Sequence record: NC_019521.1
Length of the DNA stretch: 64,000 nt
Reading direction: 5' to 3' (one strand)
The notes under the pieces are model-generated. The model worked only from the letters and a program-made list of their open reading frames with translations, made no database searches and was not told the DNA's origin. This document shows positions 1-64,000 of this stretch, piece by piece (the stretch's first letter is position 1; the number at the start of each line of letters is the position of its first letter). The translations under genes were made by a program, and so were the position numbers.

Positions 1-1
1 A

Positions 2-2512
2 GAAAATGGTCCAATTGTTGTTATGAACTTACGTAAGTTCGAAGCTGATACAGATAAGACAGAATTCCAAGGTCTTACTACAATGCTTACAACTCAATTA
101 GTCGATCAAAACGATTCGAAAGCTAACGAAATCGAATTTTCAAAAATGTTCACTACTGACAGATTATGGACACCGAAACCTGAAGCATTATTAAACGTTA
201 CTGATAGTAACTTGTTTATGATAGCAAATATTGGTTCTAAAAATCTTTCAGTTTTTGCAAGACGTTCACAAAATGCTGGATATCGTCAAACGATAGCAAA
301 TTACTACAGTAATCAAAACCGTCCAGTTCCAGAATATTTGAATCCTCAGGATTTAATGATCGATACAATGGTTGAAATATTCGTATTTAATACCGATTTT
401 TCTGACCCTGTTAAAAATCAAGCTTCTGAAACTTATGGACAATTCTTCGACGCTAACGGTTTAGTTCAAGAATATGTTACTAACACTGGTAATTTCGATG
501 CATTACAATTACTTACGACTATAACAGAAGCTGGATTTGTTCAACGTTTCGAGGGTTCATTGATTCCAGGATCATTAGATGCTAACAAAAATCCTTTCTA
601 TATTGAAGAACTTGTTAACGCTTCAGCTTTAGTAACTGGATTAATGTTGAAAGTCAATGATATAGCTTACGAAAACTATTCAGATTTCGAACCAGAATTC
701 GATGCTAATGATGAACCAGTTTACGAAAATAACGCTTCTAAACGTCCATATCCAATCGATCTAGTCGGTCAAAACTTATTTGATATTGATGGTACTGGTT
801 CGGTTGATGAAACTAAACTTACACCTACTATCAAAACTCTATCATATGATGGATATACTTTGACTAAAGGTGAAATTAAACGTAACACTGGTCAAGAATT
901 AAGTTACGATTTAAGTGAATTCAATAGTGATGTTCTTAAAGTTCCTGTTTATACTGATGCTACAGTTTTCACAGCTGATCAATCTACTTTGATCTTACCT
1001 GATATGATTCCTGTAAACATCGGTGATAAATACATTGCAGTAAATGGTAACCTTTGTACAGTATTCGATATTAAGAACTATGGTTCTGTAAAAACTTTGA
1101 AAGGTCTTGGAACTCCTGGATTGGCTATTCAAGCTGATGGTACAGAATTCCCTAAGAACCCTCAAGGTCTTTACATCTATCCAGCAGGTTCATCTAAAGC
1201 TGGTGATTTAGTAACATTCGGTACTAATGGTTTACCTGAAGACGCTGATACTTCTGATGAAATTCCAGTTCCAACTTTAACTGAAGCACAATTCGAAACA
1301 TTATATACTAAATACGGTGCTCTTATCAACTTCTTAAAAGTTAGATTCGATGGTTTCGTTGAGAATGGTTACAATACACCTGCTACAGAAACTATAGAAG
1401 TTGTTAAATCTGATGACAATACTGAAGTTGAATTGAAAGAATCACGTGCATTCTTGTTACGTTCCGCAACTAATAAGGCTTCTTTGAAATCATTCAAATT
1501 AAAACCTTACAAAGCTAGACCTAGTCAGTTTACTAACGGTACTAACGAAAATCAAAAAGATGTATTATCAGTTTTAGGAATTCCTGGAATCGTTGCTGGT
1601 TTGAAAGCTATTCAAGAATCTGGAGTAATGAAATTCAGATATATTGTTGACGCATTCAAAACTTACATCGAACCAAATGCTAAATCTGAATTGGCTACTT
1701 TAGCACATCAAACTAATTCTAGAGCGATAGCTAACATGCCATTTATGAAAGACTTTAGTGATTCTAAAAATCCATATTTCAGAAACACTCCTCAGTCTGA
1801 TTTAGATTTATCGTTCATTCCTAAAGGTGGTAACAGAAATATAGCTTCTAACAATACGTTCTCTTTACCTAAAGATTACGCCGATAAGATTTGGTTCTTC
1901 GGACCTGGATTGAAAGCTAATCATTATGGTACAACTGTTATCGTTCCACCTGCTGGAGCTGTATCAAAAGCGTTTGTTAACAAGTTTATAGCTGGTCAAC
2001 CTTACGATACTGTTGCTAACACCACTGGTTTATTCGCAGTTGATTCGGTAGCTGACGTTGAATATCCATTAACTAAGGAAGAAACTGGACCTCTTGAGAA
2101 ATTCGGTTACAATCCAATCGTTAACGATTCACGTTTAGGTTTGAAAATCTATGGTGATTTCACAGCTAAGAATGATGTAATAACTGATTTATCTAAGATT
2201 CATATTTCTGAGCTAGTTCTTACAATTCAGGAAGAATTCGAAGCTATATTACGTAGTTATCCATTCAAAGCTAATAACCTCGGTAATCGCTTGAAATTGA
2301 AAACTGAAGCTGATCGTATCATGCAACGTATTCAAGATAATGGTGGTGTCGTTTGGTATTTGAATATCTGTGACGAATCTAACAATACTCAGGACATTAT
2401 AAATCGTGACCTTGGTATTATCGAAACTCATATCCAAGCTACTAAAAATGGTGAAAAATGGGTACATGTACTTACATTACACAATAACTTACCATCTTTC
2501 GAAATAAGATAG
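2..2512 (+). CDS. gp18: Contractile tail sheath protein (5'-truncated by window edge)
   Basis: Frame is open upstream of ATG 23 to position 2 (ENGPIVV). C-terminal sheath motifs: PPAGAVS, LEKFGYNPIV, GLKIYGDFTA, LSKIHISEL, FKANNLGNR. Confidence 0.9.
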   Translation, partial: ENGPIVVMNLRKFEADTDKTEFQGLTTMLTTQLVDQNDSKANEIEFSKMFTTDRLWTPKPEALLNVTDSNLFMIANIGSKNLSVFARRSQNAGYRQTIANYYSNQNRPVPEYLNPQDLMIDTMVEIFVFNTDFSDPVKNQASETYGQFFDANGLVQEYVTNTGNFDALQLLTTITEAGFVQRFEGSLIPGSLDANKNPFYIEELVNASALVTGLMLKVNDIAYENYSDFEPEFDANDEPVYENNASKRPYPIDLVGQNLFDIDGTGSVDETKLTPTIKTLSYDGYTLTKGEIKRNTGQELSYDLSEFNSDVLKVPVYTDATVFTADQSTLILPDMIPVNIGDKYIAVNGNLCTVFDIKNYGSVKTLKGLGTPGLAIQADGTEFPKNPQGLYIYPAGSSKAGDLVTFGTNGLPEDADTSDEIPVPTLTEAQFETLYTKYGALINFLKVRFDGFVENGYNTPATETIEVVKSDDNTEVELKESRAFLLRSATNKASLKSFKLKPYKARPSQFTNGTNENQKDVLSVLGIPGIVAGLKAIQESGVMKFRYIVDAFKTYIEPNAKSELATLAHQTNSRAIANMPFMKDFSDSKNPYFRNTPQSDLDLSFIPKGGNRNIASNNTFSLPKDYADKIWFFGPGLKANHYGTTVIVPPAGAVSKAFVNKFIAGQPYDTVANTTGLFAVDSVADVEYPLTKEETGPLEKFGYNPIVNDSRLGLKIYGDFTAKNDVITDLSKIHISELVLTIQEEFEAILRSYPFKANNLGNRLKLKTEADRIMQRIQDNGGVVWYLNICDESNNTQDIINRDLGIIETHIQATKNGEKWVHVLTLHNNLPSFEIR

Positions 2513-2521
2513 TAAGCATTT

Positions 2522-2555
2522 CATGAATGGGATATTTTTATCCCATTCATGTTTT
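2522..2555 (+). terminator. Intrinsic terminator after the sheath gene
   Basis: 13-bp stem CATGAATGGGATA, 4-nt loop, T-tract. Confidence 0.75.
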
Positions 2556-2562
2556 ATACATA
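2555..2562 (+). promoter_or_regulatory. Late promoter box TATACATA
   Basis: Abuts a terminator U-tract, upstream of 2615. Confidence 0.6.
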
Positions 2563-2614
2563 CAAAAAGGAAACACCTAATATCTTACGTAAGCATTAGG
2601 AATTAATTCGCATT

Positions 2615-3715
2615 ATGAAAAAATTAAGTACTACATTAAAACAATCTTCAAAAGCTTTAAATGAATCTGCAATCGATTCTAAAGAGTCGTTTTTCAGATT
2701 TGGTATGACAGCATTATCTATGAGCAAGGGTGCTGATTATACCGATGAAGATTCTCATTTAATTCTTACAAACATTTATGAATCTTCCTATCCGAATTAT
2801 TCAGAAATGATTCAAGAATTAACTAAAATCGTTATGACTGATTCTCAGAAATCTAAGAAAGCTGGAAAATTAATTACTGAGATTTTCACAGACTTAGCTA
2901 ACAATCCTAACGTTTCTTCATTTTATCATAAATTATCGCAAGCGATGTCTTACGACACTATCGCTACTGTCGAATGCTATGTTAATAATCTTGCTTTAAT
3001 TTCAGAACAAATAAACGTAACTGACATAGACCTAACCAAATATCTGACACCAACATGTCCAGATATTCAACCAGTCATTGAAATGATTTGTTCACCTACA
3101 CATGCTATGCAGGTTGTTGAATCAGCTTTATTATTGTATTCTTACATTTTAGCTAACAATACACCTGATATAGATTTAGGTAGTTTCAAACAATTTTATA
3201 CAGATATCATACAAGTATATAACGAATTCAAAACATCATTCGAGGTATATTCTTACGATATTACAACAGCTAAGAATTTCTTTCAAACTACGTTATCTTT
3301 CAAAGACCCTACATTTTACCTATCGGCTGATAAACTAGAAACTAACGTATCAGAAAGTATGATACCTTTGTTTTTAGGATCGTTCATGAATATCTTTTGG
3401 GAAGGATATTTAGTTAACAGTGAACAATTGATTCGTAGAGTTGATGTGAACGTATTACATAAATTCGAAAATACTTTCACAGGTTTTCTTAAGCTTAACA
3501 AATTATTTGTTAACGAATTATTCAGATTAGATCAGAATAATTTATCGTCAACAAGATTAAAACAATTGTATTATCTAGGACTTCAATTAGCTGCAAAAGT
3601 TAAAGACATGTCAACTAGAAGACTATACATGGATTTCTTAAATGTTTCGAAAGATGTTATTGATGAACTTACAGTAATCGAATCACGTCTTAATGGAATT
3701 TTAAGTACAAGATAA
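2615..3715 (+). CDS. Hypothetical virion protein with N-terminal LNE pro-peptide-like motif
   Basis: 366 aa between sheath and tube, behind the late box at 2555. Begins MKKLSTTLKQSSKALNES. Confidence 0.7.
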   Translation: MKKLSTTLKQSSKALNESAIDSKESFFRFGMTALSMSKGADYTDEDSHLILTNIYESSYPNYSEMIQELTKIVMTDSQKSKKAGKLITEIFTDLANNPNVSSFYHKLSQAMSYDTIATVECYVNNLALISEQINVTDIDLTKYLTPTCPDIQPVIEMICSPTHAMQVVESALLLYSYILANNTPDIDLGSFKQFYTDIIQVYNEFKTSFEVYSYDITTAKNFFQTTLSFKDPTFYLSADKLETNVSESMIPLFLGSFMNIFWEGYLVNSEQLIRRVDVNVLHKFENTFTGFLKLNKLFVNELFRLDQNNLSSTRLKQLYYLGLQLAAKVKDMSTRRLYMDFLNVSKDVIDELTVIESRLNGILSTR

Positions 3716-3717
3716 TT

Positions 3718-3725
3718 TATACATA
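3718..3725 (+). promoter_or_regulatory. Late promoter box TATACATA
   Basis: 23 nt before the tail tube ATG. Confidence 0.7.
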
Positions 3726-3748
3726 CAATATTAAAACATATTATACAC

Positions 3749-4303
3749 ATGAAACTACCACATACTAGAAATTCGGCTGCAGGTTCAAATATGTATGAAC
3801 CAGTTGTAGCATCGCAATTCGCAGCCTACATATTTCCAGCTGCGGGTGTTACTAATGATCCTTTGATTTTACAAGATCATATTCGTAATGTCGTTGGACT
3901 GTTCGAAGATAAAACAGGTGATAACGTTATTACACAAAAGTTCCAAACTGCTACACGTACTTATGATAGCAATGATAAAGGTGATACAAGTTATACCTTT
4001 ACTATTACTTTCACTTTGAACTTAAATGATGCAAATCAAAACTACGTTTACAAGATCATACGTGATTGGGCTCGTAAGAAATACAATCCGTTAACCGGTG
4101 AACGTGGATTAAAACGTGATTATGTTGGAACAATAGTTGTTCAAAAACATGACAGGGTTGGAAATATCTTCCATACTCGTACAGCTATTCAATGTTTCCC
4201 TAACAGTAACATTCCAGATTTAACGAATGATTACGATAACCATGAAGCTCAAGAAATTGATATCCAATTCGTAGCTGACTGGGTAGATGAAACAGAATTG
4301 TAA
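3749..4303 (+). CDS. gp19: Tail tube protein (T4 gp19-like)
   Basis: 184 aa after sheath. Motifs IRDWARKKYNPLTGERGLKRDY, IVVQKHDRVG, CFP, FVADW are typical of gp19-like tubes. Confidence 0.85.
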   Translation: MKLPHTRNSAAGSNMYEPVVASQFAAYIFPAAGVTNDPLILQDHIRNVVGLFEDKTGDNVITQKFQTATRTYDSNDKGDTSYTFTITFTLNLNDANQNYVYKIIRDWARKKYNPLTGERGLKRDYVGTIVVQKHDRVGNIFHTRTAIQCFPNSNIPDLTNDYDNHEAQEIDIQFVADWVDETEL

Positions 4304-4322
4304 GAATTAGTAAAATACAAAT

Positions 4323-4353
4323 GGAATCATCTTACTCTTAATAAGATGATTCC
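4323..4353 (+). terminator. Hairpin after the tube gene (terminator or stability element)
   Basis: 12-bp stem GGAATCATCTTA, 7-nt loop, no clear T-tract. Confidence 0.45.
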
Positions 4354-4375
4354 TAAATAATATTCAAAGAAACAA

Positions 4376-5323
4376 ATGACTAAAAAGAAAGAATCAACCG
4401 AAGAATTACAGATGCAAGCTTTGGAAGCTTTGGAAGCTGTTAAAAATCTTGGAAAAATCGAAACTCCGAAAGCACCAGAAGTAAGTGACATAGTGAAAAT
4501 CACTTTAGGTGAACATATGCTAGACTTGTCAGAACTTAGCTATGATGGTGCATTTTATCCAGAAGGTACTGTAATCAAATATCGCGCTGCTGATACTAGA
4601 GAAATCAAACATTTCTCGATGGTTAATGAAAACTCTCCAATCGCTGTAGATGACGCAATGAAGCAATTGATTAATTCATGTGTTTCTATCTATAACGAAA
4701 AAGGTAAGAAATTAGCGTTTACTAATCTACAAGCTGTTGATAGATTTATCTTCGCTTTAAAAGTTCGTGAAGCTACTTACGCAAATCCCGAATCGAAATT
4801 AACTTACGATGTTAGTTGTCCATGTGGTGAAAGTAAATTCAAAATCGAATTGACTACCGACAAAATTGTTAAACCTGAATTTAACGAATTCCAGAAACAA
4901 CATTACAAGGAACATCTTAGAGCTTTCGAAATCGTATCTAAAACTTTTGGGTCTATCATAGTCGAACCGTTAACATTATATCGTGAAAATCTTTATCGTG
5001 AATACGCTTTAGGATTAGCAGAAAAAGGTCAAGCGATCGATACATTGTTTTCTGAACTGTATTGGTTACTAGTTAATTCAAGTAATCAGTATGACAAAGA
5101 TATCATGGAAAATACTTTCTATCGTTATCAAAAGATGGATAAATACGAATTGGCTTTCTATGTTGAAGCTAACAAACGTTTAAAACTTGAACCAATCAAT
5201 CAGATAAAAGACAATTGTCAAAATAGCTCTTGTAGCCGGGAGGTCTACCATGATATTGTGTTTCCCGACGGAATCAAATATCTTTTCGTTGATACAGCTT
5301 CCGTCGCTTCGGAATTTTCTTAA
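4376..5323 (+). CDS. Baseplate hub/tail assembly protein (T4 gp26-like) with Zn-binding Cys
   Basis: 315 aa between tube and tape measure. Has CPCG and CxNxxC motifs plus DRFIFALKVR. Confidence 0.6.
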   Translation: MTKKKESTEELQMQALEALEAVKNLGKIETPKAPEVSDIVKITLGEHMLDLSELSYDGAFYPEGTVIKYRAADTREIKHFSMVNENSPIAVDDAMKQLINSCVSIYNEKGKKLAFTNLQAVDRFIFALKVREATYANPESKLTYDVSCPCGESKFKIELTTDKIVKPEFNEFQKQHYKEHLRAFEIVSKTFGSIIVEPLTLYRENLYREYALGLAEKGQAIDTLFSELYWLLVNSSNQYDKDIMENTFYRYQKMDKYELAFYVEANKRLKLEPINQIKDNCQNSSCSREVYHDIVFPDGIKYLFVDTASVASEFS

Positions 5324-5540
5324 GGAGCGTATGATGCTTCAAAAACATTTAGGAGTCCCTCCAGATTCACTGGACGGGCTTCCGTTTTATGAAGTTCAAT
5401 ACATGATAGAAGACTTACATGAACATTTAAAAGAGGAAGCTAAAGAAAACGAAAGACAAGCTGAGGAATCTAAACGTCAACAAGCAGCTATGAAACTTCC
5501 GAAACCTAGACCTAGTACAATACCAAAAATGAAACGATAA
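5250..5540 (+). CDS. Baseplate hub assembly catalyst / tail chaperone (T4 gp51-like); start uncertain (5250, TTG 5289 or 5331)
   Basis: LRNFLKERMMLQKHLGVPPDSLDGLPFYEV resembles gp51-like proteins. AAGGAG lies before ATG 5331. Confidence 0.55.
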   Translation: MILCFPTESNIFSLIQLPSLRNFLKERMMLQKHLGVPPDSLDGLPFYEVQYMIEDLHEHLKEEAKENERQAEESKRQQAAMKLPKPRPSTIPKMKR

Positions 5541-5543
5541 CAA

Positions 5544-5984
5544 ATGGACATATTGATTGACTTCGACGGTACATGTGTAACACATGATTTTCCAAACGTC
5601 GGTAAAGATATTGGAGCTAAAAGAGTTCTTAAGAAATTAGTTGACAATGGACACAGATTGATACTGTTTACTATGCGTTCAGATGTTGAAAATCCTACAT
5701 CAGAAGATACTAATATTCTTTGTAAAGGTGGAAATTATCTAACTGATGCTGTAAATTGGTTTAAAGAAAATGATATACCTCTTTACGGAATCAATACTAA
5801 TCCTACTCAGAAATCTTGGACTCATTCTCCTAAAGCTTACGGTCAATTAATAATCGACGATATTGGATTAGGTATTCCTTTAGTTTATGATAAAGATATA
5901 TCAGATAGACCATTCGTAGATTGGATCAAAATCGAATATATGTTAATCGATATGGGAATCATAAAATTTATAGAATTTAGTTGA
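5544..5984 (+). CDS. HAD-superfamily hydrolase (BT0820-like)
   Basis: DFDGT motif I, LILFTMRS motif II, SPK and IIDD motifs III/IV. Confidence 0.8.
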   Translation: MDILIDFDGTCVTHDFPNVGKDIGAKRVLKKLVDNGHRLILFTMRSDVENPTSEDTNILCKGGNYLTDAVNWFKENDIPLYGINTNPTQKSWTHSPKAYGQLIIDDIGLGIPLVYDKDISDRPFVDWIKIEYMLIDMGIIKFIEFS

Positions 5985-5992
5985 TATACATA
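5985..5992 (+). promoter_or_regulatory. Late promoter box TATACATA
   Basis: 18 nt before ATG 6011. Confidence 0.65.
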
Positions 5993-6010
5993 TAAAAATA
6001 CTTAATCAAA

Positions 6011-6319
6011 ATGCGAAAAATGAATAGGAGCGAACTTTACTTTAGATTGAACACAGCTTTAAAAGGCGTTGTTACAACTAGAGGTATTTCATATAGCGTT
6101 AATGTTTTTAACGATAATACTGGAATAGTTCAAGTAAACGTTTCTATTAGTAATATGCGAGCATCAGTTTTAGCTTGCGTTAAAGAAAATGATGACGGGA
6201 CATGGTCAGTATCAGATAATAGCTATACGATAGTTGTTGATAACTTAAATCAAGTTGGAAGCACTATAATTCGTATGGTTACAAAAATTCGTACTCTACG
6301 CTCAAGAATTAACACGTAA
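6011..6319 (+). CDS. Hypothetical late protein (3' end possibly frameshifted)
   Basis: 102-aa ORF behind the late box at 5985. Confidence 0.6.
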   Translation: MRKMNRSELYFRLNTALKGVVTTRGISYSVNVFNDNTGIVQVNVSISNMRASVLACVKENDDGTWSVSDNSYTIVVDNLNQVGSTIIRMVTKIRTLRSRINT

Positions 6320-6375
6320 TTATTACGTTAACGAAACTTGGTCTGGTCAACCTCGTCAAATGTTTCTTTGTTTCT

Positions 6376-6409
6376 ACCGGTTATGATGTGATATCGTAAC
6401 CGGTTTTTT
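6376..6409 (+). terminator. Intrinsic terminator
   Basis: ACCGGTTATGAT/ATCGTAACCGGT followed by a T-run. Confidence 0.75.
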
Positions 6410-6413
6410 AGTT

Positions 6414-6421
6414 TATACATA
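6414..6421 (+). promoter_or_regulatory. Late promoter box TATACATA
   Basis: 17 nt before the tape measure ATG. Confidence 0.7.
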
Positions 6422-6438
6422 TTTCATAAAACAATTAT

Positions 6439-9400
6439 ATGGCTACTTCAGGATCATTTACTGGAAATAAGGACGATAGTTCACCTGACATCACGGCTGT
6501 TATGTTAAATGGTTTTACTGGTTTAATGAATACGTTAAAAAAGAATCATGAAACTGTAAATAACATAAGCGAAACGTCTGAAGCTATTCTTTCTGAAATT
6601 TCAAGAGGAAACAAAAATCAAAACTTAGAAGCTAAGATTCTTATAAACGCTGTTGCGAAATCATATGATTTAGTCAAGAAAGAAACTAATCCGATACTTA
6701 ACAACATTGTTGAAGCTATAAAGAATATTAGTCTAAATGATGGTACTGTCGTAACCAATAAAGACGGTATTCAAATTGTTAAATGGGATGAAAAACAATT
6801 TCAAGCATTTCTACTAAATAAAGACGATTTACAGCAAGATGCTTCTAAGCAAATAAATTCTATAGAATCTTTATTCAAAACCGTAATAGGAGGATTATCT
6901 GAATTAAAAGAACAATCGAAAGGATTTTCTATTCGAAACATGTTCTCTTCGATATTCGAACCTTCTTTCGTTAAACAGGCTAAAGATTTTACGAAAGCTT
7001 ACAAAGTGGTTATTAACGGTATATCAGCTTCATTGATAACGTTAGATAAAGATTCTAAGAAAATTGAAAGAGCTGGAAATATTCTAACAAGTACTATCGA
7101 AAAAATAAATTCAGCAATTTCTGATAATCCAAATGCTCCAGCATACTTTAAGAAATTAGCTGGAGGTATAGCTTTACTTGGATTATCTTTAACAGCTTTT
7201 GCGTTAGTATCTCCTGCAGTTTTAGTTGCGGTTGGTGCTTTAACTTTACTAAAAGGTGTAACCTTCGTAATGACTAGAACTACTGCTAAAGACATGCTAA
7301 AAATATCAGCAGCTATAGCTTTATTTGGTTTAGCAATTTGGGGATTAAGTGAAATCGTAACTTTAGAATCTACATTAAAAACAGCTACTGCTATTATACT
7401 TCTCGGATTGGCTATCAAGGGATTTACAATGGCTATTGGTACAGGTCTTGGAAGGAATGGTTTAAGAACATTACTATTAACGACAGTTTCTGTAGCAGCT
7501 TTAGGTTTAGCATTACAAACATATAACGATGTAGAATGGGAATCGATGTTGAAAGCTGCTGGAGCGTTAACTGTTCTAACAGGGGCTATGTATTTGATAT
7601 CTAAAGTACCTAGTGCTAGTGTTGGTAGTTTAGCTTTATTAGCTGGAGCTGCTGCAATTGGAGCTATAGGTCTAGCATTACAGTTAATGCCAAAGAATAC
7701 AGACATTTATTTACCTGTAGGATTGTTCATTGCTGGATTTGGAACAACATTAGCTTTAGCTGGAACTGTTGCACCATTCATTGCAGCAGGTGCTGCGGCG
7801 ATGTTAGTTGGTGGAGCTGCATTATTAGTAATGGGTGGGGCTTTAGCTGTTATAAATGCTGTAAATTACGATAAAGCTAAAATCGATAGTTTTACTGATT
7901 CATTAGTTTATCTGATAAATTCTATCGGTGATCCAATGTTAATCGCTAAAGCTGTATCAGCTTCATTATCATCTGTACCTATGTTAGCTGTAACTTCCAT
8001 GTCAATGGTGATGGCTTTAGAATTAGCTGCGATAGGAGCTTTAGGATATAACAATGATAACGTAGCTCAATTTGGTGTTGGTGTTACTTTGTTAGCTAAC
8101 GTTCTTGGAAATCCTGTATTAATTGCTAAAGCTTTAGGTGCTACTGTATCAAGTGCTGCATTATTGGCTACAACTTCTATGTCATTAGTAATGGCTTTAG
8201 AATTAGCTGCTATCGGTGCTTTAACGTTCAATCAAGATAATATTGCTGTATTCGGTGAAGGTATGAAAATGTTATCAAAAACTTACATCGATTTAGCTAC
8301 AAGTATTGGAATCATCGGAGCAGCGAAATTAACAGGTGGTGTATTACTAGCTACTGAAATGGCTTTAGCAACACCTCCAATAGCTTTCGCTTTAATGTCA
8401 GTTAGTATAATGTCAAGATTAATCAGTAACGAATCTATTGATAGATTTGATTACGGATTAAACAAATTGATAAAAGTATTCGTTGATAACGCTCCAGCTG
8501 TTCTTAAGAATCGTGAATTACCTAAAGCTGTTAGAATGATACGAGACATGTCAGATTCTACAGTTGGTATTTCCAGAGGTATTAGTGAATTTGTTAAGAT
8601 AGCTGACAAACCAGATTTAATCAATACTGCTGTAACAGGTGTTGGGGATTTCGTTGATAGAATGATTACTATCTTATCAGATAAAGGTCAGTTACTAGCT
8701 TCATTACCTAAAGATGCTATGAGAATCCTAGGTCTAGGTAATCTAATGAAAGACATAGCAGACGGAATGGTTTCTATGGGTAAGTTGGAATATTACGAAA
8801 CTAAGTTAGTTGATGGTCAGATAGTTAAGGTTGGACAAGCTAAGAAATTTACAGCTGCAGATTTCCAAGAAGTTGGAAAATCTATCGATCTATTCATATC
8901 AGCTGTATCAGAACCTTTAGCTAAAATAGGTGACCAAGGAGGATTATTCTCTTCGAACAAAACTAAGAAAGGTATTCAAGCTTTATCAGATATAGGTAAC
9001 GTATTCAATCCAATCATAGGAATTGTTCAAGCTTTCAAATTGGGTGAGAAACAGATAACTAACGATGACGCTATAGAAATAACACAAGTTCTTAATACTA
9101 TCATATTTGGTATATCTTCTACGTTTACTAAACTTGAACAAGATGGAACTTTAGAATATTTCAATACTGAATCGGTTATGATGAAAGGATTATCTGACGT
9201 ATTCAAATCGTTAGGAGGTCTTAAAGGTGATGAATTAAATAAAGTTACTAAAGAAATCAATACAGTATTCGATCGTATAGCTGACGACAAACCATTCAAT
9301 AAACTTATAACTAATCTTGGAAAGATTCGTAAAGAAGCTACAATGATTAAGAATGAGGTTAACAAATTCGATTTGACTAAGCTAACAATGTTTAATCAAA

Positions 9401-9729
9401 TGACTAAGAATTTGATGGATGCTTCGAAAACTGGGGAATTGCATCAGTTAGTAAATGCTATACGAATGTTAGTTGATGAAATACGTGAAGTTCGTGCTAC
9501 ACCACCTCCTCAACCTCAACCACAGTTACCACAATCTATTGTTACTAACAATCAGCAAGTTAACGAAGTTGTTAGTAAAGTAACAGGTGCTAAAGTTCAG
9601 GAAAAATCTAAAGTTGAAGTTCTTGAAGAGCAATTAACACAAGCTTTAGAATTGATTAAAACCGAACTTAAAAATCTTAATAGGAAAGTACAAAATCCAA
9701 TGCCTGTTCAAGTCATTAAGGAAATCTAA
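6439..9729 (+). CDS. Tape measure protein
   Basis: 1096 aa, Ala/Gly/Leu-rich helical and hydrophobic repeats, downstream of tube/chaperones, own late box at 6414. Confidence 0.8.
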   Translation: MATSGSFTGNKDDSSPDITAVMLNGFTGLMNTLKKNHETVNNISETSEAILSEISRGNKNQNLEAKILINAVAKSYDLVKKETNPILNNIVEAIKNISLNDGTVVTNKDGIQIVKWDEKQFQAFLLNKDDLQQDASKQINSIESLFKTVIGGLSELKEQSKGFSIRNMFSSIFEPSFVKQAKDFTKAYKVVINGISASLITLDKDSKKIERAGNILTSTIEKINSAISDNPNAPAYFKKLAGGIALLGLSLTAFALVSPAVLVAVGALTLLKGVTFVMTRTTAKDMLKISAAIALFGLAIWGLSEIVTLESTLKTATAIILLGLAIKGFTMAIGTGLGRNGLRTLLLTTVSVAALGLALQTYNDVEWESMLKAAGALTVLTGAMYLISKVPSASVGSLALLAGAAAIGAIGLALQLMPKNTDIYLPVGLFIAGFGTTLALAGTVAPFIAAGAAAMLVGGAALLVMGGALAVINAVNYDKAKIDSFTDSLVYLINSIGDPMLIAKAVSASLSSVPMLAVTSMSMVMALELAAIGALGYNNDNVAQFGVGVTLLANVLGNPVLIAKALGATVSSAALLATTSMSLVMALELAAIGALTFNQDNIAVFGEGMKMLSKTYIDLATSIGIIGAAKLTGGVLLATEMALATPPIAFALMSVSIMSRLISNESIDRFDYGLNKLIKVFVDNAPAVLKNRELPKAVRMIRDMSDSTVGISRGISEFVKIADKPDLINTAVTGVGDFVDRMITILSDKGQLLASLPKDAMRILGLGNLMKDIADGMVSMGKLEYYETKLVDGQIVKVGQAKKFTAADFQEVGKSIDLFISAVSEPLAKIGDQGGLFSSNKTKKGIQALSDIGNVFNPIIGIVQAFKLGEKQITNDDAIEITQVLNTIIFGISSTFTKLEQDGTLEYFNTESVMMKGLSDVFKSLGGLKGDELNKVTKEINTVFDRIADDKPFNKLITNLGKIRKEATMIKNEVNKFDLTKLTMFNQMTKNLMDASKTGELHQLVNAIRMLVDEIREVRATPPPQPQPQLPQSIVTNNQQVNEVVSKVTGAKVQEKSKVEVLEEQLTQALELIKTELKNLNRKVQNPMPVQVIKEI

Positions 9730-9735
9730 TAAACG

Positions 9736-9764
9736 AAACCAGTTCTTAACGGAACTGGTTTTTT
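9736..9764 (+). terminator. Intrinsic terminator after the tape measure gene
   Basis: AAACCAGTTC/GAACTGGTTT followed by a T-run. Confidence 0.8.
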
Positions 9765-9768
9765 AGTT

Positions 9769-9776
9769 TATACATA
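9769..9776 (+). promoter_or_regulatory. Late promoter box TATACATA
   Basis: 23 nt before ATG 9800. Confidence 0.7.
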
Positions 9777-9799
9777 TTACCAATAAACATAATAACGAA

Positions 9800-10351
9800 A
9801 TGTCTAGAGAAAGAATTCCATTTGGTGCACAATTAGAAGTAACCGTTGCAGCACCACCAATATACGGTTCACAGGTTGCAAATATGTCAGAACTTACAAC
9901 AATAGCAGCTAAGAATGCATATTTACATAAAGTTGTTTGGGTTATATCTGAGAAAGGTTATTACTATTTATCGGCAGGTAATGGTACTAATTTGAATCAA
10001 TGGTTACCTGTAAGTATCGGAGGTATTCTAGAATATCAAAACAAAGTATATCAAAAAGGTGAAGGTGTAATTCAAAACAGTAAAGTCTACATAGCTTTAG
10101 ACAACATTGGATTAGGTGAAGACCCTGTAAACGCTCCGACTAAATGGTTATCTATTTCAGATGTTAGGTTCAATAAACAAAGTTTTACTAACGTTACTGA
10201 AGTAACTGTTACGACACCTTACGATAATCCTTCTGTTCATGTATATGATGAAAACGATAATGAAGTTTCAGCTTTCGTTAATGTATCAAATGGTATCGTT
10301 AAATTAGATTTGTTTCCTGCTCTAACAGGTTACGTTATTGTTAAAGAATAA
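9800..10351 (+). CDS. Tail-associated protein with CBM5/12-like carbohydrate-binding module
   Basis: YQNKVYQKGEGVIQNSKVYIAL...DPVNAPTKW fits the chitin-binding-type module pattern. Late box at 9769. Confidence 0.5.
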   Translation: MSRERIPFGAQLEVTVAAPPIYGSQVANMSELTTIAAKNAYLHKVVWVISEKGYYYLSAGNGTNLNQWLPVSIGGILEYQNKVYQKGEGVIQNSKVYIALDNIGLGEDPVNAPTKWLSISDVRFNKQSFTNVTEVTVTTPYDNPSVHVYDENDNEVSAFVNVSNGIVKLDLFPALTGYVIVKE

Positions 10352-10354
10352 AAA

Positions 10355-13300
10355 ATGGCTCAGAAAATCAAATCAATATATCACGGTTTAGATTTACTTA
10401 AGAATGAATTGAAGAACGCTTTAGTAAAAGCTGAAGCTTCTGACCCTCATGAAATAGTAAACCTAGAACTATTAGAAAAAGCATTCTTATATGATACAGT
10501 TAAGGCTATATCAATAAAGAATGTATATTCTACAGTAGGAGGATTGACAGCTGGAACTGACGTTTCTAATAAGAACTTGAAAGAAATATTCGATTTGATA
10601 TTTTTCAATCCTAGTTCAGCTGATTACGTTTATCCTCTTATAGCTAACGGTAAGGTTACAGTTTCTAATAATAATTCAGTAGTTTCTGAAAATACATTAG
10701 GTTCTCCGATAGTTATCGAAGAATTCCTAGATTACGAAGGTGATGTAAAAGTAAAAGTTGAATTCGATTACTTACAGAATGACGGTGGTGATTTATCAAG
10801 TATCTTACTTAACGGTAATGACTTTTTAAATGATGCTATCGTTACAGGTAATAAGTATACTGTAGAAATTCCTATTAAATCTATTATTGGAAACGTAAAC
10901 AATAAAGCTGTATCATTAAGTATCGGATATGATGAAGGTCCTCAGAAAAATGACGAATCTGGTCAACCTTCTGGTACACCGATTCCATCCGGTTCTATAG
11001 TTTTCTATAGTATCGTTACATTCAATAATCTTAGTTATCCAGCGTTCTACAAAGTTTTAGAACTAAACGAATTCATAGAAGCTACATTTAATTATCAAAC
11101 AGATGGAACTTTCATAAATGGTGATAATTACGCATCAGTTCCTTCTGATAAAGTTTTAGTTATTGGTATTCCAGTTCAAGGTAATTACGCTGATAAGATT
11201 GTACTTAAAGACAATTCCAATTTTACGAATAAAACGATAAGACGTGAAATAGGAATATCAAGTTCTAATACTACCGGAATTCAGTATAAACTGTATTACT
11301 ATTTCTCTAACGAAAGTGGTAACGATTTTACTATTGGATTAGGTCCAGATTTATCTGAATTAGCATTAGACGATTCTTATGGATGGATAGGTGTTCAAGA
11401 ATCTTTAATATGTTTGAATCAAGGTGTAGACAATTCAGCAAGATATTCTCAAGCTGAATTAACATTTGGTTCTAAACTTTCTGGTTATATTTTACAGAAT
11501 ACAACGCAAGTTCCAAATACAACATCAGCTTCATGTTTAATAGGAAGTTCTGATATCGTAATTAAACTAGCCGATTTATCAACTAACAGATTTACAACAT
11601 TAAACGATTTATATCTTAACGTTAGGGACAATGTTGACGCTAGTAATCAAATAGGTCTTGGAACAGAACAAGTAATTCTGAATGGTGATAAAGTTGAAGA
11701 TCAGAATGGAAACGAATTCACTAATAAGGGATTCTCAGTATTTCAAACTGTAAATGGATATTCTGTATTAGAAATAAAATCTGACAATACTTACGACTTT
11801 CATAGATTTCCTGGAAAATCTAATCTAGTTTATGAATGGAAAGTTGTTCCATCATCAGGTACATGTCAAGTTCTTTTCGGACAAGCTACAGGTAGATTCT
11901 TGTATCAAACTCTTGAATTGTACATTGACAACATAGCTCAAGGTGAATTCAAAGACAATTTAGCATCTGATCAAGATTATGTTGAACCTTTGTATACTGC
12001 ACAATGTTTGAATATTATTCAGAATCTTGGTAAAGGTTTAGAAGATACTAATAGAAAATATACTGACAAGAATTCATGTGATTTTTCTTTATCTGATGAT
12101 ATAGCAGCTATTGGTACTGTTCCAGATGTGGATTATTATGTTTCTGGAAACAACTCATTATGCTATCAATTAGTAAACGGTGTTTATAGTTTAGCTGGAA
12201 AGGCTAATACTATTTACATAATGGTTAAGATTTCTGGAATCTATTACAAGATACTTCAAATCAATCCAGATTCATCTTGGCAGTATCATTACTATACTGA
12301 TAATTCTATAGCTTTAGTTCCAACATCTTGGGTAGGTGATGTAAGTACTGGTGTTTGTGTAATTGGTGCTAATGGTCAACCTACTGGTTATTTGAATTTT
12401 ACTGAAATCTATCTAGTATATTCCGACACAACTTTTGGTACTGAATTACCCAGTTCTAGAAAGAATAATGGTCAGGATGGTGATACTGTACCTGACGTAT
12501 TATCCGATTTATGTAAGAACAATTTACAAGACGTTGAAGATATTACCTATAACGATTTAATCGCTAAGATAAACAATTCGATTCTAGCTAGAAATAAACG
12601 TTACAGAATAATCGATTACAAAACTGTTAGTGATTGGAGTGACGGTGTTACCAGTTTAACTTTGGAATCTGATCAGATAGAACCGTTAATAGTTTTAGCT
12701 ACTTCAGTTAATACTTTAGCTCCTATTGCATATTCTGAATCATTCCCTGATGATGTAATTTACTATAATGTTTCTAATGATAGTTCTTCGTCATTGTATT
12801 ATGGCTGTACTACAGGTCATATAACTAAACGAATCGATACTATAAATAACAGTGAGTATGATTTTGATTTCAGAAATATGAAAACTGGGGTATATATGGA
12901 CGTTAATGGGGAATATCCTAATGTAATAAGTTTAGATACTTTACATAAGATAAGTAACAGTAAGATATCGTTAGCTATATCAGACTATGGGCATTTTTCA
13001 AGTAGTGGTGCTCAATGCTGTTTCATTGACTGTGTTATTGATTATAGTGAAGTAAATCTTCAAGGTGTTCCTACTATATTCGATTCAGTGGATAATATCG
13101 TTCCTACTATACGTGACAGTAAATTAACAGTATTCAGAGATATTAAACTAATGAATACTTATGTAAATGGTAAACCTACTGAAATAATTTCAGACAAACG
13201 TTTCCCATTATCATTATATGCTTGTGATATATACGCCGAAAATCTGTTTTTAGGTTATAATGCTAATTTATCTATAACTAGATTGATAGGATGGGTAGCA

Positions 13301-13501
13301 AAATCTTTATATTTATGGAGAACTCCTATAGATGCCCCGTTTTTCAAGAACGAGAATATACAAAACGCTTTTGTAACTATGTCTAAAGGAAATTCTACTA
13401 TAGAACCTGAACCATTTTCTTATACTTATACAGCTTGTATAGCTTCATACGCTAAAGCTAATAACGAAGGAGTAATTTTCAATACCGAAACAATACTTTA
13501 A
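10355..13501 (+). CDS. Large tail fibre / virion structural protein
   Basis: 1048 aa, beta-rich N/S/T/G composition, in the tail operon, with a possible beta-helical C-terminus. Confidence 0.6.
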   Translation: MAQKIKSIYHGLDLLKNELKNALVKAEASDPHEIVNLELLEKAFLYDTVKAISIKNVYSTVGGLTAGTDVSNKNLKEIFDLIFFNPSSADYVYPLIANGKVTVSNNNSVVSENTLGSPIVIEEFLDYEGDVKVKVEFDYLQNDGGDLSSILLNGNDFLNDAIVTGNKYTVEIPIKSIIGNVNNKAVSLSIGYDEGPQKNDESGQPSGTPIPSGSIVFYSIVTFNNLSYPAFYKVLELNEFIEATFNYQTDGTFINGDNYASVPSDKVLVIGIPVQGNYADKIVLKDNSNFTNKTIRREIGISSSNTTGIQYKLYYYFSNESGNDFTIGLGPDLSELALDDSYGWIGVQESLICLNQGVDNSARYSQAELTFGSKLSGYILQNTTQVPNTTSASCLIGSSDIVIKLADLSTNRFTTLNDLYLNVRDNVDASNQIGLGTEQVILNGDKVEDQNGNEFTNKGFSVFQTVNGYSVLEIKSDNTYDFHRFPGKSNLVYEWKVVPSSGTCQVLFGQATGRFLYQTLELYIDNIAQGEFKDNLASDQDYVEPLYTAQCLNIIQNLGKGLEDTNRKYTDKNSCDFSLSDDIAAIGTVPDVDYYVSGNNSLCYQLVNGVYSLAGKANTIYIMVKISGIYYKILQINPDSSWQYHYYTDNSIALVPTSWVGDVSTGVCVIGANGQPTGYLNFTEIYLVYSDTTFGTELPSSRKNNGQDGDTVPDVLSDLCKNNLQDVEDITYNDLIAKINNSILARNKRYRIIDYKTVSDWSDGVTSLTLESDQIEPLIVLATSVNTLAPIAYSESFPDDVIYYNVSNDSSSSLYYGCTTGHITKRIDTINNSEYDFDFRNMKTGVYMDVNGEYPNVISLDTLHKISNSKISLAISDYGHFSSSGAQCCFIDCVIDYSEVNLQGVPTIFDSVDNIVPTIRDSKLTVFRDIKLMNTYVNGKPTEIISDKRFPLSLYACDIYAENLFLGYNANLSITRLIGWVAKSLYLWRTPIDAPFFKNENIQNAFVTMSKGNSTIEPEPFSYTYTACIASYAKANNEGVIFNTETIL

Positions 13502-13896
13502 TGAAAGAACAAAAATACATGATAGTACAAACGGTATCAGACTTAAGTCTGATACCGTTTCATAAACGTTTCAAAGGTCTTCTAGTTTACGTTATTGACG
13601 ATAAACGTTTTTACGTTATCAAATCTAAAATAGAAGATTTCGAACCTTTTAACGCTAATAAGCAAGTTGTAGTTTCTGCTAAAGATTTCATAAATCTTAC
13701 AGTATATCATAACTTGAATGCTAGAAATATCCAAGTGCATACAATATCTGACAAAGGTGTTTCTATGGATATTTACTGGAAACTTGGTACAAGCTTCGAT
13801 ATAAATAATACAGCTAATATCGAAAATGCCATAACTCTTATGTCTGGATATCCAATAAAGGAGCTTATACATATTATAATTTTAGAACTTAACTGA
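13501..13896 (+). CDS. Tail-fibre-associated hypothetical protein
   Basis: 131 aa, stop/start coupled to the upstream fibre gene. RFKGLLVYV resembles fibre N-terminal modules. Confidence 0.55.
   Translation: MKEQKYMIVQTVSDLSLIPFHKRFKGLLVYVIDDKRFYVIKSKIEDFEPFNANKQVVVSAKDFINLTVYHNLNARNIQVHTISDKGVSMDIYWKLGTSFDINNTANIENAITLMSGYPIKELIHIIILELN
13866..13873 (+). promoter_or_regulatory. Late promoter box TATACATA
   Basis: Inside the 3' end of the upstream ORF, 34 nt before the holin-like gene. Confidence 0.5.
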
Positions 13897-13907
13897 TACA
13901 TCTACTT

Positions 13908-14525
13908 ATGGAAATAGATTTTGTCTCATCAAGTGTCACTCTTGGGGCAGTGGCTACATTTATATGGACTCAACGTTCGAAGATTCTTGCTGCAATATCA
14001 AGAGTTCTTGACATTCAGATGACAAAGTCTTTAGAAAAGAATTCAGAAATACTTACAGAAGTCTACGAATATATGAACGAAATACTTGTTGACACTTCAT
14101 CGAAAGTAACTAATGTTGCTATCGTAAAGTATCATAACGGTATGGATAAACTTACCATACATTCAAATATTCATAAAACTATGATACATGAATTATGTAG
14201 TAAGTCTGATGGTGCTTTAAAGGACATTATTCAAGATATTTCAGTAGATTCAAAAACGTTGGAATCTTTATTGAAACTTATATCGAATAACAATAAAGAG
14301 GAAGGAAAGGTTACTTTAGTCGATACTGATGATTTTGGATTATGTCAAAGAATCTATTCAGGAAAAGGTATTAAACGATACTATTCTTATTGTATATATC
14401 GTTCAACTGCTTACTATTTAGTTGTTCATATTTACACAGATTCTGACGAACATATCGAAATGGACGACTTGACAAATATGCAAGTCAATTCTATGAAGAT
14501 AGGTAAGTTATTAACGAAAAGATAA
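13908..14525 (+). CDS. Single-pass membrane protein, possible T4 gpT-like holin
   Basis: N-terminal hydrophobic helix followed by a ~170-aa soluble domain (IVKYHNG). Size and topology resemble gpT. Late box at 13866. Confidence 0.4.
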   Translation: MEIDFVSSSVTLGAVATFIWTQRSKILAAISRVLDIQMTKSLEKNSEILTEVYEYMNEILVDTSSKVTNVAIVKYHNGMDKLTIHSNIHKTMIHELCSKSDGALKDIIQDISVDSKTLESLLKLISNNNKEEGKVTLVDTDDFGLCQRIYSGKGIKRYYSYCIYRSTAYYLVVHIYTDSDEHIEMDDLTNMQVNSMKIGKLLTKR

Positions 14526-14543
14526 AAACAATAAACCTAGATT

Positions 14544-14577
14544 ACAAAAGGTCGTATGATATCATACGACCTTTTGT
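14544..14577. terminator. 34-bp perfect palindrome / terminator
   Basis: ACAAAAGGTCGTATGAT|ATCATACGACCTTTTGT. Confidence 0.7.
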
Positions 14578-14580
14578 TGT

Positions 14581-14588
14581 TATACATA
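14581..14588 (+). promoter_or_regulatory. Late promoter box TATACATA
   Basis: 25 nt before the fibre gene at 14614. Confidence 0.7.
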
Positions 14589-14613
14589 TACTGAATACTA
14601 TAATAGACAAAAC

Positions 14614-15207
14614 ATGAAAACGAATCAATATGTTACTGTAATTAACGCAAATATAGCTGAAAATGCTGGGGAGCAATCTTCACAGAGTACTGAATTGATT
14701 GAAACTGCTCAATTCGCTGGAGCTCAATGGTATAACGCACAGGTTCCAAATAATTCATTAGGTAAAAATGGAGATTATCTTATAATCACTGAAGCTATTG
14801 ATGGAACAGGATATACAAATGGAGATTTATATCGTAAAGAAAATGGAATATGGTTCTTTCAAAACTTCAACATATCTGGAGCTAAATTAACGACCTTCAA
14901 GGATATCAAAAACATATCAGCTAACGCTTATACATTATTAGAATCTGACTGGAATCCTATATTACAGTTTACGTCTAATAATTTACAAGATACTGTTGTA
15001 ACTATTCCTTTAGGATTACCTGCTAATATTCGTTTCGAAATTAGACGAATGGGTGCTTCTAAGGTTACATTAGTTGGTGCTTCAGGTGTAACATTGAGAT
15101 ATCCTCCTGAAGAATTACCAAACTTAGATAAGATTTACACGACAGCTGCTATAGAATGGACTAGCAATAATCAGTACATAGTTTACGGACACTTAGAAGT
15201 ATTATAA
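14614..15207 (+). CDS. Tail fibre-related protein
   Basis: WYNAQVPNNSLGKNGDYLI...GDLYRKENGIW fibre module. The C-terminal ANAYTLLESD...YIVYGHL domain is typical of phage fibre proteins. Confidence 0.55.
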   Translation: MKTNQYVTVINANIAENAGEQSSQSTELIETAQFAGAQWYNAQVPNNSLGKNGDYLIITEAIDGTGYTNGDLYRKENGIWFFQNFNISGAKLTTFKDIKNISANAYTLLESDWNPILQFTSNNLQDTVVTIPLGLPANIRFEIRRMGASKVTLVGASGVTLRYPPEELPNLDKIYTTAAIEWTSNNQYIVYGHLEVL

Positions 15208-15210
15208 GAA

Positions 15211-18200
15211 ATGATTTCAAGAACAATTAAAGCATCAATTGACAGGAAGCAACCGACTCCACATATTTTCAAGATAGATACTAGATTACATACATCAGGT
15301 GTGACAAATAATAGTTTTGTTTTACCTACTTCTATAACTAGTATAGTACCTGATTCTTTTACAGTAGACTGGGGGGATGGAACACCTAAAGAAAAAATAA
15401 AAGCCACTTCTACCACATTGTCATACGTTTCTCATGATTATTCAGAACCGGGTGAATATATTATTGAAATTCAAGGTGTCGTTACAAGATGGAATCATAC
15501 CCCAACAGCCGATCCGAATTTCAATGATTATAAAAGATGTGTTGTTGAAGTATTGCAATTTGGTGAAACTCTCACAAGGAGAAGTAACAACAACCCTTCA
15601 AATTTTGGAATAACATTCAATGGATATAGTAATTGTACGTTTGAGAATGTAACGGATGTACCTAAAATAAACGATCCGTTATATCCATGGAGTTTAGCAT
15701 ATTTCTTTCAGGGGTGTACCAAACTTACATTCGTAAATAACTTAGAATTGTGGAATACATCATTGGTTTTATCCATGGAGGGAATGTTCAACGGGTGTGT
15801 ATTATTCAACCAATCATTGATTTCTTTTGATGTATCTAAAGTCATGATCATGGCTTATATGTTCGCTAATTGTAAGGTATTCAATCAGAATTTAAATTCT
15901 TGGAATGTAAGTAATGTAACCACTATGCAATCTATGTTTGTAGGGTGTAGTGTTTATAACCAACCAATGAATTATTGGGATGTGGGTAAGGTGAATAATT
16001 TCAATTCGATGTTCTCAAGGTGTGTAGTATTCAATCAAGACCTAAGTACATGGAACGTATCTCAAGCAACTAACACCACAAGCATGTTTGCCGCTTGTAA
16101 TAAATTTAATTCTGATGTTAGTAATTGGAATGTCAGTAAAATGACATCAGCTAACAATATGTTTCAGGAATGCTTCGACTTCAATTCCGATGTGAGTAAC
16201 TGGGATGTTTCCAAAGTCGTTAATTTCTCATCGATGTTCATGCGGTGTAGTTCGTTCAATCGTAATCTATCAAGTTGGTCTATGGTTTCAGCAACCAATA
16301 CTTCCAATATGTTGATAGGTTGTTCAGTATTTAATTCACCAGTACCGACTGCATATTCTGATAAACTTCTGAACGTTGCGGGTATGTTCAAAAGTTGTTT
16401 GGTATTCAATCAACCAGTTAGTTTCAATAATGCAATAAACATTAATAGTGCTGATGCTATATTTGAGTTATGTGGTGAATTTAATAGTACTGTGAACATA
16501 CCTTCTGATAAAGTTACAGCATACGGGGCAGCTTTCGCTAGTTGTAGAAAGTTTAACCAACCATTAACTGGTATTAATACTACTTCAACTACTCACGCTT
16601 CTAGAATGTTTGCTAACTGTGATGTTCTTAATCAGTCTATTAGTCATTTCAATTTGAACAAATTGATATTATCTAGCAGTATGTTCTATGGTTGTTTGAA
16701 ATTTAATCAATCATTTGCTGGAAAAATGACTTCAGGTACTGTTACTAACACTAACAATATGTTCGCTAACTGTCAAGAATTTACTGGTACTGGTGTTGAA
16801 TCCTTTAACATGAGTAACGTTACTAATACTAATGGTATGTTCTTACAATGTTATGTTTTCGACGGTAACGTAAGTGGATGGAATGTTGGTAAGGTCATTG
16901 ACATGCAAGGTATGTTCCAAGACTGTTTCGTATTTGATAGAAGTCTTAGAACATGGAATGTTAGTTCTGTACAATATATTACAAAAATGTTACATAGCTG
17001 TGCTAAATTTGACAACTGGTTACCAAGTGGATTTACTAGTTTGTTAAGTATGAACAGAGAATATCCTTTGAACAAAACTTCTTATAGTGGTGATCCTATC
17101 AATATAGTTACACAGAATCCGTTATTCAATGATGAATTCATTAAGGACATGCTTGATAATTCCAAACTGAATAACAAGACTATTAATATGTTTGGTAATC
17201 AGGTAACAGAAATAGGCGAAGCCACAATAACATCAATGAATTCTAGTGGTTGGAATGTATATAACTATACTGTTCAACAGCCTATGAAACTACGTGTAAA
17301 TGCACACACTGACGGTAAATTCGCTCTTCCAATATTATGGATGAGACGTTCTGATATACAAGTAATCATTAACATTGATACTCAGGACTTTGACTCATTC
17401 TTACCAGAAAAACAAACATTCAAGTGGATAGCACCAAATAAAAACATAGTTTCACCGACAGTAAACATAAAAAATAGTGACCCACTTGCTGATGAAATGG
17501 CATTAGGTACAGGTGTTACTGATGAGGTGATCCATGTGTACGGTAAACTTTCCACATTTGGTGAATATTCAATGTATTCAGGTACTATGAATCAAAAAGG
17601 TAAGTTGATACAATATATTGATGACTGGGGTGAGATGTTAAGATTCGGTAACGTTTCAATGTATGGGATGATCAATTTAAAAGCAATACCTGCATTCAAA
17701 CCAAATACTAGGGTTTGGAATTGTAAGTATATGTTCTCTGAAATCAAATTCAATTTTGATGTCAGTGGATTAGATACTTCATTATCTAAAAACATGTCGA
17801 ATATGTTTAGAGATTGTTGGGCTTTTAATAACCCGGTGAATTTCAACACTAGTAATGTAACTGATATGTCTAACATGTTCCTTAGAAGTTCAGTATTCAA
17901 TCAATCTGTTAATTTCGATACAAGTAATGTTACTAGTATGTTGAATATGTTCTATGGAAGTACTGCCTTTAACAAACCAGTAAATTTCAACACTAGTAAT
18001 GTAACTGACATGTATCAAATGTTTTATGACTGTTCATCATTTAATAGTTCTATTACTTTTTCTGATACTAGTAAAGTAACTAATATGTCAAGCATGTTCA
18101 GAAATTGCACTGTTTTTAATCAACTAGTAAATTTCAACACTGTTAATGTAACAAATATGTCCACTATGTTTGGTAGTTGTGTCATATTCGATCAGTCAAT

Positions 18201-20784
18201 CGATTTCAATACTAGTAATGTCACTAACATGTCAGGTATGCTAGCTGGATGTAGGATGTTCAATCAACCTTTAAATTTTGATACTAGTAACGTCACTAAC
18301 ATGTCAGCTATGTTTAGTGATTGTCGTAAGTTCAATCAGTTATTAAATTTCGATACTAAAAAGGTAACGAATATGTCAAGCATGTTTTATCAATGTTTAG
18401 TATTCAATCAACCTGTAGTATTTCAGACTCCTTTGTTAACTAATACAGCAAGCATGTTTTATAATTGCGGTGCATTCAATAATTCTGTAGAATTAGATAC
18501 TAGTAATGTAACAGACATGTCGAATATGTTTAATGAATGTCGCTTATTTGATCAACCGATCGATTTCGATACAGGTAAGGTAAAAAATATGGCACACATG
18601 TTCTATAATTGCCGAGTATTCAATCAATCGGTATTCTTCAATACTAATGAGGTTACAAATATGGCGAATATGTTCTCGAATTGTTATTTATTTAACCAAC
18701 CGATTGTATTTCAGACCCCGTTAGTAACTAATATGAGTGAAATGTTTAATGGATGTGCTGTATTCAATCAATCTATTAACTTCAATACACCGAAATTAGC
18801 AGGATCGTTGCGAAGTATGTTCGGTTCATGTGTTAAATTAACACAACCAGTAATCCTATCCGACACAAGTAGGGTTACAAACATGTCATATATGTTCAGT
18901 GAATGTGAATTATTCAACTACCCAGTCAGTTTAGATACGTCATCAGTAACTGACACCCAAGGAATGTTCAGGGGGTGTACTTCATTAAACCAAGAATTAT
19001 CATTAGATTTATCGAAATGTCAATTGAGTGGTAACATGTTTCAGAGATGTACCTCATTGAATAAGCAACTTAATTTAACTAACACTGGTTTGATTAGAGC
19101 TATGTCAGGTATGTTTAATTTATGTTCTTCTTTGAACATGAGTTTCGAATCTTTCGATTTCAAATCTATAACTACTATGCAAAGTCTTAATAGTTTCATA
19201 TCGAATGATAACAATAATTCGATACCATTATCAGTTGAAAACTATGATAGCTTGCTTAAGAGGTTATCAGAAACATTGGTGTTTAGTGGACTGAATAAGA
19301 CAAATTCTTTTAGGGCTGATGGGCTTAAATATTCATTGACTGGAAAACAATACAGGGACGTACTTACAACCAATGGAGTTACTGTGGTGGACGCAGGATT
19401 GTATGTCGATAGAAGTAATCCATTTAAATTTACCATTGATACTAGGAATGTAAGTTCAGCTAGTGCGATGGATAATGAGTTTAAGTTACCAATGTCTAGT
19501 GTTTTGTCACCATTAGTTGTTGAATGGGGTGATGGTAATGAATCGATGATTTTTAATTTATCGGAAAATAATACACATATTTACCAAACAGCAGGTATTT
19601 ACACGATTAGTATACATGGTGAGGTTAAATCATTTAACTTCCTAAATACTGACGTGCATAACTTGAAGATGCTTAGTGTTGATAACTGGGGTAAATTAAC
19701 ATTCATAAGTAATGGTATGTTTAATAGAACTATATCGTTTTTTAACTGCACTAATCTAAAACTGGATAATGTTATTGGTGTACCGATCATAGAATCAGGG
19801 GCTAATTTTGTAGAGTTATTCCATTTATGTACGTCACTGGTAACTGTTAATGGTCTAGAAAATTGGGATTTCAGTGGGGTTGTTTCGATGGAGAATATGT
19901 TCGCTTTTTGTACAAATTTCAATCAACCTATAGTAATAAATAACGCTGTTAGTTTAAACCGTACCACTAGAATGTTCATTAGATGTAGTAATTTTAACAG
20001 TACGGTATCGATGTATACAGATAATGTAGAACAAATGACCAGTATGTTTGCTGAATGTAAAAAGTTAAATAGTCAGGTAACATTTACAAATACGGGTAAT
20101 GTTAGTGATTTTTCATCATTATTTTCAGAATGTTCGTTATTCAACCAACCAATTGTTTTAGATACTACTTCGGCAGTATTATTGAGAAATATGTTTTTTA
20201 GGTGTGATAAATTCAATCAACCAATTAACTTAGATACAAAAACAGTGGTGTCTGCAAGTAGTATGTTTATGTGGTGTGTTTCATTCAACCAACCAATTAA
20301 TTTTGATATGCGTAATGCCACAGATATCAGCGATATGTTTGCTAATTGTAGTGCTTTGAATAGTCAGGTTACATTAACCAATGCTAATAAGATAACCACA
20401 TATAATTACATGTTCAGTGGTTGTACATCATTCAATAAACCAATTGATTTTGATTCTACTGAAGCATGTGAAGATTTCCACGGAATGTTCAATGAAAGTA
20501 ATGCATTTAACCAAAGTTTCCAAGGATTCAATTTCAGCAGTGTTACCGATGCCACTAAAATAAGGAGTATATTATCTAGAATGGTTACTGTAACTCCACC
20601 ACCTTTATCACCCGCTAATTACGATTCACTTCTCGAAAGATTGGCAAATACACTTGTGTTCTCAAATATATCAGGTGTTTGTGAGTTATGGGCTAGTGGT
20701 TTAAAATATACTGCACAGGGTGCTATATATAGAAATCACTTAATAGCTAACGGATTCACCATTACTGACGGTGGTCAAGTTTAA
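15211..20784 (+). CDS. BspA/DUF285 LRR-like repeat surface protein with PKD-like domains; probable receptor-binding fibre
   Basis: Dozens of W/F(D/N)(V/T)SxVxxMxxMFxxCxxFNQ repeats (25 aa, then 24 aa). Two clear VxWGDG...HxYxxxGxYxIxIxG PKD-like caps. Confidence 0.85.
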   Translation: MISRTIKASIDRKQPTPHIFKIDTRLHTSGVTNNSFVLPTSITSIVPDSFTVDWGDGTPKEKIKATSTTLSYVSHDYSEPGEYIIEIQGVVTRWNHTPTADPNFNDYKRCVVEVLQFGETLTRRSNNNPSNFGITFNGYSNCTFENVTDVPKINDPLYPWSLAYFFQGCTKLTFVNNLELWNTSLVLSMEGMFNGCVLFNQSLISFDVSKVMIMAYMFANCKVFNQNLNSWNVSNVTTMQSMFVGCSVYNQPMNYWDVGKVNNFNSMFSRCVVFNQDLSTWNVSQATNTTSMFAACNKFNSDVSNWNVSKMTSANNMFQECFDFNSDVSNWDVSKVVNFSSMFMRCSSFNRNLSSWSMVSATNTSNMLIGCSVFNSPVPTAYSDKLLNVAGMFKSCLVFNQPVSFNNAININSADAIFELCGEFNSTVNIPSDKVTAYGAAFASCRKFNQPLTGINTTSTTHASRMFANCDVLNQSISHFNLNKLILSSSMFYGCLKFNQSFAGKMTSGTVTNTNNMFANCQEFTGTGVESFNMSNVTNTNGMFLQCYVFDGNVSGWNVGKVIDMQGMFQDCFVFDRSLRTWNVSSVQYITKMLHSCAKFDNWLPSGFTSLLSMNREYPLNKTSYSGDPINIVTQNPLFNDEFIKDMLDNSKLNNKTINMFGNQVTEIGEATITSMNSSGWNVYNYTVQQPMKLRVNAHTDGKFALPILWMRRSDIQVIINIDTQDFDSFLPEKQTFKWIAPNKNIVSPTVNIKNSDPLADEMALGTGVTDEVIHVYGKLSTFGEYSMYSGTMNQKGKLIQYIDDWGEMLRFGNVSMYGMINLKAIPAFKPNTRVWNCKYMFSEIKFNFDVSGLDTSLSKNMSNMFRDCWAFNNPVNFNTSNVTDMSNMFLRSSVFNQSVNFDTSNVTSMLNMFYGSTAFNKPVNFNTSNVTDMYQMFYDCSSFNSSITFSDTSKVTNMSSMFRNCTVFNQLVNFNTVNVTNMSTMFGSCVIFDQSIDFNTSNVTNMSGMLAGCRMFNQPLNFDTSNVTNMSAMFSDCRKFNQLLNFDTKKVTNMSSMFYQCLVFNQPVVFQTPLLTNTASMFYNCGAFNNSVELDTSNVTDMSNMFNECRLFDQPIDFDTGKVKNMAHMFYNCRVFNQSVFFNTNEVTNMANMFSNCYLFNQPIVFQTPLVTNMSEMFNGCAVFNQSINFNTPKLAGSLRSMFGSCVKLTQPVILSDTSRVTNMSYMFSECELFNYPVSLDTSSVTDTQGMFRGCTSLNQELSLDLSKCQLSGNMFQRCTSLNKQLNLTNTGLIRAMSGMFNLCSSLNMSFESFDFKSITTMQSLNSFISNDNNNSIPLSVENYDSLLKRLSETLVFSGLNKTNSFRADGLKYSLTGKQYRDVLTTNGVTVVDAGLYVDRSNPFKFTIDTRNVSSASAMDNEFKLPMSSVLSPLVVEWGDGNESMIFNLSENNTHIYQTAGIYTISIHGEVKSFNFLNTDVHNLKMLSVDNWGKLTFISNGMFNRTISFFNCTNLKLDNVIGVPIIESGANFVELFHLCTSLVTVNGLENWDFSGVVSMENMFAFCTNFNQPIVINNAVSLNRTTRMFIRCSNFNSTVSMYTDNVEQMTSMFAECKKLNSQVTFTNTGNVSDFSSLFSECSLFNQPIVLDTTSAVLLRNMFFRCDKFNQPINLDTKTVVSASSMFMWCVSFNQPINFDMRNATDISDMFANCSALNSQVTLTNANKITTYNYMFSGCTSFNKPIDFDSTEACEDFHGMFNESNAFNQSFQGFNFSSVTDATKIRSILSRMVTVTPPPLSPANYDSLLERLANTLVFSNISGVCELWASGLKYTAQGAIYRNHLIANGFTITDGGQV

Positions 20785-20787
20785 TCA

Positions 20788-20815
20788 GTAACTTTCGAAA
20801 ATAGTTTGGTATTAT
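20788..20815 (+). promoter_or_regulatory. Early/middle promoter GTAACT-N16-TATTAT
   Basis: Same 16-nt spacing as 11 other copies. Confidence 0.55.
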
Positions 20816-20841
20816 ACAAAATATCAAACTATTTTTCTTTT

Positions 20842-21390
20842 ATGAGACAATTTCTTATCAAGTATGTAATGCGATACAGACTATCGCAAGGTTCGTTATC
20901 CAGTGATATTCAGTTATTCGCTGTAACTTTATCACTAGTATTGGGAATTTTATTCAAATTGTCAATTTGGACAGTTTTAGCTATTCCAGTAATACCACTA
21001 CTAGCCACAAGCATATACACGTTAATCACTAAACGTAATGATTTCGCAAGAAAGCTTTCAAGAGTTACTGGAGTTTCAACAACTTCTAGACTACATGACT
21101 TACTGAAACTTTCAATTATATTGATAACTTTAACAGTAAACTATACATCTATAGAATTTGTTCTGATATCAATAATCTTAGTAGTTTCTTTATTCTACAA
21201 CATTCAAGCATATTTTCAAAAATATCCAGTTAAAATATCAGAGATAAAACAATCTGACAGTATAGTACAATTATATTGGATTTACTCTTCGTTACAGGAA
21301 CAAGCACAATTACCGATACATAATCGTCATAATTACGAATCAGTTATGGAGCTATATCGTGACCATATATCAAGGATTAAAGCTAAGTAA
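20842..21390 (+). CDS. Hypothetical membrane protein
   Basis: Several hydrophobic helices. ATG 20842 preferred because TTG 20806 overlaps a promoter motif. Confidence 0.6.
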   Translation: MRQFLIKYVMRYRLSQGSLSSDIQLFAVTLSLVLGILFKLSIWTVLAIPVIPLLATSIYTLITKRNDFARKLSRVTGVSTTSRLHDLLKLSIILITLTVNYTSIEFVLISIILVVSLFYNIQAYFQKYPVKISEIKQSDSIVQLYWIYSSLQEQAQLPIHNRHNYESVMELYRDHISRIKAK

Positions 21391-21414
21391 CATTCGTTAA
21401 ATCTTTAGTACTAT
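21387..21414 (+). promoter_or_regulatory. Early/middle promoter GTAACA-N16-TACTAT
   Basis: Upstream of the polymerase N-part. Confidence 0.65.
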
Positions 21415-21440
21415 ACATTTATATAAATATAGTTTCAAGT

Positions 21441-22904
21441 ATGATAATAGACATTGTTCAAAAATCAACACATGTTGACATATCACATTCTACGAAGGAA
21501 GGTAAGATAGTTGTAACATCTGTACCACTTCCCGAAAATGGATATGAAAATTGGGTAATATGTTCCGAAAATGACCCAGACAAAGACCCAGTATTTAGAA
21601 ATTTCAAAGGTGAACCTGTTAAACGGTTACCAGGTGCTAGATTTTGGGATTTAAATCTTAACGAATTCGTATCTAAAAGATTATCACCAGAACTTGACGA
21701 ATCGATTCATTCGAATTATGTTCCTGAAATGTTCTCTGTAGATATTGAGACTGAGATTAAGGATGAGTTTCCCGGTGCTGAAGAAGCTAAAACAAGAATC
21801 TTAGTATTTACTATTACAGCACCTAACATGGCTACTTTAGTATTGTCATTAAAGGAGAAAGCTCATGAAATCGACGATTCAAAAGTTTCTCAGTATATCG
21901 AGGAAGCTATGGATAAACTTGAATGGGGTAAACAATTAAGACCTTCTAATGGATGGCAATGGGTTAATCAAGTTTTCGATACTGAGGGTGAAATGATTAC
22001 ATATTTCCTTGACTTAATGAGAACGACAATGGGTTACATTGGAGGATGGAATTTCCATGCATATGACTGGAAGTACATTACGAATCGTTGTTCTAAACTT
22101 GGTATCGATTTAGGTCGTTCATCACCAGAACATGAAATAGACCGTGAAGGATATCCAATCCATAGAATAGTTCATGACTATATGCATCAATATCAAAGAA
22201 GTGCATATGATTATGAAAATGAATCTTTCAGTTTGGATGCTGTATCACAATGGGAACTTGGTATTGGTAAGTTAGATTATGGAGGATTAGGACTTAAGGA
22301 ATTATACGAACAGGATTATTCAAAGTATATAGCATACGCAATTGTCGATACAGCTTTAGTACAATTAATACATAAGAAAACAGCAAGGAGTGAATGGGTT
22401 TTCGCATTTGGTGAGTATCTTAGAATTGGTGTAAAACAAGCCAACGGTTCACTTGCTCAGGCTGACGCTTTATGTTTTGAAGATATGTACGTTAACAATG
22501 TCGTATATGGTGTTCAAAAACAATCGGTTGAAAAAGAACCTTATGAGGGTGGTTTCGTTAAGAACCCAGTTCGTAAGTATTGCGATTATCCAGTAGGTTA
22601 TGATGCTAAAGCTCTATATCCAAATACAATGCGTTCTTTGAATTTGTCATTTGAAAATTACATTGGTAAAGCAGCGAATGATACTGAAGCTAAAGCTTAT
22701 TTACAGAAAGGTTATATCGTTACAGAAAGAAACAATGTTTATAAGAACGATAAGGACTATATGTACAAACGTATTCAAGAGAAACTTGCTAATCAACGTG
22801 CACAATTCCAGAATTTACAAAACGATATTTGGACTAACGCTTTATCAGTTTTAGACTCTGAAGCTGAAAGACGTGGTATCAAATTAAAGAAACATGATTC
22901 ATAA
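21441..22904 (+). CDS. gp43: Family B DNA polymerase, N-terminal part (3'-5' exonuclease + motif A)
   Basis: DIETE (ExoI), GWNFHAYDWKYI (ExoII), YAIVD (ExoIII), YEGGFV and YDAKALYPNTM (motif A). Lacks motifs B and C. Confidence 0.9.
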   Translation: MIIDIVQKSTHVDISHSTKEGKIVVTSVPLPENGYENWVICSENDPDKDPVFRNFKGEPVKRLPGARFWDLNLNEFVSKRLSPELDESIHSNYVPEMFSVDIETEIKDEFPGAEEAKTRILVFTITAPNMATLVLSLKEKAHEIDDSKVSQYIEEAMDKLEWGKQLRPSNGWQWVNQVFDTEGEMITYFLDLMRTTMGYIGGWNFHAYDWKYITNRCSKLGIDLGRSSPEHEIDREGYPIHRIVHDYMHQYQRSAYDYENESFSLDAVSQWELGIGKLDYGGLGLKELYEQDYSKYIAYAIVDTALVQLIHKKTARSEWVFAFGEYLRIGVKQANGSLAQADALCFEDMYVNNVVYGVQKQSVEKEPYEGGFVKNPVRKYCDYPVGYDAKALYPNTMRSLNLSFENYIGKAANDTEAKAYLQKGYIVTERNNVYKNDKDYMYKRIQEKLANQRAQFQNLQNDIWTNALSVLDSEAERRGIKLKKHDS

Positions 22905-23407
22905 TGACAGATTTCAAATCGATCAAATTACAAGATAATGGAGCTGTATGTTCCAATCTTAAAGTTACACAAGAAAGTCTTGATATAAGTAACGGTGACA
23001 TTCTAACAATGATTTTCAACTTACAGAAAGAACTTCAATCAGAAGTATTTAATTTCGATATGAAAGAAATTAGAAAAACTGTAGGTTCTATGAAAGAATT
23101 CTATGAATGGAACGCTGAAGGATTACGTGACGAACTTTCAGAGTTTCGTAATGCTATGGGAGGTCTTGAGAAATATCCTAACAAAGAATTCTGGAAAACT
23201 TGGAAAACTAAACATAAGGAATGTCTAGAACGTGAATTCTCAGATTTCTCAGAACAGGAAATATTAGAACTTAAATTCGAATGGATTGACATGTTCAAAT
23301 TCTTGATGAATCTTGGAATCATGATTAACATTTCACCACAGGAAATTGGTAAGATGTTTGTAGCGAAAAATGAGGAAAACATAAAACGTATGAACAATGG
23401 ATATTAA
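22904..23407 (+). CDS. gp56: Dimeric dCTPase/dUTPase (T4 gp56-like)
   Basis: DELSE, WKTWK, ELKFEWIDMFKFLMN and C-terminal KNEENIKRMNNGY match the gp56/dUTPase_2 pattern. Confidence 0.8.
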   Translation: MTDFKSIKLQDNGAVCSNLKVTQESLDISNGDILTMIFNLQKELQSEVFNFDMKEIRKTVGSMKEFYEWNAEGLRDELSEFRNAMGGLEKYPNKEFWKTWKTKHKECLEREFSDFSEQEILELKFEWIDMFKFLMNLGIMINISPQEIGKMFVAKNEENIKRMNNGY

Positions 23408-23846
23408 TTTCTTTAAAGATTTAAAAGACATTTTAAAGTTAGCTTCGAACGAATATGATTTCGAATATCTTTATCAACATAAAGAAGACATTCTTACTTT
23501 ATCGATATCAAATGAAAATATCGATATCGTTCAAAAACAGGATACGTTATTAGATTTATATTGTTTCGTTATTAATAGATTATCGAAATTAGATTTATTC
23601 AATGAATCTTTATCTTCGAATAATACATATCATCTAGGATATAATCCGTCATCTGTATGTCTTTCTATACAGTTTCATGGTTCTAAGAATCAAGTTTTCT
23701 ATCATTCAGATCATGAGAAATATAAAATCATATGTCATGAAAGAACTTCATCAGGTTGGGCAATATGTTCTGGTACTGACGCTTTAGGAAGATCTTTCGA
23801 AAGACAAATAATTTACATTAATCGTTTAAAACCATATTTCAAATAA
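23397..23846 (+). CDS. Hypothetical protein
   Basis: 149-aa ORF coupled to its neighbours. Confidence 0.6.
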   Translation: MDINFFKDLKDILKLASNEYDFEYLYQHKEDILTLSISNENIDIVQKQDTLLDLYCFVINRLSKLDLFNESLSSNNTYHLGYNPSSVCLSIQFHGSKNQVFYHSDHEKYKIICHERTSSGWAICSGTDALGRSFERQIIYINRLKPYFK

Positions 23847-23847
23847 A

Positions 23848-24390
23848 ATGTCAAAATTTACATTAATCGACAAAAACGAATTCAATTCGTTATCAAGTAA
23901 ACTTCAAAAGTTTCAACATCAATATGCATATCGTTTAGCTGAATCACAATTGTCAAGTAGATTGATCTCTGACTTACTTGATACAGTTAAGAACAAAATT
24001 CAAGTAGGTGAAAGAAGCGATAACGAAAATAAGAAAGTTCTTATCGAAGAAATCGAAAAGGTTCTTTCAAAATATTCTAAAGTAGATTTCAAAACTGTTG
24101 AAGAAACTATCGTTGAGAAAACTGAAGAAATAGTATCAGATAAAGAAGAATCAAAGGAAATTGAAGAAACTATCGTTGAGAAAGAGAAAACTGAAGAAAT
24201 CGAAGAACCTGAAACAATAACTCATATCGTTTCTAAAGAAGATATTGATAACAATCCTGGTACTGATTTAGTTGAAGGAGAAACTATTGTTATCGAAGAA
24301 TCTTTAACTGAAGAAGATTTAGAAGAATCAGATAAAAATGATTCAGATTTAGAAGAGCTTGAGAAAGCTTCAAACGAAGAGGAGGAATAA
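23848..24390 (+). CDS. Hypothetical protein with highly acidic C-terminus
   Basis: 180 aa. Internal 23-nt direct repeat at 24098-24120 and 24161-24183 (EETIVEK). Confidence 0.65.
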   Translation: MSKFTLIDKNEFNSLSSKLQKFQHQYAYRLAESQLSSRLISDLLDTVKNKIQVGERSDNENKKVLIEEIEKVLSKYSKVDFKTVEETIVEKTEEIVSDKEESKEIEETIVEKEKTEEIEEPETITHIVSKEDIDNNPGTDLVEGETIVIEESLTEEDLEESDKNDSDLEELEKASNEEEE

Positions 24391-24416
24391 AACTTCCTCT
24401 TCTAGTTTAGTATAAT
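24389..24416 (+). promoter_or_regulatory. Early/middle promoter AAAACT-N16-TATAAT
   Basis: Upstream of the clamp. The upstream element lies in the loop of GAAGAGGA/TCCTCTTC. Confidence 0.65.
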
Positions 24417-24451
24417 TAATTTTTAAATCAAGAAACAAAACAAACATTTAA

Positions 24452-25267
24452 ATGAAGACCATTAAATTAAGTAACATCGATGTAGCATCACTTAAAGGCT
24501 TATTCGGTAGATCGTTATCAGTTAATACTTCTTTGTATTTTGAACTTACTCCTCAAAAAATCGAAGCTTATGCTGCAAATCAACATGATACATTCTGTAA
24601 GGAATGGTCAACTGATCTAAAAGGAATCCTCGAACATAATAACGATTTCGAAAGATTGAAATTCTATTTCGCCCATGGTTCCGTATTCACAAACAAATTG
24701 TTAGGATTTTTCAGTACACCGGAATGGGAAATTCACTTTGATGAAGAAAATGTTGTTAAACGTATCGTAATGACTGATAAAGCTTTACGTATTGATATCA
24801 ACACTACTAACATCAATTTCGCAAATATCATTTCAAAGGATCAACAATTAAAACGTTTTGATTTATCAAACAGTCAAGCTAGTTTTGATTTGAATCCTGG
24901 AATTGTCGATTCAATCGTTTCATTATCGTCAATCACGGAATTTAGTGAACAAAAAATCGATTTCGTTGAATTCGAAGCTGCTAATGGTGTTCTAAAAGCA
25001 TCTAACAATATGTTTAACAAAGAAATCGGTACATACGAAGGTATCGAATTCAAAGCTAAACTTCATAAATCGTTCTTATCTGTTTTAGATAAAGAAGATA
25101 CTAAAGTTCATTACTGTACTAACGATAATGGTACTGTTACTTTCATATTCGATAGTAAACATGCTGAAATCGATTCTAAATCTTGTGCAGTGATTATGAC
25201 AGATTTAGCGATTATGTCAGACCTTGATTTCAACGATGATACTACTGGTTGGGCTGATTTCAACTAA
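24452..25267 (+). CDS. Sliding clamp (gp45/PCNA-like)
   Basis: 271 aa with two alpha/beta halves, acidic, lying between the two polymerase genes. Confidence 0.55.
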   Translation: MKTIKLSNIDVASLKGLFGRSLSVNTSLYFELTPQKIEAYAANQHDTFCKEWSTDLKGILEHNNDFERLKFYFAHGSVFTNKLLGFFSTPEWEIHFDEENVVKRIVMTDKALRIDINTTNINFANIISKDQQLKRFDLSNSQASFDLNPGIVDSIVSLSSITEFSEQKIDFVEFEAANGVLKASNNMFNKEIGTYEGIEFKAKLHKSFLSVLDKEDTKVHYCTNDNGTVTFIFDSKHAEIDSKSCAVIMTDLAIMSDLDFNDDTTGWADFN

Positions 25268-25285
25268 TATCATTTGACCATATAC

Positions 25286-25314
25286 GAATAGGTGGCTAAA
25301 ATTGTCACCTATTC
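25286..25314 (+). terminator. Hairpin between clamp and polymerase C-part
   Basis: GAATAGGTGGC/GTCACCTATTC, short T-tract. Confidence 0.5.
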
Positions 25315-25328
25315 TTAATTAGATTTAA

Positions 25329-26543
25329 ATGCCACACAGATACGAAAGACTTAAAGAAAAATTTCTTGACCCTGAGAAATTGAAAAATGTTTCTAATGAG
25401 GAGTTACAAGAAATCTATAATGAGTTTCAAGCTTTAATGATAACTTATAAGACACGACAAATGTCTGTTAAACTTTCAGCTAACTCATTATATGGAGCTT
25501 CTGGAAATCAACATTATAGATTCGCGAATTATGAAGTAGCTTCTGATATTACCGGAGAGGGTGCTTATCATATGATTGCAATTGACAAAGCATTAAACAA
25601 ATATCTAAGAGCTTGGGATAAGGATTTAGAAATACAGAAAATTCTTAAAGAAAAATTCCCAGAACAAGATTTCAAATTTGTTCCAATCGATTGCGATGTT
25701 TGTAATTACGGTGACACAGATTCAAGATATATCGAATATGGTAAGATATTCAAAGCTTGTAATTTCGTTCCAAAGAGTCATGATGATTTAATCGATTTTG
25801 TTAAATTGATGGATGTTCATCGTGTTTCTCCTTTATTCGAAAAGGTTTTAACAGCTGAAGTTACTAGAAAGAATGGTAATAGTACAATGAAAATGGAACT
25901 TGAAGTTATGGGTGGTCGTGGGATTTTCTTAGCTAAGAAAATGTATGTGATGTCTGTAATTTGGAAAGATGGTCGTAATGTTGCTAAAGCTGGAAAAATT
26001 AAAGCAACAGGTGTCGAACTTAAACGTAAGACTTCTTCATTATTTGCTAAGAAAATGCAAGAACGTGTAATTCGAGCATTGTTAACTCCAACTTTCCCAG
26101 TAAATGATGTTTATAGATTAGCTGCTGGAATAGTTCAACATGCTAAAACATTAAGTTTAGATGAACTTTGTAGAATTACTAAGGTCAGTAAATATCATGA
26201 ATTCGTTATTGATGATAAAGAAAACTTGATTCTAGCTAAAGGTTCAAGACCTCCACAAAAAGGTTCAGCTAGATGGAATCATTTACTTTACAAACATGGA
26301 GTACTTGATAAATATGAACCATTATACGATGGTCGATTAAAATGGTATCTTGCTGAAGATGGTCAACCAATGGCTATTCCATTATCTTTAGATTCAACAA
26401 CTTACCCAGATTGGTTACCTAAGATTAATCATGCTGCTCAAATCGAAGCTATCATTATCAAACCATTACAAAGATATCTTCCGGAAAATGCATCAATTTC
26501 GAATCTTGGTAAATCGGTAATTCAAAACTCATTTGGTAATTAA
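25329..26543 (+). CDS. gp43: Family B DNA polymerase, C-terminal part (motifs B and C, thumb)
   Basis: KLSANSLYG (motif B), YGDTDS (motif C), MELE, AKKMY and KATGVELKR. Confidence 0.9.
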   Translation: MPHRYERLKEKFLDPEKLKNVSNEELQEIYNEFQALMITYKTRQMSVKLSANSLYGASGNQHYRFANYEVASDITGEGAYHMIAIDKALNKYLRAWDKDLEIQKILKEKFPEQDFKFVPIDCDVCNYGDTDSRYIEYGKIFKACNFVPKSHDDLIDFVKLMDVHRVSPLFEKVLTAEVTRKNGNSTMKMELEVMGGRGIFLAKKMYVMSVIWKDGRNVAKAGKIKATGVELKRKTSSLFAKKMQERVIRALLTPTFPVNDVYRLAAGIVQHAKTLSLDELCRITKVSKYHEFVIDDKENLILAKGSRPPQKGSARWNHLLYKHGVLDKYEPLYDGRLKWYLAEDGQPMAIPLSLDSTTYPDWLPKINHAAQIEAIIIKPLQRYLPENASISNLGKSVIQNSFGN

Positions 26544-26549
26544 TACATA
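26542..26549 (+). promoter_or_regulatory. Late promoter box AATACATA
   Basis: At the polymerase stop, upstream of the core-like gene. Confidence 0.6.
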
Positions 26550-26585
26550 CATTATTAAACTGTAAATATACAAATTTCTAAGATA

Positions 26586-27842
26586 ATGAAAAAATCACAA
26601 GAATTATTGAATTCGTTATATGAATCGTTGGAAAATGCTACAACCGTTTCTATATCGGGTCAACAAATACAAAATAGTGCATTGAAAGCTGAACGATCGT
26701 TTAATGCTTTTAATGAAGTGTTAGCTAAAACACTTAATGAAAGTCATGACGACGGTTTAAATGCTTGGGCTAATGAAGTTGTTACATCAACTGACGTAAA
26801 CGATAAAGTTCTTGTTAACTTTAACTCAGTAATGGAACGTTTACAAACTGAATCAGAAGATTTACAAAATGCTGTAGCAGCAAGTACTTACGATGATCTG
26901 GAATATCTTACAAATCTTGACGGAAATGGATTAGTTTCAGCTATTACTAATGGAGCTTTGAAAGATTACGGATGGGTTCCAGAATTCGAAGAACTTAATC
27001 TAATGTTAACAGAAAACAAAGGATTGAAAGGTTCTACGAATTTAAGTGAAAATACTGTAATGTATTCACCTTTCTCAATGATCTGTGAGAATAACGAAAG
27101 CGGTTTACCTGTAGTTCGTATTAAGAATAAGAATTACGCGATTGGTAAAACTGGTCGTTTGTTTGAAGCTGAAGCAAGTGCTGAAGCTGATGCTGTTAAT
27201 AACGCAATCGAAAACATTCTTTACAATGACGAAAAGGATCAATGGGAATTAGAATCTCCTGTTGGAATGATTACAATATCTCCATATGAAAAATGTATTC
27301 GTTTAAATGGTGATTCTATGTCATGTGAAGAACTTAAGGAATCGTTAAGTGATGCTGTTAAATCGGAAGATTCTGTATTGACATTACAAGATACAGAATT
27401 ATTGGATGATGTAATTCATATCGTTGATAATATCGATGATATAGCAATTCTTGATCAAGTAACGATTTTTGAAAATCTTGTAGATCGCACAAATCTTGTA
27501 ATTTACCCTAACGAATCTGGAACAGAAGTTTCAGTTATCGAAGATGGTGAAGTAAAATACGCTGATAACTTTGAAGATGTTATCGAATATGCTCATGAGG
27601 AATTCAATGCTTCTAAAGCTAAACTTAACGAAGTGTATTCTAAACAGTTGAAAGCTAAAGCTCTATTCGAATCAAAGCTTAATGAAGAAAACGAAATCGA
27701 TTCCGAAACTAAAGAGGAATTAGAAAAATCACTTCTTGAAGTAGATGAAGAATTAGCATTAGTTGACGCTGACTCTGAAGCTGCAGAAGCTCTTATTGAA
27801 GTTCGTAATACAATCGTATCTGAGCTTGGAAAACTAAACTAA
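26586..27842 (+). CDS. Acidic prohead core-like protein with many L-x-E motifs
   Basis: 418 aa, late box at 26542, starts MKKSQELLNSLYES. Contains LNE x3, LFE x2, LTE, LSE, LKE. Confidence 0.55.
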   Translation: MKKSQELLNSLYESLENATTVSISGQQIQNSALKAERSFNAFNEVLAKTLNESHDDGLNAWANEVVTSTDVNDKVLVNFNSVMERLQTESEDLQNAVAASTYDDLEYLTNLDGNGLVSAITNGALKDYGWVPEFEELNLMLTENKGLKGSTNLSENTVMYSPFSMICENNESGLPVVRIKNKNYAIGKTGRLFEAEASAEADAVNNAIENILYNDEKDQWELESPVGMITISPYEKCIRLNGDSMSCEELKESLSDAVKSEDSVLTLQDTELLDDVIHIVDNIDDIAILDQVTIFENLVDRTNLVIYPNESGTEVSVIEDGEVKYADNFEDVIEYAHEEFNASKAKLNEVYSKQLKAKALFESKLNEENEIDSETKEELEKSLLEVDEELALVDADSEAAEALIEVRNTIVSELGKLN

Positions 27843-27850
27843 ACAATTTT

Positions 27851-27878
27851 GACAGACGTTTCAATTGAAACGTCTGTC
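27851..27878. terminator. 28-bp perfect palindrome / terminator
   Basis: GACAGACGTTTCAA|TTGAAACGTCTGTC, then TTTATTT. Confidence 0.7.
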
Positions 27879-27893
27879 TTTATTTATCGAAAC

Positions 27894-28316
27894 ATGACCA
27901 ACCAAAACAATATTTTAAATGAGTTGTTCAATTCTTCCGACAGGAAAATCAAAATAGCTCAGAACAAAAAGAATTTCTATGTAAATAACGATGAGTTACA
28001 TAATGAAATCGTTAAATGTAAAAAGCTTGATGAATGCTCACCTAAACTAGCAGCCATGTTCAAGAAACTAGCATATCGTGTTTCATTCATGCCAGCATTT
28101 AGATATGATAATGAAGACGATCGTAATGATTGTGTTCAACATGCTATTCTAGTAATGATGACAAATTTCAGAGACTTCGATGAAACTAGAGGTACTCAAG
28201 CCTTTTCATTCTTTACAACAACAGCTATGAACGGTTTAAGAGCTGGATGGAACGTTATCAAAAAGAATTCGAAAAACACAATTCGATTCGATATGATATT
28301 TAACGAATCTGTTTAA
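27894..28316 (+). CDS. gp55: Late transcription sigma factor (T4 gp55-like)
   Basis: YVNNDELHNEI, LAYRVSF..FRY, DCVQHAI, FDETRGTQAFSFFTT. TTG 27849 lies in a palindrome, so ATG 27894 is chosen. Confidence 0.8.
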   Translation: MTNQNNILNELFNSSDRKIKIAQNKKNFYVNNDELHNEIVKCKKLDECSPKLAAMFKKLAYRVSFMPAFRYDNEDDRNDCVQHAILVMMTNFRDFDETRGTQAFSFFTTTAMNGLRAGWNVIKKNSKNTIRFDMIFNESV

Positions 28317-28326
28317 ACTTATCGAA

Positions 28327-28569
28327 ATGGAAAAACAATGGATTAAACTGACCTTTCAGAAACCATATTCTAAATGTTTCGAAAATCTGTATTTATCTGA
28401 AACTTTAGGAAATACAAAGATTTATAGAAGCTTATCAGGTGATATGATGTTGATAATGGAATCTGAAGAACTTTATGTACTTTATATTAGTGATAAACGT
28501 TCAAGTAATTACAGACCACCTAGAAAGGCTACTGGTTCTGAATTACCGATAAAGATAGAAAAACTTTAA
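28327..28569 (+). CDS. Hypothetical protein
   Basis: 80-aa ORF in the operon after the sigma gene. Confidence 0.55.
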   Translation: MEKQWIKLTFQKPYSKCFENLYLSETLGNTKIYRSLSGDMMLIMESEELYVLYISDKRSSNYRPPRKATGSELPIKIEKL

Positions 28570-28572
28570 AAA

Positions 28573-28617
28573 CGAAACCCTTGGAAACTGAAACTTCTGA
28601 GGGTTTCGTAGTACTAT
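28573..28617 (+). promoter_or_regulatory. Hairpin-embedded promoter GAAACT-N16-TACTAT (repeat copy 1)
   Basis: CGAAACCCT/AGGGTTTCG arms enclose GAAACT at 28590. Confidence 0.7.
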
Positions 28618-28663
28618 ACATTTATAAATAAATGGATTCCGTTACAAAGTAACGTATATAAAT

Positions 28664-29470
28664 ATGAAAACTATAAGTCAATTATACGAAGGTGTATCAA
28701 ATGAATTAGTATTTAATTTTGATCAAGACTCAGAATCTGATATCATATTATTGAATACTGGTTTGAAGAAATCTGATATGTTTGATTCAGTATTTCATTT
28801 TTCTTACGAATTTACAGATAAAGCTAGTTCATCTGACAGAACTAAGTTCTTTAACGAATTTAGATTTGGTGCTAATATAAGTAAAACTGACAGTAATAGA
28901 TTTATTTCTACAGCTATATCAAGATTAGATAAAGAAATAGATTTAAGGAAATTCGACGCTATAGTTTTACCTAGATCAAGGTCTGAAATCAATTCAAGAA
29001 TGCTAAAATTCATTACTAGAACATCAAGAATTAAACCTTTCAGTTTTGAACTAGTCAAAAAACAAACATCTGACATTAATTTCGACATAGATCGATTTAC
29101 TGACGAAGTATTGAATTCGACTGTTATGATGGGTTCGAAAGAAAGACCTAGATATACCGATAAACAAAAATCTGAAGCTTTACAAAAAATGAAAAACATT
29201 ATAGATTCTGTTAGAAAGTCTGATTATTTCAGTATAGCTGAATCTATCAAAACTAATAAACTAAAAGAATATGTTGAGGAATTCTTAGAATTTGAAAACG
29301 AAGAATCTAAAAATACTTACGAAAAATTAAAAGATAAGAACATTCTAGTAATCGATGATGTTACGACAACAGGTTCTACGATAATCGAAATAATCAAAAC
29401 TTTACAAGCTGTAAACAGATCAAATAAGATAGTTATCTTTTCGTTAATAGGTAAACCAAATCTTATGTAA
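28664..29470 (+). CDS. Type I phosphoribosyltransferase-fold protein carrying the MKTISQLYE leader
   Basis: PRPP-binding loop ILVIDDVTTTGSTI plus the N-terminal shared tag. Confidence 0.75.
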   Translation: MKTISQLYEGVSNELVFNFDQDSESDIILLNTGLKKSDMFDSVFHFSYEFTDKASSSDRTKFFNEFRFGANISKTDSNRFISTAISRLDKEIDLRKFDAIVLPRSRSEINSRMLKFITRTSRIKPFSFELVKKQTSDINFDIDRFTDEVLNSTVMMGSKERPRYTDKQKSEALQKMKNIIDSVRKSDYFSIAESIKTNKLKEYVEEFLEFENEESKNTYEKLKDKNILVIDDVTTTGSTIIEIIKTLQAVNRSNKIVIFSLIGKPNLM

Positions 29471-29476
29471 AAATAA

Positions 29477-29519
29477 AAACCCTCGGAAACTGAAACTTTC
29501 GAGGGTTTCGTAGTATAAT
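29477..29519 (+). promoter_or_regulatory. Hairpin-embedded promoter GAAACT-N16-TATAAT (repeat copy 2)
   Basis: AAACCCTCG/CGAGGGTTT arms. Confidence 0.7.
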
Positions 29520-29594
29520 TACTTTATATAAATAAAGTAATTCGATTCGTTTAGAATCTATATACTTATTAATAAATCTTTAAATTATACTTAT

Positions 29595-30020
29595 ATGTCA
29601 ACTTTAAAACAACTTTCGAACCCACTTAAATTAAAAGGTAAATCTCACAAAGCGATTTACGATATCAATTACCAAATCAATAAAGGAATCGTAACACCTA
29701 ATAATCTTTCTGATATTACAGAAGATACTAAAGAAATCAATTTCAGATCAGGTGCTGACGATGTAAGAAATGCTACAGTTTTCGAAAATGATAGAATCGT
29801 TAGTTCTTGTGATGTAGGGCGTGGTTTATATCTTACTGAAGATGGAATAGCTTATCTTGTTTCACCTTACTGGGTTTGGGATTCACTTTTACGTGATAGT
29901 ATCAGAAATCATAACTTATCAAGAACTGAAATCCTTGAAATGGTTGAAGCTAATTGTTCAGCTAAAGGTACAATTTCTGGTAAAGTTATTACAATTACTC
30001 ACATCAATACTTCAAACTAA
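29595..30020 (+). CDS. Hypothetical early protein
   Basis: 141 aa downstream of the hairpin promoter at 29492. Confidence 0.6.
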   Translation: MSTLKQLSNPLKLKGKSHKAIYDINYQINKGIVTPNNLSDITEDTKEINFRSGADDVRNATVFENDRIVSSCDVGRGLYLTEDGIAYLVSPYWVWDSLLRDSIRNHNLSRTEILEMVEANCSAKGTISGKVITITHINTSN

Positions 30021-30538
30021 TGAAAACTTTATATAGCACACTCTTAGATGTTCTTTCAGAAACAAAAATGTTCGAACATGCTATGGACCGAAAATTCGTA
30101 CTGAACAGAATATTTAACAATAGTCAAAATCTAGTTAATCATTTATTGAAAACTATATTTTTTCCAAACGATTATTCTGTAAATCATTGGGAAGATGAAG
30201 TAGTAAATGTCATTGAAAAACATGTGATTGGTTTAGTTAAATCAAAGGTATCTGCTAAACAGTACTACGAATTTTTGATAGCGAAACAATATTCAAAAGG
30301 TAAAAACTTATCGATTGATGAGATTTATCGATTATTTAGAGTACATTTAAAAACTGAATATACTGAACAGTATATGAAAGATTTCGATTCACTTAAATCG
30401 GAATATTCTAGTATCATTTTGGAGAATCTTAAAAACTTCTTTACAGAATTATCAGAACTGTTAGAAACTAAAAACACAAAAATAACAGAATCTGAACTTG
30501 TTAACTTAACTAAGGCGTTCAATTCGATCAAGGAATAA
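30020..30538 (+). CDS. DUF29-like helical protein with variant leader MKTLYSTLLDVLSE
   Basis: NLVNHLLKTIFFP...NHWEDEV resembles the DUF29 L..HLLK....P.....W pattern. Confidence 0.45.
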   Translation: MKTLYSTLLDVLSETKMFEHAMDRKFVLNRIFNNSQNLVNHLLKTIFFPNDYSVNHWEDEVVNVIEKHVIGLVKSKVSAKQYYEFLIAKQYSKGKNLSIDEIYRLFRVHLKTEYTEQYMKDFDSLKSEYSSIILENLKNFFTELSELLETKNTKITESELVNLTKAFNSIKE

Positions 30539-30543
30539 TATTT

Positions 30544-31101
30544 ATGAAAACATTGACATTATCCGACTTCTTGAAAGAAAATCATTTCGATTTAGAAGTA
30601 CATAATCCGATTCATATCACTCCATATAATCTTCTTAGAAAGAATACGAAACTAGATTTCGATGTAATAGTTTTCGGTGTACCTTTACAACGTACAGTAG
30701 TTTGGAAAGAATATCAAAAACAAGAATTGATTCTAACGCTACTGAAAGGTCAGGAAATTCCTGAAATCTATGCTATTTGTCAATGCCATTACGATAAATC
30801 AGATAAAGTATATCAGATAATTGACGGTAAGCAAAGACTTACAACTATTCTAGATTTCATGGAAAATAAGTTTCCGATTCAATTCGGTAACGATTTGTTC
30901 ATGTACGATCATTTGGATGAACATTTACAGAGACGTATTTGGAATTGTTCTTTAAGAATGTCAATTGTCTATGAATATCCTGATACTATCGTTTCAGATA
31001 TTGACAAAATCAAATGGTTCAATCTTCTTAATTTCTCAGGTACTTTACAAAGTCATCAACATGAGAAAATGCTAAAAACGTTAATTAACGAAAATCAGTA
31101 A
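30544..31101 (+). CDS. Stand-alone DUF262 (GmrSD N-terminal/ParB-like) protein
   Basis: LQRTVVW...QKQELILTLLKGQEIP and IIDGKQRLTTI motifs. Confidence 0.8.
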   Translation: MKTLTLSDFLKENHFDLEVHNPIHITPYNLLRKNTKLDFDVIVFGVPLQRTVVWKEYQKQELILTLLKGQEIPEIYAICQCHYDKSDKVYQIIDGKQRLTTILDFMENKFPIQFGNDLFMYDHLDEHLQRRIWNCSLRMSIVYEYPDTIVSDIDKIKWFNLLNFSGTLQSHQHEKMLKTLINENQ

Positions 31102-31103
31102 AT

Positions 31104-31736
31104 ATGAAACTAGATCATAAAATATTCGATATTTTACATACGATAAACCTACCTATCAGAAAAGGTCTTTCTTATACCCCGAAAGACTTAATGGATGAAG
31201 ATTACTATGAAATCGATTTCGATGTAAAGTTATCAGATGGTTACAATTTACAAAGACCATTGGTTTGGAGCTATGTTCAAAAATCTGAATTGATACTTTC
31301 GATTCTGAAAGGTATTCAGTTACCTAATCTTTCAGTAATCATGAGTGAAACTGAAGAATATGTAACTAAAGTCTCCAACAAAAAGCTATTGAAAGTAATT
31401 GACGGTAAACAAAGACTTTCTACAATATTCGAATTTATTAGAGGTGAGTTTAATATCTATATTCCTGAATTGGAGGAAGCGTTACCTTCATTTAGTTTTC
31501 GAGAACTTGATGAAAAACTTCAAAGACGTATTCTTAACGCTCATCTAAGATTAGATATAGTTTACGAACATCCAGCTGATCCTGAATCAATAGTGTCAGA
31601 TATCGAATTAATCAAATGGTTTAGACTTATTAACTTCTCTGGAACTGAACAGGAAGCTGCTCATAACTTCCATCTTAATCGTAGACTATCTACACTAGTT
31701 TACGAAAGGAATCAACAAACAACTCATAAACGTTAA
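31104..31736 (+). CDS. Stand-alone DUF262 protein, paralogue of the upstream gene
   Basis: LQRPLVW...QKSELILSILKGIQLP, VIDGKQRLSTI, and shared IKWFxLxNFSGT. Confidence 0.8.
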   Translation: MKLDHKIFDILHTINLPIRKGLSYTPKDLMDEDYYEIDFDVKLSDGYNLQRPLVWSYVQKSELILSILKGIQLPNLSVIMSETEEYVTKVSNKKLLKVIDGKQRLSTIFEFIRGEFNIYIPELEEALPSFSFRELDEKLQRRILNAHLRLDIVYEHPADPESIVSDIELIKWFRLINFSGTEQEAAHNFHLNRRLSTLVYERNQQTTHKR

Positions 31737-31739
31737 ATT

Positions 31740-32795
31740 ATGGAAAACAAAGGATTCTTAAAACTAAAGAAACGCATACCGTTTAAACCTCAAACTGTTG
31801 ACAAATATGGTGATTTCGATTTGAAGGAAACGGAACAATCGATAAAACAAGTTTCGTTACTTGGTCTAAATTCTGATACTTCAGTAGTTTATTTTTCTGA
31901 CGAAATCGACAGGAACTTATCAAATACTAATATTGGAATGTATAATCATGTACGAAATACATTAATAGTTAATAATTCTAATACAGTATATTTCATATCT
32001 TCTAAAATGGAAAACAGTTACGAATTTTTCCGGAATACTGATTTAACTGAAGATATTCTTATGAATGTTTCATACGCTATTGGTACAATTAAAGATTCCA
32101 AAATCTTCATAACTCATGTTAAAGAAAGAATCAAACGAAATCAGAATTTGAAAATAGTAGCTGGTGGTTGTTATTATCTATCGAATAAAGAAAGTACTAA
32201 CATATTGCTTTACAAAACTGGACATCATTGGGATCAAGAAAGATTAGTAGACCCTGTAACAAAATACGAATGGCGAAAGGACGGTAGAAATACTATTCCT
32301 GGAAATCAATTGTACGATTTAGCTGATTATCATGAAAAGTTCAATGAAAATTACGAATGGATTATGATAATGTGTGCAGCTGCTTATTATATTCATGGAT
32401 GGTGTTTCAGAAATATATTCACAGAATACGATTGGGTTACTAAAAATCGTAAACATATTTATTATGGTGAACATGGTCAATACGAACCGCGTGAAAAAGA
32501 AACTGTTAAGTATCATGAGATTCTATCATGGTCTACAAAAAGTAAACAAGATATAGTTTCAGAACTTCGTTTAAGATGTCAAGAAATATTTGTTAAGAAG
32601 CATGCTAAATGGAAAGCTAAACCTTATACAGAAGCAGGTGGTGAATGTGGAATATATTCGATTCAAGAACCAACTAATCCAGCAAAATCTTGGAAGATTT
32701 TAGAAATCGGTCTGAAATACGATGTGAACTACGTAAAACCTGAAAAGGTTAAAACAGAACATGACGTAAGTAATATAGAAATGTTTAAAGTTTAA
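31740..32795 (+). CDS. Hypothetical protein
   Basis: 351-aa ORF in the early operon. Confidence 0.65.
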   Translation: MENKGFLKLKKRIPFKPQTVDKYGDFDLKETEQSIKQVSLLGLNSDTSVVYFSDEIDRNLSNTNIGMYNHVRNTLIVNNSNTVYFISSKMENSYEFFRNTDLTEDILMNVSYAIGTIKDSKIFITHVKERIKRNQNLKIVAGGCYYLSNKESTNILLYKTGHHWDQERLVDPVTKYEWRKDGRNTIPGNQLYDLADYHEKFNENYEWIMIMCAAAYYIHGWCFRNIFTEYDWVTKNRKHIYYGEHGQYEPREKETVKYHEILSWSTKSKQDIVSELRLRCQEIFVKKHAKWKAKPYTEAGGECGIYSIQEPTNPAKSWKILEIGLKYDVNYVKPEKVKTEHDVSNIEMFKV

Positions 32796-32805
32796 TACAG
32801 TAACT

Positions 32806-32833
32806 GAAACTTTTGACATAATCGTAGTACTAT
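32806..32833 (+). promoter_or_regulatory. Early/middle promoter GAAACT-N16-TACTAT
   Basis: Preceded by GTAACT as at 54734 and 56151. Confidence 0.7.
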
Positions 32834-32861
32834 TCTTTTAATACAAAAAATACTTTCAATT

Positions 32862-33146
32862 ATGACAAACTTATTCAGTCTTACAGAAAAAGAAATTCAG
32901 TTCTTAGAAGCTTTCACTCAATCAGACTTCTTCGAAGAAGGGATCGATTCAGTAGTATGGGATTATTCAGTACATGATAATCTTCCATATTCTGGAAAAA
33001 CTCGTTCGGGTGTAATTTCATCACTTTCCCAGAAAAACGTATTAGTTGTTTCACTCAAAGAAAAAGGTGAAATTGCTGGAACTTATCACTTAACTAAAGA
33101 AGCAAAAACTTGCGAATTAATCCAATCGATATGCAACAGAAACTAA
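32862..33146 (+). CDS. Hypothetical early protein (possible winged helix)
   Basis: 94 aa after promoter 32806. Contains SGKTRSGVISSLSQKN..V. Confidence 0.6.
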   Translation: MTNLFSLTEKEIQFLEAFTQSDFFEEGIDSVVWDYSVHDNLPYSGKTRSGVISSLSQKNVLVVSLKEKGEIAGTYHLTKEAKTCELIQSICNRN

Positions 33147-33763
33147 ATGAACTTTTAAAGTCTTCTGAACATATTGTTCAGAAGACTTTCGATATAGAAT
33201 TGAAACATAGATTACGTTTCGATAAAAATGGTGACGTAACTATCAGATTCTATACAGAACTAAAGGATCGTAAACATCATCAATATTCTTCACCTAGATT
33301 ACTTGACGATAGTAAGCATTTAGAAATTTCGAAACATTTAGAAAGTTTCGCAAAGGGTGTGAATCTTTATAAAGATTCTGTTACTAAGTTCTTAAAATCT
33401 GAAGAAATCGGATGGAATCCTTTCAAGGAAGATAAAACTTCAAAGTCTGGGAAAGCTTTGAACATGAAAGTAAATATCTATGAACTTGGTACAATGGTAG
33501 ATATTACTTGGTGCAAAGTTTTCAAGTATAAAGATGAACTTAACGAAGCTCAAAGATTGATACGAGATAAGATGGAAGAAATGAAAGTAGGTACTTCGTA
33601 CGTTTCACGTCTAACCGGATTATCTGAACGCTTTATCAAATCTCAATTAGATGGTACTGATAAAAAATTATCTATAGATGATGCTATCAAGTTTTCATCT
33701 ATTCTAAGAATTAACGTTGAACATCTTTTATCAGCTCAAAATGTCAAAATTACTGCATCCTAA
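33131..33763 (+). CDS. Protein with C-terminal XRE-like helix-turn-helix
   Basis: MEEMKVGTSYVSRLTGLSERFIKSQLDG..KLSIDDAIKFSSILRINVEHLL. ATG 33131 preferred over TTG 33110. Confidence 0.6.
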   Translation: MQQKLNELLKSSEHIVQKTFDIELKHRLRFDKNGDVTIRFYTELKDRKHHQYSSPRLLDDSKHLEISKHLESFAKGVNLYKDSVTKFLKSEEIGWNPFKEDKTSKSGKALNMKVNIYELGTMVDITWCKVFKYKDELNEAQRLIRDKMEEMKVGTSYVSRLTGLSERFIKSQLDGTDKKLSIDDAIKFSSILRINVEHLLSAQNVKITAS

Positions 33764-33959
33764 AATAGTTAAGAGTATCGAATCTTGTGAAACTTACGAT
33801 CAGCTTACTAACTGTATTAACTTTACTAATTGTATCGATCCTGAATTATATTCGATACTATTAACTATGATTTCGAATAAATCTAGAGAGTTACGACTTA
33901 GAGATTTAGATGAACATGTTTCAGAAATGAAACGTATAAACAAGAAACTAAATGACTAG
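33741..33959 (+). CDS. Hypothetical protein
   Basis: Short ORF. ATG 33741 preferred. Confidence 0.5.
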   Translation: MSKLLHPKIVKSIESCETYDQLTNCINFTNCIDPELYSILLTMISNKSRELRLRDLDEHVSEMKRINKKLND

Positions 33960-34641
33960 ATACGCTATAGGTGATCCACATGGTAGATATGACGCTTTAG
34001 TTGACTTACTGAAAGCTGTTGATTACAAAGATTTCTTAGATGAATTGTACGTACTTGGTGATATTACTGATTATCATGACGGTGTATTCGAAATCGTAAA
34101 ACTATTGAAATCTATAGGATCGATTAACATTCGTGGAAATCATGATGCAGTATTTAGATATTGGATAAAGTCTGGTAATCATTTGTACAATTGGTCACAT
34201 GGTGGTCAAGGTACTTTGAATTCGTTTAATAAGTCATTCGATTACGATTTCAATTTTCATGATAACATGCTTCATAGAGTTTATGTTCCGAAACATATCG
34301 AACTATTCTATGATAATATGCATGATTACTATCTTACAGAAGATAACATTGTATTATGTCATGCTGGTTGGAATACTGATTATTCGATTCATGGACAAAA
34401 TCCTGACGAGTTCTATAACAATCGTTCAATGTATAAATCAGCTCTAAAGAATCAATTAGACTTATCCTTTCATCCCGATTTAAATCGTGTGTTCATAGGA
34501 CATACAATTACTAAAGATTATAAACCATTTATCTCTGAAAAATTGATTAATCTTGACACAGGTGCTAAACTAGATGATGGGTATCTGACAATCATGAATA
34601 TCGATACTTTAGAATACAAACAATCCAACAAATGGAATTAA
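33952..34641 (+). CDS. Ser/Thr protein phosphatase-like metallophosphoesterase
   Basis: GDPHG, GDITD, GNHD, HAG, GHT, DTG motifs (lambda PP/ApaH family). Confidence 0.9.
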   Translation: MTRYAIGDPHGRYDALVDLLKAVDYKDFLDELYVLGDITDYHDGVFEIVKLLKSIGSINIRGNHDAVFRYWIKSGNHLYNWSHGGQGTLNSFNKSFDYDFNFHDNMLHRVYVPKHIELFYDNMHDYYLTEDNIVLCHAGWNTDYSIHGQNPDEFYNNRSMYKSALKNQLDLSFHPDLNRVFIGHTITKDYKPFISEKLINLDTGAKLDDGYLTIMNIDTLEYKQSNKWN

Positions 34642-34964
34642 GAGAAAATACTTTAAACAGACTTAAAGAAATCATAGCTGAAAATCAGTTAGAAAATCAT
34701 GAACATGTTTTAGAATTAGCATTTTTCATGAAAGGTGAAAATGTCGTAAGTATCAAACGACAAGATGTAATATCTATATGTTCGATAATTAAACCAGTTG
34801 AACATAAGAAATGGGAATTTATGATAAAGTTAGAAGATGGTACAATCATTAGATGTGACTATGCTTGGAACTTTGAAAGATTCATGGTAATTAACGTAAT
34901 CGTTCCAAAGGATATGGACATTTACGAATTTCAAAACTTAAATCAATTGAAACGTGTATTTTAG
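34632..34964 (+). CDS. Hypothetical protein
   Basis: 110 aa, overlapping its neighbours in the operon. Confidence 0.55.
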   Translation: MELRENTLNRLKEIIAENQLENHEHVLELAFFMKGENVVSIKRQDVISICSIIKPVEHKKWEFMIKLEDGTIIRCDYAWNFERFMVINVIVPKDMDIYEFQNLNQLKRVF

Positions 34965-35346
34965 TGAATCTGTAAAAGCTCTTCGAGAAGCTAAGAAATA
35001 TTGTCAAAATCGAATAGAAGAAATTGACAAAGAAATGAAATCATGTCCTAAAGGTAACGTCATTTACAGAGAACTTGACGAAACTAGCGTTTCTGGAAAT
35101 CATTTGTTAAGTTTCGTTTCTAAAACTTGGAAAGGATCACATTTTTCAGAAACTAAATCAGTTTCAGAATCTTTTGCTTTTACTGACGATGAAGAACTAT
35201 TCGATGTATTATCGATAGTTAACGAAATAGGAAATGAACCTAAGTACTTACCTATAGCTAAGATGGAAGCTTTATCAATGATTAAAGATTTAGTTCAGAA
35301 AGACTTAGATTCATTAGACGATTTACTATTTACAGCTTTAGGATAA
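34954..35346 (+). CDS. Hypothetical protein
   Basis: 130 aa with a GTG start overlapping the upstream gene. Confidence 0.55.
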   Translation: MYFSESVKALREAKKYCQNRIEEIDKEMKSCPKGNVIYRELDETSVSGNHLLSFVSKTWKGSHFSETKSVSESFAFTDDEELFDVLSIVNEIGNEPKYLPIAKMEALSMIKDLVQKDLDSLDDLLFTALG

Positions 35347-35351
35347 ATGAC

Positions 35352-35657
35352 ATGATAAAACATATAATTAACATAATCTTCGGTTATCCGAAACCTCCTA
35401 ATGTCGATATATCGAAACTGTTCGAACCTCGTAGAAACTTCTTTGAAATACATAAGATAGAACAATCCATAACTTCAGATTTTGAAATCGATAAGTTAAC
35501 AGATTCTAAAGAAGTTCTGATTAAACGTCTTTCAGAAAACATAGCTAGAGAATTGGTTAATCGTAATCTTATCAATTTGAATACTGAAATAGATTCTAAC
35601 GGATCAAAACCTGTCCATAAAATTACTGCACATCTGGAAGTTATTAAATCCTTATAA
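35352..35657 (+). CDS. Hypothetical protein
   Basis: 101-aa ORF. Confidence 0.55.
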   Translation: MIKHIINIIFGYPKPPNVDISKLFEPRRNFFEIHKIEQSITSDFEIDKLTDSKEVLIKRLSENIARELVNRNLINLNTEIDSNGSKPVHKITAHLEVIKSL

Positions 35658-35668
35658 TGACTTGAAAT

Positions 35669-35676
35669 TATACATA
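35669..35676 (+). promoter_or_regulatory. Late promoter box TATACATA
   Basis: 29 nt before the baseplate operon. Confidence 0.7.
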
Positions 35677-35705
35677 CCTTAATACTAATAAATCCGTATT
35701 AAGGT

Positions 35706-36377
35706 ATGCTATCTTTAAACCCAAGAACTGACCTCCCCCAATTTATATTTGATGATAAGTTTTGGATTCCTTCTATTTGTCAGAAATATGACAGGTTTCT
35801 AAAAGCTAAAGAATATCCTATCGATGATATTCGTGAAGTGGTTGCGGAATCATTAAAGTCTTGGGAAATTCCAGGATTATCTCAAAATCTTATAACACAA
35901 CCCCAATTTACTGGTGACGGTGATTTACCAAATGATGTAAATATTCCCGGATACGAAAACAAACGTAATGCTCAAGGTAAAACATTGACATTGACATTTA
36001 GAATGACTGATGGTCTTATAAATTGGTCATGTTTATTTGAACATTTCTGGGCTAAATTGAATGTCGAAAAGAAACTAGTATATTCAGATTTTCCAGTAAT
36101 AACAAGAAACATGTACGGTTCGAAAATGTTCACCATGATATTTAAGGGTGCTATATTCGAATCTATAGACGGATTCGGTGTCGATTATTCTAATTTCGAT
36201 AGATCGTATAAAGAATTTACATGTACCTGGCAATTGGATAAATTCGAAATCGATTTCGTACCACCATTCCAAGACGTTAAAGGTTATGATGATAAGTCTA
36301 ATTCAGTATTCGATATAGACTATGACCATTCAGAACCTTATATTTGTCCAACTCCTAAACCTAGTCTTCCGAAATAA
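35706..36377 (+). CDS. Tail-tube-fold baseplate protein (gp54/gp48-like)
   Basis: Late box at 35669. LTLTFRMTDG...FKGAIFESI...FTCTWQ resembles tube-fold proteins. Precedes the gp53-like gene. Confidence 0.5.
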   Translation: MLSLNPRTDLPQFIFDDKFWIPSICQKYDRFLKAKEYPIDDIREVVAESLKSWEIPGLSQNLITQPQFTGDGDLPNDVNIPGYENKRNAQGKTLTLTFRMTDGLINWSCLFEHFWAKLNVEKKLVYSDFPVITRNMYGSKMFTMIFKGAIFESIDGFGVDYSNFDRSYKEFTCTWQLDKFEIDFVPPFQDVKGYDDKSNSVFDIDYDHSEPYICPTPKPSLPK

Positions 36378-36378
36378 T

Positions 36379-36816
36379 ATGGTTATTAAATTTCAATCAA
36401 TAGACGAAAAGACATTAACTAAAGAAAATGATACAGATTTGCTATCTAAGTTATGGTCTTTACGAAATGCTGAAGTATCTGTTCAAGAATTAGTAGTAAT
36501 CGATAAAGTAACTGCTATGAGATTAGATTTGTTCTGTATGGCTTATTACAAGACTTTGGACGATTTCGATTTATTTCTTAAAGTCAATGGAATCGTTAAT
36601 CCATTCGAAGAACCAATAGGTAGAGTTTTGATAATGCCTGAATTGACATCTCTTAAAGCTAGTATTGATAAGATAAATCTTAATTCTATAGCTAACGATA
36701 AGATAAAAACAGTTTCAACTGATGGAATGTCTAAGTTATCGAATCGAAAGACTAGAAGAGATACGACAAGAGCTATAGGATTTAAACGTCTCGAAAATGG
36801 TAACCTTGTTTTCTAA
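36379..36816 (+). CDS. Baseplate wedge protein (gp53/LysM-like)
   Basis: RLDLFCMAYY...FLKVNGIVNPF...GRVLIMPE. ATG 36379 directly follows the upstream stop. Confidence 0.7.
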   Translation: MVIKFQSIDEKTLTKENDTDLLSKLWSLRNAEVSVQELVVIDKVTAMRLDLFCMAYYKTLDDFDLFLKVNGIVNPFEEPIGRVLIMPELTSLKASIDKINLNSIANDKIKTVSTDGMSKLSNRKTRRDTTRAIGFKRLENGNLVF

Positions 36817-38078
36817 TGATAAAAGAAATAATACACCCAACTTTAGAAGCTAAACAAATAATTGTAAGAACTGACAAAGATGAGGATATTGAAGTTCTTG
36901 AGAAAGTAGTTGGTAAAACTTATCCACTGATAAGAGTACTTGACAGAACTATTAATATCGATCAAATTCAGGACTTTAGATACAAAATAGGAGCTTCGTT
37001 ACTTCCAGAAATATCTTTGATTATAACTGACGAAAACAATCGTTTGCGTGAGAAATTGAAAACAAATATCGATACTATAACGGTTTATCTGAGTAATAAT
37101 ATCGATGGTTCGTTTTCAAAACAGGAATACATTCTTTCTACTGTATACAGCGATCCAGGTGATGACAATTTGTCAATGAGGGCTATTCTTTACGTACCAA
37201 ATCTTTTCAAACGTGAAATGAGAGCTTTCCAATCGAATTCTATAGATACGATAAAGGAAATATGTTCTGAAGTAGGATTGGGATTATCAAGTAATTTCAC
37301 TCCATCTGATGAACAGGTAAGATTACAAGATAATATTACTAATATCGATTTTATTCGTAATACTGCGGAATCCTCACAGTGTCTAGCAGTTCATATGTTT
37401 ATAGACCAATGGTCATATTTAAATGTTATCGATATTAAGAAAGCTCACGAAACTAATGACGTAATCGAATATACAGTTAACCCATATTCTGGAATCGATT
37501 TAGAAGAACCACAGAATCTAGTATTATCTAACAATTATCTAAAAACTGATATCGTTGGGAAAATAATGTTTTGGTCAGTAAATGATTCTTACGGAATCAA
37601 ATCTTTATCGTATGTTAGTTTATACGATATCGAAAACTTTGATTTAGTTGAACTTGATAAAACTGATACAGTACAGATAACAGCTGAATCTGAAGAACTT
37701 AGAGCAGAAAAACGTAAGTTACTTGTCAAAAGTGATAACGTTTGGGATGGATATTTTCAATCTAAGTATTATGGTAATTTCGTTAAAGATACTTTGAATC
37801 AATCAGCAGAATTAATCGTTAGAATGCAATATCCGTTACATGCTATTCATCCAGGATTATCATTACCTGTTGAAATCTTTAACACTCAGAAAAGAACGAA
37901 TTCGTATGATCAAGAAGATGAAAACTTATCTATCGAAGAAATGCCTCAAGAAACGGGTGATGAAGCTAGGAAATTAGTTAAGAACGAATTGTATTCAGGT
38001 CAGTATTATGTTCGACAAGTTGAAATGAACTATAACGAAAACATAATTGAACAAACACTTTATCTGAAACAGATTTAA
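36816..38078 (+). CDS. Baseplate hub-like protein (gp27/gpD-like)
   Basis: 420 aa coupled to the gp53-like gene. Has SIDTIKEICSEVGL, QDNITNIDFI and YSGQYYVRQVE. Confidence 0.45.
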   Translation: MIKEIIHPTLEAKQIIVRTDKDEDIEVLEKVVGKTYPLIRVLDRTINIDQIQDFRYKIGASLLPEISLIITDENNRLREKLKTNIDTITVYLSNNIDGSFSKQEYILSTVYSDPGDDNLSMRAILYVPNLFKREMRAFQSNSIDTIKEICSEVGLGLSSNFTPSDEQVRLQDNITNIDFIRNTAESSQCLAVHMFIDQWSYLNVIDIKKAHETNDVIEYTVNPYSGIDLEEPQNLVLSNNYLKTDIVGKIMFWSVNDSYGIKSLSYVSLYDIENFDLVELDKTDTVQITAESEELRAEKRKLLVKSDNVWDGYFQSKYYGNFVKDTLNQSAELIVRMQYPLHAIHPGLSLPVEIFNTQKRTNSYDQEDENLSIEEMPQETGDEARKLVKNELYSGQYYVRQVEMNYNENIIEQTLYLKQI

Positions 38079-38084
38079 TACATA
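38077..38084 (+). promoter_or_regulatory. Late promoter box AATACATA
   Basis: Heads the operon with three tagged genes and gp4. Confidence 0.65.
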
Positions 38085-38102
38085 TTCTTATAAAACAAAG
38101 CT

Positions 38103-38246
38103 ATGAAACAAGGAGACAAAGTAATTCATAATGTACATGGTGCTGGTATAGTTCAATCAGTAAATGGAAACGAAGTAACAGTAAATTTTCCAACATGTAG
38201 ATTGACTGTAAATATATCAGAACTTCAAAAACCTTTATTCAGTTAA
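38103..38246 (+). CDS. Small SH3-fold-like protein (not in ORF track)
   Basis: MKQGDKVIHNVHGAGIVQSVNGNEVTVNFPTCRLTVNISELQKPLFS, 47 aa, 18 nt after late box 38077. Confidence 0.6.
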   Translation: MKQGDKVIHNVHGAGIVQSVNGNEVTVNFPTCRLTVNISELQKPLFS

Positions 38247-38247
38247 T

Positions 38248-38631
38248 ATGAAAACATTAGTTCAACTTTTCGAATCTAAAGATTATTCTAAGAACGATTT
38301 AGCTCTTATCGCTAAAGACACTATCGAAAGAATGTCTACAAAACGTTTAACTGATATCGAAGCTAAAATAAATTCGAATAACTCTTTATCTATTTCAGCT
38401 AAATCGGATGGTAAAGCTTTTAGTTTTAGTCTAAGATTTGTAGTTAAAACTAGAACGGTTAGTGATAAAGTTTCAGACTATGAGATTATCGTTATTACAG
38501 AAGGTTCGAATATCAATAGTACTAATTCGTTAAAACAATATAAGAAGTTACATGAAATGATATTCCTGAAATCTACTTTCAAGAATGAAATCACTTCAAC
38601 TGTTATCAAATCACTTCAAGGGAAATTCTAA
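38248..38631 (+). CDS. Putative capsid-internal protein (leader MKTLVQLFES)
   Basis: Shared N-terminal tag, in a late operon. Confidence 0.65.
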   Translation: MKTLVQLFESKDYSKNDLALIAKDTIERMSTKRLTDIEAKINSNNSLSISAKSDGKAFSFSLRFVVKTRTVSDKVSDYEIIVITEGSNINSTNSLKQYKKLHEMIFLKSTFKNEITSTVIKSLQGKF

Positions 38632-39029
38632 TGAAAACACTTTCGAAATTATACGAAGCTTTCGTAGAAAAAGAAATCGATACTAATTCTAATACGATAC
38701 ATAGAATAATAGCTGACGCTTTCAGAAGATGTGTATCAGTTGGTGAAATCAAGAGACTTAGAAATCTTGAAAGTTTAGAAATAGAAACTAACGGTAACGA
38801 ACATAAAGGTTTACTAGAATTCGAAGCTACAGTAAATCATGTAGAAAGAAAATTCAAAGCTCTTTATTCAGTAATCGATTCTAACGAAAGGATAAAAATA
38901 TCTATTATCATAAACCTTATAAACGAAGAAGTTTCTAGCATAAACGAAGAATTAGTAATCGAAGGAATTGACTTACAGAATCAAGTTATTCTGTTAGTTG
39001 AAAAATTATTACGTAATATAGAAATATAA
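38631..39029 (+). CDS. Putative capsid-internal protein (leader MKTLSKLYEA)
   Basis: Shared N-terminal tag. Confidence 0.65.
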   Translation: MKTLSKLYEAFVEKEIDTNSNTIHRIIADAFRRCVSVGEIKRLRNLESLEIETNGNEHKGLLEFEATVNHVERKFKALYSVIDSNERIKISIIINLINEEVSSINEELVIEGIDLQNQVILLVEKLLRNIEI

Positions 39030-39030
39030 A

Positions 39031-39696
39031 ATGAAAACAATATCAAAACTATACGAATCGAGACTTAACGAAAACTTGAATACAGAGTTATCATACTTTG
39101 CTAACGTAACTAAAGTTTCTAAAACATTTTTAGAAACTTTACCAAAAGTACAAAAAATAATAGATTCACATTATCCATCAAGTAAGTCTAAACTAATACT
39201 CGAACCATCTTTCTATACTGATTCGGTGAAAGTTTCTATAGGTAATGACAAATGGGGTTATGGATATTCATATGCTAGCAGTTATACAAAAACCCCTGAT
39301 CAGAATATGTTAGCTTTATGTTCTGAATTGTTTGATCTTAATGCTTTCGATTCTGTTGCTATAAACAATGGTACATTGAATTTATCGATCAGTTTCAATG
39401 ATTCAGCATCGTTACGAAAGAAAACTTTAGATAGTATTAAGAAATCAAAACTTGACGATTCTAAATTGAATTTTATAACACCTAGAAATCGTGATAATGT
39501 TTATCTTTATATTGACAATGTCTGGGTAAGTGCTCATATAATGGAAGAGGGTGGTTCTAAAATAAAATATGTTTTAGATAAACCTGACCCTGTAACTAAA
39601 GAAAGAGTTTTCTATGCAGACATGAAATCGTTTGTTTTTTCTGACCCATTAAAGGTTAAGAATTATGATAATGATTTAATTTTCTGGAAACCTTAA
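39031..39696 (+). CDS. Putative capsid-internal protein (leader MKTISKLYESRLNE)
   Basis: Shared N-terminal tag with a second LNE. Confidence 0.65.
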   Translation: MKTISKLYESRLNENLNTELSYFANVTKVSKTFLETLPKVQKIIDSHYPSSKSKLILEPSFYTDSVKVSIGNDKWGYGYSYASSYTKTPDQNMLALCSELFDLNAFDSVAINNGTLNLSISFNDSASLRKKTLDSIKKSKLDDSKLNFITPRNRDNVYLYIDNVWVSAHIMEEGGSKIKYVLDKPDPVTKERVFYADMKSFVFSDPLKVKNYDNDLIFWKP

Positions 39697-39706
39697 ACAT
39701 CATCAA

Positions 39707-40192
39707 ATGTCAACTCATATAAAGGACTCTCTTAAACCTAGACTAAATTCTAAGTTTAAGCAAGGGTACTTTGAACAAGCTAGAACAACTGTAAACAAGT
39801 ATATAGGAAAACGTCCAATCATATATCGTAGTTCTTACGAATATGATGCCTTCGTTTGGGCTGATACTTCACCTAATGTCGTACATTGGACAACTGAACC
39901 ATTTCCTATAGAATATACTGACATGACTACAGGTAAGAAACATAAATACTGGATAGACTTGGTTGTAAAATTCAAAGACGGAAGTACAGCTCTTATCGAA
40001 ATCAAACCATTAGCTCAAGTACCTAGATCATTAAACGAGGTAAAACTCGATCCTGTAAAACGTAAGAACTTCCAGAAATGGGAAGCTACTAAAGAATTCT
40101 GTAAACGTAATTATGGTTATAAGTTTATCATACTTACAGAAAAATCTTTATTCGCTTTAACAGGATTGTCAAAATATTCAGCACATAGATAA
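39707..40192 (+). CDS. gp4: Head completion nuclease (T4 gp4 / TnsA-like)
   Basis: FKQGYF, IYRSSYE, WADTSPNVVHW..EPFPIEY, YWID, LIEIKP. Confidence 0.85.
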   Translation: MSTHIKDSLKPRLNSKFKQGYFEQARTTVNKYIGKRPIIYRSSYEYDAFVWADTSPNVVHWTTEPFPIEYTDMTTGKKHKYWIDLVVKFKDGSTALIEIKPLAQVPRSLNEVKLDPVKRKNFQKWEATKEFCKRNYGYKFIILTEKSLFALTGLSKYSAHR

Positions 40193-40204
40193 AACAATAA
40201 ACAT

Positions 40205-40708
40205 ATGAACAGACCATTCTTTAGACAATTAGTAGATTTTCTTAGAAATCATTGTATAGGAGACGTTTTAACTCGTCAACAATTTCTTAAAGAATTCAAG
40301 AATTCGAAATGTACGGAAGCTACTATCGATACTACTAGAAGACAATTAACAGTTGTAGGAATTCTATACGAAACTGATAAATTAGGAATTTACGAACTTG
40401 CAAAATATCCTGAATATGATTTAACAATAAGTCAATTAACGAAACAAGCTTATTGTGTAAATCATGAAGTTATTCTTTCGGACCGTCCAGAAATAATCCG
40501 CAAACTTAGCGATTACTATCTAGAAATCAATAACGATACTGTACCTTCTAATAACGTATTGGAAACTAACAAACTAATATCAGCTTTAATTGATTCGAAG
40601 GATTCTAACGCTTGGGAAATTCTTTATGATTATGTAAAACGAAATGATCGAAGAGAATGGCATAATTACAACAGACATATCAGTCATATAAAAGAAATGC
40701 TAAAATAA
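40205..40708 (+). CDS. Hypothetical protein (possible winged helix)
   Basis: 167 aa. TIDTTRRQLTVVGIL...LGIYEL. Confidence 0.6.
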   Translation: MNRPFFRQLVDFLRNHCIGDVLTRQQFLKEFKNSKCTEATIDTTRRQLTVVGILYETDKLGIYELAKYPEYDLTISQLTKQAYCVNHEVILSDRPEIIRKLSDYYLEINNDTVPSNNVLETNKLISALIDSKDSNAWEILYDYVKRNDRREWHNYNRHISHIKEMLK

Positions 40709-40712
40709 ATAA

Positions 40713-40758
40713 ACGAAACCCTCGGAAACTGAAACTTTCGAGGGTTTCGTAGTATAAT
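40713..40758 (+). promoter_or_regulatory. Hairpin-embedded promoter GAAACT-N16-TATAAT (repeat copy 3)
   Basis: Perfect 12-bp arms ACGAAACCCTCG/CGAGGGTTTCGT. Confidence 0.7.
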
Positions 40759-40785
40759 ATATTTAATTAAATTAAATGTTTTTAT

Positions 40786-41328
40786 ATGTCAACTATTTAT
40801 CAAACAATACTAACAGTTTCAGAAAAATTCAATAGTAAATCGTTTACTTTGGAAACGATATCAGAATTACTATTAGATCATAATCCTTCAACTATTCAGA
40901 CAATACTATCTCACTTAGTTAGAGTTTCAGCGCTAATGAACGAAGCTAATTCTTATATAGTTGAAAACGAAATCGTATTAAATTCGTATCTTGAAAATAC
41001 TGAAAAACTTGTATACGATTCGACTTACATAACTAACGAAGGTCATAAATTCGTAATGACTGAAGAAATACGTAAAGATTTAAATTGGTTGAAGGAATGT
41101 ATAGAAAACGATTCCTTCTCCGGAATAAAGCAAACTACTTCAGGTGCTGGTAAATCGATCAAATTGATATTTGAATTAGTTAAACAGAAAAACGAAACTA
41201 ACGTATTTCATATCTGGTATAGATATAGGTCAAATAACGGATGTTCTCAACGTAAAACAAACGCTTACAAATATCGTTATAGTTTACATAATGTAATACC
41301 AGAAATCAAGGACATATTTACAAACTAA
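40786..41328 (+). CDS. Hypothetical early protein (possible winged helix)
   Basis: 180 aa after hairpin promoter 40731. Confidence 0.6.
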   Translation: MSTIYQTILTVSEKFNSKSFTLETISELLLDHNPSTIQTILSHLVRVSALMNEANSYIVENEIVLNSYLENTEKLVYDSTYITNEGHKFVMTEEIRKDLNWLKECIENDSFSGIKQTTSGAGKSIKLIFELVKQKNETNVFHIWYRYRSNNGCSQRKTNAYKYRYSLHNVIPEIKDIFTN

Positions 41329-41342
41329 AAATACTTTCAATT

Positions 41343-41888
41343 ATGAACATTCAAGAACAAAAACCTTTCCAACTTTACATTCATTCTGACAATGTTGCAA
41401 GATTCAAAACACAATACTTCAATTCGTTAGAAGATGCTAAGAATTATATTCTTACAGATTTCGTAGAACTTGTTAGAGAAAGATATCACGAAAACATGTT
41501 CAAGACTATTACGTTTTCGTTATATGATAATCAGATTAAATCTGTTTCTAATCCAAAGCTTTACAGATTCAGATATAACGATAATCTAGAAATAGAACAG
41601 TTCAATGCTAAACAAGGATTTGAACTATCGTTATCAGTTTTACTTGTAGAAGATATTACATCTATCATTACACCATATTTCAATGATGTAAAACCTATCG
41701 AAGAAGCTAAACTTTCGAAACGTGAATTAGAAAGGGGTATGTGTCATTTAAGTACCACTTTCATGCATTTCGGACTAGAGTTAGGAATATCTTTCTGTAC
41801 TACAGCTTTAACCCCTATGAAAGACAACAAATATGCTAGATTCGCTATAGTGTCATTCGACGGTCAAGAAATCTATATAACTTACTAA
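41343..41888 (+). CDS. Hypothetical protein
   Basis: 181 aa with the conserved AAATACTTTCAATT leader. Confidence 0.6.
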   Translation: MNIQEQKPFQLYIHSDNVARFKTQYFNSLEDAKNYILTDFVELVRERYHENMFKTITFSLYDNQIKSVSNPKLYRFRYNDNLEIEQFNAKQGFELSLSVLLVEDITSIITPYFNDVKPIEEAKLSKRELERGMCHLSTTFMHFGLELGISFCTTALTPMKDNKYARFAIVSFDGQEIYITY

Positions 41889-42508
41889 TGAACAAAATAT
41901 TAAGATACTTCGATGTAGTAAAGGGTCGCTCACAAGGTGACCTTAAATCATGGTCAAAGTTACATGAACAAACTAAGAACTATGATAAGTTCAATACTTT
42001 ACTTGAATCAGGTGAAATCGTTAAAATTCCAAATTCTTACAATTACTGTACTAAGAAACGATTAAATGAAGCAATCTTTCAAGTTCTGAGAGAAGAATGG
42101 TTAAAGTACTTTAGAATTTTGATGCGTGACAAATATCACACTCAGCTTGAACGTGGTACATGGTTATTAAATAGTCTTGGTTCTAGTAGAGAAGACAAGA
42201 TATTCGAAATCAAAATGAATCTTAGAAATATCGAAAAGAAGGTTCAGGATTTAGGAAAAACTATTAGTCCTTACTGTTATCAGAAAGTTCTGAAAGAAAT
42301 TCTAACGAAACTATTTGAAAGAAGATCAGTAGTTAAAGATGATATCAGACATTGGAGGGAAAAACATAATTTTCCTTGTCAATCTATGTTCAACGAACTA
42401 GAACTATCTGAGAGATATATAACAGAACTTTGTCAAACGTTAAAAGAATTGTACAAAACGAAAACAAAACATTTCAAGTATTTCAAAGATAAGTATACAT
42501 ATTTCTAA
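41888..42508 (+). CDS. Hypothetical basic helical protein
   Basis: 206 aa, coupled to the upstream gene. Confidence 0.6.
   Translation: MNKILRYFDVVKGRSQGDLKSWSKLHEQTKNYDKFNTLLESGEIVKIPNSYNYCTKKRLNEAIFQVLREEWLKYFRILMRDKYHTQLERGTWLLNSLGSSREDKIFEIKMNLRNIEKKVQDLGKTISPYCYQKVLKEILTKLFERRSVVKDDIRHWREKHNFPCQSMFNELELSERYITELCQTLKELYKTKTKHFKYFKDKYTYF
42494..42501 (+). promoter_or_regulatory. Late promoter box TATACATA
   Basis: 16 nt before the gp2-like ATG. Confidence 0.65.
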
Positions 42509-42517
42509 GGATAAACT

Positions 42518-43267
42518 ATGGCTTCACTTAGAGACAGAGTTACTAGAGCTTCTAAATCAATGACTAGTACTTTCAAAGATGTAACAAAATCTATTTCAGA
42601 CTTCTTCGGAAAGTTCAAACGAATATTCCAATCATATGACTTATTCAAGGAAATAAAAAATCATCCTTGGAATGGACCACAGGGTCGTATACAAGCCTAT
42701 GACTGGTATCGTAAATATCGTAAAGATAAAAAGAACTGGCTTAAGGGTCAATTAATGAAACAAGGTCAATTATATATGTTCGATTACGTCGATCCTAAAT
42801 ACAAAGACGTTTTACCTTGGTTCGATGAGAATCCGTTGGTTATTTCATTAGGTCCTGTAAAAACCTCACTAGGTTGGAGAACGATCAACATAAACTTACA
42901 TTTATTACCACCGATTACTAGAAAGATAGTAATGTCAAAGATATTCGATTTCAATAAGAATCGTTATAAAGCTTTGATGGGTGTAAATAATCCTAAAGCT
43001 ATTCCTAGCGTTAATTACAAATCGTTAATACAGCCTTTAGAGCAGTATGGAATAGGTTTCGCAATTCGTATGTACATTCCTGAATTACAAAAGAACATTG
43101 TAGAATTTCAGTTAGAAGAATGGAAAAATGCAATATTCTTAGAATCCAGAAAATTGAACGGAATTACAGCTCCTAAACTTCAACAAGAATGGGAAACTTT
43201 CGTTGAAGAACATAACAAAAAGAAATCGACTAAACAGAAACTAAGAAAAAATTGGTTCGGATCATAA
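42518..43267 (+). CDS. gp2: DNA end protector protein (T4 gp2-like)
   Basis: GQLYMFDYVDPKYKDVLPWFDENPLVI and INLHLLPP. Late box at 42494. Confidence 0.85.
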   Translation: MASLRDRVTRASKSMTSTFKDVTKSISDFFGKFKRIFQSYDLFKEIKNHPWNGPQGRIQAYDWYRKYRKDKKNWLKGQLMKQGQLYMFDYVDPKYKDVLPWFDENPLVISLGPVKTSLGWRTININLHLLPPITRKIVMSKIFDFNKNRYKALMGVNNPKAIPSVNYKSLIQPLEQYGIGFAIRMYIPELQKNIVEFQLEEWKNAIFLESRKLNGITAPKLQQEWETFVEEHNKKKSTKQKLRKNWFGS

Positions 43268-43276
43268 ATCAAAGAA

Positions 43277-43528
43277 ATGAAAGAAACATTCAACACTAAA
43301 GACGCAACAGGTAAAGAAATTGTAATCGGTGAGAAATATGGATATTCTCAATCAACTAACGGTTATTCAGATGTTAGAATCGGTATAGCTAAATCTTTCA
43401 CACCGAAAGGATTACTGACATTAACGGAAGTAAAAGCTACAAGATCTCTGTACAACGATGAAGCTATTGAAACTGGTCATAAAGGTACTTGTTCAGTTAA
43501 ACCTTCTATGTTATTCAAAATCGTTTAA
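43277..43528 (+). CDS. Hypothetical protein
   Basis: 83 aa. DATGKEIVIGEKYGY is a common small phage beta-barrel start. Confidence 0.6.
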   Translation: MKETFNTKDATGKEIVIGEKYGYSQSTNGYSDVRIGIAKSFTPKGLLTLTEVKATRSLYNDEAIETGHKGTCSVKPSMLFKIV

Positions 43529-44025
43529 TGCGAAATCTAATCTATACTGGAATCGGGAGTCGAGAAACTCCCGATTTAGTTTTGTCAATTATGTCTAAGA
43601 TAGCAAAATTCTTAGAAACTAAAGGTTATACTGTTAGAAGTGGTGGTGCTCCTGGAGCTGACTTAGCTTTCGATATCGATATAACTAATAAAGAAATCTA
43701 TTTACCTTGGTATCGTTTTAATGATAACAATTCTAAACTATTCAAGCTTACTAATGAAGCTAGAGAAATAGCTGAGAAGTTTCACCCAGCTTGGAATAAA
43801 CTATCAGAAGCTGCTAGAAAACTAATGACTAGAAATGTTTATCAAGTATTGGGTTTCGATCTTAAATCACCTACTAATTTTATTATATGTTGGACGAAGG
43901 ATGGTAAGGCATCACGAGGTACTGGACAAGCGTTAAGAATCGCAAAATATTATAATATACCAGTTTATAATCTGTTTAATCAGAGTGATCGAAATGATCT
44001 TAAAATGAAACTTAGTATGATGTAA
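43528..44025 (+). CDS. SLOG/DprA-like Rossmann-fold protein
   Basis: YTGIGSRETP, RSGGAPGAD, EIYLPW, RNVYQVLG, GTGQALRIA. Confidence 0.8.
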   Translation: MRNLIYTGIGSRETPDLVLSIMSKIAKFLETKGYTVRSGGAPGADLAFDIDITNKEIYLPWYRFNDNNSKLFKLTNEAREIAEKFHPAWNKLSEAARKLMTRNVYQVLGFDLKSPTNFIICWTKDGKASRGTGQALRIAKYYNIPVYNLFNQSDRNDLKMKLSMM

Positions 44026-44031
44026 TACATA
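44024..44031 (+). promoter_or_regulatory. Late promoter box AATACATA
   Basis: Heads five consecutive tagged genes. Confidence 0.7.
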
Positions 44032-44050
44032 TTTCTAAATATCTTAAATA

Positions 44051-44512
44051 ATGAAATCACTTACAAACTTATACGAAAATAAGCTTAACGAAGCTTCAGG
44101 AACTTTTAGCTCTTTGGAATCTAATATGAATTCTTCTATAGATTCTGTAAAGAATCATATTGATTCGGAATTAAAGGAGCTTTTAGCTAAACAATCTAAA
44201 ATAAAGGATGCTAAATCTAAGACTGCTAAAGCTATTAAAGTAATTGAAAATGTTCTTCCAGAATTTACAGAATTACATGCAACTTATAAGATCATGACAT
44301 TCAATGACAGTATTTGCATAGAATTTACTATTCCTAGTGAAATAATGAATGACAAAACTTCGAATATAAAGAAAGATGTTGTTTATTTCAATAATTTCAT
44401 TAAAGCTAATAAATCGGAACTGGATAAAACTTTTAGTTTTGCTGGTGTAACTAGATATAATTCAGAATTCTCCGGAAATAGCTATAGTGATTTAATACTA
44501 GTTCTTAAATAA
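44051..44512 (+). CDS. Putative capsid-internal protein (leader MKSLTNLYENKLNE)
   Basis: Shared tag, first gene after late box 44024. Confidence 0.65.
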   Translation: MKSLTNLYENKLNEASGTFSSLESNMNSSIDSVKNHIDSELKELLAKQSKIKDAKSKTAKAIKVIENVLPEFTELHATYKIMTFNDSICIEFTIPSEIMNDKTSNIKKDVVYFNNFIKANKSELDKTFSFAGVTRYNSEFSGNSYSDLILVLK

Positions 44513-44520
44513 TTTAAATA

Positions 44521-44796
44521 ATGAAATCACTTACGAAATTATACGAATCTAAACTTAACGAAAGTGAGGAAATCGACAAAGTAAAAATGAAACAGGCTTT
44601 GGTTACTTTTCAGAAGTCTAACGATCTAATAAAACTTGAAAAAGACTTACTAGCACTTAATCCATATAAAAACGGTATACAATACAATGCTTATATTGAC
44701 TGGATTAATGACAATATCAAATGGTATAAGAACGGTGATACTTATGTATTTTCTTTAACAAGCTCCGGATCGGTTCTTAATTCGTTAGACGATTAA
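44521..44796 (+). CDS. Putative capsid-internal protein (leader MKSLTKLYESKLNE)
   Basis: Shared tag. Confidence 0.65.
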   Translation: MKSLTKLYESKLNESEEIDKVKMKQALVTFQKSNDLIKLEKDLLALNPYKNGIQYNAYIDWINDNIKWYKNGDTYVFSLTSSGSVLNSLDD

Positions 44797-44799
44797 ATT

Positions 44800-45426
44800 A
44801 TGAAAACTCTTACTTCCCTACTATTCGAATCTTACAATTCTGACATAAGGAAACTTGAGTTAAAGCTTCAGTCTTTTGGTTATACTGTTCGACATGATAC
44901 AAGTAGACCAAAAGGCTTTGCTTTAGAAATTAGATTACCTAAGGATCAGTTATATGTACCTGAGGATTTAGAAATACTTTCTAAGAACTTGGAAGCTTAT
45001 CCTAATCTTTTAATGATCGATGCTAAAGTCGGGGAAGATAAGAATTACGTAGATTTCATCTTTCCAGTAACAGAAAGATTCGTTGATAAAGTTTATCATG
45101 TAACTTCTAAGAAATGGATAGAATCGATAACTGAAAAAGGTTTATTATGTTCTAGACCTACTGATGCTTCTGATAACATTAAGAAACATGAATCAAAAGA
45201 ATCTTTCAGAGATAGAAAATACAAAGCTGTTTTCGTAATATCGAATTTAGAAGACGCTAAGAAAGTTTCTAAGATGTTCGACTTCGAAGAACCTCAACTT
45301 ATCGAATTAGATACAAAGAATCTTAAATTTTTCGAAGATCCAATGATGCCTGAAGAAATGGATTCATTAGTTCATTTCGATGACATAGAACCAAAAAGAA
45401 TAATTAACATAACTGACATTAAATAA
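44800..45426 (+). CDS. Tagged protein with ADP-ribosyltransferase/Tpt1-like domain (leader MKTLTSLLFES)
   Basis: VYHVTSKKWIESITEKGLL, VFVISNLEDA, LIELDT, FEDP, DIEPKRI follow the ART-fold layout. Confidence 0.55.
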   Translation: MKTLTSLLFESYNSDIRKLELKLQSFGYTVRHDTSRPKGFALEIRLPKDQLYVPEDLEILSKNLEAYPNLLMIDAKVGEDKNYVDFIFPVTERFVDKVYHVTSKKWIESITEKGLLCSRPTDASDNIKKHESKESFRDRKYKAVFVISNLEDAKKVSKMFDFEEPQLIELDTKNLKFFEDPMMPEEMDSLVHFDDIEPKRIINITDIK

Positions 45427-45428
45427 AC

Positions 45429-45806
45429 ATGAAAACAATATCAAAATTATACGAAGCTAGTTCGGATTTCCAAATGATAGAATTCGAATCGATTAAAGCT
45501 ATAGAATTAGCTATAGCTAACTATTCAGCCTCGGTTAAGGGCTTACAACAAGAAGTAACAAGCATTAAGAATCATTTATCAAAAATACTTGGAAACAAAG
45601 TATCAGACATTAAAGATCTGAATGCTTCTTTAACTGCTGAAAAAGGTATTACGTACATAGAGGTACAACTTCAAGCTGATAAAGTTGAAAAATTTGGAAT
45701 GGAGGAAAGTAAAGCCTTTTCAAAAGTTTTACAAGCTAAAGGCATTACTAAACATAAAACCCAATTTGTCGGAACTAGTTCAATGTACATTACATTATAT
45801 TTCTAA
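45429..45806 (+). CDS. Putative capsid-internal protein (leader MKTISKLYEA)
   Basis: Shared tag. Confidence 0.65.
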   Translation: MKTISKLYEASSDFQMIEFESIKAIELAIANYSASVKGLQQEVTSIKNHLSKILGNKVSDIKDLNASLTAEKGITYIEVQLQADKVEKFGMEESKAFSKVLQAKGITKHKTQFVGTSSMYITLYF

Positions 45807-45808
45807 AC

Positions 45809-46180
45809 ATGAAAACTCTATCAAAACTATTCGAAGATCAAATCTTTAACGTTTCTTCAGTTTCTCAGTACTATCGAGAAAATATAGATTTACTGTTACC
45901 AGCTAAAGAAGTTCTTGACGAAAAGGATATTCAAATAGCTAAAGATAGAATTCTGAAAGAAAAAGAAGTTTTACCTAAGGGTCATAAGTATCTTATGATT
46001 AATGAAGCTCAGACATTAATGTTTATGGTTCTAGAACTTCAAGGTTCTAGATATCATGCAGTTCTTACAAGTGATACTGAGAGTACTGTATTTCAGACAT
46101 TAATAAACTGGGAACATGTTGAAGAATATGTCAAAGCTTTAGGATTAGATTTCGATTATTTCAAAGAATCGAAACTGTAA
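45809..46180 (+). CDS. Putative capsid-internal protein (leader MKTLSKLFED)
   Basis: Shared tag. Confidence 0.65.
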   Translation: MKTLSKLFEDQIFNVSSVSQYYRENIDLLLPAKEVLDEKDIQIAKDRILKEKEVLPKGHKYLMINEAQTLMFMVLELQGSRYHAVLTSDTESTVFQTLINWEHVEEYVKALGLDFDYFKESKL

Positions 46181-46193
46181 CATCAAATACATG

Positions 46194-46231
46194 AACAAAA
46201 ACCCGTTAGATCGATCTAACGGGTTTTTGTT
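46194..46231. terminator. 38-bp perfect palindrome / bidirectional terminator
   Basis: AACAAAAACCCGTTAGATC|GATCTAACGGGTTTTTGTT. Confidence 0.75.
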
Positions 46232-46263
46232 GTTAAATAACTAAAGTTACCAAAAATTGCAAT

Positions 46264-46271
46264 TATACATA
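46264..46271 (+). promoter_or_regulatory. Late promoter box TATACATA
   Basis: 24 nt before the portal ATG. Confidence 0.75.
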
Positions 46272-46295
46272 TTTCATTATCCCAAACTATAAAAT

Positions 46296-48050
46296 ATGTT
46301 AGGTTACAATAGAAACGCAGGTAGACCCAATTCTGGGAATCTATCAAAGAAATTCAGTAAATTAGGACCGATTATCAAATCGATTGGTAACTTCGGTATC
46401 GTCATAAATAAGAAAGTTCTTGACAAAAAGACTGCTATACCTGAAGACCCAAGATTAGAAGGTGACATTTATTCGATTCTTGATACGATTGGAACTCGTT
46501 CAATGAATCAAACTTCATATCCTCAATATAATCAAAACGATCAAGTACAAAGACAAGCTAGACGTTGGCATTTAATTACAATGTCTAAACATCCAGAACT
46601 TGAAGATATTATTGAAACGTTAACTGATGAAGCTATTGTATATGATAAGAATGCTACTTACTGCTGTTCTGCTATTCTAAATACTTTGATGTTAGACGAA
46701 AAGATAATTAGTTCTAAAGATTCTAAAGACCTTGAAGAATTAGTTACAGAAAAGTTCCCAGCTTTATATAGAATGTTAGGTCTTTATAAATCTGGTGCTA
46801 AATCTTTGATGCAAGAATGGTTAGTTGAAGGTAAGAAAGCTTGGGAGATTGTATACGATTCATTAGATAATCCTAAATCGATTATAGGTTTAGTTCCGAT
46901 AGACCCATTATCATTAATTGAACATTGGGATGAAGATGGTAACAGATGGTGGATTCAGGAACCAAATCTTACTCAACAATCTAGTGCTATGGGTGTTACT
47001 AGAGCTATGGGTGGTCAAAGAACATTACATGACTCACAGGTAATATATTGGGATTGGGACCCAACAGGATTTAAGTTTTCTTATCTTGAAAGACTTTTAA
47101 GAACGTTTAATGTTTACCGAGCTATCGAAAGAATGAAAGTTAACTGGTGGGTTATGAACTCTCAGTTTAGAACTATGATCGTTATTCCAACTCATGGTAA
47201 ATCTAGACAACGCGCTGCTGAGGTATTAGCTGCAGCAATGCAAAGATATCGAGATCATGTTGAATTCTCTGATGAAGATGGAACGGTTAAAGTAAATGGT
47301 TCAGCGAACATTCCAGCGAATAAGGAATATTGGTTAGCTGATACTTCGTCTGGAAAACCTGAAGTTTCTACAGTAGGGGGTGACGGATATGACTTGTCAA
47401 GTGCTGATACTTCATGGTCTAAACGAAATCTGTTAGAACTTTCTAAAGTACCTTTGGATAGATTCGACCCTAGTTCTTCAGAATCATGGAATCTTGACCC
47501 AACATCTTCAAGACGTCAAGAATTGAAATTCGCTAAGTTTGTCCAAACGTTAAGAACTTCAATGTCTGAGATAATGCTAAAACCTCTGATTATTCAAATA
47601 TGTTTAGATCGCCCTAATCTGACAAATAATTACGAATTACTTGATGCGATTACTATAGATTTCTTATCTGAAAACATCTTTACTCAAAAGATCGAAATGG
47701 AAATCATGAAAGAACGTACTGAATTCATTGGTGAAATGATGGACAAGCTTAAACGTGTTGACGCTGACGGTAACGAAAAACCTTTCTTCTCTTTGAAATT
47801 CTTGATGGACAAATACATGATGTTAACTCCTGAAGAACTTGAACAAAATGCGAAAGCTCTTAAAGAAGAGGAAAAGGAAATGGAAGAATTCAGTAGAAAA
47901 CAGAATACAATTTCAGCTGAAATGGAAGCTGAGAAAGCTGAATATACAAAAGAATTCGAAGAAGATGATTCTAAATCTTTATACGAATCTATAAAGGCTA
48001 AAAGAATCAAACGGAAAACAACAAAAGACATTACAAAATACAGAATATAA
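46296..48050 (+). CDS. gp20: Portal protein (T4 gp20-like)
   Basis: HPELEDIIETLTDEAIV, WLVEGK, SYLERLLRTFN, KEYWL, EVSTVGG, QELKFAKFVQTLR. Late box at 46264. Confidence 0.9.
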   Translation: MLGYNRNAGRPNSGNLSKKFSKLGPIIKSIGNFGIVINKKVLDKKTAIPEDPRLEGDIYSILDTIGTRSMNQTSYPQYNQNDQVQRQARRWHLITMSKHPELEDIIETLTDEAIVYDKNATYCCSAILNTLMLDEKIISSKDSKDLEELVTEKFPALYRMLGLYKSGAKSLMQEWLVEGKKAWEIVYDSLDNPKSIIGLVPIDPLSLIEHWDEDGNRWWIQEPNLTQQSSAMGVTRAMGGQRTLHDSQVIYWDWDPTGFKFSYLERLLRTFNVYRAIERMKVNWWVMNSQFRTMIVIPTHGKSRQRAAEVLAAAMQRYRDHVEFSDEDGTVKVNGSANIPANKEYWLADTSSGKPEVSTVGGDGYDLSSADTSWSKRNLLELSKVPLDRFDPSSSESWNLDPTSSRRQELKFAKFVQTLRTSMSEIMLKPLIIQICLDRPNLTNNYELLDAITIDFLSENIFTQKIEMEIMKERTEFIGEMMDKLKRVDADGNEKPFFSLKFLMDKYMMLTPEELEQNAKALKEEEKEMEEFSRKQNTISAEMEAEKAEYTKEFEEDDSKSLYESIKAKRIKRKTTKDITKYRI

Positions 48051-48051
48051 T

Positions 48052-48717
48052 ATGCCTCCACATAAAGTAAGATTTTCATTATATCCAGAAAAACGTGATA
48101 TCGCACAAGAATCGTTTAACTGGTTACGAAGACAAAAACATGCAGGATATGATAGAACAGAATTACCACAGATTCCACAAGATAAGGAAGATTTCGTAAT
48201 TGATTTATTAGAACTTAAACCTAGACGTGTATTTGCTAGGGATTTGAAACCTGCACAAACTCAAATCAAGAAACCTAAAGTAATTGATAAGATCGGAACT
48301 AATCAGGATAAACGTAAGTATATAGTTTCTAAAGATGGCTATTTAGTTGATGGACATCATTCATGGGCTTCATTAATTCCAGATAACGATGTAATAACTA
48401 TATATCAAAGTTCTTCGAAAGATATTCACGAAATGGTTCGAATTCTGAAAGATGATTTAGGTTACGGTTCTAAATCGATAAATGAAAACTTTGACGAAAA
48501 TGAAGAACGTTGTGAAGGTGAATACTGTAATGCTACATATCAAAGAATCCTTAAACTGTATCGAAATGTTATGGAAGTTGATAAGAATCGTGCTAAATCG
48601 TTATTTCAGTTCTTAGGAAAGAAATATAACGAATCTATCAAAGATTTCTGTAAACGTTCTTCTGATACAAATTTGGAACGATTAGAAAAAGAACTTAAAA
48701 ACTTATCAAGAAAATAA
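48052..48717 (+). CDS. ParB/Srx-fold protein
   Basis: DLKPAQTQI and YIVSKDGYLVDGHHSWA. Confidence 0.7.
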   Translation: MPPHKVRFSLYPEKRDIAQESFNWLRRQKHAGYDRTELPQIPQDKEDFVIDLLELKPRRVFARDLKPAQTQIKKPKVIDKIGTNQDKRKYIVSKDGYLVDGHHSWASLIPDNDVITIYQSSSKDIHEMVRILKDDLGYGSKSINENFDENEERCEGEYCNATYQRILKLYRNVMEVDKNRAKSLFQFLGKKYNESIKDFCKRSSDTNLERLEKELKNLSRK

Positions 48718-48718
48718 A

Positions 48719-48916
48719 ATGAAAACATTAACACAATTATATGAATCTGTAATCGATGATTCGGATAAAGAATTTTTGAAATCGGAATTGAAACATATCG
48801 ATAATCAAATAGATAAGCTTATGAAGTTATCAAAGATATCTGATAAACAACAAGCTTATTGGGATAAGCTAGAGCTTGATAAAAATGAAATTATAGAACT
48901 ATTGAAAACAAAATGA
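48719..48916 (+). CDS. Putative capsid-internal protein (leader MKTLTQLYES)
   Basis: Shared tag, 65 aa, helical hairpin-like. Confidence 0.65.
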   Translation: MKTLTQLYESVIDDSDKEFLKSELKHIDNQIDKLMKLSKISDKQQAYWDKLELDKNEIIELLKTK

Positions 48917-49383
48917 AAACGTTAGTTCAACTATTCGAAGACTTATCACTCGATGTATCTAAAGCGATACGTCGAGAACTTGATACAAATTTCAAAGGGT
49001 TTCGTAAACATCAGAATCGTCATGATATCGAAGCTTTAATTGGTGATGCTATGAGAAACTCAGCTTTACCTTTTATAAGACATGCAGCTGAATACGTAAC
49101 TCCTGATAAATTCAAATCTGGTAAGCATATTAATTCTGGATATTGTGTTCAATTCGCTGAGTATATTTTAGATCATGTTCATTCTCGTAACGTTAAGATG
49201 ATGGGTGATGTCGATCATCATGTAATGTTGAAAGACAACGTAACAGGTCTTTATTATGACGCTGAGCATCCAGATGGTATAACTTTAGAAGATTTCCGTA
49301 ATACTACATGGATGAAAAATCCTGACAAAGTTGTACAGTTCTTAAGAAACAAAGAAGTTAAGGAAATTGATTACATGCAATAA
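48913..49383 (+). CDS. Tagged protein with possible Cys-His-Asp (papain/transglutaminase-like) triad (leader MKTLVQLFED)
   Basis: INSGYCVQFA...HHVML...YYDAEHPDG. Confidence 0.45.
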   Translation: MKTLVQLFEDLSLDVSKAIRRELDTNFKGFRKHQNRHDIEALIGDAMRNSALPFIRHAAEYVTPDKFKSGKHINSGYCVQFAEYILDHVHSRNVKMMGDVDHHVMLKDNVTGLYYDAEHPDGITLEDFRNTTWMKNPDKVVQFLRNKEVKEIDYMQ

Positions 49384-49386
49384 CTT

Positions 49387-49394
49387 TATACATA
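49387..49394 (+). promoter_or_regulatory. Late promoter box TATACATA
   Basis: 13 nt before the protease ATG. Confidence 0.7.
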
Positions 49395-49407
49395 TAAAAA
49401 CAAATCA

Positions 49408-50148
49408 ATGAAAAATATATCCATAATATCAAGTATTGACAAACGTTCAATGCTTTTCGAAGCTGTAAGTGACGGATTAATACCAGTACCTGATGGTATG
49501 ATGCGTGTTTCTGGAGTAATAGCTAAGATGGACGTTATGAATAATAACGGACGTTTTTATACTAAAGAAAACTATACAAAACATATTGATTCTATTCAGG
49601 ATAAAATCGCTACCGGTCTTTATGGAGAAATGGAACATCCTGATAGCTTTAATATCAATTATAATAACGTTTCTCATAAAGTTGAAAAACTTTGGTATGA
49701 TCATGCTACCGATGAAGTCAAAGGTATATTTCTACTTTTAGATAACGAAAAAGGTAAAACTGCTCAAGCTATTGTTAAATCTGGTGGTACTCTTAGATGT
49801 TCTACTAGATGTGCTGGTGATGTAGCGAAAGGTAATGAAGCTCGTATAAGTAAATTCTATACAGTCGATTTAGTCGGTACTCCTGGATTCGATGAAGCTA
49901 AATTATTCTTGATGGAATCTTTAGATTTTACATCTAAATCAAATAGTTCAGATATTAAACTTTTGAATGAAGATGATAACAGTATTGTATATGTTTCAGA
50001 ACTTAAACAAATGCTTTTAGAATCTAAGAAATATGTAACTAACGATTCAGCTTTATTAGAAGCTTTAAATGAAAGAACTAATCTAGTTTCTTCGAAGGAA
50101 TCTAAGAAGCTTTATGAATCTATTAAATCGAAAATACTTAAACGATAA
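49408..50148 (+). CDS. gp21: Prohead protease (T4 gp21-like)
   Basis: NNNGRFY, YGEMEHPD, VSHKV, GKTAQAIV..G..L.CSTR, DLVGTPGF. Confidence 0.9.
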   Translation: MKNISIISSIDKRSMLFEAVSDGLIPVPDGMMRVSGVIAKMDVMNNNGRFYTKENYTKHIDSIQDKIATGLYGEMEHPDSFNINYNNVSHKVEKLWYDHATDEVKGIFLLLDNEKGKTAQAIVKSGGTLRCSTRCAGDVAKGNEARISKFYTVDLVGTPGFDEAKLFLMESLDFTSKSNSSDIKLLNEDDNSIVYVSELKQMLLESKKYVTNDSALLEALNERTNLVSSKESKKLYESIKSKILKR

Positions 50149-50150
50149 AA

Positions 50151-50984
50151 ATGAAAACATTAACACAATTATATGAAGCTATAGTTATATCTAAAGATTA
50201 TCCTAAATTTGATTCGTCTAATAAAGATATCGAAAAATATCTTCTAAATATTGCAAACGAATTAAAGAAATCTGAAGGTTTTAACAAATATAGAGGGGTT
50301 TACGATTTTAAAAGCAGATATAACTACGGACAAGGAATAATAGATCATACTGTAATACTCGAATGGTCTGCACCATTATCAGAATGTTTTAAATCTTTAG
50401 GTGTATCTAAATCTGAAGCTATATTGATTTCAGATTTAGGTAAGAATGCTGAAAAGCTAACAACTATCAAATTTAAATTACAGGTACATATTCGTGAAAA
50501 AATATCATCTGATCAAACTATCGATAAATTTGAAAACTATTACAGTGGTACTTTAGACGCTACTATTTATAATCATAATTTCAGTAGAATAGTTTCGTAT
50601 ATGTCTGGATATTATTCTGGTGGTTCTGATGATAAGTATACTTACGATAGAACACAAGAAAGCTTTGATAAGTCTGATAGAATTTTCGATTTAATAAATT
50701 TCGTAACTAGTAATATCAACGCTTATAATAAAGAATACAATCCAGTTTTGATATCATCTAACAGTTCTATTCTTAGTAATGAAGCTTCTTCAGTTTATTC
50801 TAGAATATCAAAAAATAAAACTGACAATTTATACGACTTTACGGATTTTATTAAGAAACATGGTGAAGCTAAACTTTTAAATCTATTAAAGAAATCTTCA
50901 ACGTTTAAAGCTTTCTTAGATAAGGATCATTATAAAGATGGTATCTTATCGAAAACTTCTATCTGGTCAGAAACATACGATTAA
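50151..50984 (+). CDS. Putative capsid-internal protein (leader MKTLTQLYEA)
   Basis: Shared tag, directly after the protease gene. Confidence 0.65.
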   Translation: MKTLTQLYEAIVISKDYPKFDSSNKDIEKYLLNIANELKKSEGFNKYRGVYDFKSRYNYGQGIIDHTVILEWSAPLSECFKSLGVSKSEAILISDLGKNAEKLTTIKFKLQVHIREKISSDQTIDKFENYYSGTLDATIYNHNFSRIVSYMSGYYSGGSDDKYTYDRTQESFDKSDRIFDLINFVTSNINAYNKEYNPVLISSNSSILSNEASSVYSRISKNKTDNLYDFTDFIKKHGEAKLLNLLKKSSTFKAFLDKDHYKDGILSKTSIWSETYD

Positions 50985-50993
50985 ACTATAAAA

Positions 50994-51305
50994 ATGAAAA
51001 CGATAAATCAATTATACGAAGCTAAGCTTAATGAAGCTTATGGTACAGAACATCTCGAAGATCAAAATGCTGAATTAGGTGCATTAGTTAAAGACTTAAA
51101 GGATGTAAAAGTTGGGAAAACTTACTGCATTGTAGATTTAGGTTTAGAGGAATGGAATTCTGGATATAAACTTAAAGCGATAAAAGGTAATATGTACATC
51201 TTTGACGATTTACTAGGTTCTCCTTTAGATAAAGAAGTTTTCGAATTTACTAGAGGTGACATTTTAGAATTAATATATGACAAAGCTATAGCTTTCGAAA
51301 AATAA
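50994..51305 (+). CDS. Putative capsid-internal protein (leader MKTINQLYEAKLNE)
   Basis: Shared tag. Confidence 0.65.
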   Translation: MKTINQLYEAKLNEAYGTEHLEDQNAELGALVKDLKDVKVGKTYCIVDLGLEEWNSGYKLKAIKGNMYIFDDLLGSPLDKEVFEFTRGDILELIYDKAIAFEK

Positions 51306-51312
51306 AAACAAA

Positions 51313-51735
51313 ATGAAAACAATATCAAAATTATACGAAGCTAAATTAAATGAAGCTTCAAACTATGATCCATACGAATGGGGTGAAACTGTAATGAAGG
51401 CTGTTAAATCGTTAGCTTCATCTTTGAAACTTAAAGATATTAAAATCCATGAAGCTCATTCTGATGATGGCGAAGGTTACGGTCATGGTATAATCGATTT
51501 TAAGAAAGATGGTGTACCATATTATATCGATTATCATATAACTCTTGAATTACATCATGGACTAGAATTAGGTGATTTAGAAATCCAATTAGGTGTTTAT
51601 GAAGATTCTGATGAACCATATGCACCAAATGATGACGTTGATAAAACTTTCAAGAAAGTTTCTGGTCAAGACGAACCAAAGGTTATTTCGAAAATGGTAA
51701 CAGATTTCTTGAAATCTACTAAAGTTTTGAAATAA
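51313..51735 (+). CDS. Putative capsid-internal protein (leader MKTISKLYEAKLNE)
   Basis: Shared tag, acidic body. Confidence 0.65.
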   Translation: MKTISKLYEAKLNEASNYDPYEWGETVMKAVKSLASSLKLKDIKIHEAHSDDGEGYGHGIIDFKKDGVPYYIDYHITLELHHGLELGDLEIQLGVYEDSDEPYAPNDDVDKTFKKVSGQDEPKVISKMVTDFLKSTKVLK

Positions 51736-51753
51736 ATCAAAAATCAATACTGT

Positions 51754-51761
51754 TATACATA
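51754..51761 (+). promoter_or_regulatory. Late promoter box TATACATA
   Basis: Before the scaffold gene. Shares TATACATATAAAAACAAA with 49387 and 52866. Confidence 0.75.
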
Positions 51762-51796
51762 TAAAAACAAATAAATAAATTCAAATTAGAAATATC

Positions 51797-52824
51797 ATGT
51801 CTAAAAATAATCTAACAGTTGCTCAAAAAGTAAATGCGCTTGTTGAGTCACATATCAAAACAAAATTGATTCCAGTTTTACAAGAGAATCAAAAACAAAT
51901 GTTTGCGATGATCGATCAACATCTTATGGAGAACTTCGGTCCTGCTGTAGTTGCTTTCATTAAAGGTAAAGGTCAAGCTCTTAACGAATCTCAAAACGAA
52001 GAGATTACAAATTCTTTCCGTAATTTCCTTTTGGAAAATGCTGAAGAGGATGTAGCTGAAGAAGTTAAAGAACTTGAAGATAAACTTGAAGACAAGAAAG
52101 AAGAACTTGAAGATTTGAAACTTGAAGAATCTAAACTTGTTAAGAAAGCTAAAGCTTTAAACGAAGCTAAGGATGAAGCTCACGAAGATGAGGAATTATC
52201 TGAAGAAGAAGAAGAAGAAATCATTGATGAAATCGAACTTCAAGAATCTTTGAATACTAAATCACTTACTAAAGTTCGTCGTAAAATGAAACTTGTTGAA
52301 AGTGAATTGGAAGAAATCGCTGACGAATTACAAGATTTAGGTGCTATGGCTACTGAAGATACTGGAATTCCAGCTGATGAAGTTGAATTATCTGAAGAAG
52401 AATTGGAAGAGCTTGAAGGTGAGGAACTTTATGAAGCTTTGAAAACTCGTGTTGCTAAGAAAAGTAAACGTAATGGTAGTCTTTTAGAATCTATCAAAAA
52501 CGATATCGCTAAAGCAAAACGTCTTGACGCAAAAAAAAAGTAAACAAGCTTAACGAAAACGTTAACGAAGATACTAACGTTCTAAAAAATATTCCTGATG
52601 AATTTAAAGCTTTATATGAATCTTTAAGTCCTGAAGCGAAAGATGTTTTAAACGAAAATGCTAGAAATGCTAACCTTGATACGTTATCAGGAGTTCGCAA
52701 CTTCTTTCAGAATACAAACTTCAAAAGCTTACAACAACGTAATGCTTTGAATAAGTTAAATGAAAGTCAAGAAACTAAGCAATCTGGATTAGCGTTTGTT
52801 ACTAACTTACTTAAACCATTTTAA
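51797..52824 (+). CDS. Prohead scaffold (gp22-like); 248 aa to the stop at 52543, about 342 aa with a -1 shift at A9 (52531-52539)
   Basis: Acidic coiled coil with many L-x-E motifs, between protease and capsid. The -1 frame stays open to TAA 52822-52824 and encodes KLNEN, LYES, VLNEN, KLNES. Confidence 0.75.
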
Positions 52825-52865
52825 TTTGTATGCAAGTTTGACATTATTTTTATAAATCAAACTTG

Positions 52866-52873
52866 TATACATA
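52866..52873 (+). promoter_or_regulatory. Late promoter box TATACATA
   Basis: Before the major capsid gene. Confidence 0.75.
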
Positions 52874-52914
52874 TAAAAACAAAAATTAATTACTTACATA
52901 AATCAAAGAAAACA

Positions 52915-54672
52915 ATGTCTTTTAAATATACTAGGATTAATCCTGCACAAGCCCAGAAAAAATGGGGTGCTAAATTAAACGAATCTTTCGAGTCTATCAA
53001 AACTCTTCCAGGTTTTGCTAACAAGATGAATATGATTTCGAAACTTGCTGCTATTAAGGAACTTAATGACGGTGGAGTTAACAAGGGAGAACGTGCTCTT
53101 ATGGAGAACTATCAAATCTCTGGAACTGGTGATATTCTTGGAATGGGTCCATCTACATGGCCTTCTGATCCAGGTACTGCTCCAGGAAATGAAGAAGGTG
53201 CTTGGACTAAACCAACCTACAAAAAAGGTTCTGGTGATGTTCCTTCAATGATCTTCGGATTAGCGATGAACGTTGCTGCTTACACTGTAGGTTTCGATAT
53301 CGTTCACACTATTCCAGTTGATACTCCGACAGCAGCTTTCCAATTCTTGGATTCTATTTACGCTGGTGGTAAACTTAACGAAGCTGGAAATCCTCCTTCT
53401 TACATGAAAGTAAGTTCAGTTAAACTTCGTGCTGGATTCGATTACAGTACTTTGGTTAAAGGTGGTCATGTATTCTTCAAAACTAAAGGAGATGATACTG
53501 CAGTTCATGGTATTTTCATGGGTAAATCGTTCTTCGATGGTGGTTTAATGATCAAACTTGAATCTACTGGTACTATCGCTACTAACGTTTATACTAAAAC
53601 TGATGCTATCTCTGTAGCTGATGTATTTACTGACGCTGGTGTTGAAGTAATTCCTGGTTCTTCTGCTACTGCAGTTGATGGTACTGCTTTAGATATCGAA
53701 GTTGCACAAGCTGAATACGTTGAATCTTTCCGTGAACATGTACAAGGTTTCACTAACAGTGACCAAATTACTCCACGTTCTATGGATAGAGCAACAGGTG
53801 AGCAAGGAACTCGTTCAGTATTGAACTTACGTTTATGGTCAACTTCTTTGGAAATGCGTACAGTTGAAGTACTTGCTGATATCACTAAAACTCAGTTGAA
53901 AGACTTAAGTGCATATGGTATCGATGGTGTTGCTCAGTTGTACAAAGCTTCTCAAAACGAATTGATTCAGTCAATTAACGATGAGATCATAACTGAATTC
54001 ACTCGTTTAGGTGTTACTAACCACGCTCAATTATTCGCAGCTCAAAACTTGAACTTGAACTTATTTATCGCTCCTGCTGGAACAGCTAATAAGCCTTTGA
54101 CTCAGTTTAACTACGGAGAATTCAAAGACGTTCAAGGTGTTGATCGTGCAGCTGAATTTGGTAATATCATAAACGCTGAGAATAACTCTGCAGCAGAAAA
54201 TACTTACACTCGTCAACGTAGAATTTACTCTCGTTTATTAGCCGCTTCAGCTATTATCGGTACAATTTCTCGTTACGGTTCTGGTGATGTTGCGGTAGTT
54301 GGTCCACAAACAGCAGTTGCGTTACAAGATTCTAAATCTTTCACTGCAGTTCCAATGGAAAACAACTTAGGTTCAACAGCTGATTTACATTACATTGGTA
54401 ACGTAAATGGTATCCGTATCTATGTTAACCCTAAATGGTCATGGGATGATAAACGTATATCTGTTGGACGTCAAGGTCAAGACGATCAACCAGGTTTGAA
54501 ATTCTTTGCTTACGATTTAGCTAGCTCTGTAGAGGTTATCGATTCTTCTACTTACGCTCCTAAAATCTGTGTTACTTCACGTTTCGCAGTTCAAGCATGT
54601 GGTTTCCATCCTGAGGCTTCTTACTTAACTTTCGTTGTCAACTCCGATTTCGGTGGTGATACTTGGGTATAA
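52915..54672 (+). CDS. gp23: Major capsid protein (T4 gp23-like)
   Basis: 585 aa with VAAYTVGFDIV, TPTAAFQFL, QSINDEII, NGIRIYVNP, SRFAV. Late box at 52866 and a strong terminator after it. Confidence 0.9.
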   Translation: MSFKYTRINPAQAQKKWGAKLNESFESIKTLPGFANKMNMISKLAAIKELNDGGVNKGERALMENYQISGTGDILGMGPSTWPSDPGTAPGNEEGAWTKPTYKKGSGDVPSMIFGLAMNVAAYTVGFDIVHTIPVDTPTAAFQFLDSIYAGGKLNEAGNPPSYMKVSSVKLRAGFDYSTLVKGGHVFFKTKGDDTAVHGIFMGKSFFDGGLMIKLESTGTIATNVYTKTDAISVADVFTDAGVEVIPGSSATAVDGTALDIEVAQAEYVESFREHVQGFTNSDQITPRSMDRATGEQGTRSVLNLRLWSTSLEMRTVEVLADITKTQLKDLSAYGIDGVAQLYKASQNELIQSINDEIITEFTRLGVTNHAQLFAAQNLNLNLFIAPAGTANKPLTQFNYGEFKDVQGVDRAAEFGNIINAENNSAAENTYTRQRRIYSRLLAASAIIGTISRYGSGDVAVVGPQTAVALQDSKSFTAVPMENNLGSTADLHYIGNVNGIRIYVNPKWSWDDKRISVGRQGQDDQPGLKFFAYDLASSVEVIDSSTYAPKICVTSRFAVQACGFHPEASYLTFVVNSDFGGDTWV

Positions 54673-54692
54673 CGTAAGTTAACCTTATAACG

Positions 54693-54726
54693 AAAACCCT
54701 GTTACTATTAAGTAACAGGGTTTTTT
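54693..54726 (+). terminator. Intrinsic terminator after the major capsid gene
   Basis: 14-bp stem AAAACCCTGTTACT, loop ATTA, T-run. Confidence 0.85.
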
Positions 54727-54733
54727 AGTTTCT

Positions 54734-54768
54734 GTAACTGAAACTTTCTTTCATTTCGTAGTACTATA
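54734..54768 (+). promoter_or_regulatory. Early/middle promoter, 35 nt identical to 56151-56185
   Basis: GTAACTGAAACTTTCTTTCATTTCGTAGTACTATA. Confidence 0.75.
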
Positions 54769-54791
54769 AATAAAAACAAATACTTTCAACT

Positions 54792-55070
54792 ATGGATAAG
54801 AAAATCATTGGAACTGTTAAGTCAGTTCAAGGAGAAACTTATAATATTCGTTTACGTAATGTATTAGATCGAACACAGTTATTACTTTCATATGAAATTG
54901 GAATAACCGCAAATGTAGTCTTGAATACATCTAAATTACCAGATTTGATACCAAGTGAATTAGATGTTCAAATGTATCTAATGTATTATAACGAACATAT
55001 AGATTATCATATTAGAAACAATCAACCTTCTTTGAATAAAGTAGAAATCTCATCATTAAAAATGATATAA
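54792..55070 (+). CDS. Hypothetical early protein
   Basis: 92 aa after promoter 54740. Confidence 0.6.
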   Translation: MDKKIIGTVKSVQGETYNIRLRNVLDRTQLLLSYEIGITANVVLNTSKLPDLIPSELDVQMYLMYYNEHIDYHIRNNQPSLNKVEISSLKMI

Positions 55071-55106
55071 AAACTACATAAGTAGCAAACATAAAGAAAC
55101 AAAACA

Positions 55107-55646
55107 ATGAAACGTTTAAAAAATCTTAACATTATTGTAGCACAGACTAAGAATAATGTAATCGGAATTGGTAATAACTTACCATGGGCTATGGGTACTC
55201 AACGTATCGATATGAAAAATTTCAAACTTAGAACAACTGGAAACATTGTAATAATGGGTTACAAGACTTGGATGTCAATGGGTTCAAAACCTCTACCAAA
55301 TCGTATGAACATAGTTCTAACTTCTAAAAATATAGAAGACCAACCTGGAGTTTTCTTCGAGAATCCTAGCTGTTTAGATACATTCTTAGAGGATTTATGT
55401 CATGTAAATTCAGAATCTCAGATATTCATCATAGGTGGTGCTAATCTTATCAAACAAGTCAATCATTTAGTTACTAACGTTTATCTGACAATCATTGATA
55501 CTGAAGTCGAAGAATCGGAAGAAAACGTTATACTGAATACTTACGAGGATTTAGGTCTAATAGAATCAAAAGAAGTTCATACTTCAGAATATCCTTCTGA
55601 TGAACATAATCATTTTAAATCTACTTTCCACACTTTCACTTTCTAG
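55107..55646 (+). CDS. frd: Dihydrofolate reductase
   Basis: VIGIGNNLPW, DMKNFK..T, VIMGYKTW, KPLPNRMNIVLT, IFIIGG. Confidence 0.95.
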   Translation: MKRLKNLNIIVAQTKNNVIGIGNNLPWAMGTQRIDMKNFKLRTTGNIVIMGYKTWMSMGSKPLPNRMNIVLTSKNIEDQPGVFFENPSCLDTFLEDLCHVNSESQIFIIGGANLIKQVNHLVTNVYLTIIDTEVEESEENVILNTYEDLGLIESKEVHTSEYPSDEHNHFKSTFHTFTF

Positions 55647-55649
55647 AAC

Positions 55650-55898
55650 ATGAGACCACAATTAGAAATCGATGAATTAATAGAACAGTTAAAAGACTTA
55701 ACTGTAAGACGTTCTGATCAAGAAGAAATAGATGCTATTCTTAACGTTCTTGAAAATGATTTAAGTTATGACGAAATCGAAAGTTTATATTTCGATGAAA
55801 ATGTAACAGATGTTGAACAACAGGCTAATAAAGCTCGTGAGTTTATGGATGGAGGTCTTGAAGCTGATGAAATCATGAATTATTATATCGGATATTAA
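55650..55898 (+). CDS. Hypothetical acidic protein
   Basis: 82-aa ORF. Confidence 0.55.
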   Translation: MRPQLEIDELIEQLKDLTVRRSDQEEIDAILNVLENDLSYDEIESLYFDENVTDVEQQANKAREFMDGGLEADEIMNYYIGY

Positions 55899-55899
55899 T

Positions 55900-56154
55900 A
55901 TGCTACATGATGATATTTTCGTTACATGTCTAATAATTTTCACTTCGATTTTATCGACTGTAATGATAATCAATACTTTCAAAGCTAAACGTAAACCTGA
56001 AAAGACTTTAAAGGAAGAATCTGAAGATTTAGTTAAAAGCTACAATAATCTACTAGAACGTGTCGAGGATTTAGAAATTAGAATCAAAGCTCATAACTTA
56101 AAAGTTGGAGCTCTTAAACGTGATCGTGACATATTGTTAAGTAAATACAAGTAA
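55900..56154 (+). CDS. Membrane-anchored coiled-coil protein
   Basis: N-terminal TM helix followed by heptads. Confidence 0.55.
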   Translation: MLHDDIFVTCLIIFTSILSTVMIINTFKAKRKPEKTLKEESEDLVKSYNNLLERVEDLEIRIKAHNLKVGALKRDRDILLSKYK

Positions 56155-56185
56155 CTGAAACTTTCTTTCATTTCGTAGTACTATA
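56151..56185 (+). promoter_or_regulatory. Early/middle promoter, identical to 54734-54768
   Basis: Exact 35-nt repeat. Confidence 0.75.
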
Positions 56186-56210
56186 TACTTAATAAATCAT
56201 ACATTAAACT

Positions 56211-56432
56211 TTGTCAATTATGCTAAACTTCATCAACTCAAAAATAGGTGTTATCTCAATGGTTTTGGGATTCATTTTCGTAGCTTTAGGTGTAAATCGT
56301 GGATTTCTAGATCATGAGGATATTTCTATCATGTACTGGTTAATCGGTTCAATGCTTTCAATTTACGTTCTGATCTGGTTGTTTATATCAGTGATAGTTT
56401 ATGGATTCGTTAAGAAGTTAGGAAGATGGTAG
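56211..56432 (+). CDS. Small two-TM membrane protein
   Basis: Two hydrophobic helices, after promoter 56157. Confidence 0.55.
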   Translation: MSIMLNFINSKIGVISMVLGFIFVALGVNRGFLDHEDISIMYWLIGSMLSIYVLIWLFISVIVYGFVKKLGRW

Positions 56433-56884
56433 GCTATGTATTTTTATTCGGAAGTGTTTTAATTCTTTCATTGTATCTGATATTCAGAAATAATGGTTCT
56501 ATCGAATACGTAAAAATCAATTACGATTATTCAGAATTGATAAAGTTATTGAAAGAAACTTTTAGGATAGATTTCGAATCTGAACATTACTTTATCGAAA
56601 CTAAGATTTACAAGAATACTAACGATTCTGATGTTATCGAAATCAATAAATGTTCTTTACGTAATACATCTTACAAGTACAAACAAATTCTTTTTGATGT
56701 TAAATCAGGTACAGGTAGATACGATGATCTTTCAGCTGACGCAGGTGATTTCGATCCTTCATGTTACATAGTTTTAAGACATGGTAAGATATTCGAATAT
56801 AAAACAGGTTTCCGTAGAAACGATTATCATTTAATGCATGAAAATACTGCTAAAATCATAAAAGATAGATTAGTAAAGAAATAG
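56426..56884 (+). CDS. Membrane-anchored hypothetical protein
   Basis: N-terminal TM helix. Confidence 0.55.
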   Translation: MVGYVFLFGSVLILSLYLIFRNNGSIEYVKINYDYSELIKLLKETFRIDFESEHYFIETKIYKNTNDSDVIEINKCSLRNTSYKYKQILFDVKSGTGRYDDLSADAGDFDPSCYIVLRHGKIFEYKTGFRRNDYHLMHENTAKIIKDRLVKK

Positions 56885-56916
56885 ATTTCCATTTCATATT
56901 TATACTTTAATTTGGT

Positions 56917-56946
56917 AAACCGATTTGAACATGTTCAAATCGGTTT
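56917..56946. terminator. 30-bp perfect palindrome / terminator
   Basis: AAACCGATTTGAACA|TGTTCAAATCGGTTT. Confidence 0.7.
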
Positions 56947-56954
56947 CGTTTTTA

Positions 56955-56962
56955 TATACATA
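56955..56962 (+). promoter_or_regulatory. Late promoter box TATACATA
   Basis: After a palindrome, before 56987. Confidence 0.65.
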
Positions 56963-56986
56963 TTCCTAATAACTTAGGAATTAACT

Positions 56987-58267
56987 ATGAAACAATTTAC
57001 GTTGCAGGAGCAATCAATGCTTGATTTACATAACTTAGGTCATTCGGTTTCAGAAATAGCTGATATCATTTTTGAAACTGACAATAACGAAAAATTCACT
57101 CGAGATCAGTTACGTAGAAAAATTCGAAGAATACTAAAAGTACATAAAACTTCTCTAAACTCCGAAAAAGAAAACTTAAATCGTTTCAAGTCTGAAAATC
57201 CAGACATATACGAAGCGTTACTTGAAGAATGTGAAACTGCCGGACTAGATATAAATCTTGTCAATCATTTCTGGTATAAGTCAGAAAACTTCTCGATTAA
57301 CATGTCATCAGCTAGGAAAACTAATGACGAAATTCTCAAAGACTTTATAAGTTCAGTTTCTAAAATCGTTAAGAACATTAAAGCTGAAGCTGATACTTCA
57401 GTTTGGGATAACGTTTACAAAGCTAAAACTTTTCAGTTAGAATCGTATTCTGATGAGAAATCTGGTAAGTTATTAGTACCTTCGATATTCGATTTACATC
57501 TTGGTAAACTTGCTGATTTCGATGAAACTGGTGAGGAATACAACTACAAAATAGCTATTGAACGTTTCAATAACGCTATTGATGATTTAATACAAAAGAC
57601 TATTTCTTTTAATCCTGAAAGAATACTATTTCCAGTAGGTAACGATTTATTCAATTCTGATAAAGCTTTCCCATATTCTCAAACTACTGCTGGAACCCCA
57701 CAACATGATGATTTACGATGGCAAAAGATGTTTGTTCTAGGAAGACAATTAATATCGAATGCGATAACAAAACTTTCTGTAATAGCACCCGTTGATGTCG
57801 TTACTGTATTTTCTAATCATGATCATGAAAGGGTATTTTATCTAGGTGATGTTTTAGAAGCTGTATTTAGTAATAACGAAAGAGTAACTGTAGATAACTC
57901 TCCAAAGGGTAGAAAATACTATCAATGGGGTAAATGCATGATAGGTTTAGCACATGGTCATAATGAAGCTGTAGATAGACTACCACTTCTAATGGCTCAA
58001 GAACAACCTAAAATGTGGGCTGAGACTTATTATCGTGAGTGGTTATTGGGACATTTACATCATAAGAAAAAGTATATGACGGAACAAACTAAAGATTACA
58101 ATGGTGTAATAGTTACGTTTCTATCATCATTAAGTGCTACTGATGCTTGGCATTATTCTAAAGCATTTTCAGGTTCTATTAAATCAGCTGAAGCTTTCGT
58201 TTACGATAAGATACATGGACATGTTGGTACAGCAGTTCATAGCATTTATAACGAAATGACAGCTTAA
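56987..58267 (+). CDS. Calcineurin-like metallophosphoesterase with N-terminal HTH-like region
   Basis: DLHLG, GNDLFN, SNHD, LAHGH, GHLHH. Late box at 56955. Confidence 0.8.
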   Translation: MKQFTLQEQSMLDLHNLGHSVSEIADIIFETDNNEKFTRDQLRRKIRRILKVHKTSLNSEKENLNRFKSENPDIYEALLEECETAGLDINLVNHFWYKSENFSINMSSARKTNDEILKDFISSVSKIVKNIKAEADTSVWDNVYKAKTFQLESYSDEKSGKLLVPSIFDLHLGKLADFDETGEEYNYKIAIERFNNAIDDLIQKTISFNPERILFPVGNDLFNSDKAFPYSQTTAGTPQHDDLRWQKMFVLGRQLISNAITKLSVIAPVDVVTVFSNHDHERVFYLGDVLEAVFSNNERVTVDNSPKGRKYYQWGKCMIGLAHGHNEAVDRLPLLMAQEQPKMWAETYYREWLLGHLHHKKKYMTEQTKDYNGVIVTFLSSLSATDAWHYSKAFSGSIKSAEAFVYDKIHGHVGTAVHSIYNEMTA

Positions 58268-58268
58268 T

Positions 58269-58276
58269 AATACATA
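58269..58276 (+). promoter_or_regulatory. Late promoter box AATACATA
   Basis: Leader nearly identical to that at 44024. Confidence 0.65.
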
Positions 58277-58294
58277 TTCTTAAATATCTTAAAA

Positions 58295-58537
58295 ATGAAA
58301 ACGTTAACACAATTATACGAAGCTGAAGAAATTCCAGCAAAAAGAAAATTCTTTGTAAGTCAAAGAGGTGTTGCTGACTTTAAGAAAGATTTGAAGATGA
58401 ACGGTATGAAATATGAAGAACTTAAAGGTAACAATTTCATACTTGATAATTCAAATCCTGGTAAGGTAAACATGGCTGTAAAAATGGTAAGGGAACGTGT
58501 AGGTTCTCAAAATATCAAAGAAAAATTCGATTTTTAA
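58295..58537 (+). CDS. Putative capsid-internal protein (leader MKTLTQLYEA)
   Basis: Shared tag, with its own late box at 58269. Confidence 0.65.
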   Translation: MKTLTQLYEAEEIPAKRKFFVSQRGVADFKKDLKMNGMKYEELKGNNFILDNSNPGKVNMAVKMVRERVGSQNIKEKFDF

Positions 58538-58539
58538 TC

Positions 58540-58881
58540 ATGCCAGTCTGGTTAAAGGAACAACCCAATAACTTACAGATACTTCATTCAGAACTATTAG
58601 ACAACTACGTTCAGTCATGGATTGAACGTAGTTTTCAAATCATTCCACCACATTCTATGGATACGAATTACATTACATGGAAATGTTTCGGATGTTCTAA
58701 ACCATTATCTGTAAAATTCGATTCAGTAAATCATAAAGATTTCTGTTGTAAGAATTGTAAACATTTTGCAGTAGGTAAACCTAATGCTATAATGTTACGT
58801 TTTATGTGGTCGTTTAATATGCACATACAATCAAGAATCATAAACAATTCAGCTAATTTGTCTGAATTACTAGAACAATAA
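58540..58881 (+). CDS. Zinc-ribbon protein
   Basis: CFGC...CKNC. Confidence 0.6.
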   Translation: MPVWLKEQPNNLQILHSELLDNYVQSWIERSFQIIPPHSMDTNYITWKCFGCSKPLSVKFDSVNHKDFCCKNCKHFAVGKPNAIMLRFMWSFNMHIQSRIINNSANLSELLEQ

Positions 58882-58883
58882 AA

Positions 58884-59069
58884 ATGAAAACATTAAAGTC
58901 AATGTTCGAGTCAATCATCAAGGATGATATGTCTCCGATATATGATAAAGCTAAAGACAAATCATATAACAAGAAAACAAATGACAATTCTGAAATGTCA
59001 CCAACTTATGACAAAGTTAAAGCTGGTAAGAACAAATCAGACGATTACGAAATGTCACCAACTAAATAA
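58884..59069 (+). CDS. Tagged repeat micro-protein (leader MKTLKSMFES)
   Basis: (D/E)MSP(I/T)(YD)K repeated three times. Confidence 0.55.
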   Translation: MKTLKSMFESIIKDDMSPIYDKAKDKSYNKKTNDNSEMSPTYDKVKAGKNKSDDYEMSPTK

Positions 59070-59073
59070 GAAC

Positions 59074-59112
59074 AAGCCTCATATGAAAACATGTGAGGCT
59101 TTTTAGTATAAT
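59074..59112 (+). promoter_or_regulatory. Hairpin-embedded promoter GAAAAC-N16-TATAAT
   Basis: AAGCCTCATATG/CATGTGAGGCTT arms, then TAGTATAAT. Upstream of the exonuclease. Confidence 0.6.
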
Positions 59113-59147
59113 ATTTCTTTAAAGAATATTCATTAAAACAAAGAAAA

Positions 59148-59828
59148 ATGAAAATCGTATCCTATGACATCGAAACAACGGGTGTCAGTAAACAAAATGA
59201 CAATCAAATTCTAGAACTTGGATTTGTATTGTTCGACACTGATTCTAAAGAAAGACCAACTTTAGAAAACTGTCCAACTTTGAATCTTCGTATCATTCAT
59301 CATTTCATTTCTGGTAACCCATTCGCTTTGAATATGAATAAGCAACTTATCGAAGACTTATCATTCTATTTGAATAATGCTAACAGATTCAAGAAATCAC
59401 CTGAAACGTTTACAGAAGAAGAATACAAAATCATGGATTTGTATGTCGAATTAGAAGGTGTTCATGAAATCGTAGCAACTTGGCTTAAAGCTAATGGAGC
59501 CTATCATGAAGGTGAAAGATCGTTCAATATAGCTGGAAAGAATTTAGCTGGATTCGATATTCCATTCTCTGAAAATACTATTCCTGGATGGAACGATTTT
59601 ATAAGAGCTAAACGTAGGACAATTGATCCAGCTGTTTTCTATGTATTACCTACTGACACTTGTGTACCAAATCTTGAAGAATGTAAGAAACGTTCAGGAT
59701 TATTCGAGGATAATGTAGTTACACATAACGCAGTTGAAGACGCTTTAGATGTTGCTGTATTGGTTCATAATCAATTCAATGTAATGTACGACTTATCAGA
59801 AGGTTCGTATACCACTACAAGAAAATAA
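59148..59828 (+). CDS. DEDDh 3'-5' exonuclease
   Basis: YDIETTG, AGKNLAGFDIPF, HNAVEDA. Confidence 0.9.
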   Translation: MKIVSYDIETTGVSKQNDNQILELGFVLFDTDSKERPTLENCPTLNLRIIHHFISGNPFALNMNKQLIEDLSFYLNNANRFKKSPETFTEEEYKIMDLYVELEGVHEIVATWLKANGAYHEGERSFNIAGKNLAGFDIPFSENTIPGWNDFIRAKRRTIDPAVFYVLPTDTCVPNLEECKKRSGLFEDNVVTHNAVEDALDVAVLVHNQFNVMYDLSEGSYTTTRK

Positions 59829-59834
59829 CAACCT

Positions 59835-59875
59835 ATCATGTTTCGTGAGAGTATACATATCTCATGAAACATGAT
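59835..59875 (+). promoter_or_regulatory. Hairpin sequestering the resolvase ATG, with late box TATACATA (59852-59859) in its loop
   Basis: 16-bp stem 59835-59850/59860-59875 with one G.U pair. ATG 59864 is in the 3' arm. Confidence 0.7.
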
Positions 59876-60559
59876 TTAACCAGACATATTGGAATCATCG
59901 GTATCGATGCTTCTTATAATTCAAGTGGAATTTGTATTCGTTTCTTCGATAAGAACAAGAAAGAACAATTTCACTTATATCGTTTATTTCCCGATTACGA
60001 TAAAAAGAAAAACTCAGTACATATCAAATGTCTGACATATCCTAAAGTATATACAGAAACTAAAGATTTTGAAATCGATGATTTAGGTAAGATCGAAAAC
60101 TGTAAACGTATTACATTAACTATCAAGAATCTAATGGATAGATATGAAAAAGAATTCGATATCAAAGCTTGGGATATTAGATTTGAAGGTAACGTAATGA
60201 ATTCATTCGGTGGTGGTTTACTTAGAATAGTTGATATGGTGAACTTAACTGGTATTCTAAAAGCTAATCTTATCAATAAGAAATCAGTTGGTTCTGTTTA
60301 CGCTATTCTAGAACTTAAGAAATTGTTCTGTGGTCGTGCTAGACCAGCTACAATTAAATGTCCTAAAACTGGAAAACGTAAACCTTCTGAAGATTCTAAA
60401 ATGATGATGATAAATAAGTTCTTAACTATTTATCCAGATTTCGATACTACTGGAAAAATCGATGACGTTATTGACGCTTACGCTTTATCTACAGTACCAT
60501 TGAAACATTCAGAAGATAAACTTAGAAAACTAACCGAATACATTAAATCTTTAGAATGA
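59864..60559 (+). CDS. RuvC-like Holliday junction resolvase
   Basis: IIGIDAS, IRFEG, ELKKLFCG, KIDDVIDAYA. Confidence 0.7.
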   Translation: MKHDLTRHIGIIGIDASYNSSGICIRFFDKNKKEQFHLYRLFPDYDKKKNSVHIKCLTYPKVYTETKDFEIDDLGKIENCKRITLTIKNLMDRYEKEFDIKAWDIRFEGNVMNSFGGGLLRIVDMVNLTGILKANLINKKSVGSVYAILELKKLFCGRARPATIKCPKTGKRKPSEDSKMMMINKFLTIYPDFDTTGKIDDVIDAYALSTVPLKHSEDKLRKLTEYIKSLE

Positions 60560-61482
60560 TGATTAATAGGAGAATAGCAATAGTAGTCCCATTCTGGAAT
60601 CTATCAGAAACGAGGTATAAAGCCTTGCAAATCTGTTGGGCAAACTTAGAGAATCTTAAGAAATCGTTTGACAAATCTAAATTCGATTCAGAACTTGACA
60701 TATTCAATTTTAACTTGTCTTCAACTAAAGAAAATGAAGCCAACGGTCTAAGAATAGATTCAACGATAGATTTAGTAGTTGATAAAGTATCTACCAGTTT
60801 TGATAAATCTATACGAATAAACGAAATGATAATGTATATCAAAAATCTTGGATATGATTTCGTAATGATGATGGATTCTGACATACTGATAGACCGTAAT
60901 TCGTATTCTAAGCTTTTCAAAATATTCAATACTTCAAACGTTAACGAACTTTATAAATTTAACATGGTAAGAACGTCTGAAAAAATTTACAAAGAATTCG
61001 ATAAAAATGGATTATTCTTACATGACTCGTATAAAGATAGTAAAGATATTTGTTTATGTTTAAATTCTGAAAATAAGAAAACTAGATATATAACAGGTAT
61101 TGACGGAGACATTTTTTTCAATATAGATAGATTTATCAAAGCTGGTGGATATAACGAGAATTTTAAGGTATGGGGGTTTGAAGATTGCGAATTTGTAAAA
61201 AGATTTAAATCTGATATCGATAATAAGGTAAGGAATTCGATGATTACTATTGCACATCTTTGGCATGTTACGCATACTTCGACAGCACCAGTCGAAGAAA
61301 ATGAATATGCTAAACTACAGGTAAGGTATTTTAGAAACGTTGAAAAGTTTATGAAAAAGAACAAAGGATCGAAAATCATTTATTCAGCATTTAATTCTGA
61401 TATCGTACCGACTATAGAATTTAAACATTCAATATCAAATTCAAGATACAAAATTTCTTCGTATCTATCATTAAACATCTAA
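60556..61482 (+). CDS. GT-A glycosyltransferase (GT2/GT7-like)
   Basis: IAIVVPFW, DSD motif, FIKAGGYNENFKVWGFEDCEF, HLWH. Confidence 0.85.
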   Translation: MMINRRIAIVVPFWNLSETRYKALQICWANLENLKKSFDKSKFDSELDIFNFNLSSTKENEANGLRIDSTIDLVVDKVSTSFDKSIRINEMIMYIKNLGYDFVMMMDSDILIDRNSYSKLFKIFNTSNVNELYKFNMVRTSEKIYKEFDKNGLFLHDSYKDSKDICLCLNSENKKTRYITGIDGDIFFNIDRFIKAGGYNENFKVWGFEDCEFVKRFKSDIDNKVRNSMITIAHLWHVTHTSTAPVEENEYAKLQVRYFRNVEKFMKKNKGSKIIYSAFNSDIVPTIEFKHSISNSRYKISSYLSLNI

Positions 61483-61499
61483 CAAAGTTTTAGTATAAT
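61472..61499 (+). promoter_or_regulatory. Early/middle promoter TAAACA-N16-TATAAT
   Basis: Upstream of the second glycosyltransferase. Confidence 0.6.
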
Positions 61500-61507
61500 A
61501 TCTTTAT

Positions 61508-62488
61508 ATGAAACTATCAATAGCTCTAACAATTCCATTTTGGAACGTACATAAATCAGAAAAAGAAAGATCAGAAAACATAGGATATTGTATGAAATCC
61601 TTGAACAAATATGCTAAATGGCATAATGAACGTTCTAAGAATACAAAACTAGATATCATACTTTGTAATATGGGTGAGGAAGTTCATCCATTATATCCTG
61701 AAGCTAGATTCTATCAACATACTGGTTTGAAATATCGTTTCGAAAAACCAACTAGAATGAATACATTGTTTCTAGATTTAGATGAATATAAATTCGTTGG
61801 TATGTGCGATCCAGACTTAATAGTTCTTGAAAGCAATTATGAACGTTTATTCGAAACTTTAGAATATGAATTAGATTTAGACGTAATGCTTACATATTCT
61901 TTCGTCAGAACAAAACCAGAGTTACGTGAACTTATATCAACTTCAGATTTTGAAACTCAACATTTAGAAAATCATCCATTAATTTTAGAAGCTAATCGAT
62001 ATTCTGAAGCTTGGGGAATCTGTGGAGGTATATTTTTCATGGGTCGTGAAGCTTTCATAAAAGTTGGAGGATTCAATGAAGAATATCGAGTTTATGGAAT
62101 GGACGATGTTGACTTTACTAATAGATTTCTGTTAAACGATTATATCGTTAAGAAGTTTCCTGAAGTATTGTTTCATCACTTATTTCACCCTAGAACTTTA
62201 GAAAATTCAGATGAAGCTGAATTGGAAAGATATAAACAGGAACTTACTTACTGGTATATCAATAAGAAAAACTTTGAAGAACAAATAGAAATTCCAAAAT
62301 CTGATAGACTTGTAAGAAATCATATTTCTGAAAGATTCTTAGAATTAGCTAAACGTGATGAAAACTTCTTAGAACATGAAGTTAAATTTACTACAGATTT
62401 AACAAAATTCGATCTAACTAGATTCCCAGAAAAATTCCAAAGACAAATAGGAATTCTTAAAGATGATCCAAATAAATTTTACGGATAA
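61508..62488 (+). CDS. GT-A glycosyltransferase (GT2/GT7-like)
   Basis: TIPFW, DPD, GGFNEEYRVYGMDDVDF, HHLFHP. Confidence 0.85.
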   Translation: MKLSIALTIPFWNVHKSEKERSENIGYCMKSLNKYAKWHNERSKNTKLDIILCNMGEEVHPLYPEARFYQHTGLKYRFEKPTRMNTLFLDLDEYKFVGMCDPDLIVLESNYERLFETLEYELDLDVMLTYSFVRTKPELRELISTSDFETQHLENHPLILEANRYSEAWGICGGIFFMGREAFIKVGGFNEEYRVYGMDDVDFTNRFLLNDYIVKKFPEVLFHHLFHPRTLENSDEAELERYKQELTYWYINKKNFEEQIEIPKSDRLVRNHISERFLELAKRDENFLEHEVKFTTDLTKFDLTRFPEKFQRQIGILKDDPNKFYG

Positions 62489-62504
62489 GACCAAAACGAA
62501 ACAT

Positions 62505-63500
62505 ATGAAACATATTGCATTTACGATTCCATTTTGGAATGTAGGAAACGAAAAAGAAAGATTAGAAAACATAGGATACGTTAAACGTTCTTGTGACAAT
62601 TTCGCAGACTATTTCAACAAAAACAATAAGAACGATTTCAAGATAGATGTAATCCTAGCTAATCTTGGTGAAGAAATCAATCCGTTATATCCTGAAGCTA
62701 GATTCTATCAACATACTGGTTTAAAATATCGTTTCGAAAAACCAACCAGAATGAATACTTTGTTTCTAGATTTACTAGAAGAAGGATATGATTTCGTTGG
62801 TATGTGTGATCCTGATATCATACTATTCGAAGAATACTTTGAGAAGCTAACTAAGAATATCGAAGATAATCTTGATTATTTCTCAATGCTTACATATTCT
62901 GTAGCAAGAACAAAACCGGAATTACGAAAGGATTTAATTCTAGAAACTAGAGAATTTCAACATCTTTCAAATCATGAACTAATTATCGAATCTAATGCAC
63001 AAGCTGAAAACTGGCGAGTTTGTGGTGGTGCTTATTTCATGTCATTAGAATTCTTCCGTGATTTAGGAGGATGGAACGAAGATTACAGAGTTTATGGAAT
63101 GGACGATGACGATTATACTTTCAGATTCGAATTAACTGGTGGTAGCGTTGTAACAGATACATCGATTATTTGGCATCATCTTTGGCATCCAACAGTATTG
63201 GGTACAGCACCTGATTACGAATTAGAAAGATACGAATATGAATGCATGTATCGTAGACTTTCTAAGGATGTTTATGAAGAACAAATCAAATCGCATCTGT
63301 GTGATAGAACTAATCGATTGGAGCATCTTTCTGATAGATTCAATAAAGCATATAGTTATCCAGATTCATTCATTAAAGCTGCTAAGACTAACAATGTATT
63401 CAGTTACGAAATCGGTAAAAGGTCTATCGAAACTATGCCAATCGAAATCAAACGTAAATTGGGATTAGTTAATGATGATAAATTTTATGGTTCTTGTTAA
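62505..63500 (+). CDS. GT-A glycosyltransferase (GT2/GT7-like), paralogue of the upstream gene
   Basis: TIPFW, DPD, GGWNEDYRVYGMDDDDY, HHLWHP. ATG 62505 preferred over 62463. Confidence 0.85.
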   Translation: MKHIAFTIPFWNVGNEKERLENIGYVKRSCDNFADYFNKNNKNDFKIDVILANLGEEINPLYPEARFYQHTGLKYRFEKPTRMNTLFLDLLEEGYDFVGMCDPDIILFEEYFEKLTKNIEDNLDYFSMLTYSVARTKPELRKDLILETREFQHLSNHELIIESNAQAENWRVCGGAYFMSLEFFRDLGGWNEDYRVYGMDDDDYTFRFELTGGSVVTDTSIIWHHLWHPTVLGTAPDYELERYEYECMYRRLSKDVYEEQIKSHLCDRTNRLEHLSDRFNKAYSYPDSFIKAAKTNNVFSYEIGKRSIETMPIEIKRKLGLVNDDKFYGSC

Positions 63501-63509
63501 TCAAATGAC

Positions 63510-63545
63510 CCTAGTATGTAACTTTCGATACATACTAGGTACTAT
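63510..63545 (+). promoter_or_regulatory. Hairpin-embedded promoter GTAACT-N16-TACTAT
   Basis: CCTAGTATGTA/TACATACTAGG arms. Upstream of the kinase. Confidence 0.65.
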
Positions 63546-63574
63546 ACATTCATAATCACATATTAATATATCAA

Positions 63575-63999
63575 ATGAAATTAGTTATCGTAGAAGGAAT
63601 AGATAGAATCGGTAAAACTACATTCATATCAAATCTGAAAACAAAACTTGAAGAAACTAATTCTGATGTAATCATTGATAATAGAGTTCCGGTATGGTGC
63701 CCAAGGATAGCTTTGAATCATCCACCATATTGTTATGAATATTACAATGCTTTCGCATGGTCTCAGTTTCTTGAAATGTTGAAACTTTTCAATCATAAGG
63801 ATTCGATTATTATCATGGACAGACATCATGGTAGTTCAGAAGCTTATGGAATCATAAAACGTAAATCCATAATAGAAGAACTTTACGAATCAGTTGACAT
63901 TTTCAAAGAACGTATTCAAGAATTTGAAATCGAAATGATGAAACTTCTTGGAGAATCGAATGTTCATTATGTACAGTTTATTGCTGACAAGATTGGTAT
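63575..63999 (+). CDS. Thymidylate/dNMP kinase-like P-loop protein (3'-truncated; not in ORF track)
   Basis: MKLVIVEGIDRIGKTT and IIMDRHH. Open to the window end. Confidence 0.8.
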   Translation, partial: MKLVIVEGIDRIGKTTFISNLKTKLEETNSDVIIDNRVPVWCPRIALNHPPYCYEYYNAFAWSQFLEMLKLFNHKDSIIIMDRHHGSSEAYGIIKRKSIIEELYESVDIFKERIQEFEIEMMKLLGESNVHYVQFIADKIG

Positions 64000-64000
64000 C

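Follow-up and report, generated by a model that had tools for sequence, protein, structure and literature searches.

The Tagged Genes

The window, a stretch of 64,000 nt, covers positions 62001-126000 of the genome of the jumbo phage PAU (NC_019521.1). While the name of the phage contains "Sphingomonas," it is really a Sphingobacterium phage, its host belonging to the Bacteroidetes (PMC3738902). Sixteen open reading frames (ORFs) of the window, each ATG-started and on the + strand, open with the consensus M-K-(T/S)-(L/I)-x-x-(L/M)-(Y/F)-E (Table 1). A regular expression for this tag, run over all ATG-started ORFs in six frames, matched precisely these 16 genes and no others, verifying every coordinate and N-terminus given in an earlier sequence-only reading of this DNA. 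From the amino-acid composition of the window, 0.0001 tagged genes would be expected among 83, and 20 shuffles of the window yielded no match. The genome-wide search proposed in that reading brought the PAU total to 20 (0.0004 expected), the genes outside the window being gp16, gp199, gp220, and gp270. Pattern-free clustering of all ORF N-termini in the window regained 15 of the 16 tagged genes, missing only gp144, which has one additional residue; the remaining clusters derive solely from internal repeats of gp103.

Ten tagged genes (gp142-146, gp149-150, and gp152-154) flank or interleave with the portal, protease, and scaffold genes, as had been claimed, and the five-gene string from gp142 to gp146 is tagged throughout. 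The GenBank note "internal capsid protein" is attached to five PAU proteins, four of them tagged (P = 7e-5). What these notes are based on is not documented; had mass spectrometry been their source, it would have reported the untagged gp70 and left out 16 of the 20 tagged proteins. Four looser variants (at 2615, 26586, 30020, and 30544) exist as described but are weak, since gp91, gp111, gp116, and gp117 have in common only M-K and a later L-x-E. Their membership in the tag set is doubtful.

Table 1. Features of the window, in window positions
Feature	Position	Strand	Description
gp91	2615..3715	+	looser variant, L-N-E at residues 15-17; adjoins tail sheath gene
gp111	26586..27842	+	looser variant, L-Y-E at residues 11-13
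31-base stem-loop and promoter-like repeat	28583..28613	+	upstream of gp114; 3 copies against 0 expected
gp114	28664..29470	+	tag MKTISQLYE at residues 1-9, then phosphoribosyltransferase-fold domain
same repeat, copies 2 and 3	29485-29515, 40724-40754		copy 2 just downstream of gp114
gp116 and gp117	30020..31101	+	looser variants, M-K-T-L start, L-x-E at residues 12-14 and 10-12
WATACATAT box	38077..38085	+	before gp130-gp133
gp131	38248..38631	+	tagged, 127 aa, no known family
gp132	38631..39029	+	tagged, 132 aa, no known family
gp133	39031..39696	+	tagged, L-N-E at 12-14, 221 aa
WATACATAT, further copies	44024, 46264, 49387, 51754, 52866, 58269	+	before other tagged strings and the portal, protease, gp155, and capsid genes
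gp142	44051..44512	+	tagged, second L-N-E; GenBank "internal capsid protein"
gp143	44521..44796	+	tagged, second L-N-E, 91 aa
gp144	44800..45426	+	10-residue tag version, L-L-F-E, 208 aa
gp145	45429..45806	+	tagged, 125 aa
gp146	45809..46180	+	tagged, 123 aa
terminator-like hairpin	46194-46231		closes gp142-146 string
gp147	46296..48050	+	T4-type portal (Pfam Portal_T4, E = 4e-88)
gp149	48719..48916	+	tagged, 65 aa; portal-protease interval
gp150	48913..49383	+	tagged, 156 aa; portal-protease interval
gp151	49408..50148	+	T4 gp21-family prohead protease (Pfam Peptidase_S77)
gp152	50151..50984	+	tagged, 277 aa; GenBank "scaffolding"
gp153	50994..51305	+	tagged, second L-N-E, 103 aa, acidic
gp154	51313..51735	+	tagged, second L-N-E, 140 aa; GenBank "internal capsid protein"; no homologue found
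gp155	51797..52543	+	candidate main scaffold
gp156	52915..54672	+	gp23-type major capsid protein (Pfam Gp23)
second terminator-like hairpin	54692-54725		after capsid gene
gp164	58295..58537	+	tagged, 80 aa, basic, net +7
gp166	58884..59069	+	tagged, M-F-E version, 61 aa

Conservation and Expression of the Tag

Across the 16 proteins, M1, K2, and E9 are invariant. The remaining columns contain T 14 and S 2 (position 3), L 11 and I 5 (position 4), S 6, T 6, V 2, N 1, and K 1 (position 5), Q 7, K 6, S 2, and N 1 (position 6), L 15 and M 1 (position 7), and Y 11 and F 5 (position 8), so that positions 4 and 7 are invariantly hydrophobic; the residue after the tag is A (6), S (6), D (2), G (1), or N (1). 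In gp133, gp142, gp143, gp153, and gp154 (5/16), a second L-N-E follows at residues 12-14. The window proteins hold 35 [LM]-[YF]-E tripeptides in all, 16 of which fall within the first 10 residues of the tagged genes. Identical 27-base tag DNA is found in gp145 and gp154 and again in gp149 and gp152, and no common DNA block lies upstream of the 16 genes. Tag codons vary synonymously at Thr3 (ACA 8, ACT 3, ACG 3), Leu4 (TTA 6, CTT 4, CTA 1), Leu7 (TTA 10, CTA 4, CTT 1), and Tyr8 (TAC 9, TAT 2), which shows that selection acts on the tag peptide.

The common start might alternatively be an expression signal carried by the mRNA or nascent chain (initiation without Shine-Dalgarno, or N-terminal stability), with no capsid link. 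All 16 genes begin ATG AAA with A-rich first codons, no ribosome-binding motif is evident upstream of them, and their Sphingobacterium host is one of the Bacteroidetes (PMC3738902). However, the peptide is conserved despite the synonymous codons, most strongly at residues 7-9, distant from the start codon. The tag also coincides with a protease cleavage motif, is absent from the highly expressed capsid, portal, and sheath genes as well as from bacterial homologues of gp114, and gave zero Rfam family matches. We regard an expression signal as very improbable.

The statement that most tagged genes lie under late boxes holds in part. A T4-style late box is not enriched in the window, but the box WATACATAT has 16 copies, on the + strand only (4.9 expected on both strands; reached in 0/100 shuffles), and heads the gene strings that contain 15 of the 16 tagged genes, although it stands immediately before only two, gp142 (44024) and gp164 (58269). 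Common to portal, protease, capsid, and tail genes, it is presumably a late promoter. The box class preceding gp114 is shared by the DNA polymerase and thymidylate kinase genes and is not that of the head genes, for which reason gp114 timing may not match head assembly.

The Head Module

Family matches assign the PAU head module to the T4 type: its protease is a Peptidase_S77 member, its portal resembles that of T4, and its capsid protein is of the gp23 type. The protease, gp151, matches Pfam Peptidase_S77 with E = 4e-10 (39.9 bits, cut-off 27), gives a sub-threshold Pfam match to S80 and a weak match to the solved T4 protease 5jbl, and has His77, His90, and Ser132 invariant across four relatives. 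T4 gp21, the type member of its protease family, cuts after L/I-x-E (PMC9026906), and the tag end matches this site. From its sequence, gp151 would be expected to carry out tag removal.

The LYE/LNE-type motifs reported earlier in capsid, scaffold, and protease were all located, and the portal contains them too. In gp151 they are L-F-E at 16-18, L-N-E at 186-188 and 220-222, and L-Y-E at 235-237, with L-Y-E-S-I-K close to the C-terminus; gp147 has L-Y-E at 562-564 and L-Y-E-S-I-K 20 residues short of its C-terminus. The gp156 propeptide sites are L-N-E23 (K-L-N-E-S at residues 20-24), I-K-E49, and L-M-E64. N-terminal sequencing gave a mature capsid protein of 520 of the 585 residues (PMC5646251), so the mature start of gp156 lies at, or one residue after, L-M-E64. 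The likeliest main scaffold is gp155. Its 248 residues are 26% acidic and include 16 [LI]-x-E sites, a density (6.5 per 100 residues) four times the average for the window, and it bears a C-terminal L-L-E-S-I-K.

In T4, the core genes 67 and 68 are located between portal and protease. The same interval in PAU contains gp149 and gp150, which by analogy are probably prohead-core proteins in the places of genes 67 and 68, respectively (T4 core proteins are listed in PMC9026906), and several tagged genes probably encode core parts and not effectors. It is possible, though somewhat unlikely, that this is true of most: the tag would work as proposed, and the proteins would serve prohead-core assembly (size determination, vertex or inner structures), after which they would be fragmented and leave the head, or be retained structurally, instead of being delivered as effectors. 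Consistent with this are the positions of gp149 and gp150, the scaffolding annotation of gp152, the retention of a tagged gene at the gp149-equivalent place in phage MA9V-2, the scaffold-like acidic to neutral character of the tagged proteins, inner structures under the vertices of PAU capsids (PMC5646251), and the complex core plausibly required for a T=25 shell. However, the internal [LI]-x-E density of the tagged proteins is close to background, unlike that of gp155; gp114 has an enzyme fold of bacterial origin and is an unlikely scaffold; the gp142-146 string and the scattered gp16, gp199, gp220, and gp270 resemble accessory cassettes; and the lack of homologues outside PAU for gp133, gp152, and gp154, the three cargo proteins searched there, is more in keeping with accessory genes that evolve fast than with essential structure.

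Bodies of the Tagged Proteins

Beyond the tag, the earlier finding of no obvious similarity is borne out. All-against-all BLASTP with the post-residue-15 parts of the 20 tagged PAU proteins gave no pair better than E = 0.5, and hhalign reached a top probability of just 4.3% over their 190 pairs. Family searches returned no match for 15 of the 16 window proteins (gp114 is the exception). Searches of large protein sets found no homologues outside PAU for gp133 (5.8 billion proteins), gp154, and gp152 (self-match only among 1.84 billion representative proteins); a single-sequence structure model of gp152 was unusable (pLDDT 42). Net charges range from -10 to +7, so that the bodies as a set are not basic.

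Tandem duplication of a single ancestral internal-protein gene could have given rise to all the tagged genes, their bodies diverging past recognition while the propeptide stayed under constraint. The tandem arrays (gp131-133, 142-146, 149-150, and 152-154), the similar small sizes, and the tag DNA identical between gp145 and gp154 and between gp149 and gp152 would suit a single paralogous family. However, none of the 190 pairs is detectably similar, and the gp114 body has a separate bacterial origin. The two origins can co-exist, and tag function would be the same in either; a single family is unlikely.

The domain of gp114 has the phosphoribosyltransferase (PRTase) fold and, as its homologues show, comes from a bacterial gene family. 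Its Pfam PRTase matches are weak; the PRPP-binding loop is visible in a PDB match, and the best Foldseek matches are all PRTases; in the AlphaFold model (pLDDT 73), residues 1-17 are disordered. Among 70 homologues, 49 start tag-less with M-G-[VI], aligning exactly where gp114 resumes after E9. In gp114 and in nine homologues from phages or metagenomes, the same glycine is directly preceded by an extension whose last residues are hydrophobic-x-E. The one tag-less homologue whose context was read (P0013) lies on a Bacteroidales chromosome and adjoins GMP synthase. Within the gp114 family, the alignment thus shows the tag to be a module that can be present or absent in front of the body, gp114 being a natural fusion of the two.

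Tags in Related Phages

Related phages have tag versions of their own, as lineage dialects. In Chryseobacterium phage MA9V-2, five genes open M-(K/R)-(T/N)-F-x-x-(F/I)-(I/V)-N-E, the capsid propeptide contains F-I-N-E-A as in the tags, and an 82-aa tagged gene sits between portal and protease, the place of gp149. PAU-like sewage contigs have two to four genes with 10-residue versions. Tenacibaculum phage PTm1 has the same protease family, yet its whole genome contained no N-terminal tag family, and none was found within 20 kb of the protease in three huge uncultured phages or in pT24. The protease can therefore occur without a tag system.

Proposed Function of the Tag

The nine-residue N-terminus is probably a T4-type capsid-targeting propeptide, a view on which several independent though indirect lines agree: the protease family, the match between tag and cleavage motif, the capsid N-terminus, the GenBank notes, and the gp114 add-on. 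The sequence-only reading had made the same proposal. Its further idea, that the 16 proteins are injected as anti-defence or host-takeover effectors, gained no support from the analysis, given the absence of family matches for 15 of them, the positions of gp149 and gp150, the scaffolding annotation of gp152, and the charge of the set, which, unlike that of the T4 internal proteins, is not basic. Against the propeptide itself stand this charge, the box class of gp114, the tag-free relatives of the protease, and the low information content of L-x-E (1.6 per 100 residues in the window proteins). PAU DNA is also packed more densely than in T=7 phages, and no inner body was observed (PMC5646251), which limits the room for cargo. 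By analogy, the PAU set is best read as a T4-like system expanded about five-fold, with indirect support for packaging.

We infer docking, cleavage at the tag sites, virion residence, and injection in the following order. Tagged proteins would be co-produced with the head proteins, and the tag, through its hydrophobic positions 4 and 7, would dock cargo onto a scaffolding core formed on the portal, with gp155 as the likely main scaffold and gp152, gp149, and gp150 as additional core parts. Once the gp23-type shell had closed round this core, gp151 would cleave after glutamate 9 of L-(Y/F)-E and, where the second L-N-E is present, after residue 14, and would also trim the capsid propeptide and fragment the scaffold. 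Of the freed mature proteins, those that are core parts would be degraded and expelled, and the others would stay inside the head alongside the DNA, from where they could be delivered when the next cell is infected.

Comparison with Known Systems

The closest system is that of T4, in which IPI, IPII, IPIII, and Alt, like the PAU proteins, are diverse and have a short N-terminal propeptide as their sole common part, removed in T4 by the prohead protease gp21 (PMC9026906, PMC3012670). The T4 targeting sequence has ~10 residues; targeting requires residues 4 and 7, and processing depends on the final ones (PMC9026906). In both phages, positions 4 and 7 are conserved as hydrophobic, the propeptide ends in L/I-x-E, the protease belongs to the same Pfam family, the portal and capsid proteins are T4-type, and the capsid propeptide has ~65 residues. 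However, the tagged genes number 20 in PAU and about four in T4, and the PAU tag has nine residues, against ten in T4 and in the PAU relatives. Many PAU members, unlike those of T4, have a second putative cleavage site five residues on; PAU cargo is not basic and includes an enzyme fold captured from bacteria. A C-terminal copy of the site is present in the PAU portal, while the T4 portal is unprocessed (PMC5694885). Family searches with the PAU tagged proteins returned no T4 internal-protein family, so the two systems are alike in mechanism, and neither tags nor cargo can be called homologous on this evidence. T4 provides proof of packaging and injection, which in PAU are putative.

In the giant phages phiKZ, 201phi2-1, and SPN3US, whose S80 protease is related to gp21, many head-internal proteins are cut after the glutamate of a three-residue motif, and, as in PAU, some paralogues have conserved N-termini and the internal protein complement is large (PMC5694885). 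Their propeptides mostly exceed 100 residues, with no uniform short tag, and their motif has a small residue at the L position of PAU. These phages have ejection and inner-body proteins, while PAU showed no inner body (PMC5646251). The Dar system of phage P1 resembles PAU in that an N-terminal signal routes the anti-restriction protein DarB into the capsid to be delivered, and does the same for a heterologous reporter (PMC9024508). It differs in lacking a consensus signal, in its stepwise loading dependent on other Dar proteins, and in its head module. Encapsulin cargo-loading peptides are likewise short and conserved and direct unrelated enzymes into an HK97-fold shell, but they are usually C-terminal and involve no protease removal, DNA, or delivery. 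That diverse internal proteins of T-even phages have only the capsid-targeting sequence in common is the textbook view (PMC3012670, PMC9026906); what is new here is the scale and the phage lineage, not the idea.

Occurrence and sequence of the tag

A megablast with positions 38000-46000 matches Sphingomonas phage PAU (NC_019521.1, 219,372 bp) at 100% and locates the window at 62001-126000 of that genome. In the deposited annotation the window covers gp90 to gp172, among them the portal (gp147), the capsid maturation protease (gp151), a 'scaffolding' protein (gp152) and the major capsid protein (gp156). The sequence-only reading described 16 ORFs in the window with one common N-terminus, and all 16 coordinates are indeed ATG ORF starts carrying it. 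A regular expression for the tag, applied to every ATG-started ORF of the window in six frames, returns exactly these 16. The same expression finds nothing in 20 shuffled windows, and the expectation from composition is ~0.0001 tagged genes in the window. Clustering of N-termini without a preset pattern yields the same tagged set, the only further clusters being internal repeats of gp103. This protein (1857 residues) consists of more than 40 tandem repeats of 24-25 residues (M-F-x-x-C-x-x-F-N-Q...); judging from their sequence they resemble surface repeats of the leucine-rich-repeat type, and gp103 may be among the mop-like fibres reported on the PAU tail. Carrying the tag search to the whole genome, as the earlier reading had advised, adds gp16, gp199, gp220 and the variant gp270, so that 20 of the 295 protein genes of PAU are tagged. 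No published description of the PAU tag was found in the literature.

Among the 16 proteins of the window, M1, K2 and E9 never vary, T or S occupies position 3, and L or I position 4. At position 7, 15 proteins have L and one has M; at position 8, 11 have Y and five have F. The L/M-(Y/F)-E motif lies at residues 7-9 in all but gp144, where it occupies residues 8-10. Twelve of the 16 have A or S at the following position (P1'), and five tagged proteins contain a second L-N-E at residues 12-14. Synonymous codons vary at the conserved residues and there is no common upstream DNA block, so the constraint acts on the peptide. The same two observations rule out a DNA repeat or recombination box; a signal peptide is ruled out since the tag is too short and not hydrophobic. 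The window has no Rfam match. The claim that the tagged proteins share nothing obvious afterwards also holds: past residue 15, the 20 proteins are mutually dissimilar (BLASTP gives no pair better than E = 0.5, and among 190 hhalign pairs the probability does not exceed 4.3%), which leaves the tag as the sole common part and the mature parts diverse.

Head module and probable cleavage sites

The prohead protease gp151 matches Peptidase_S77, the family of T4 gp21, with 39.9 bits against a curated cut-off of 27, and the His and Ser columns are conserved in its alignment. A PDB sequence search with gp151 matches the T4 protease weakly, the remaining matches being unrelated and at chance level; a scan of IMG/VR with the protease finds PAU itself only. 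Family matches identify gp147 as a portal of the T4 type and gp156 as a capsid protein of the gp23 type. T4 gp21 cleaves after L/I-x-E (PMC9026906), and the PAU tag ends in a motif of this type. As the sequence-only reading had proposed, the motif also occurs in head proteins: in the capsid propeptide (L-N-E23, I-K-E49 and L-M-E64), at residues 16-18 of the protease and 16 times in gp155. Furthermore, the tag extension K-L-N-E is a copy of the capsid K-L-N-E-S. From N-terminal sequencing, Hua et al. report that the mature PAU capsid protein comprises 520 of 585 residues (PMC5646251), which places its start at, or one residue past, L-M-E64. This start provides the single experimental anchor for protease specificity in PAU.

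With 6.5 [LI]-x-E sites per 100 residues, four times the window average, gp155 is second only to gp108 among the window proteins. Because the motif recurs so often in this acidic protein of 248 residues, the main scaffold is more likely to be gp155 than gp152, the 'scaffolding' protein of GenBank, and gp155 would fit a T4 gp22-like role more closely. The density is highest in gp108 (12 sites in 180 residues), yet its gene lies among replication genes. Genome-wide, the sequence L-(Y/L)-E-S-I-K is confined to three proteins, namely portal, protease and gp155; in each it lies close to the C-terminus, where it looks like a second cleavage or targeting signal. In the case of gp134, annotated as a head completion protein, a Pfam match to the N-terminal domain of TnsA-like endonucleases was observed (E = 8e-16).

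In T4, proteins reach the scaffolding core by means of a propeptide, which the prohead protease then removes (PMC9026906; PMC3012670; PMC5694885). The PAU tag is probably a short propeptide working by the same mechanism: it would guide its carriers to the scaffolding core, and gp151 would then cut it off.

The gp114 family

Only one tagged protein, gp114, has relatives that could be found, about 70 in number; homologue searches with gp154, gp133 and gp152 each matched the query itself only. The PRPP-binding loop of gp114, I-L-V-I-D-D-V-T-T-T-G-S-T, aligns to HGPRT, and D231, T235, G237 and T239 do not vary among 25 homologues. A structure model made with 25 homologues has a pLDDT of 73, with residues 1-17 disordered. 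Its best 24 Foldseek matches are all of phosphoribosyltransferase (PRTase) fold, with TM-scores of just 0.3-0.5, and its Pfam matches all fall below their cut-offs. The cargo part of gp114 is thus modelled as a type I PRTase fold with a PRPP-binding loop.

The N-termini of the family come in two forms. Forty-nine homologues start with M-G-[VI], and eight more have that start just within a probably over-extended ORF; the sole homologue of this form whose context was read (P0013) lies on a Bacteroidales chromosome and adjoins GMP synthase. In gp114 and nine homologues on phage-like contigs, an extension ending in hydrophobic-x-E directly precedes the same glycine. The family therefore exists with and without the N-extension, the junction falling at one residue, and cleavage at E9 would free a first residue that matches the bacterial protein minus its initiator methionine. 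No other sequence evidence speaks as strongly as this junction for the tag as a removable add-on.

Tags in related phages

Contigs that encode the closest homologues of gp114 have further genes in common with PAU (26-46% identity), and each contains two to four genes with their own 10-residue versions of the tag. In Chryseobacterium phage MA9V-2, five genes start with M-(K/R)-(T/N)-F-x-x-(F/I)-(I/V)-N-E, one of them located between portal and protease, and the F-I-N-E-A of this tag recurs in the MA9V-2 capsid propeptide. The search in related phages that the sequence-only reading had suggested thus extends the tag to MA9V-2 and to PAU-like contigs; no N-terminal tag family was found in the whole genome of Tenacibaculum phage PTm1, or within 20 kb of the protease in pT24 and three huge uncultured phages. 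The prediction that PTm1 tags would resemble the site in the PTm1 capsid propeptide failed with the absence of the family. The proteases of pT24, PTm1 and MA9V-2 continue into a fused C-terminal extension that is long (527-1207 residues). In PAU, the DNA polymerase of family B is split into gp105 and gp110, separated by a dUTPase and three other genes; split polymerases are also annotated in MA9V-2 and PTm1.

Expression signals

The eight-base T4-style late-promoter box is not enriched in the window (9 found vs 15 expected). The box WATACATAT, read off the window's own intergenic regions, is present in 16 copies, all on the + strand, and so exceeds its expected number of 4.9. It precedes tail genes, the portal, the protease, gp155 and the capsid gene as well as the strings gp130-133, gp142-146 and gp164-166. 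The genes gp142-146, all tagged, form a single string with WATACATAT in front and a strong hairpin behind. The single gene gp114 is flanked on both sides by a 31-base stem-loop with a promoter-like repeat, similar to the promoter-stem-loop cassettes by which genes are shuffled among T4-type phages, and shares its box class with the DNA polymerase and thymidylate kinase.

Coordinates of features in PAU and its relatives (window positions unless stated otherwise)
Feature	Position	Strand	Remark
WATACATAT, promoter-like box	16 sites, e.g. 46264, 49387, 52866	+	Ahead of structural genes
CGTAGTAYWAT, promoter-like box	6 sites, e.g. 28607, 54757	strand-specific	Before gp114, gp115, gp120, gp136, gp157, gp161
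31-base stem-loop with promoter-like element	28583-28613, 29485-29515, 40724-40754		Three copies; first two bracket gp114
L-(Y/L)-E-S-I-K carriers	Portal 46296-48050; protease 49408-50148; gp155 51797-52543		Basic tail of 9-20 residues follows each
gp152	50151-50984		'Scaffolding' in GenBank
gp103	15211-20784		Tandem repeats
gp105; gp110	21441-22904; 25329-26543		Split DNA polymerase
gp108	23848-24390		Densest in [LI]-x-E
gp134	39707-40192		TnsA-like match
gp70	46515-47051 (PAU genome)		Outside the window
'Internal capsid protein' notes			Tagged: gp142, gp154, gp199, gp270; untagged: gp70
10-residue tags, M-K-S/T-L-x-x-H/S/C-I/L-x-E	L020 8327, 10001; L021 3434, 6644; L023 192, 1058		Sewage and other metagenome contigs; unrelated genes
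MA9V-2 tagged genes	L009 15850-16656, 19640-19888; L014 30401-30700, 31850-32449		Tag ends I/V-N-E
MA9V-2 tagged gene	L011 40608-41072	-	Tag ends I/V-N-E

Core parts or cargo

GenBank labels five PAU proteins 'internal capsid protein', on an undocumented basis, and four of the five are tagged (P = 7e-5). The untagged one, gp70, has Q-L-N-E at about residues 55-58 and may, to judge from this site, possess a longer propeptide. Structures inside the PAU capsid under the vertices were mentioned by Hua et al. as 'to be discussed in a future manuscript' (PMC5646251). The tagged proteins are small (52-268 residues after the predicted cleavage) and have net charges of -10 to +7; within the window, only gp131 and gp164 are clearly basic, so that of the description of internal proteins as small, basic and DNA-associated, the basic part does not apply to the set. 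Scanned against Pfam and PHROG, the tagged proteins returned nothing but the weak PRTase matches of gp114, and none of them matches the families of T4 IPI, IPII, IPIII or Alt. A single-sequence structure model of gp152 (pLDDT 42) was unusable.

Some carriers may be parts of the core itself: position suggests this for gp149 and gp150 and annotation for gp152, while gp153 and gp154 are less certain candidates. A cargo role seems likelier for gp114, which resembles an enzyme, for the gp142-146 cassette and for the tagged genes scattered elsewhere. Three points argue against a large cargo load: the tagged proteins are not basic, the DNA of PAU is densely packed with no inner body (PMC5646251), and gp114 is perhaps expressed early. 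A far-reaching version of the cargo reading, which we regard as unlikely, holds that PAU and its uncultured relatives use a programmable address code, whereby any gene, including one captured from a host, becomes capsid cargo by gaining a tag of 9-10 residues, and lineage-specific dialects co-evolve with scaffold, protease and capsid propeptide. About 20 pre-made proteins would then be delivered with the DNA, the largest one-tag injected set of any phage, and the majority would act as new factors for takeover or counter-defence, of a kind that fits a phage whose cytosine is modified.

Should the tagged proteins prove to be packaged, no natural catalogue of capsid cargo addressed by one short tag would be richer than that of PAU, with twenty proteins of which 19 have no known fold or function, in a Bacteroidetes phage distant from T4. 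The mature domains would form a defined set of candidates in which to look for new counter-defence proteins of phages. The gp114 family, in which one domain occurs with and without the tag, and the dialects of related phages, in which the tag shifts in step with the capsid propeptide, provide sequence-level handles on the binding partner and specificity of the T4-type targeting sequence. If the tag marks only core parts, it still helps to annotate the head module of PAU, and the likely identity of the scaffold is corrected to gp155 even then.

Comparison with T-even phages

The host strain of PAU is a Sphingobacterium of the Bacteroidetes (PMC3738902), with which the 32% G+C of the window is consistent. 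That diverse internal proteins have the targeting sequence as their sole common part is already established for T-even phages, and PAU represents a new, much larger instance in a distant lineage. It differs from the T4 type in the length of its tag (9 residues) and the frequent second site. Particular to PAU are a captured bacterial enzyme among the candidate cargo and the C-terminal copy of the site on protease, scaffold and portal, whereas the portal of T4 is unprocessed (PMC5694885).

Follow-up and report, generated by a model that had tools for sequence, protein, structure and literature searches.

A phosphoribosyltransferase-fold protein of Sphingomonas phage PAU carries a T4-like N-terminal tag and is a candidate head-packaged enzyme

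In bacteriophage T4, the first 10 residues of the internal protein IPIII are enough to get foreign proteins packaged; residues 4 and 7 of this tag serve targeting and residues 8 and 10 processing, the protease gp21 removes the tag by cleaving after Glu in an L/I-x-E motif, and the enzyme Alt is packaged by the same route (PMC9026906, PMC5694885). In the T4 record, IPII and IPIII start with MKTYQEFIAE followed by A, and IPI starts with MKTFKEF...ITE, likewise followed by A. A second described system of relevance here is ShosT, the phosphoribosyltransferase (PRTase) toxin of ShosTA defence, whose toxicity needs a DD pair and PRPP binding; purine metabolism is disturbed by ShosT, for which no acceptor has been named so far (PMC11961720, PMC12961424). 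Here, a gene of Sphingomonas phage PAU that resembles both systems in part was analyzed computationally. A literature search found no paper describing this gene product, gp114, as tagged PRTase cargo, or related findings. Searches for a PAU virion proteome, RNA-seq data set or sequencing run likewise returned none.

The window analyzed is a 64-kb stretch (64,000 nucleotides) of phage PAU (JQ362498, genome positions 62001-126000), a jumbo myovirus of 219 kb whose true host is a Sphingobacterium according to the title of one cited paper. The ORF of interest is identical to PAU gp114 (JQ362498 90664-91470), for which "gp114" is the only annotation in the record. A sequence-only reading had described a gene starting MKTISQLYEG, containing the PRPP loop VIDDVTTTGST, standing alone between two copies of a hairpin element and preceded by TATAAATA at position 28623. 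All four elements were recovered when the ORF and its flanks were read directly (Table 1). gp114 is a single gene with a copy of the conserved hairpin element on each side, located in the replication region next to a split DNA polymerase and a sigma-like gene (weak sigma-region-2 match, E 0.0067). It is the sole PRTase-domain gene in PAU, and no gene for a PRPP synthetase, NAD reconstitution or another salvage partner was found in the phage.

Table 1. Features of the PAU window around gp114 and the head module (positions are those of the window), with tagged homologues from metagenomic phage contigs in the last four rows
Feature	Position	Strand	Remarks
Upstream class-B hairpin	28572-28609	+	-21.6 kcal/mol, z -6.5
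Class-B promoter-like box GTAGTACTAT	28608-28617	+	Box form GTAGTAyWAT
TATACATt, 7/8 match to TATACATA	28615-28622	+	49 nt before ATG; overlaps class-B element
TATAAATA	28623-28630	+	Probably not a PAU late promoter
gp114 ORF	28664-29470	+	268 aa; predicted PRTase-fold protein with N-terminal tag
Tag / predicted propeptide MKTISQLYE	28664-28690	+	Residues 1-9; predicted cut after E9, before G10
Predicted PPi loop PRSRSEIN	28970-28993	+	Residues 103-110; after first core strand; E99-103 / H109-121
PRPP-binding loop VIDDVTTTGST	29348-29380	+	Residues 229-239; aligned to HGPRT, OPRT and ComF PRPP loops; Pfam PF00156 match
Downstream hairpin of next class-B element	29477-29508	+	-16.4 kcal/mol, z -4.0
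Three consecutive tagged ORFs	38248-39696	+	127, 132, 221 aa
Four consecutive tagged ORFs	44521-46180	+	91, 208, 125, 123 aa
Portal, T4-type (gp20 family)	46296-48050	+	PF07230, about 296-297 bits
Two tagged ORFs	48719-49383	+	65 and 156 aa; between portal and protease
gp151, T4-type prohead protease (Peptidase_S77)	49408-50148	+	PF03420, 40 bits; predicted tag remover
Three tagged ORFs	50151-51735	+	277, 103, 140 aa; directly after protease
Scaffold candidate	51797-52543	+	248 aa; 8 [LI]xE[AGS] sites
Major capsid protein, gp23-type	52915-54672	+	PF07068, 51 bits; KLNE23 before S and LNE156 before A
Two tagged ORFs	58295-59069	+	80 aa, 58295-58537; 61 aa, 58884-59069
Homologue in L009			MKSLAKHILE; neighbours MKSLSKHLTE and MKTLSQHLNE, 1.5-5 kb downstream
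Homologue in L010			MKTLQSCILE; neighbour MKSLNSTIQE, two genes upstream
Homologue in L103			MKSLKQHIKHQPILE; neighbours MKSLSTFLTE and MKKLQSHIEE
Homologue in L102			MKTFSEYICE, heads a run of tagged genes; neighbours start M(K/R)IFK.N..NE before [AS]

The N-terminus of gp114 belongs to a peptide family of PAU. The pattern MK[TSG][LI]xx[LM][YF]E opens 19 ORFs of PAU; none lies on the - strand, and the pattern always sits at the ORF start. The next residue is A, S, G or D, and several of these ORFs continue with KLNE[AS] after the tag. The looser motif [LI]xE[AGSD] was found within residues 4-12 of 22 PAU ORFs versus 5.1 +/- 2.4 in shuffled proteins, which places the tag far beyond chance. The gp114 copy is identical at 8/9 residues to three proteins of the head-module region (MKTISKLYE), and its predicted protease site is L7-Y8-E9, followed by G10. 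What the sequence-only reading had called a capsid tag is a real peptide signal that is common to many PAU genes and that resembles the T4 capsid-targeting sequence in form and position, including the [LI]xE site. As on T4 IPI-III and Alt, it is a short peptide with an MKT start and hydrophobic residues at positions 4 and 7 that ends in [LI]-x-E before a small residue, and a single peptide is carried by many unrelated small proteins. In contrast to T4, the PAU tag is one residue shorter, with the predicted cut after E9 rather than E10, and the host is a Bacteroidota bacterium. Searches of PHROGs and Pfam returned no family match for 14 other tagged PAU proteins, and an AlphaFold2 model of gp144, the tag of which was confirmed, yielded no ART match, the model itself being poor (pLDDT 58). 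A 113-aa ORF (58540-58881) that lies between two tagged ORFs was not identified as tagged.

The shared N-terminus could also be read as a translation-initiation or mRNA-level signal, or as what is left of a duplicated gene start, rather than as a targeting peptide, and every copy does sit exactly at an ORF start and begins with ATG AAA. However, codons 3, 4, 7 and 8 of the tag vary synonymously between the PAU copies and the 30 nt upstream of the tagged ORFs have nothing in common; therefore, the peptide is what is conserved, and not a DNA repeat or promoter. An origin at the mRNA or DNA level, which we regard as highly improbable, is further at odds with the recurrence of [LI]xE[AS] inside the protease, scaffold candidate, capsid and portal proteins, and with the different peptide variants that related phages place at the same spot.

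PAU also encodes a T4-type prohead protease, in line with the tag reading, together with the T4-type portal and gp23-type capsid protein that it has in common with T4. The genes run in the order portal, 221-aa ORF, two tagged ORFs, protease, three tagged ORFs, 248-aa ORF and capsid protein, with the two tagged ORFs between portal and protease occupying what we take to be the position of T4 genes 67/68. Across the PAU proteome, [LI]xE[AGS] averages 0.33 per 100 residues. The 248-aa protein has the densest occurrence of all, at 3.2 per 100 aa, and is a good scaffold candidate by this measure. The protease gp151 itself contains five such sites, namely LFE16 before A and four near the C-terminus ([L]xE[AS]); related proteases cut themselves near the C-terminus. 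In the head regions of the relatives MA9V-1 and pT24, in which a large scaffold and the protease form one fusion protein, a comparable tag family was not seen.

Homologues of gp114 in related phages carry the tag variant of their own phage, whereas cellular homologues are without any tag, which again favors the tag reading. All 10 phage-type homologues retrieved by word search have an extension of 6-32 residues that ends in [LI]xE directly before a conserved G. In four metagenomic phage contigs (L009, L010, L102 and L103), the homologue bears a local tag variant, and the same variant is found on nearby, mostly adjacent, genes (Table 1); L002, L009 and L010 have other genes in common with PAU. 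In the wider family, E directly precedes the conserved G in 62/98 full-length representatives, some of which have only 3-5 residues ahead of it, and the [LI]xE-G junction may thus owe something to the structure of the fold itself. The argument from the 10 extensions is weakened accordingly. However, a fold-borne junction explains neither the PAU-specific MKTIS.LYE identity nor the co-variation of the tag with neighboring genes.

To characterize the remainder of the protein, an alignment of 25 homologues (35-48% identity, out of 72 full-length relatives found by word search) was used to generate an AlphaFold2 model of gp114 (pLDDT 76, pTM 0.69). The predicted structure has a five-stranded parallel core with the PPi loop and flexible loop in canonical order, and residues 1-8 are disordered. 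Every match listed by Foldseek against the PDB was a PRTase or a PRTase-fold protein such as PyrR, and VIA-align, which is independent of Foldseek, returned the PRTase fold in all of its top 35 rows. The best VIA-align matches, with Z values that are middling in absolute terms, were an HGPRT chimera (Z 8.5, 128 aligned residues), H. pylori XGHPRT (Z 8.4) and H. pylori ComF (Z 8.4), the last giving the longest structural alignment (158 residues); ShosT was matched with a Z of 6.1 over 146 residues. At the sequence level, Pfam, NCBIfam and PDB matches were confined to the C-terminal PRPP loop and lay at or below family cut-offs: Pfam Pribosyltran (PF00156) scored 25.2 bits by hmmscan of the protein and 27.0 bits in a six-frame genome search (gathering threshold 26.3), NCBIfam scores were far below every cut-off, and the best PDB sequence match had an E of 0.009. 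Given the uniform list of fold matches and a PRPP loop that does not vary within the family, the predicted assignment to the type I PRTase fold is well supported, and this part of the earlier enzyme claim has been borne out.

The predicted substrate loops can be compared across the same 25 homologues. Residues 227-239 (ILVIDDVTTTGST) comprise a hydrophobic strand, two acidic residues and the T/S-G-x-T phosphate grip of the PRPP loop, with D231, T235, G237 and T239 invariant and D232 nearly so. The PPi loop follows the pattern P-x-S-x-S-x-x-N, in which P103, S107 and N110 are invariant and S105 is nearly invariant, and within the long stretch linking the second strand to the third, no variation was seen at K132, Y164 and K169 and little at P162. 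This strong conservation of all three loops suggests a working active site. The 6-oxopurine PRTases HGPRT and XGPRT, as top fold matches (Z 8.3-8.5), have the canonical acidic pair and the phosphate-binding PRPP loop in common with gp114. In contrast to these enzymes, ~95 residues of gp114 separate the second core strand from the third, and the protein has a separate N-terminal region of 90 residues; there is no sequence similarity beyond the PRPP loop, and gp114 falls more than 100 bits short of every NCBIfam equivalog cut-off.

Similarity to ShosT was detected by the PADLOC model PDLC03962, which has no curated cut-off, over residues 146-266 of gp114 (E 2.6e-7, 28.7 bits) and over nearly the whole domain of gp114 homologues; in the reverse direction, a gp114-family profile searched against PDB sequences did not reach ShosT (8ZVB). 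In both proteins, the PRTase domain is non-canonical, spans ~260 residues and has an extended PPi loop as well as a flexible loop that is long, and some members of the gp114 family are fused to SLOG/DprA-like domains (in P0072 and P0192, a SLOG/DprA-like YAcAr domain is joined to the PRTase domain). Unlike ShosT, gp114 is phage-encoded rather than derived from a defence island and consists of a single PRTase-like domain, lacking the N-terminal hydrolase/PPase domain of the toxin (PMC11961720). A ShosA-like DprA partner was not found next to gp114, as the neighbors gp113 (80 aa) and gp115 (141 aa, no Pfam match) are too small to be a complete protein of that type. Because both the N-terminal domain and a ShosA-like partner are absent, gp114 is a distant relative of ShosT and not itself a ShosT.

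A second comparison, with ComF/ComFC (TIGR00201; PDB 7P0H), bears on whether gp114 would act as an enzyme at all. It could be packaged and yet non-catalytic, with ComFC-like binding of nucleic acid or nucleotides serving to condense the DNA in the head, protect its ends or aid its entry. In addition to giving the best structural-alignment coverage of gp114, ComF proteins end, as gp114 does, soon after the PRPP loop and last strand; the TIGR00201 match (E 6e-6) runs to the end of the model, and the nearest named ESM Atlas cluster by structure is a ComF family from Bacteroidota. However, gp114 has neither the zinc-finger N-terminus nor a link to competence genes. Because it contains no cysteine at all and scores 26.3 bits against a cut-off of 233.6, some 200 bits short, gp114 is not a ComF. 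The conserved substrate loops, which suggest catalysis, further speak against a purely binding role, and we consider such a role improbable.

The promoter assignment of the sequence-only reading did not hold. TATAAATA had been taken for a T4-type late promoter, but the structural genes of PAU are instead preceded by TATACATA. The former occurs 18 times on the + and 9 times on the - strand, with 7 copies intergenic and none before portal, protease, scaffold, capsid or tail genes, whereas the latter occurs 50 times on the + versus 2 times on the - strand, is intergenic in 40 cases, and sits 12-80 nt before portal, protease, scaffold, capsid and tail genes. Judged by this distribution, TATACATA is the predicted late box of PAU. 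A perfect copy is found 0.03-3.4 kb upstream of each of the other 18 tagged genes; gp114 is the only exception, with the nearest copy 14 kb upstream. Its own upstream region has a class-B element, a class defined by the box GTAGTAyWAT (23 copies on the + strand, one on the - strand, always intergenic) and a hairpin. For both hairpins flanking gp114, no shuffled sequence folded equally well, and the downstream one is a possible terminator of gp114 as well as promoter of gp115. Unlike T4 cargo, gp114 lies outside the head gene cluster and without a perfect late box.

This setting would fit a cytoplasmic enzyme of nucleotide metabolism that serves replication through base salvage or an unusual nucleotide, with gp114 not being virion cargo and its tag a likeness without packaging. 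Besides the class-B promoter and the adjacent DNA polymerase and sigma-like genes, phage homologues of gp114 adjoin genes for RNR, DNA ligase, dNMP kinase, UvrD and Dam methylase, and 6-oxopurine salvage enzymes are the best fold matches. PAU DNA is also heavily modified (PMC7824862). Against such a role stand the near identity of the tag to those of three head-module-region proteins, its co-variation with the phage in four related contigs (in one of which, L102, the homologue heads the run of tagged genes), the complete lack of a tag on cellular homologues, and the absence from PAU of a PRPP synthetase or other salvage partner. Overall, we consider a cytoplasmic replication enzyme unlikely, and slightly favor a reading in which gp114, as a PRTase-like enzyme, is packaged in the head, processed by the protease and carried into the host along with the DNA, to act there on PRPP.

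For this packaged enzyme, we infer the following sequence of events. MKTISQLYE would act as a T4-like capsid-targeting sequence and take gp114 into the scaffolding core of the prohead, where the prohead protease gp151 would cut after E9 (L-Y-E before G). Mature gp114 (G10-M268, with the predicted N-terminus GVSNELVFNFDQ...) would be kept in the head with the DNA and, at infection, be expelled into the Sphingobacterium host. In the host cell, it may bind PRPP via three intact loops (PRPP, PPi and long flexible), and either transfer the phosphoribosyl group to some acceptor or simply consume PRPP. In doing so, it could, from the first minute of infection, disturb the nucleotide metabolism of the host, resembling its distant relative, the toxin ShosT. 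A drain on PRPP and a counter-defence effect, both put forward in the sequence-only reading, would be possible outcomes.

Beyond PAU, gp114 belongs to a large, unnamed family of at least 881 sequence clusters, the number of cluster representatives found in an exhaustive profile search at E <= 0.001 (132 at E <= 1e-30). The nearest ESM Atlas clusters are labelled "hypothetical protein", and viruses account for 45-100% of their few taxon-labelled members in all clusters but one, the exception being the second feature-based cluster (67% bacteria). A frameshifted copy with an in-frame TGA was observed in the megaphage contig L013. Approximately 55 Bacteroidales homologues, found by word search, start with M-G-[VI]-x-[FY] exactly at PAU G10 and have no tag. 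The bacterial copies are accessory: 18/301 genomes sampled from the family contained one, and several of these copies were degraded. A conserved linkage to guaA, seen in L004-L006, was rejected as it recurred in 1/59 other loci, and no conserved neighbor gene of the bacterial homologues was found across the loci examined. In a maximum-likelihood tree, rooted at the midpoint only and so implying no direction of transfer, the two Bacteroidales-type representatives formed one tight clade (100/100) nested among diverse extended sequences, and PAU gp114 clustered with MK-tagged sequences.

Delivery of proteins by a capsid-targeting tag is already known from T4, with Alt as a precedent for an enzyme as tag-borne cargo; the cargo role of gp114 is, for its part, a predicted one. 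New are the PRTase as a putative type of cargo, a fold not among the T4 cargo named in PMC9026906 and PMC5694885, the portability of the tag onto a protein that has untagged cellular homologues, and the extension of the principle to jumbo phages of Bacteroidota. If the packaging reading is true, the T4 capsid-targeting principle would hold almost to the letter in a jumbo phage of Bacteroidota and in relatives of that phage from metagenomes. The tag would also offer a sequence rule to list candidate injected proteins in such phages, and might serve as a tool to package proteins of foreign origin.

To our knowledge, few enzymes travel in phage heads, examples being T4 Alt and virion RNA polymerases, and we know of no PRPP-using enzyme, nor found one, described as phage-head cargo; if packaged, gp114 would be the first PRPP-using one among head-carried enzymes, as far as we know. 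More tentatively, the mostly phage-borne, ShosT-like PRTase family could be a recurrent capsid-delivered effector, to which several phage lineages have each added their own head-targeting propeptide, keeping the enzyme harmless in the capsid until it is injected and either consumes PRPP or phosphoribosylates a host metabolite at time zero. This broader proposal is possible rather than probable. Were it true, the host nucleotide/NAD supply or nucleotide-based defence signalling would be shut down, and gut Bacteroidales would carry the tag-less branch of the family. Packaging of gp114, if true, would already give a first functional handle on this unnamed family and connect an effector of phages with the toxin PRTase found in a bacterial defence system.

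The sequence TATACATA, which is intergenic and strongly strand-biased across the PAU genome (50/2), lies upstream of the portal, protease, scaffold, capsid and tail genes. It is the PAU equivalent of the T4 late promoter TATAAATA, from which it differs at one position. A second promoter-like class includes the elements that flank the PRTase-fold gene gp114, in which AACTGAAACTTT is followed by a spacer and GTAGTAyWAT. Genome-wide, members of this class are found 23 times on the plus strand versus once on the minus strand and are intergenic without exception. In approximately 12 copies the box is surrounded by a hairpin of 12-15 bp, with compensatory changes (CTCGG/CCGAG vs CATGT/ACATG) that preserve pairing.

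The acidic protein encoded just upstream of the capsid gene had no family match and contains eight [LI]xE[AGS] sites (predicted prohead-protease sites), the highest density in the PAU proteome; it is a candidate gp22-like scaffold. The predicted capsid-targeting tag of gp114 has a variant in gp144 (MKTLTSLLFE), whose single homologue carries MRRLISMLFE. The structure model of gp144 was of poor quality (pLDDT 58) and gave no ADP-ribosyltransferase match. In the metagenomic phage contig L102, a PRTase homologue is the first gene of a run whose products have N-termini ending in NE, with A, S or C as the next residue. Three of these N-termini begin M(K/R)IFK.N..NE, and one gene encodes an AAT/peptidase C45 domain. 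The run looks like an entire cassette of candidate head cargo.

Near gp114, gp110 comprises only the C-terminal part of a family B DNA polymerase, including the YGDTDS region, and the polymerase of the PAU relative MA9V-1 is likewise divided between two separate genes. The first (185 aa) of two short tandem proteins matches the DUF262/GmrSD N-terminal domain, and PAU, which encodes this pair, has heavily modified DNA (PMC7824862). The second protein (210 aa) appears similar in sequence to its partner.

Features in the PAU window and on homologue-bearing phage contigs
Feature	Location	Remark
gp110	window 25329-26543	
GTAGTAyWAT elements	window 28572-28617, 29477-29519, 40742 region, others	genome-wide
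Tandem short proteins	window 30544-31736	185 + 210 aa
gp144	window 44800-45426	
TATACATA examples	window 46264, 49387, 51754, 52866, 56955, 59852	
Acidic protein	window 51797-52543	248 aa
gp114-family copy	L013:9859-10702	673 kb IMG/VR megaphage contig
Candidate cargo run	L102:10001-16559	

A frameshift interrupts the megaphage copy of the gp114 family, which also contains an in-frame TGA at a position occupied by Q in its relatives; this points to either a pseudogene or another genetic code in that megaphage. Tag-less copies in Bacteroidales (L014-L072) share 65-78% mutual identity and occur in only ~6% of the sampled genomes of the bacterial family, some of them lacking their central part or interrupted by stop codons. 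Because their neighbors differ in each species, the tag-less gene is accessory and mobile-looking. In two further family members (P0072 and P0192), the PRTase domain is joined to an N-terminal YAcAr SLOG/DprA-like domain, an architecture that resembles a ShosA-like (antitoxin) part fused with a ShosT-like (PRTase toxin) part of the ShosTA defense system.

Follow-up and report, generated by a model that had tools for sequence, protein, structure and literature searches.

On balance, gp144 of the giant phage PAU is probably an internal head protein that is targeted to the prohead and carries a divergent enzyme of the ADP-ribosyltransferase (ART) fold as its cargo. The window, i.e., the whole stretch of 64,000 nucleotides analyzed here (record NC_019521.1), comes from this phage; the record says Sphingomonas phage, but PAU is actually a Sphingobacterium phage. 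The reading frame under study is:

44800..45426, plus strand: gp144 ORF, without annotation; ATG start, 208 amino acids plus stop; precursor of 24.5 kDa with a pI of 5.4

This ORF, which corresponds to positions 106800-107426 of NC_019521, is 100% identical to gp144 (YP_007006751) and is a genuine, intact coding sequence. Its start codon lies 3 nt past the stop codon of the ORF before it, and 2 nt separate its own stop from the next ORF. The following features surround it:

44051..44796, plus strand: gp142 (GenBank "internal capsid protein") and gp143, the upstream tagged neighbors, which begin MKSLTNLYENKLNE.. and MKSLTKLYESKLNE..
45429..46180, plus strand: gp145 and gp146, the downstream tagged neighbors
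46194..46231, no strand assigned: terminator-like perfect 38-nt palindrome (A-tract, GC-rich stem, T-tract) at the end of the gp142-gp146 block, ahead of the portal gene
46296..48050, plus strand: portal protein gp147 (Pfam Portal_T4, E 4e-88)
49408..50148, plus strand: prohead protease gp151, the presumed tag remover (Pfam Peptidase_S77, the T4 gp21 family; 39.9 bits, cut-off 27)
50151..50984, plus strand: scaffold protein gp152, tagged MKTLTQLYEA..

The Peptidase_S77 gene is thus located approximately 4 kb downstream of gp144. Sigma-70-like sites were not enriched (42 found versus 54 expected), in a scan that is ill-suited to a Bacteroidota host. A conserved partner or immunity gene for gp144 was considered and rejected: gp143 is not conserved in a close relative, and gp146, which has a counterpart with 36% identity beside the gp144 homologue of a related metagenomic phage, has no recognizable family and no solved relative. 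Macro and NADAR domains gave no match in gp143, gp145, or gp146. In PAU and two relatives, the gene for the gp2 DNA-end protector is linked to the gp144 family gene; among distant homologues, the gene is not found beside head genes.

The first-pass annotation described gp144 as tagged, and the N-terminus bears this out:

44800..44829, plus strand: N-terminal tag and predicted propeptide MKTLTSLLFE (residues 1-10), part of the PAU tag set and similar to T4 IPII/IPIII

When ORFs of at least 60 amino acids in the PAU genome were screened, the tag pattern MK[TSG][LI]xx[LM]x?[YFL]E was found to open 20 of the 292 plus-strand ORFs and none of the 61 on the minus strand. Away from N-termini it occurs three times in 64,181 positions, and residue shuffles yield a mean of 0.005 N-terminal matches compared with the 20 observed. 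Roughly 15 of the 20 tagged ORFs fall inside the window. Hence, a short N-terminal peptide is common to several unrelated proteins of this phage. The codons that specify it vary synonymously from gene to gene while the peptide is kept, which indicates that selection acts on the peptide and not on the DNA. The tag bearers include the scaffold gp152, gp149 and gp150 (which occupy the positions of gp67 and gp68), gp142, gp154, gp199, and gp270. Five PAU proteins carry the note "internal capsid protein" in GenBank, and four of them (gp142, gp154, gp199, and gp270) are tagged. As gp144 is not among the five, it may be missing from the virion or be present at low copy number.

The gp144 tag, MKTLTSLLFE|S, has the same length and a matching layout as the capsid targeting sequence of T4 IPII/IPIII, MKTYQEFIAE|A. 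In T4, residues 4 and 7 of the tag serve targeting and residues 8 and 10 serve processing (PMC9026906), and the prohead protease cleaves after Glu in [L/I]-x-E (PMC9026906, PMC5694885). By this rule, cleavage of gp144 is predicted after Glu10 (Leu8-Phe9-Glu10|Ser11), giving a mature protein of 198 amino acids and 23.3 kDa. Other PAU tags end in LYE, LFE, or LNE, and L-x-E sites are also present near the N-termini of the PAU major capsid protein and of the protease. PAU hence combines tags that end in a putative prohead-protease site with a gp21-family protease in the same genome. Taken together, these data support the suggestion that the gp144 tag is a capsid address.

Relatives of gp144 are scarce. 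A tblastn search of 50,697 GenBank phage records returned none other than PAU itself, and as a single sequence gp144 has no match above threshold in Pfam, PHROGs, NCBIfam, or PADLOC. The sole phmmer return among PDB sequences, a YopM repeat match, was rejected as spurious. Word-indexed protein searches yielded two and seven proteins; a usable family came from an exhaustive representative search, which found 18 cluster representatives in 1.84 billion proteins (17 of phage size and one 1440-residue repeat protein at E 5.6e-4). The resulting family comprises 19 clusters, none of them named and most of them metagenomic, and its alignment (A1) spans 19 representatives with 22-58% identity to gp144. 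The best reading is that they form a rare, previously undescribed ART-fold family. An [LIV]-x-E sequence is present at the aligned tag position in 16 of the 19 members. Moreover, distant relatives in other T4-like phages bear the tag of their own phage; in L009, for example, five ORFs start with MKH.KLF..F.NE.

It could be argued that the shared N-terminus is instead a translation or mRNA signal of late genes, or a generic helix for assembly or scaffold interaction, and that gp144 acts late inside the infected cell and is never delivered. The tag does begin at the start codon, some of the tagged genes share upstream DNA too, and the missing GenBank note on gp144 would fit such a role. A nucleic acid signal is, however, difficult to reconcile with synonymous codon variation under a retained peptide. 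Likewise, a gp21-type L-x-E at the tag end, a position-by-position match to the T4 targeting sequence, the presence of the tag on the scaffold as well as on four of the five proteins annotated as internal to the capsid, and homologues with the tags of their own phages all argue for an address. We therefore regard this alternative as unlikely.

The AlphaFold2 model of gp144 (pLDDT 86.7, pTM 0.80) has two lobes, and includes a low-confidence insertion of 18 residues (residues 118-135):

44830..45075, plus strand: N-lobe (residues 11-92), alpha-beta-beta-alpha-beta-beta two-layer sandwich, pLDDT 91.8
45076..45423, plus strand: C-lobe (residues 93-208), predicted ADP-ribosyltransferase fold, nearest to the NAD+ lobe of Tpt1/KptA

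The N-lobe has no invariant columns (alignment A3). Three structure searches with it returned only generic alpha/beta sandwiches and no specific relative; the matches were de novo designs, an S6 permutant, HAD caps, the FtsK alpha domain, and histidine-kinase CA domains. Presumably the N-lobe is a module for target recognition or packing. For gp144, the top Foldseek matches in both the PDB and Swiss-Prot are all Tpt1/KptA (E 2e-4 to 1e-3, probability 1.00). In the ESM Atlas, the C-lobe resembles PTS_2-RNA, DarT, DUF952, and Tad6 clusters with TM scores of 0.62-0.74, while its feature neighbors are Arr-ms, PARP, Tox-ART-HYD1, and ART-PolyVal; clusters of Arr-ms make up 64 of the 100 named language-model neighbors (score 0.94). 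The family profile matches DarT1 (E 1.8e-4) and KptA (E 2.8e-4) in the PDB, and hhalign aligns the family with seven KptA proteins at E 5.8e-6. Single family members give only weak matches, and these are to ART families (DUF7002, PTS_2-RNA, PARP, and DarT); all sequence matches of the family to named ART families fall under the curated thresholds. The NAD+-binding split beta-sheet core that defines the ART fold is present in the model. An ART-like fold, for which structure prediction and Foldseek had been named as the check, is thus what the AlphaFold2 model and the profiles suggest, and the modeled C-lobe supports the assignment of an ADP-ribosyltransferase fold.

All the motifs put forward in the first-pass annotation are present in gp144 in the order given: MKTLTSLLFE (1-10), YHVT (99-102), ESITEKGL (108-115), VFVISNLEDA (144-153), LIELDT (167-172), FEDP (178-181), and DIEPKRI (195-201). 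The columns that are invariant over the 19 members are H100, I110, G114, Y141, F145, D180, and I201. Every one of them lies in the C-lobe and falls within one of the motifs noticed at first reading, and this places the motifs beyond chance.

Because the scaffold and the proteins in the gp67 and gp68 positions bear the same tag, one may ask whether gp144 is itself a structural or scaffolding part of the core of the prohead whose ART fold is a relic. Such a part would be degraded or expelled at maturation like T4 gp22, gp67, and gp68 and would have no role in the next host. Its acidic character (the T4 internal proteins are basic) points in the same direction. However, a well-folded two-domain protein with all its invariant residues in the C-lobe is unexpected for disposable scaffold. 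Moreover, the single L-x-E beyond the tag, Leu167-Ile168-Glu169, is placed within a predicted beta strand. In addition, the family is distributed patchily among T4-like phages, in the manner of accessory internal proteins rather than of the core parts of a scaffold. A core component is for these reasons quite improbable, and an internal protein with enzyme cargo is the reading that we follow below.

The residues that would form the NAD+ site and contribute to catalysis are:

45097..45105, plus strand: His100-Val-Thr102, H-x-[ST] motif on strand beta1, aligned with YHGT of Tpt1 and FHFT of DarT1
45220..45234, plus strand: Tyr141-Lys-Ala-Val-Phe145, with Tyr141 and Phe145 invariant, on or next to beta2
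45337..45339, plus strand: Asp180, the sole invariant acidic residue, in [aromatic]-x-D-P at the end of beta4 and the start of the loop to beta5
45361..45363, plus strand: Asp188, which the alignment places at DarT1 Glu152, the catalytic Glu characteristic of ARTs

His and Thr of the Tpt1 motif (His101 and Thr103 in CthTpt1) hydrogen-bond the 2'-OH of ADP-ribose (PMC6333775, PMC8120803). Both the H-x-T and Ile110 of gp144 align with Tpt1 residues that contact ADP-ribose (for the contacts, see PMC6333775). All 19 members have His100. At position 102, Thr occurs in 12 of them, Ser in one, and Ala, Cys, or Val in the others; gp144 accordingly has the first motif residue on beta1 together with H-x-[ST], as in ARTs. 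Aligned by eye, Y-K-A-V-F of gp144 stands opposite Y-V-H-L-S of Tpt1, so that Ala143 would take the place of the second H in H-H-h; in the same alignment, the third position would be a hydrophobic residue, Leu190, as in Tpt1. With respect to the acidic residue, ARTs carry theirs at the start of beta5; for DarT1, PDB entry 8BAQ is the E152A mutant (PMC11543638). The position of Asp188 is acidic in only eight of the 19 members, including the three closest to gp144, and the invariant Asp180 stands eight residues upstream of it. A candidate triad, proposed by alignment only, would consist of His100, Tyr141, and either Asp188 or Asp180.

Originally, gp144 was also described as Tpt1-like, and this description holds in part. 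The fold of the NAD+ lobe, the H-x-T motif, and Ile110 are there, while the catalytic tetrad and the RNA lobe are absent. No Tpt1 enzyme can do without the Arg-His-Arg-Arg tetrad (PMC6333775). In gp144, Asp74 corresponds to Arg80 of E. coli KptA, the site of Arg125 (Arg119/Pro120 in gp144) is not conserved, and the family alignment has no invariant Arg or His in the N-lobe. The winged-helix RNA lobe of Tpt1 was not found in the gp144 model, where the N-lobe is an alpha/beta sandwich. Nor does gp144 match the Tpt1/KptA models (PF01885); four to five family members match PTS_2-RNA or PRK00819 at E 0.004-0.02, below the cut-offs. Membership of the genuine Tpt1/KptA family was accordingly rejected on the missing tetrad and the fold of the N-lobe. 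RNA ends had been listed among the possible targets; with the catalytic tetrad and the RNA lobe missing, Tpt1-type chemistry on RNA phosphates is disfavored.

These data also bear on the possibility that gp144 is an ordinary cytoplasmic KptA/Tpt1 of the phage that removes or caps RNA phosphates in tRNA repair, with an N-terminal likeness unrelated to packaging. Its nearest solved structures and Swiss-Prot models are indeed all Tpt1/KptA, its size and two-lobe plan are similar, with a boundary near residue 90, and the hhalign alignment spans the lobe junction. Furthermore, KptA is encoded by many jumbo phages, for which a role in tRNA repair has been proposed (PMC9503650). Against this stand the replacement of Arg80 by Asp74, the variable Arg125 site, an N-lobe that is not a winged helix and lacks invariant Arg or His, and the apparent Ala143 in place of the second His (by-eye alignment). 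In addition, the Pfam PTS_2-RNA threshold is never reached (best E 0.015), and gp144 is surrounded by tagged head proteins, not by RNA-repair genes. We consider a repair enzyme of this kind very improbable.

Two further assignments were rejected. Membership of the DarT family (PF14487) rests on weak scores (PADLOC DarT at E 0.003 in five members and NCBIfam toxin_DarT at E 0.055 in one) and there is no antitoxin partner; equivalents of DarT Arg52, Asp54, and Met71 were not identified in gp144. An Alt/VIP2-type R-S-E enzyme would have Arg on beta1, where gp144 has His, and gp144 has no E-x-E and no sequence match to these enzymes. This agrees with the initial view that gp144 is unrelated to Alt: a sequence relationship is not detectable, and the protein is of the His type rather than R-S-E. 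The family does not match Pfam Arr-ms either, and Arr and AcrIF11 are not among the top structural matches.

In the model that we favor, gp144 would be expressed together with the head genes, presumably as part of the tight same-strand block of tagged genes (gp142-146) beside the portal gene. By analogy with the T4 capsid targeting sequence, MKTLTSLLFE would steer the protein into the assembling scaffold core, where gp151 might cut after Leu8-Phe9-Glu10 and leave a two-lobed protein of 23 kDa in the DNA-filled head. On infection, gp144 would enter the Sphingobacterium host together with the ejected DNA. The C-lobe would then bind NAD+ in the manner of Tpt1/KptA, as suggested by the predicted fold and the conserved His100-x-Thr102 and Ile110, and transfer ADP-ribose to a host molecule, with Asp180 and/or Asp188 as the putative catalytic acid (cf. 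Asp84 in Arr). The poorly conserved N-lobe would select the target. Without the phosphate-binding tetrad of Tpt1, gp144 is less likely to act on an RNA or DNA phosphate than on a protein side chain, a nucleobase, or a hydroxyl group.

An ART fold can be a binding module without catalysis; Tad6, a structural neighbor of the C-lobe, binds ThsB. In this scenario, gp144 would still be packaged and ejected, and its ART lobe would bind NAD+, immune signals derived from ADP-ribose, or a defense protein, acting as an inhibitor or sponge like the anti-Thoeris proteins of phages, some of which sequester signals while others, such as Tad6, bind ThsB. The C-lobe resembles the viral Tad6 cluster (TM 0.67 by query; 0.53 for the whole protein), and Tad3-6 work by binding ThsB and not by catalysis (PMC13728456). 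The lack of the Tpt1 tetrad and the variation among family members at the canonical Glu position also fit a binder. The invariants over 19 very divergent members (the H-x-T on beta1, the aromatic pair at beta2, and the Asp before beta5) are, however, of the kind expected at an active NAD+ site. A sponge also needs abundance, whereas head cargo amounts to tens or hundreds of copies, judging from T4 numbers (PMC9026906), and the Pfam Tad6 model has no sequence match at E <= 1. There is perhaps an outside chance that gp144 is a binder of this type.

Returning to an active enzyme, a more far-reaching proposal can be made, which we put forward tentatively and with low confidence. Here, gp144 would represent a new family of virion-delivered ARTs in which the NAD+ lobe of Tpt1/KptA was kept, the RNA-phosphate lobe gave way to a new target lobe, and the tetrad to Asp-based chemistry. 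As the DNA enters, it would ADP-ribosylate a class of substrate that is new for phage cargo, e.g., a host immune protein, a nucleobase, or the ends of the phage genome; the last is suggested by the linkage to the gp2 DNA-end protector gene. If so, the PAU tag would also allow a whole ejected proteome to be read off the sequence, with some 20 members and a second enzyme-like cargo among them.

Known and predicted head-packaged ARTs are almost all of the Alt/VIP2 type or domains fused to large head proteins. In comparison, gp144 would be a compact, free-standing, head-packaged ART from a different and very old branch that is Tpt1/KptA-like. If active, it would provide a new pair of enzyme and target, in host takeover or counter-defense, in a little-known Bacteroidota host, and an example of the re-use of the Tpt1 NAD+ lobe after loss of the RNA chemistry; for PAU, the sequence by itself would suffice to list the head cargo. 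An inactive gp144 would still illustrate clearly how an ART fold can be put to new use as cargo of the virion.

One of the closest known systems is T4 Alt. Alt is a head-packaged ART that is processed by gp21 and present in approximately 40 copies, and many myoviruses are predicted to package ARTs in their heads (PMC9026906, PMC9503650). [quoted passage not shown] Like Alt, gp144 is a phage protein of the ART superfamily with a short N-terminal propeptide, a predicted one in its case, and the same logic of delivery is proposed for it. However, Alt is a 682-residue ART of the R-S-E (cholera-toxin) type, whereas gp144 has 208 residues and belongs to a His-type lineage nearest to Tpt1/KptA. The Alt propeptide, MELITEL.., is also unlike the IPII/IPIII-type tag that gp144 resembles.

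The T4 internal proteins (IPs) are small, basic, and non-enzymatic, and IPI inhibits a restriction enzyme. With them, gp144 shares a ten-residue N-terminal address that has MKT at its start, hydrophobic residues at positions 4, 7, and 8, Glu at position 10, and a small residue at position 11. In both phages, several proteins that have nothing else in common carry the address, and their genes lie in variable clusters. In contrast to the IPs, gp144 is acidic and has an enzyme fold, and the PAU tag, unlike that of the IPs, is also carried by the scaffold and core proteins and by about 20 proteins in total.

Relative to Tpt1/KptA, Asp180 has no Tpt1 counterpart and gp144 bears a capsid tag. The structural match to DarT1/DarT2, toxins that ADP-ribosylate DNA, is weaker than that to Tpt1, and there is no DarG/NADAR antitoxin gene adjacent to gp144; furthermore, DarT is a host defense toxin, whereas gp144 is proposed to be virion cargo. 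The rifampin ART Arr (H-Y-D) and the phage protein AcrIF11 (H-H-D) are minimal ARTs with Asp in place of the catalytic Glu (PMC8120803). The likeness of gp144 to both, judged by alignment only, lies in a small ART with a candidate Asp for Glu, and AcrIF11 is an example of a small phage ART that is able to disable a host defense protein. Finally, ARTs that are fused to MuF or form part of "polyvalent proteins" have been predicted to reside in virions and to be deployed at injection, especially in myoviruses (Iyer et al. 2022; PMC9503650). These proteins, which belong to the Alt/VIP2, N4-ART, and ART-PolyVal families, are known by a MuF, portal, or polyvalent fusion or by an Alt-like context. 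Unlike them, gp144 is free-standing, has a short tag that is predicted to be cleavable, and belongs to an undescribed family.

gp144 of phage PAU (YP_007006751, 208 aa), which GenBank lists without a product name or a note, very probably has an ADP-ribosyltransferase (ART) fold. AlphaFold2, given an alignment of 19 sequences, returned a two-lobed model (pLDDT 86.7, pTM 0.80) in which only residues 1-8 and 125-128 have low confidence. In Foldseek searches of the PDB and of Swiss-Prot models, Tpt1/KptA RNA 2'-phosphotransferases took all top positions (E 2e-4 to 1e-3, probability 1.00), followed by DarT1, pertussis toxin S1, the Rhs toxin TreX, and cholera toxin A. The global TM-scores of the matches are low (0.33-0.40) because the two lobes differ in orientation. 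The viral models in BFVD yielded uncharacterised phage proteins, phage DarT, and phage KptA-like proteins, and the AlphaFold cluster library yielded uncharacterised proteins together with RNA 2'-phosphotransferase, DUF952, and RES entries. The C-lobe alone (aa 93-208) reached TM-scores of 0.62-0.74 in the ESM Atlas to PTS_2-RNA, DarT, DUF952, and Tad6 clusters; its language-model neighbours there are mostly Arr-ms, with PARP, Tox-ART-HYD1, Exotoxin A, and ART-PolyVal among the others.

The sequence evidence is independent of, and consistent with, these structure searches. Among 177,635 PDB sequences, a family profile picked out DarT1 at E 1.8e-4 and several structures of KptA at E 2.8e-4 to 0.1, and hhalign against an alignment of Escherichia coli KptA and six phage KptAs gave E 5.8e-6 (probability 85%, 51 columns). 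Member-wise scans with Pfam, NCBIfam, and PADLOC gave weak matches, all below thresholds, which counts against our main reading; every model that two or more members hit belongs to an ART family (DUF7002, PTS_2-RNA, and DarT), and a PARP model was hit by one. With Tpt1/KptA in every top place and the profile searches agreeing, the modelling bears out the ART-like fold that the first-pass annotation had proposed.

The sequence motifs on which that annotation relied are all present (aa 1-10, 99-102, 108-115, 144-153, 167-172, 178-181, and 195-201). When 1.84 billion cluster representatives were searched exhaustively (E <= 0.001), 19 proteins emerged: 18 phage-sized relatives of 192-256 aa and a 1440-aa repeat protein (E 5.6e-4). 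Aligning gp144 with the 18 relatives left seven invariant columns (H100, I110, G114, Y141, F145, D180, and I201), every one of which falls within one of the motifs, so the original observation is real and non-random. No Pfam model covers the family, and apart from PAU no homologue occurs among 50,697 GenBank phage records. The distant relatives lie on other T4-like phage contigs, next to gp32, gp15, and topoisomerase II.

Comparison with Tpt1 separates what has been kept from what has been lost. V-Y-H100-V-T102 of gp144 aligns with L-Y-H-G-T of Tpt1, and two residues conserved in helix 1 of Tpt1, an Ile and a Gly, are matched by Ile110 and Gly114. The 2'-OH of ADP-ribose is hydrogen-bonded by His101 and Thr103 in Clostridium thermocellum Tpt1, and full function also depends on the counterpart of Ile111: RslTpt1 I109A is temperature-sensitive in yeast complementation (PMC6333775). 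The elements that hold NAD+ are thus retained. The features that define Tpt1 are not: KptA Arg80 (I-R-A-V-Q-G-H-S) aligns with Asp74 (I-D-A-K-V-G-E-D), and the position of KptA Arg125 is occupied by Arg119/Pro120 and is not conserved in the family. Aligned by eye beyond the hhalign stretch, Ala143 appears to stand where the H-H-h motif of Tpt1 has its second His. No invariant Arg or His was found in the N-lobe (aa 11-92), either in an N-lobe alignment or in the full one. The first-pass description "Tpt1-like" holds for the NAD+-holding motifs and for the nearest fold, but not for the Arg-His-Arg-Arg tetrad and RNA lobe of Tpt1, which are absent. We reject a genuine cytoplasmic KptA acting in RNA repair: tetrad, N-lobe, scores, and genomic context all speak against it.

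The other invariant residues recall a different ART arrangement. Tyr141 and Phe145 lie on or adjoin strand beta2, and beta4 ends in an [aromatic]-x-D-P motif that contains Asp180. By alignment only, the resulting His-Tyr-Asp set resembles Arr (H19-Y49-D84) and the phage anti-CRISPR ART AcrIF11 (H-H-D) (PMC8120803). In a weak second segment of the DarT1 alignment, Asp188 matches residue 152, the ART-characteristic glutamate of DarT1 (PDB entry 8BAQ is the E152A mutant; PMC11543638); acidic residues fill this column in 8 of the 19 members, gp144 and its two nearest relatives among them. The invariant residues form a pattern that argues against gp144 being a packaged but non-catalytic binder or inhibitor, as does the limited copy number of head cargo, although the C-lobe is similar to the viral Tad6 cluster, founded by a protein that blocks Thoeris ThsB through binding. 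A catalytically active gp144 has an even or slightly better chance.

The genomic setting is that of head assembly. The 64-kb window covers record positions 62001-126000 of Sphingomonas phage PAU (NC_019521), a jumbo myovirus with a 219-kb genome of 32% G+C, whose host strain HER1398 truly belongs to Sphingobacterium, in the Bacteroidota (PMC3738902). gp144 is located in a tightly packed, same-strand block with the order gp139, gp141, gp142-gp146, palindrome, portal gp147, gp148-150, protease gp151, scaffold gp152, gp153-155, and major capsid protein.

Features around gp144 (window positions)
42518-43267, plus-strand block: gp139, homologue of the T4 gp2 DNA-end protector (phrog_429, E 2e-36), just upstream of the gp144 cluster
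43528-44025, plus-strand block: gp141, DprA-like (phrog_768, E 3e-61), just upstream of the gp144 cluster
44023-44048 and 58268-58293, plus strand: 26-nt motif TAATACATATTTCTAAATATCTTAAA, directly 5' of the start codons of tagged gp142 and gp164
44493-44518, plus strand: looser variant of this motif, preceding gp143
44800-45426, plus strand: gp144
45809-46180, plus strand: gp146, 123 aa, tagged, C-terminal ..ESKL (counterpart in contig L002, 3805-4176)
46194-46231: perfect 38-nt palindrome AACAAAAACCCGTTAGATC/GATCTAACGGGTTTTTGTT between gp146 and the portal gene, with A-tract, GC-rich stem, and T-tract
After the palindrome, plus-strand block: portal gp147 (Portal_T4, E 4e-88)

The palindrome looks like a bidirectional intrinsic terminator, and the 26-nt motif (two matches within 3 mismatches, against 0 expected) possibly serves PAU as a late promoter or leader element. 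Of the genes around gp144, gp146 alone is also kept beside the gp144 homologue in the related metagenomic phage L002 (36% identity); it has no recognisable family. gp143 and gp145 are not conserved at that locus, so that the cluster is a variable cassette, like the internal-protein loci of T4. Homologues of gp2 and gp144 are linked in all three phages with known context (PAU and two relatives, L002, 658-2570, and L004, 696-2666).

gp144 begins with MKTLTSLLFE, a tag shared with other PAU proteins. Among ORFs of at least 60 aa in the whole genome, the pattern MK[TSG][LI]xx[LM]x?[YFL]E starts 20 of 292 plus-strand ORFs and none of 61 on the minus strand; it occurs internally only 3 times in 64,181 positions, and residue shuffles gave a mean of 0.005 N-terminal matches. 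The tag often extends to ..[AS]KLNE[AS], a second L-x-E.

Tagged and tag-like ORFs (window positions unless stated)
38248-39696, 44051-46180, 48719-49383, 50151-51735, 58295-58537, and 58884-59069: ORFs with MK[TS][LI]xxL[YF]E
28664-29470, plus strand: gp114, 268 aa, starting MKTISQLYE, a second tagged protein with an enzyme-like domain
30020-30538, plus strand: gp116, tag-like MKTLYSTLLD, Asp instead of Glu at position 10
Record 25530-26063: gp39, gp116 paralogue, tag-like MKSLYNMFLD, Asp instead of Glu at position 10

Could the tag be something other than a capsid address? Its codons vary synonymously among genes (TTA/CTT/CTA, ACA/ACT/ACG), so the conserved unit is the peptide and not a DNA repeat; it ends in L-x-E; and its carriers include scaffold gp152, the small proteins gp149 and gp150 at the T4 gp67/gp68 position, and gp142, gp154, gp199, and gp270, four of the five proteins that GenBank notes as "internal capsid protein". 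Homologues elsewhere use phage-specific tags. All of this argues against such an alternative. The fifth noted protein, gp70, lacks the tag. gp144 itself has no such note in GenBank, which counts against our main reading. The record notes on gp1, gp9, gp10, gp70, gp142, gp154, gp199, and gp270 include "internal capsid vertex protein (mango)", "capsid decoration protein (banana)", and "internal capsid protein", and imply unpublished structural or proteomic work; gp1 is also named as an RNA polymerase sigma factor.

The tag resembles the T4 capsid targeting sequence. The N-termini of T4 IPII and IPIII (MKTYQEFIAE/A) and of gp144 (MKTLTSLLFE/S) are equal in length and share MKT, hydrophobic positions 4, 7, and 8, Glu10, and a small residue 11. 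In T4, residues 4 and 7 control targeting and 8 and 10 processing, the ten N-terminal residues are enough to bring foreign proteins into heads for delivery to the next cell, and the prohead protease gp21 cleaves after Glu (PMC9026906; PMC5694885). PAU gp151 belongs with the gp21 family: it scores 39.9 bits with the Peptidase_S77 model, whose cut-off is 27. L-x-E sites also occur near the N-termini of gp151 itself (49408-50148; ..RSMLFE/AV, about aa 19) and of the major capsid protein gp156 (52915-54672; ..WGAKLNE/SF, about aa 23), and both are kept in L002, pointing to short propeptides that this protease would cut off. In the family, 16 of 19 members have [LIV]-x-E at the column of Leu8-Phe9-Glu10. 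T4-like metagenomic phages with distant gp144 relatives carry tags even nearer to that of T4: five ORFs of contig L009, one a gp144 relative, start with MKH.KLF..F.NE or a close variant (tag families MKH.KLF..F.NE, MKDMQSFNEFIGE, and MKHIKEYLQFINE; L009, 9649-12442 and 20401-20675; contig L010, 4423-5160). By analogy and distribution, the tag is likely a T4-type capsid address with a cleavage site, and the tag half of the first-pass annotation gains support from the PAU-wide statistics, the layout, the protease, and the carriers.

One tag on scaffold, gp67/gp68-position proteins, and accessory internal proteins means that the predicted head cargo can be listed from sequence. gp114 is possibly another packaged enzyme; its C-terminal region is phosphoribosyltransferase-like (Pfam Pribosyltran E 1e-5 and PRTase_2 3.5e-5, both just under the cut-offs), with a weak HGPRT match in the PDB. 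T4 IPIII with Asp at position 10 keeps capsid targeting while processing is blocked (PMC9026906), and by analogy gp116 and gp39 might be packaged uncleaved.

The gp144 gene is intact and conserved, its product has the ART fold with an NAD+-ribose-binding motif, its tag is statistically and positionally equivalent to that of T4, and PAU encodes a matching protease. We propose that gp144 would be expressed together with the head genes and brought by the tag into the scaffold core, where cleavage after Glu10 would leave a 198-aa protein (23.3 kDa, pI 5.4). A rival reading makes gp144 a disposable component of this core. On our proposal, the mature protein would instead reside in the DNA-filled head and be ejected into the host, an outcome that we consider moderately favoured. 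There it would use NAD+ to ADP-ribosylate a host molecule picked by the variable N-lobe, and Asp180, Asp188, or both would act as the catalytic acid. With the tetrad that grips the phosphate missing, the least likely chemistry is one in which an RNA or DNA phosphate attacks as in Tpt1. Set against its rivals, the whole chain, a packaged, ejected, and ART-active gp144, narrowly stands as the best single account. The first-pass observation is confirmed and its interpretation, an injected enzyme, is supported as far as computation reaches.

To phage biologists, this result is in principle unsurprising. T4 Alt is an established head-packaged ART; others are predicted to be widespread in myoviruses, as MuF, portal, or polyvalent-protein fusions or in head-gene neighbourhoods, and the same survey reads phage KptA genes as RNA-repair enzymes (PMC9503650). 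With no Pfam model and PAU alone among the GenBank phage records, the gp144 family appears undescribed and is rare. gp144 represents a concrete, readily testable new candidate cargo enzyme from an under-studied host clade, and its phage seems to be one where a sequence tag reveals the head cargo. It derives from the Tpt1/KptA-like branch and has lost Tpt1 chemistry and the RNA lobe. It fits the known delivery principle of head-packaged ARTs but, unlike the fusion-based ones, is free-standing and would be addressed by a short cleavable tag.
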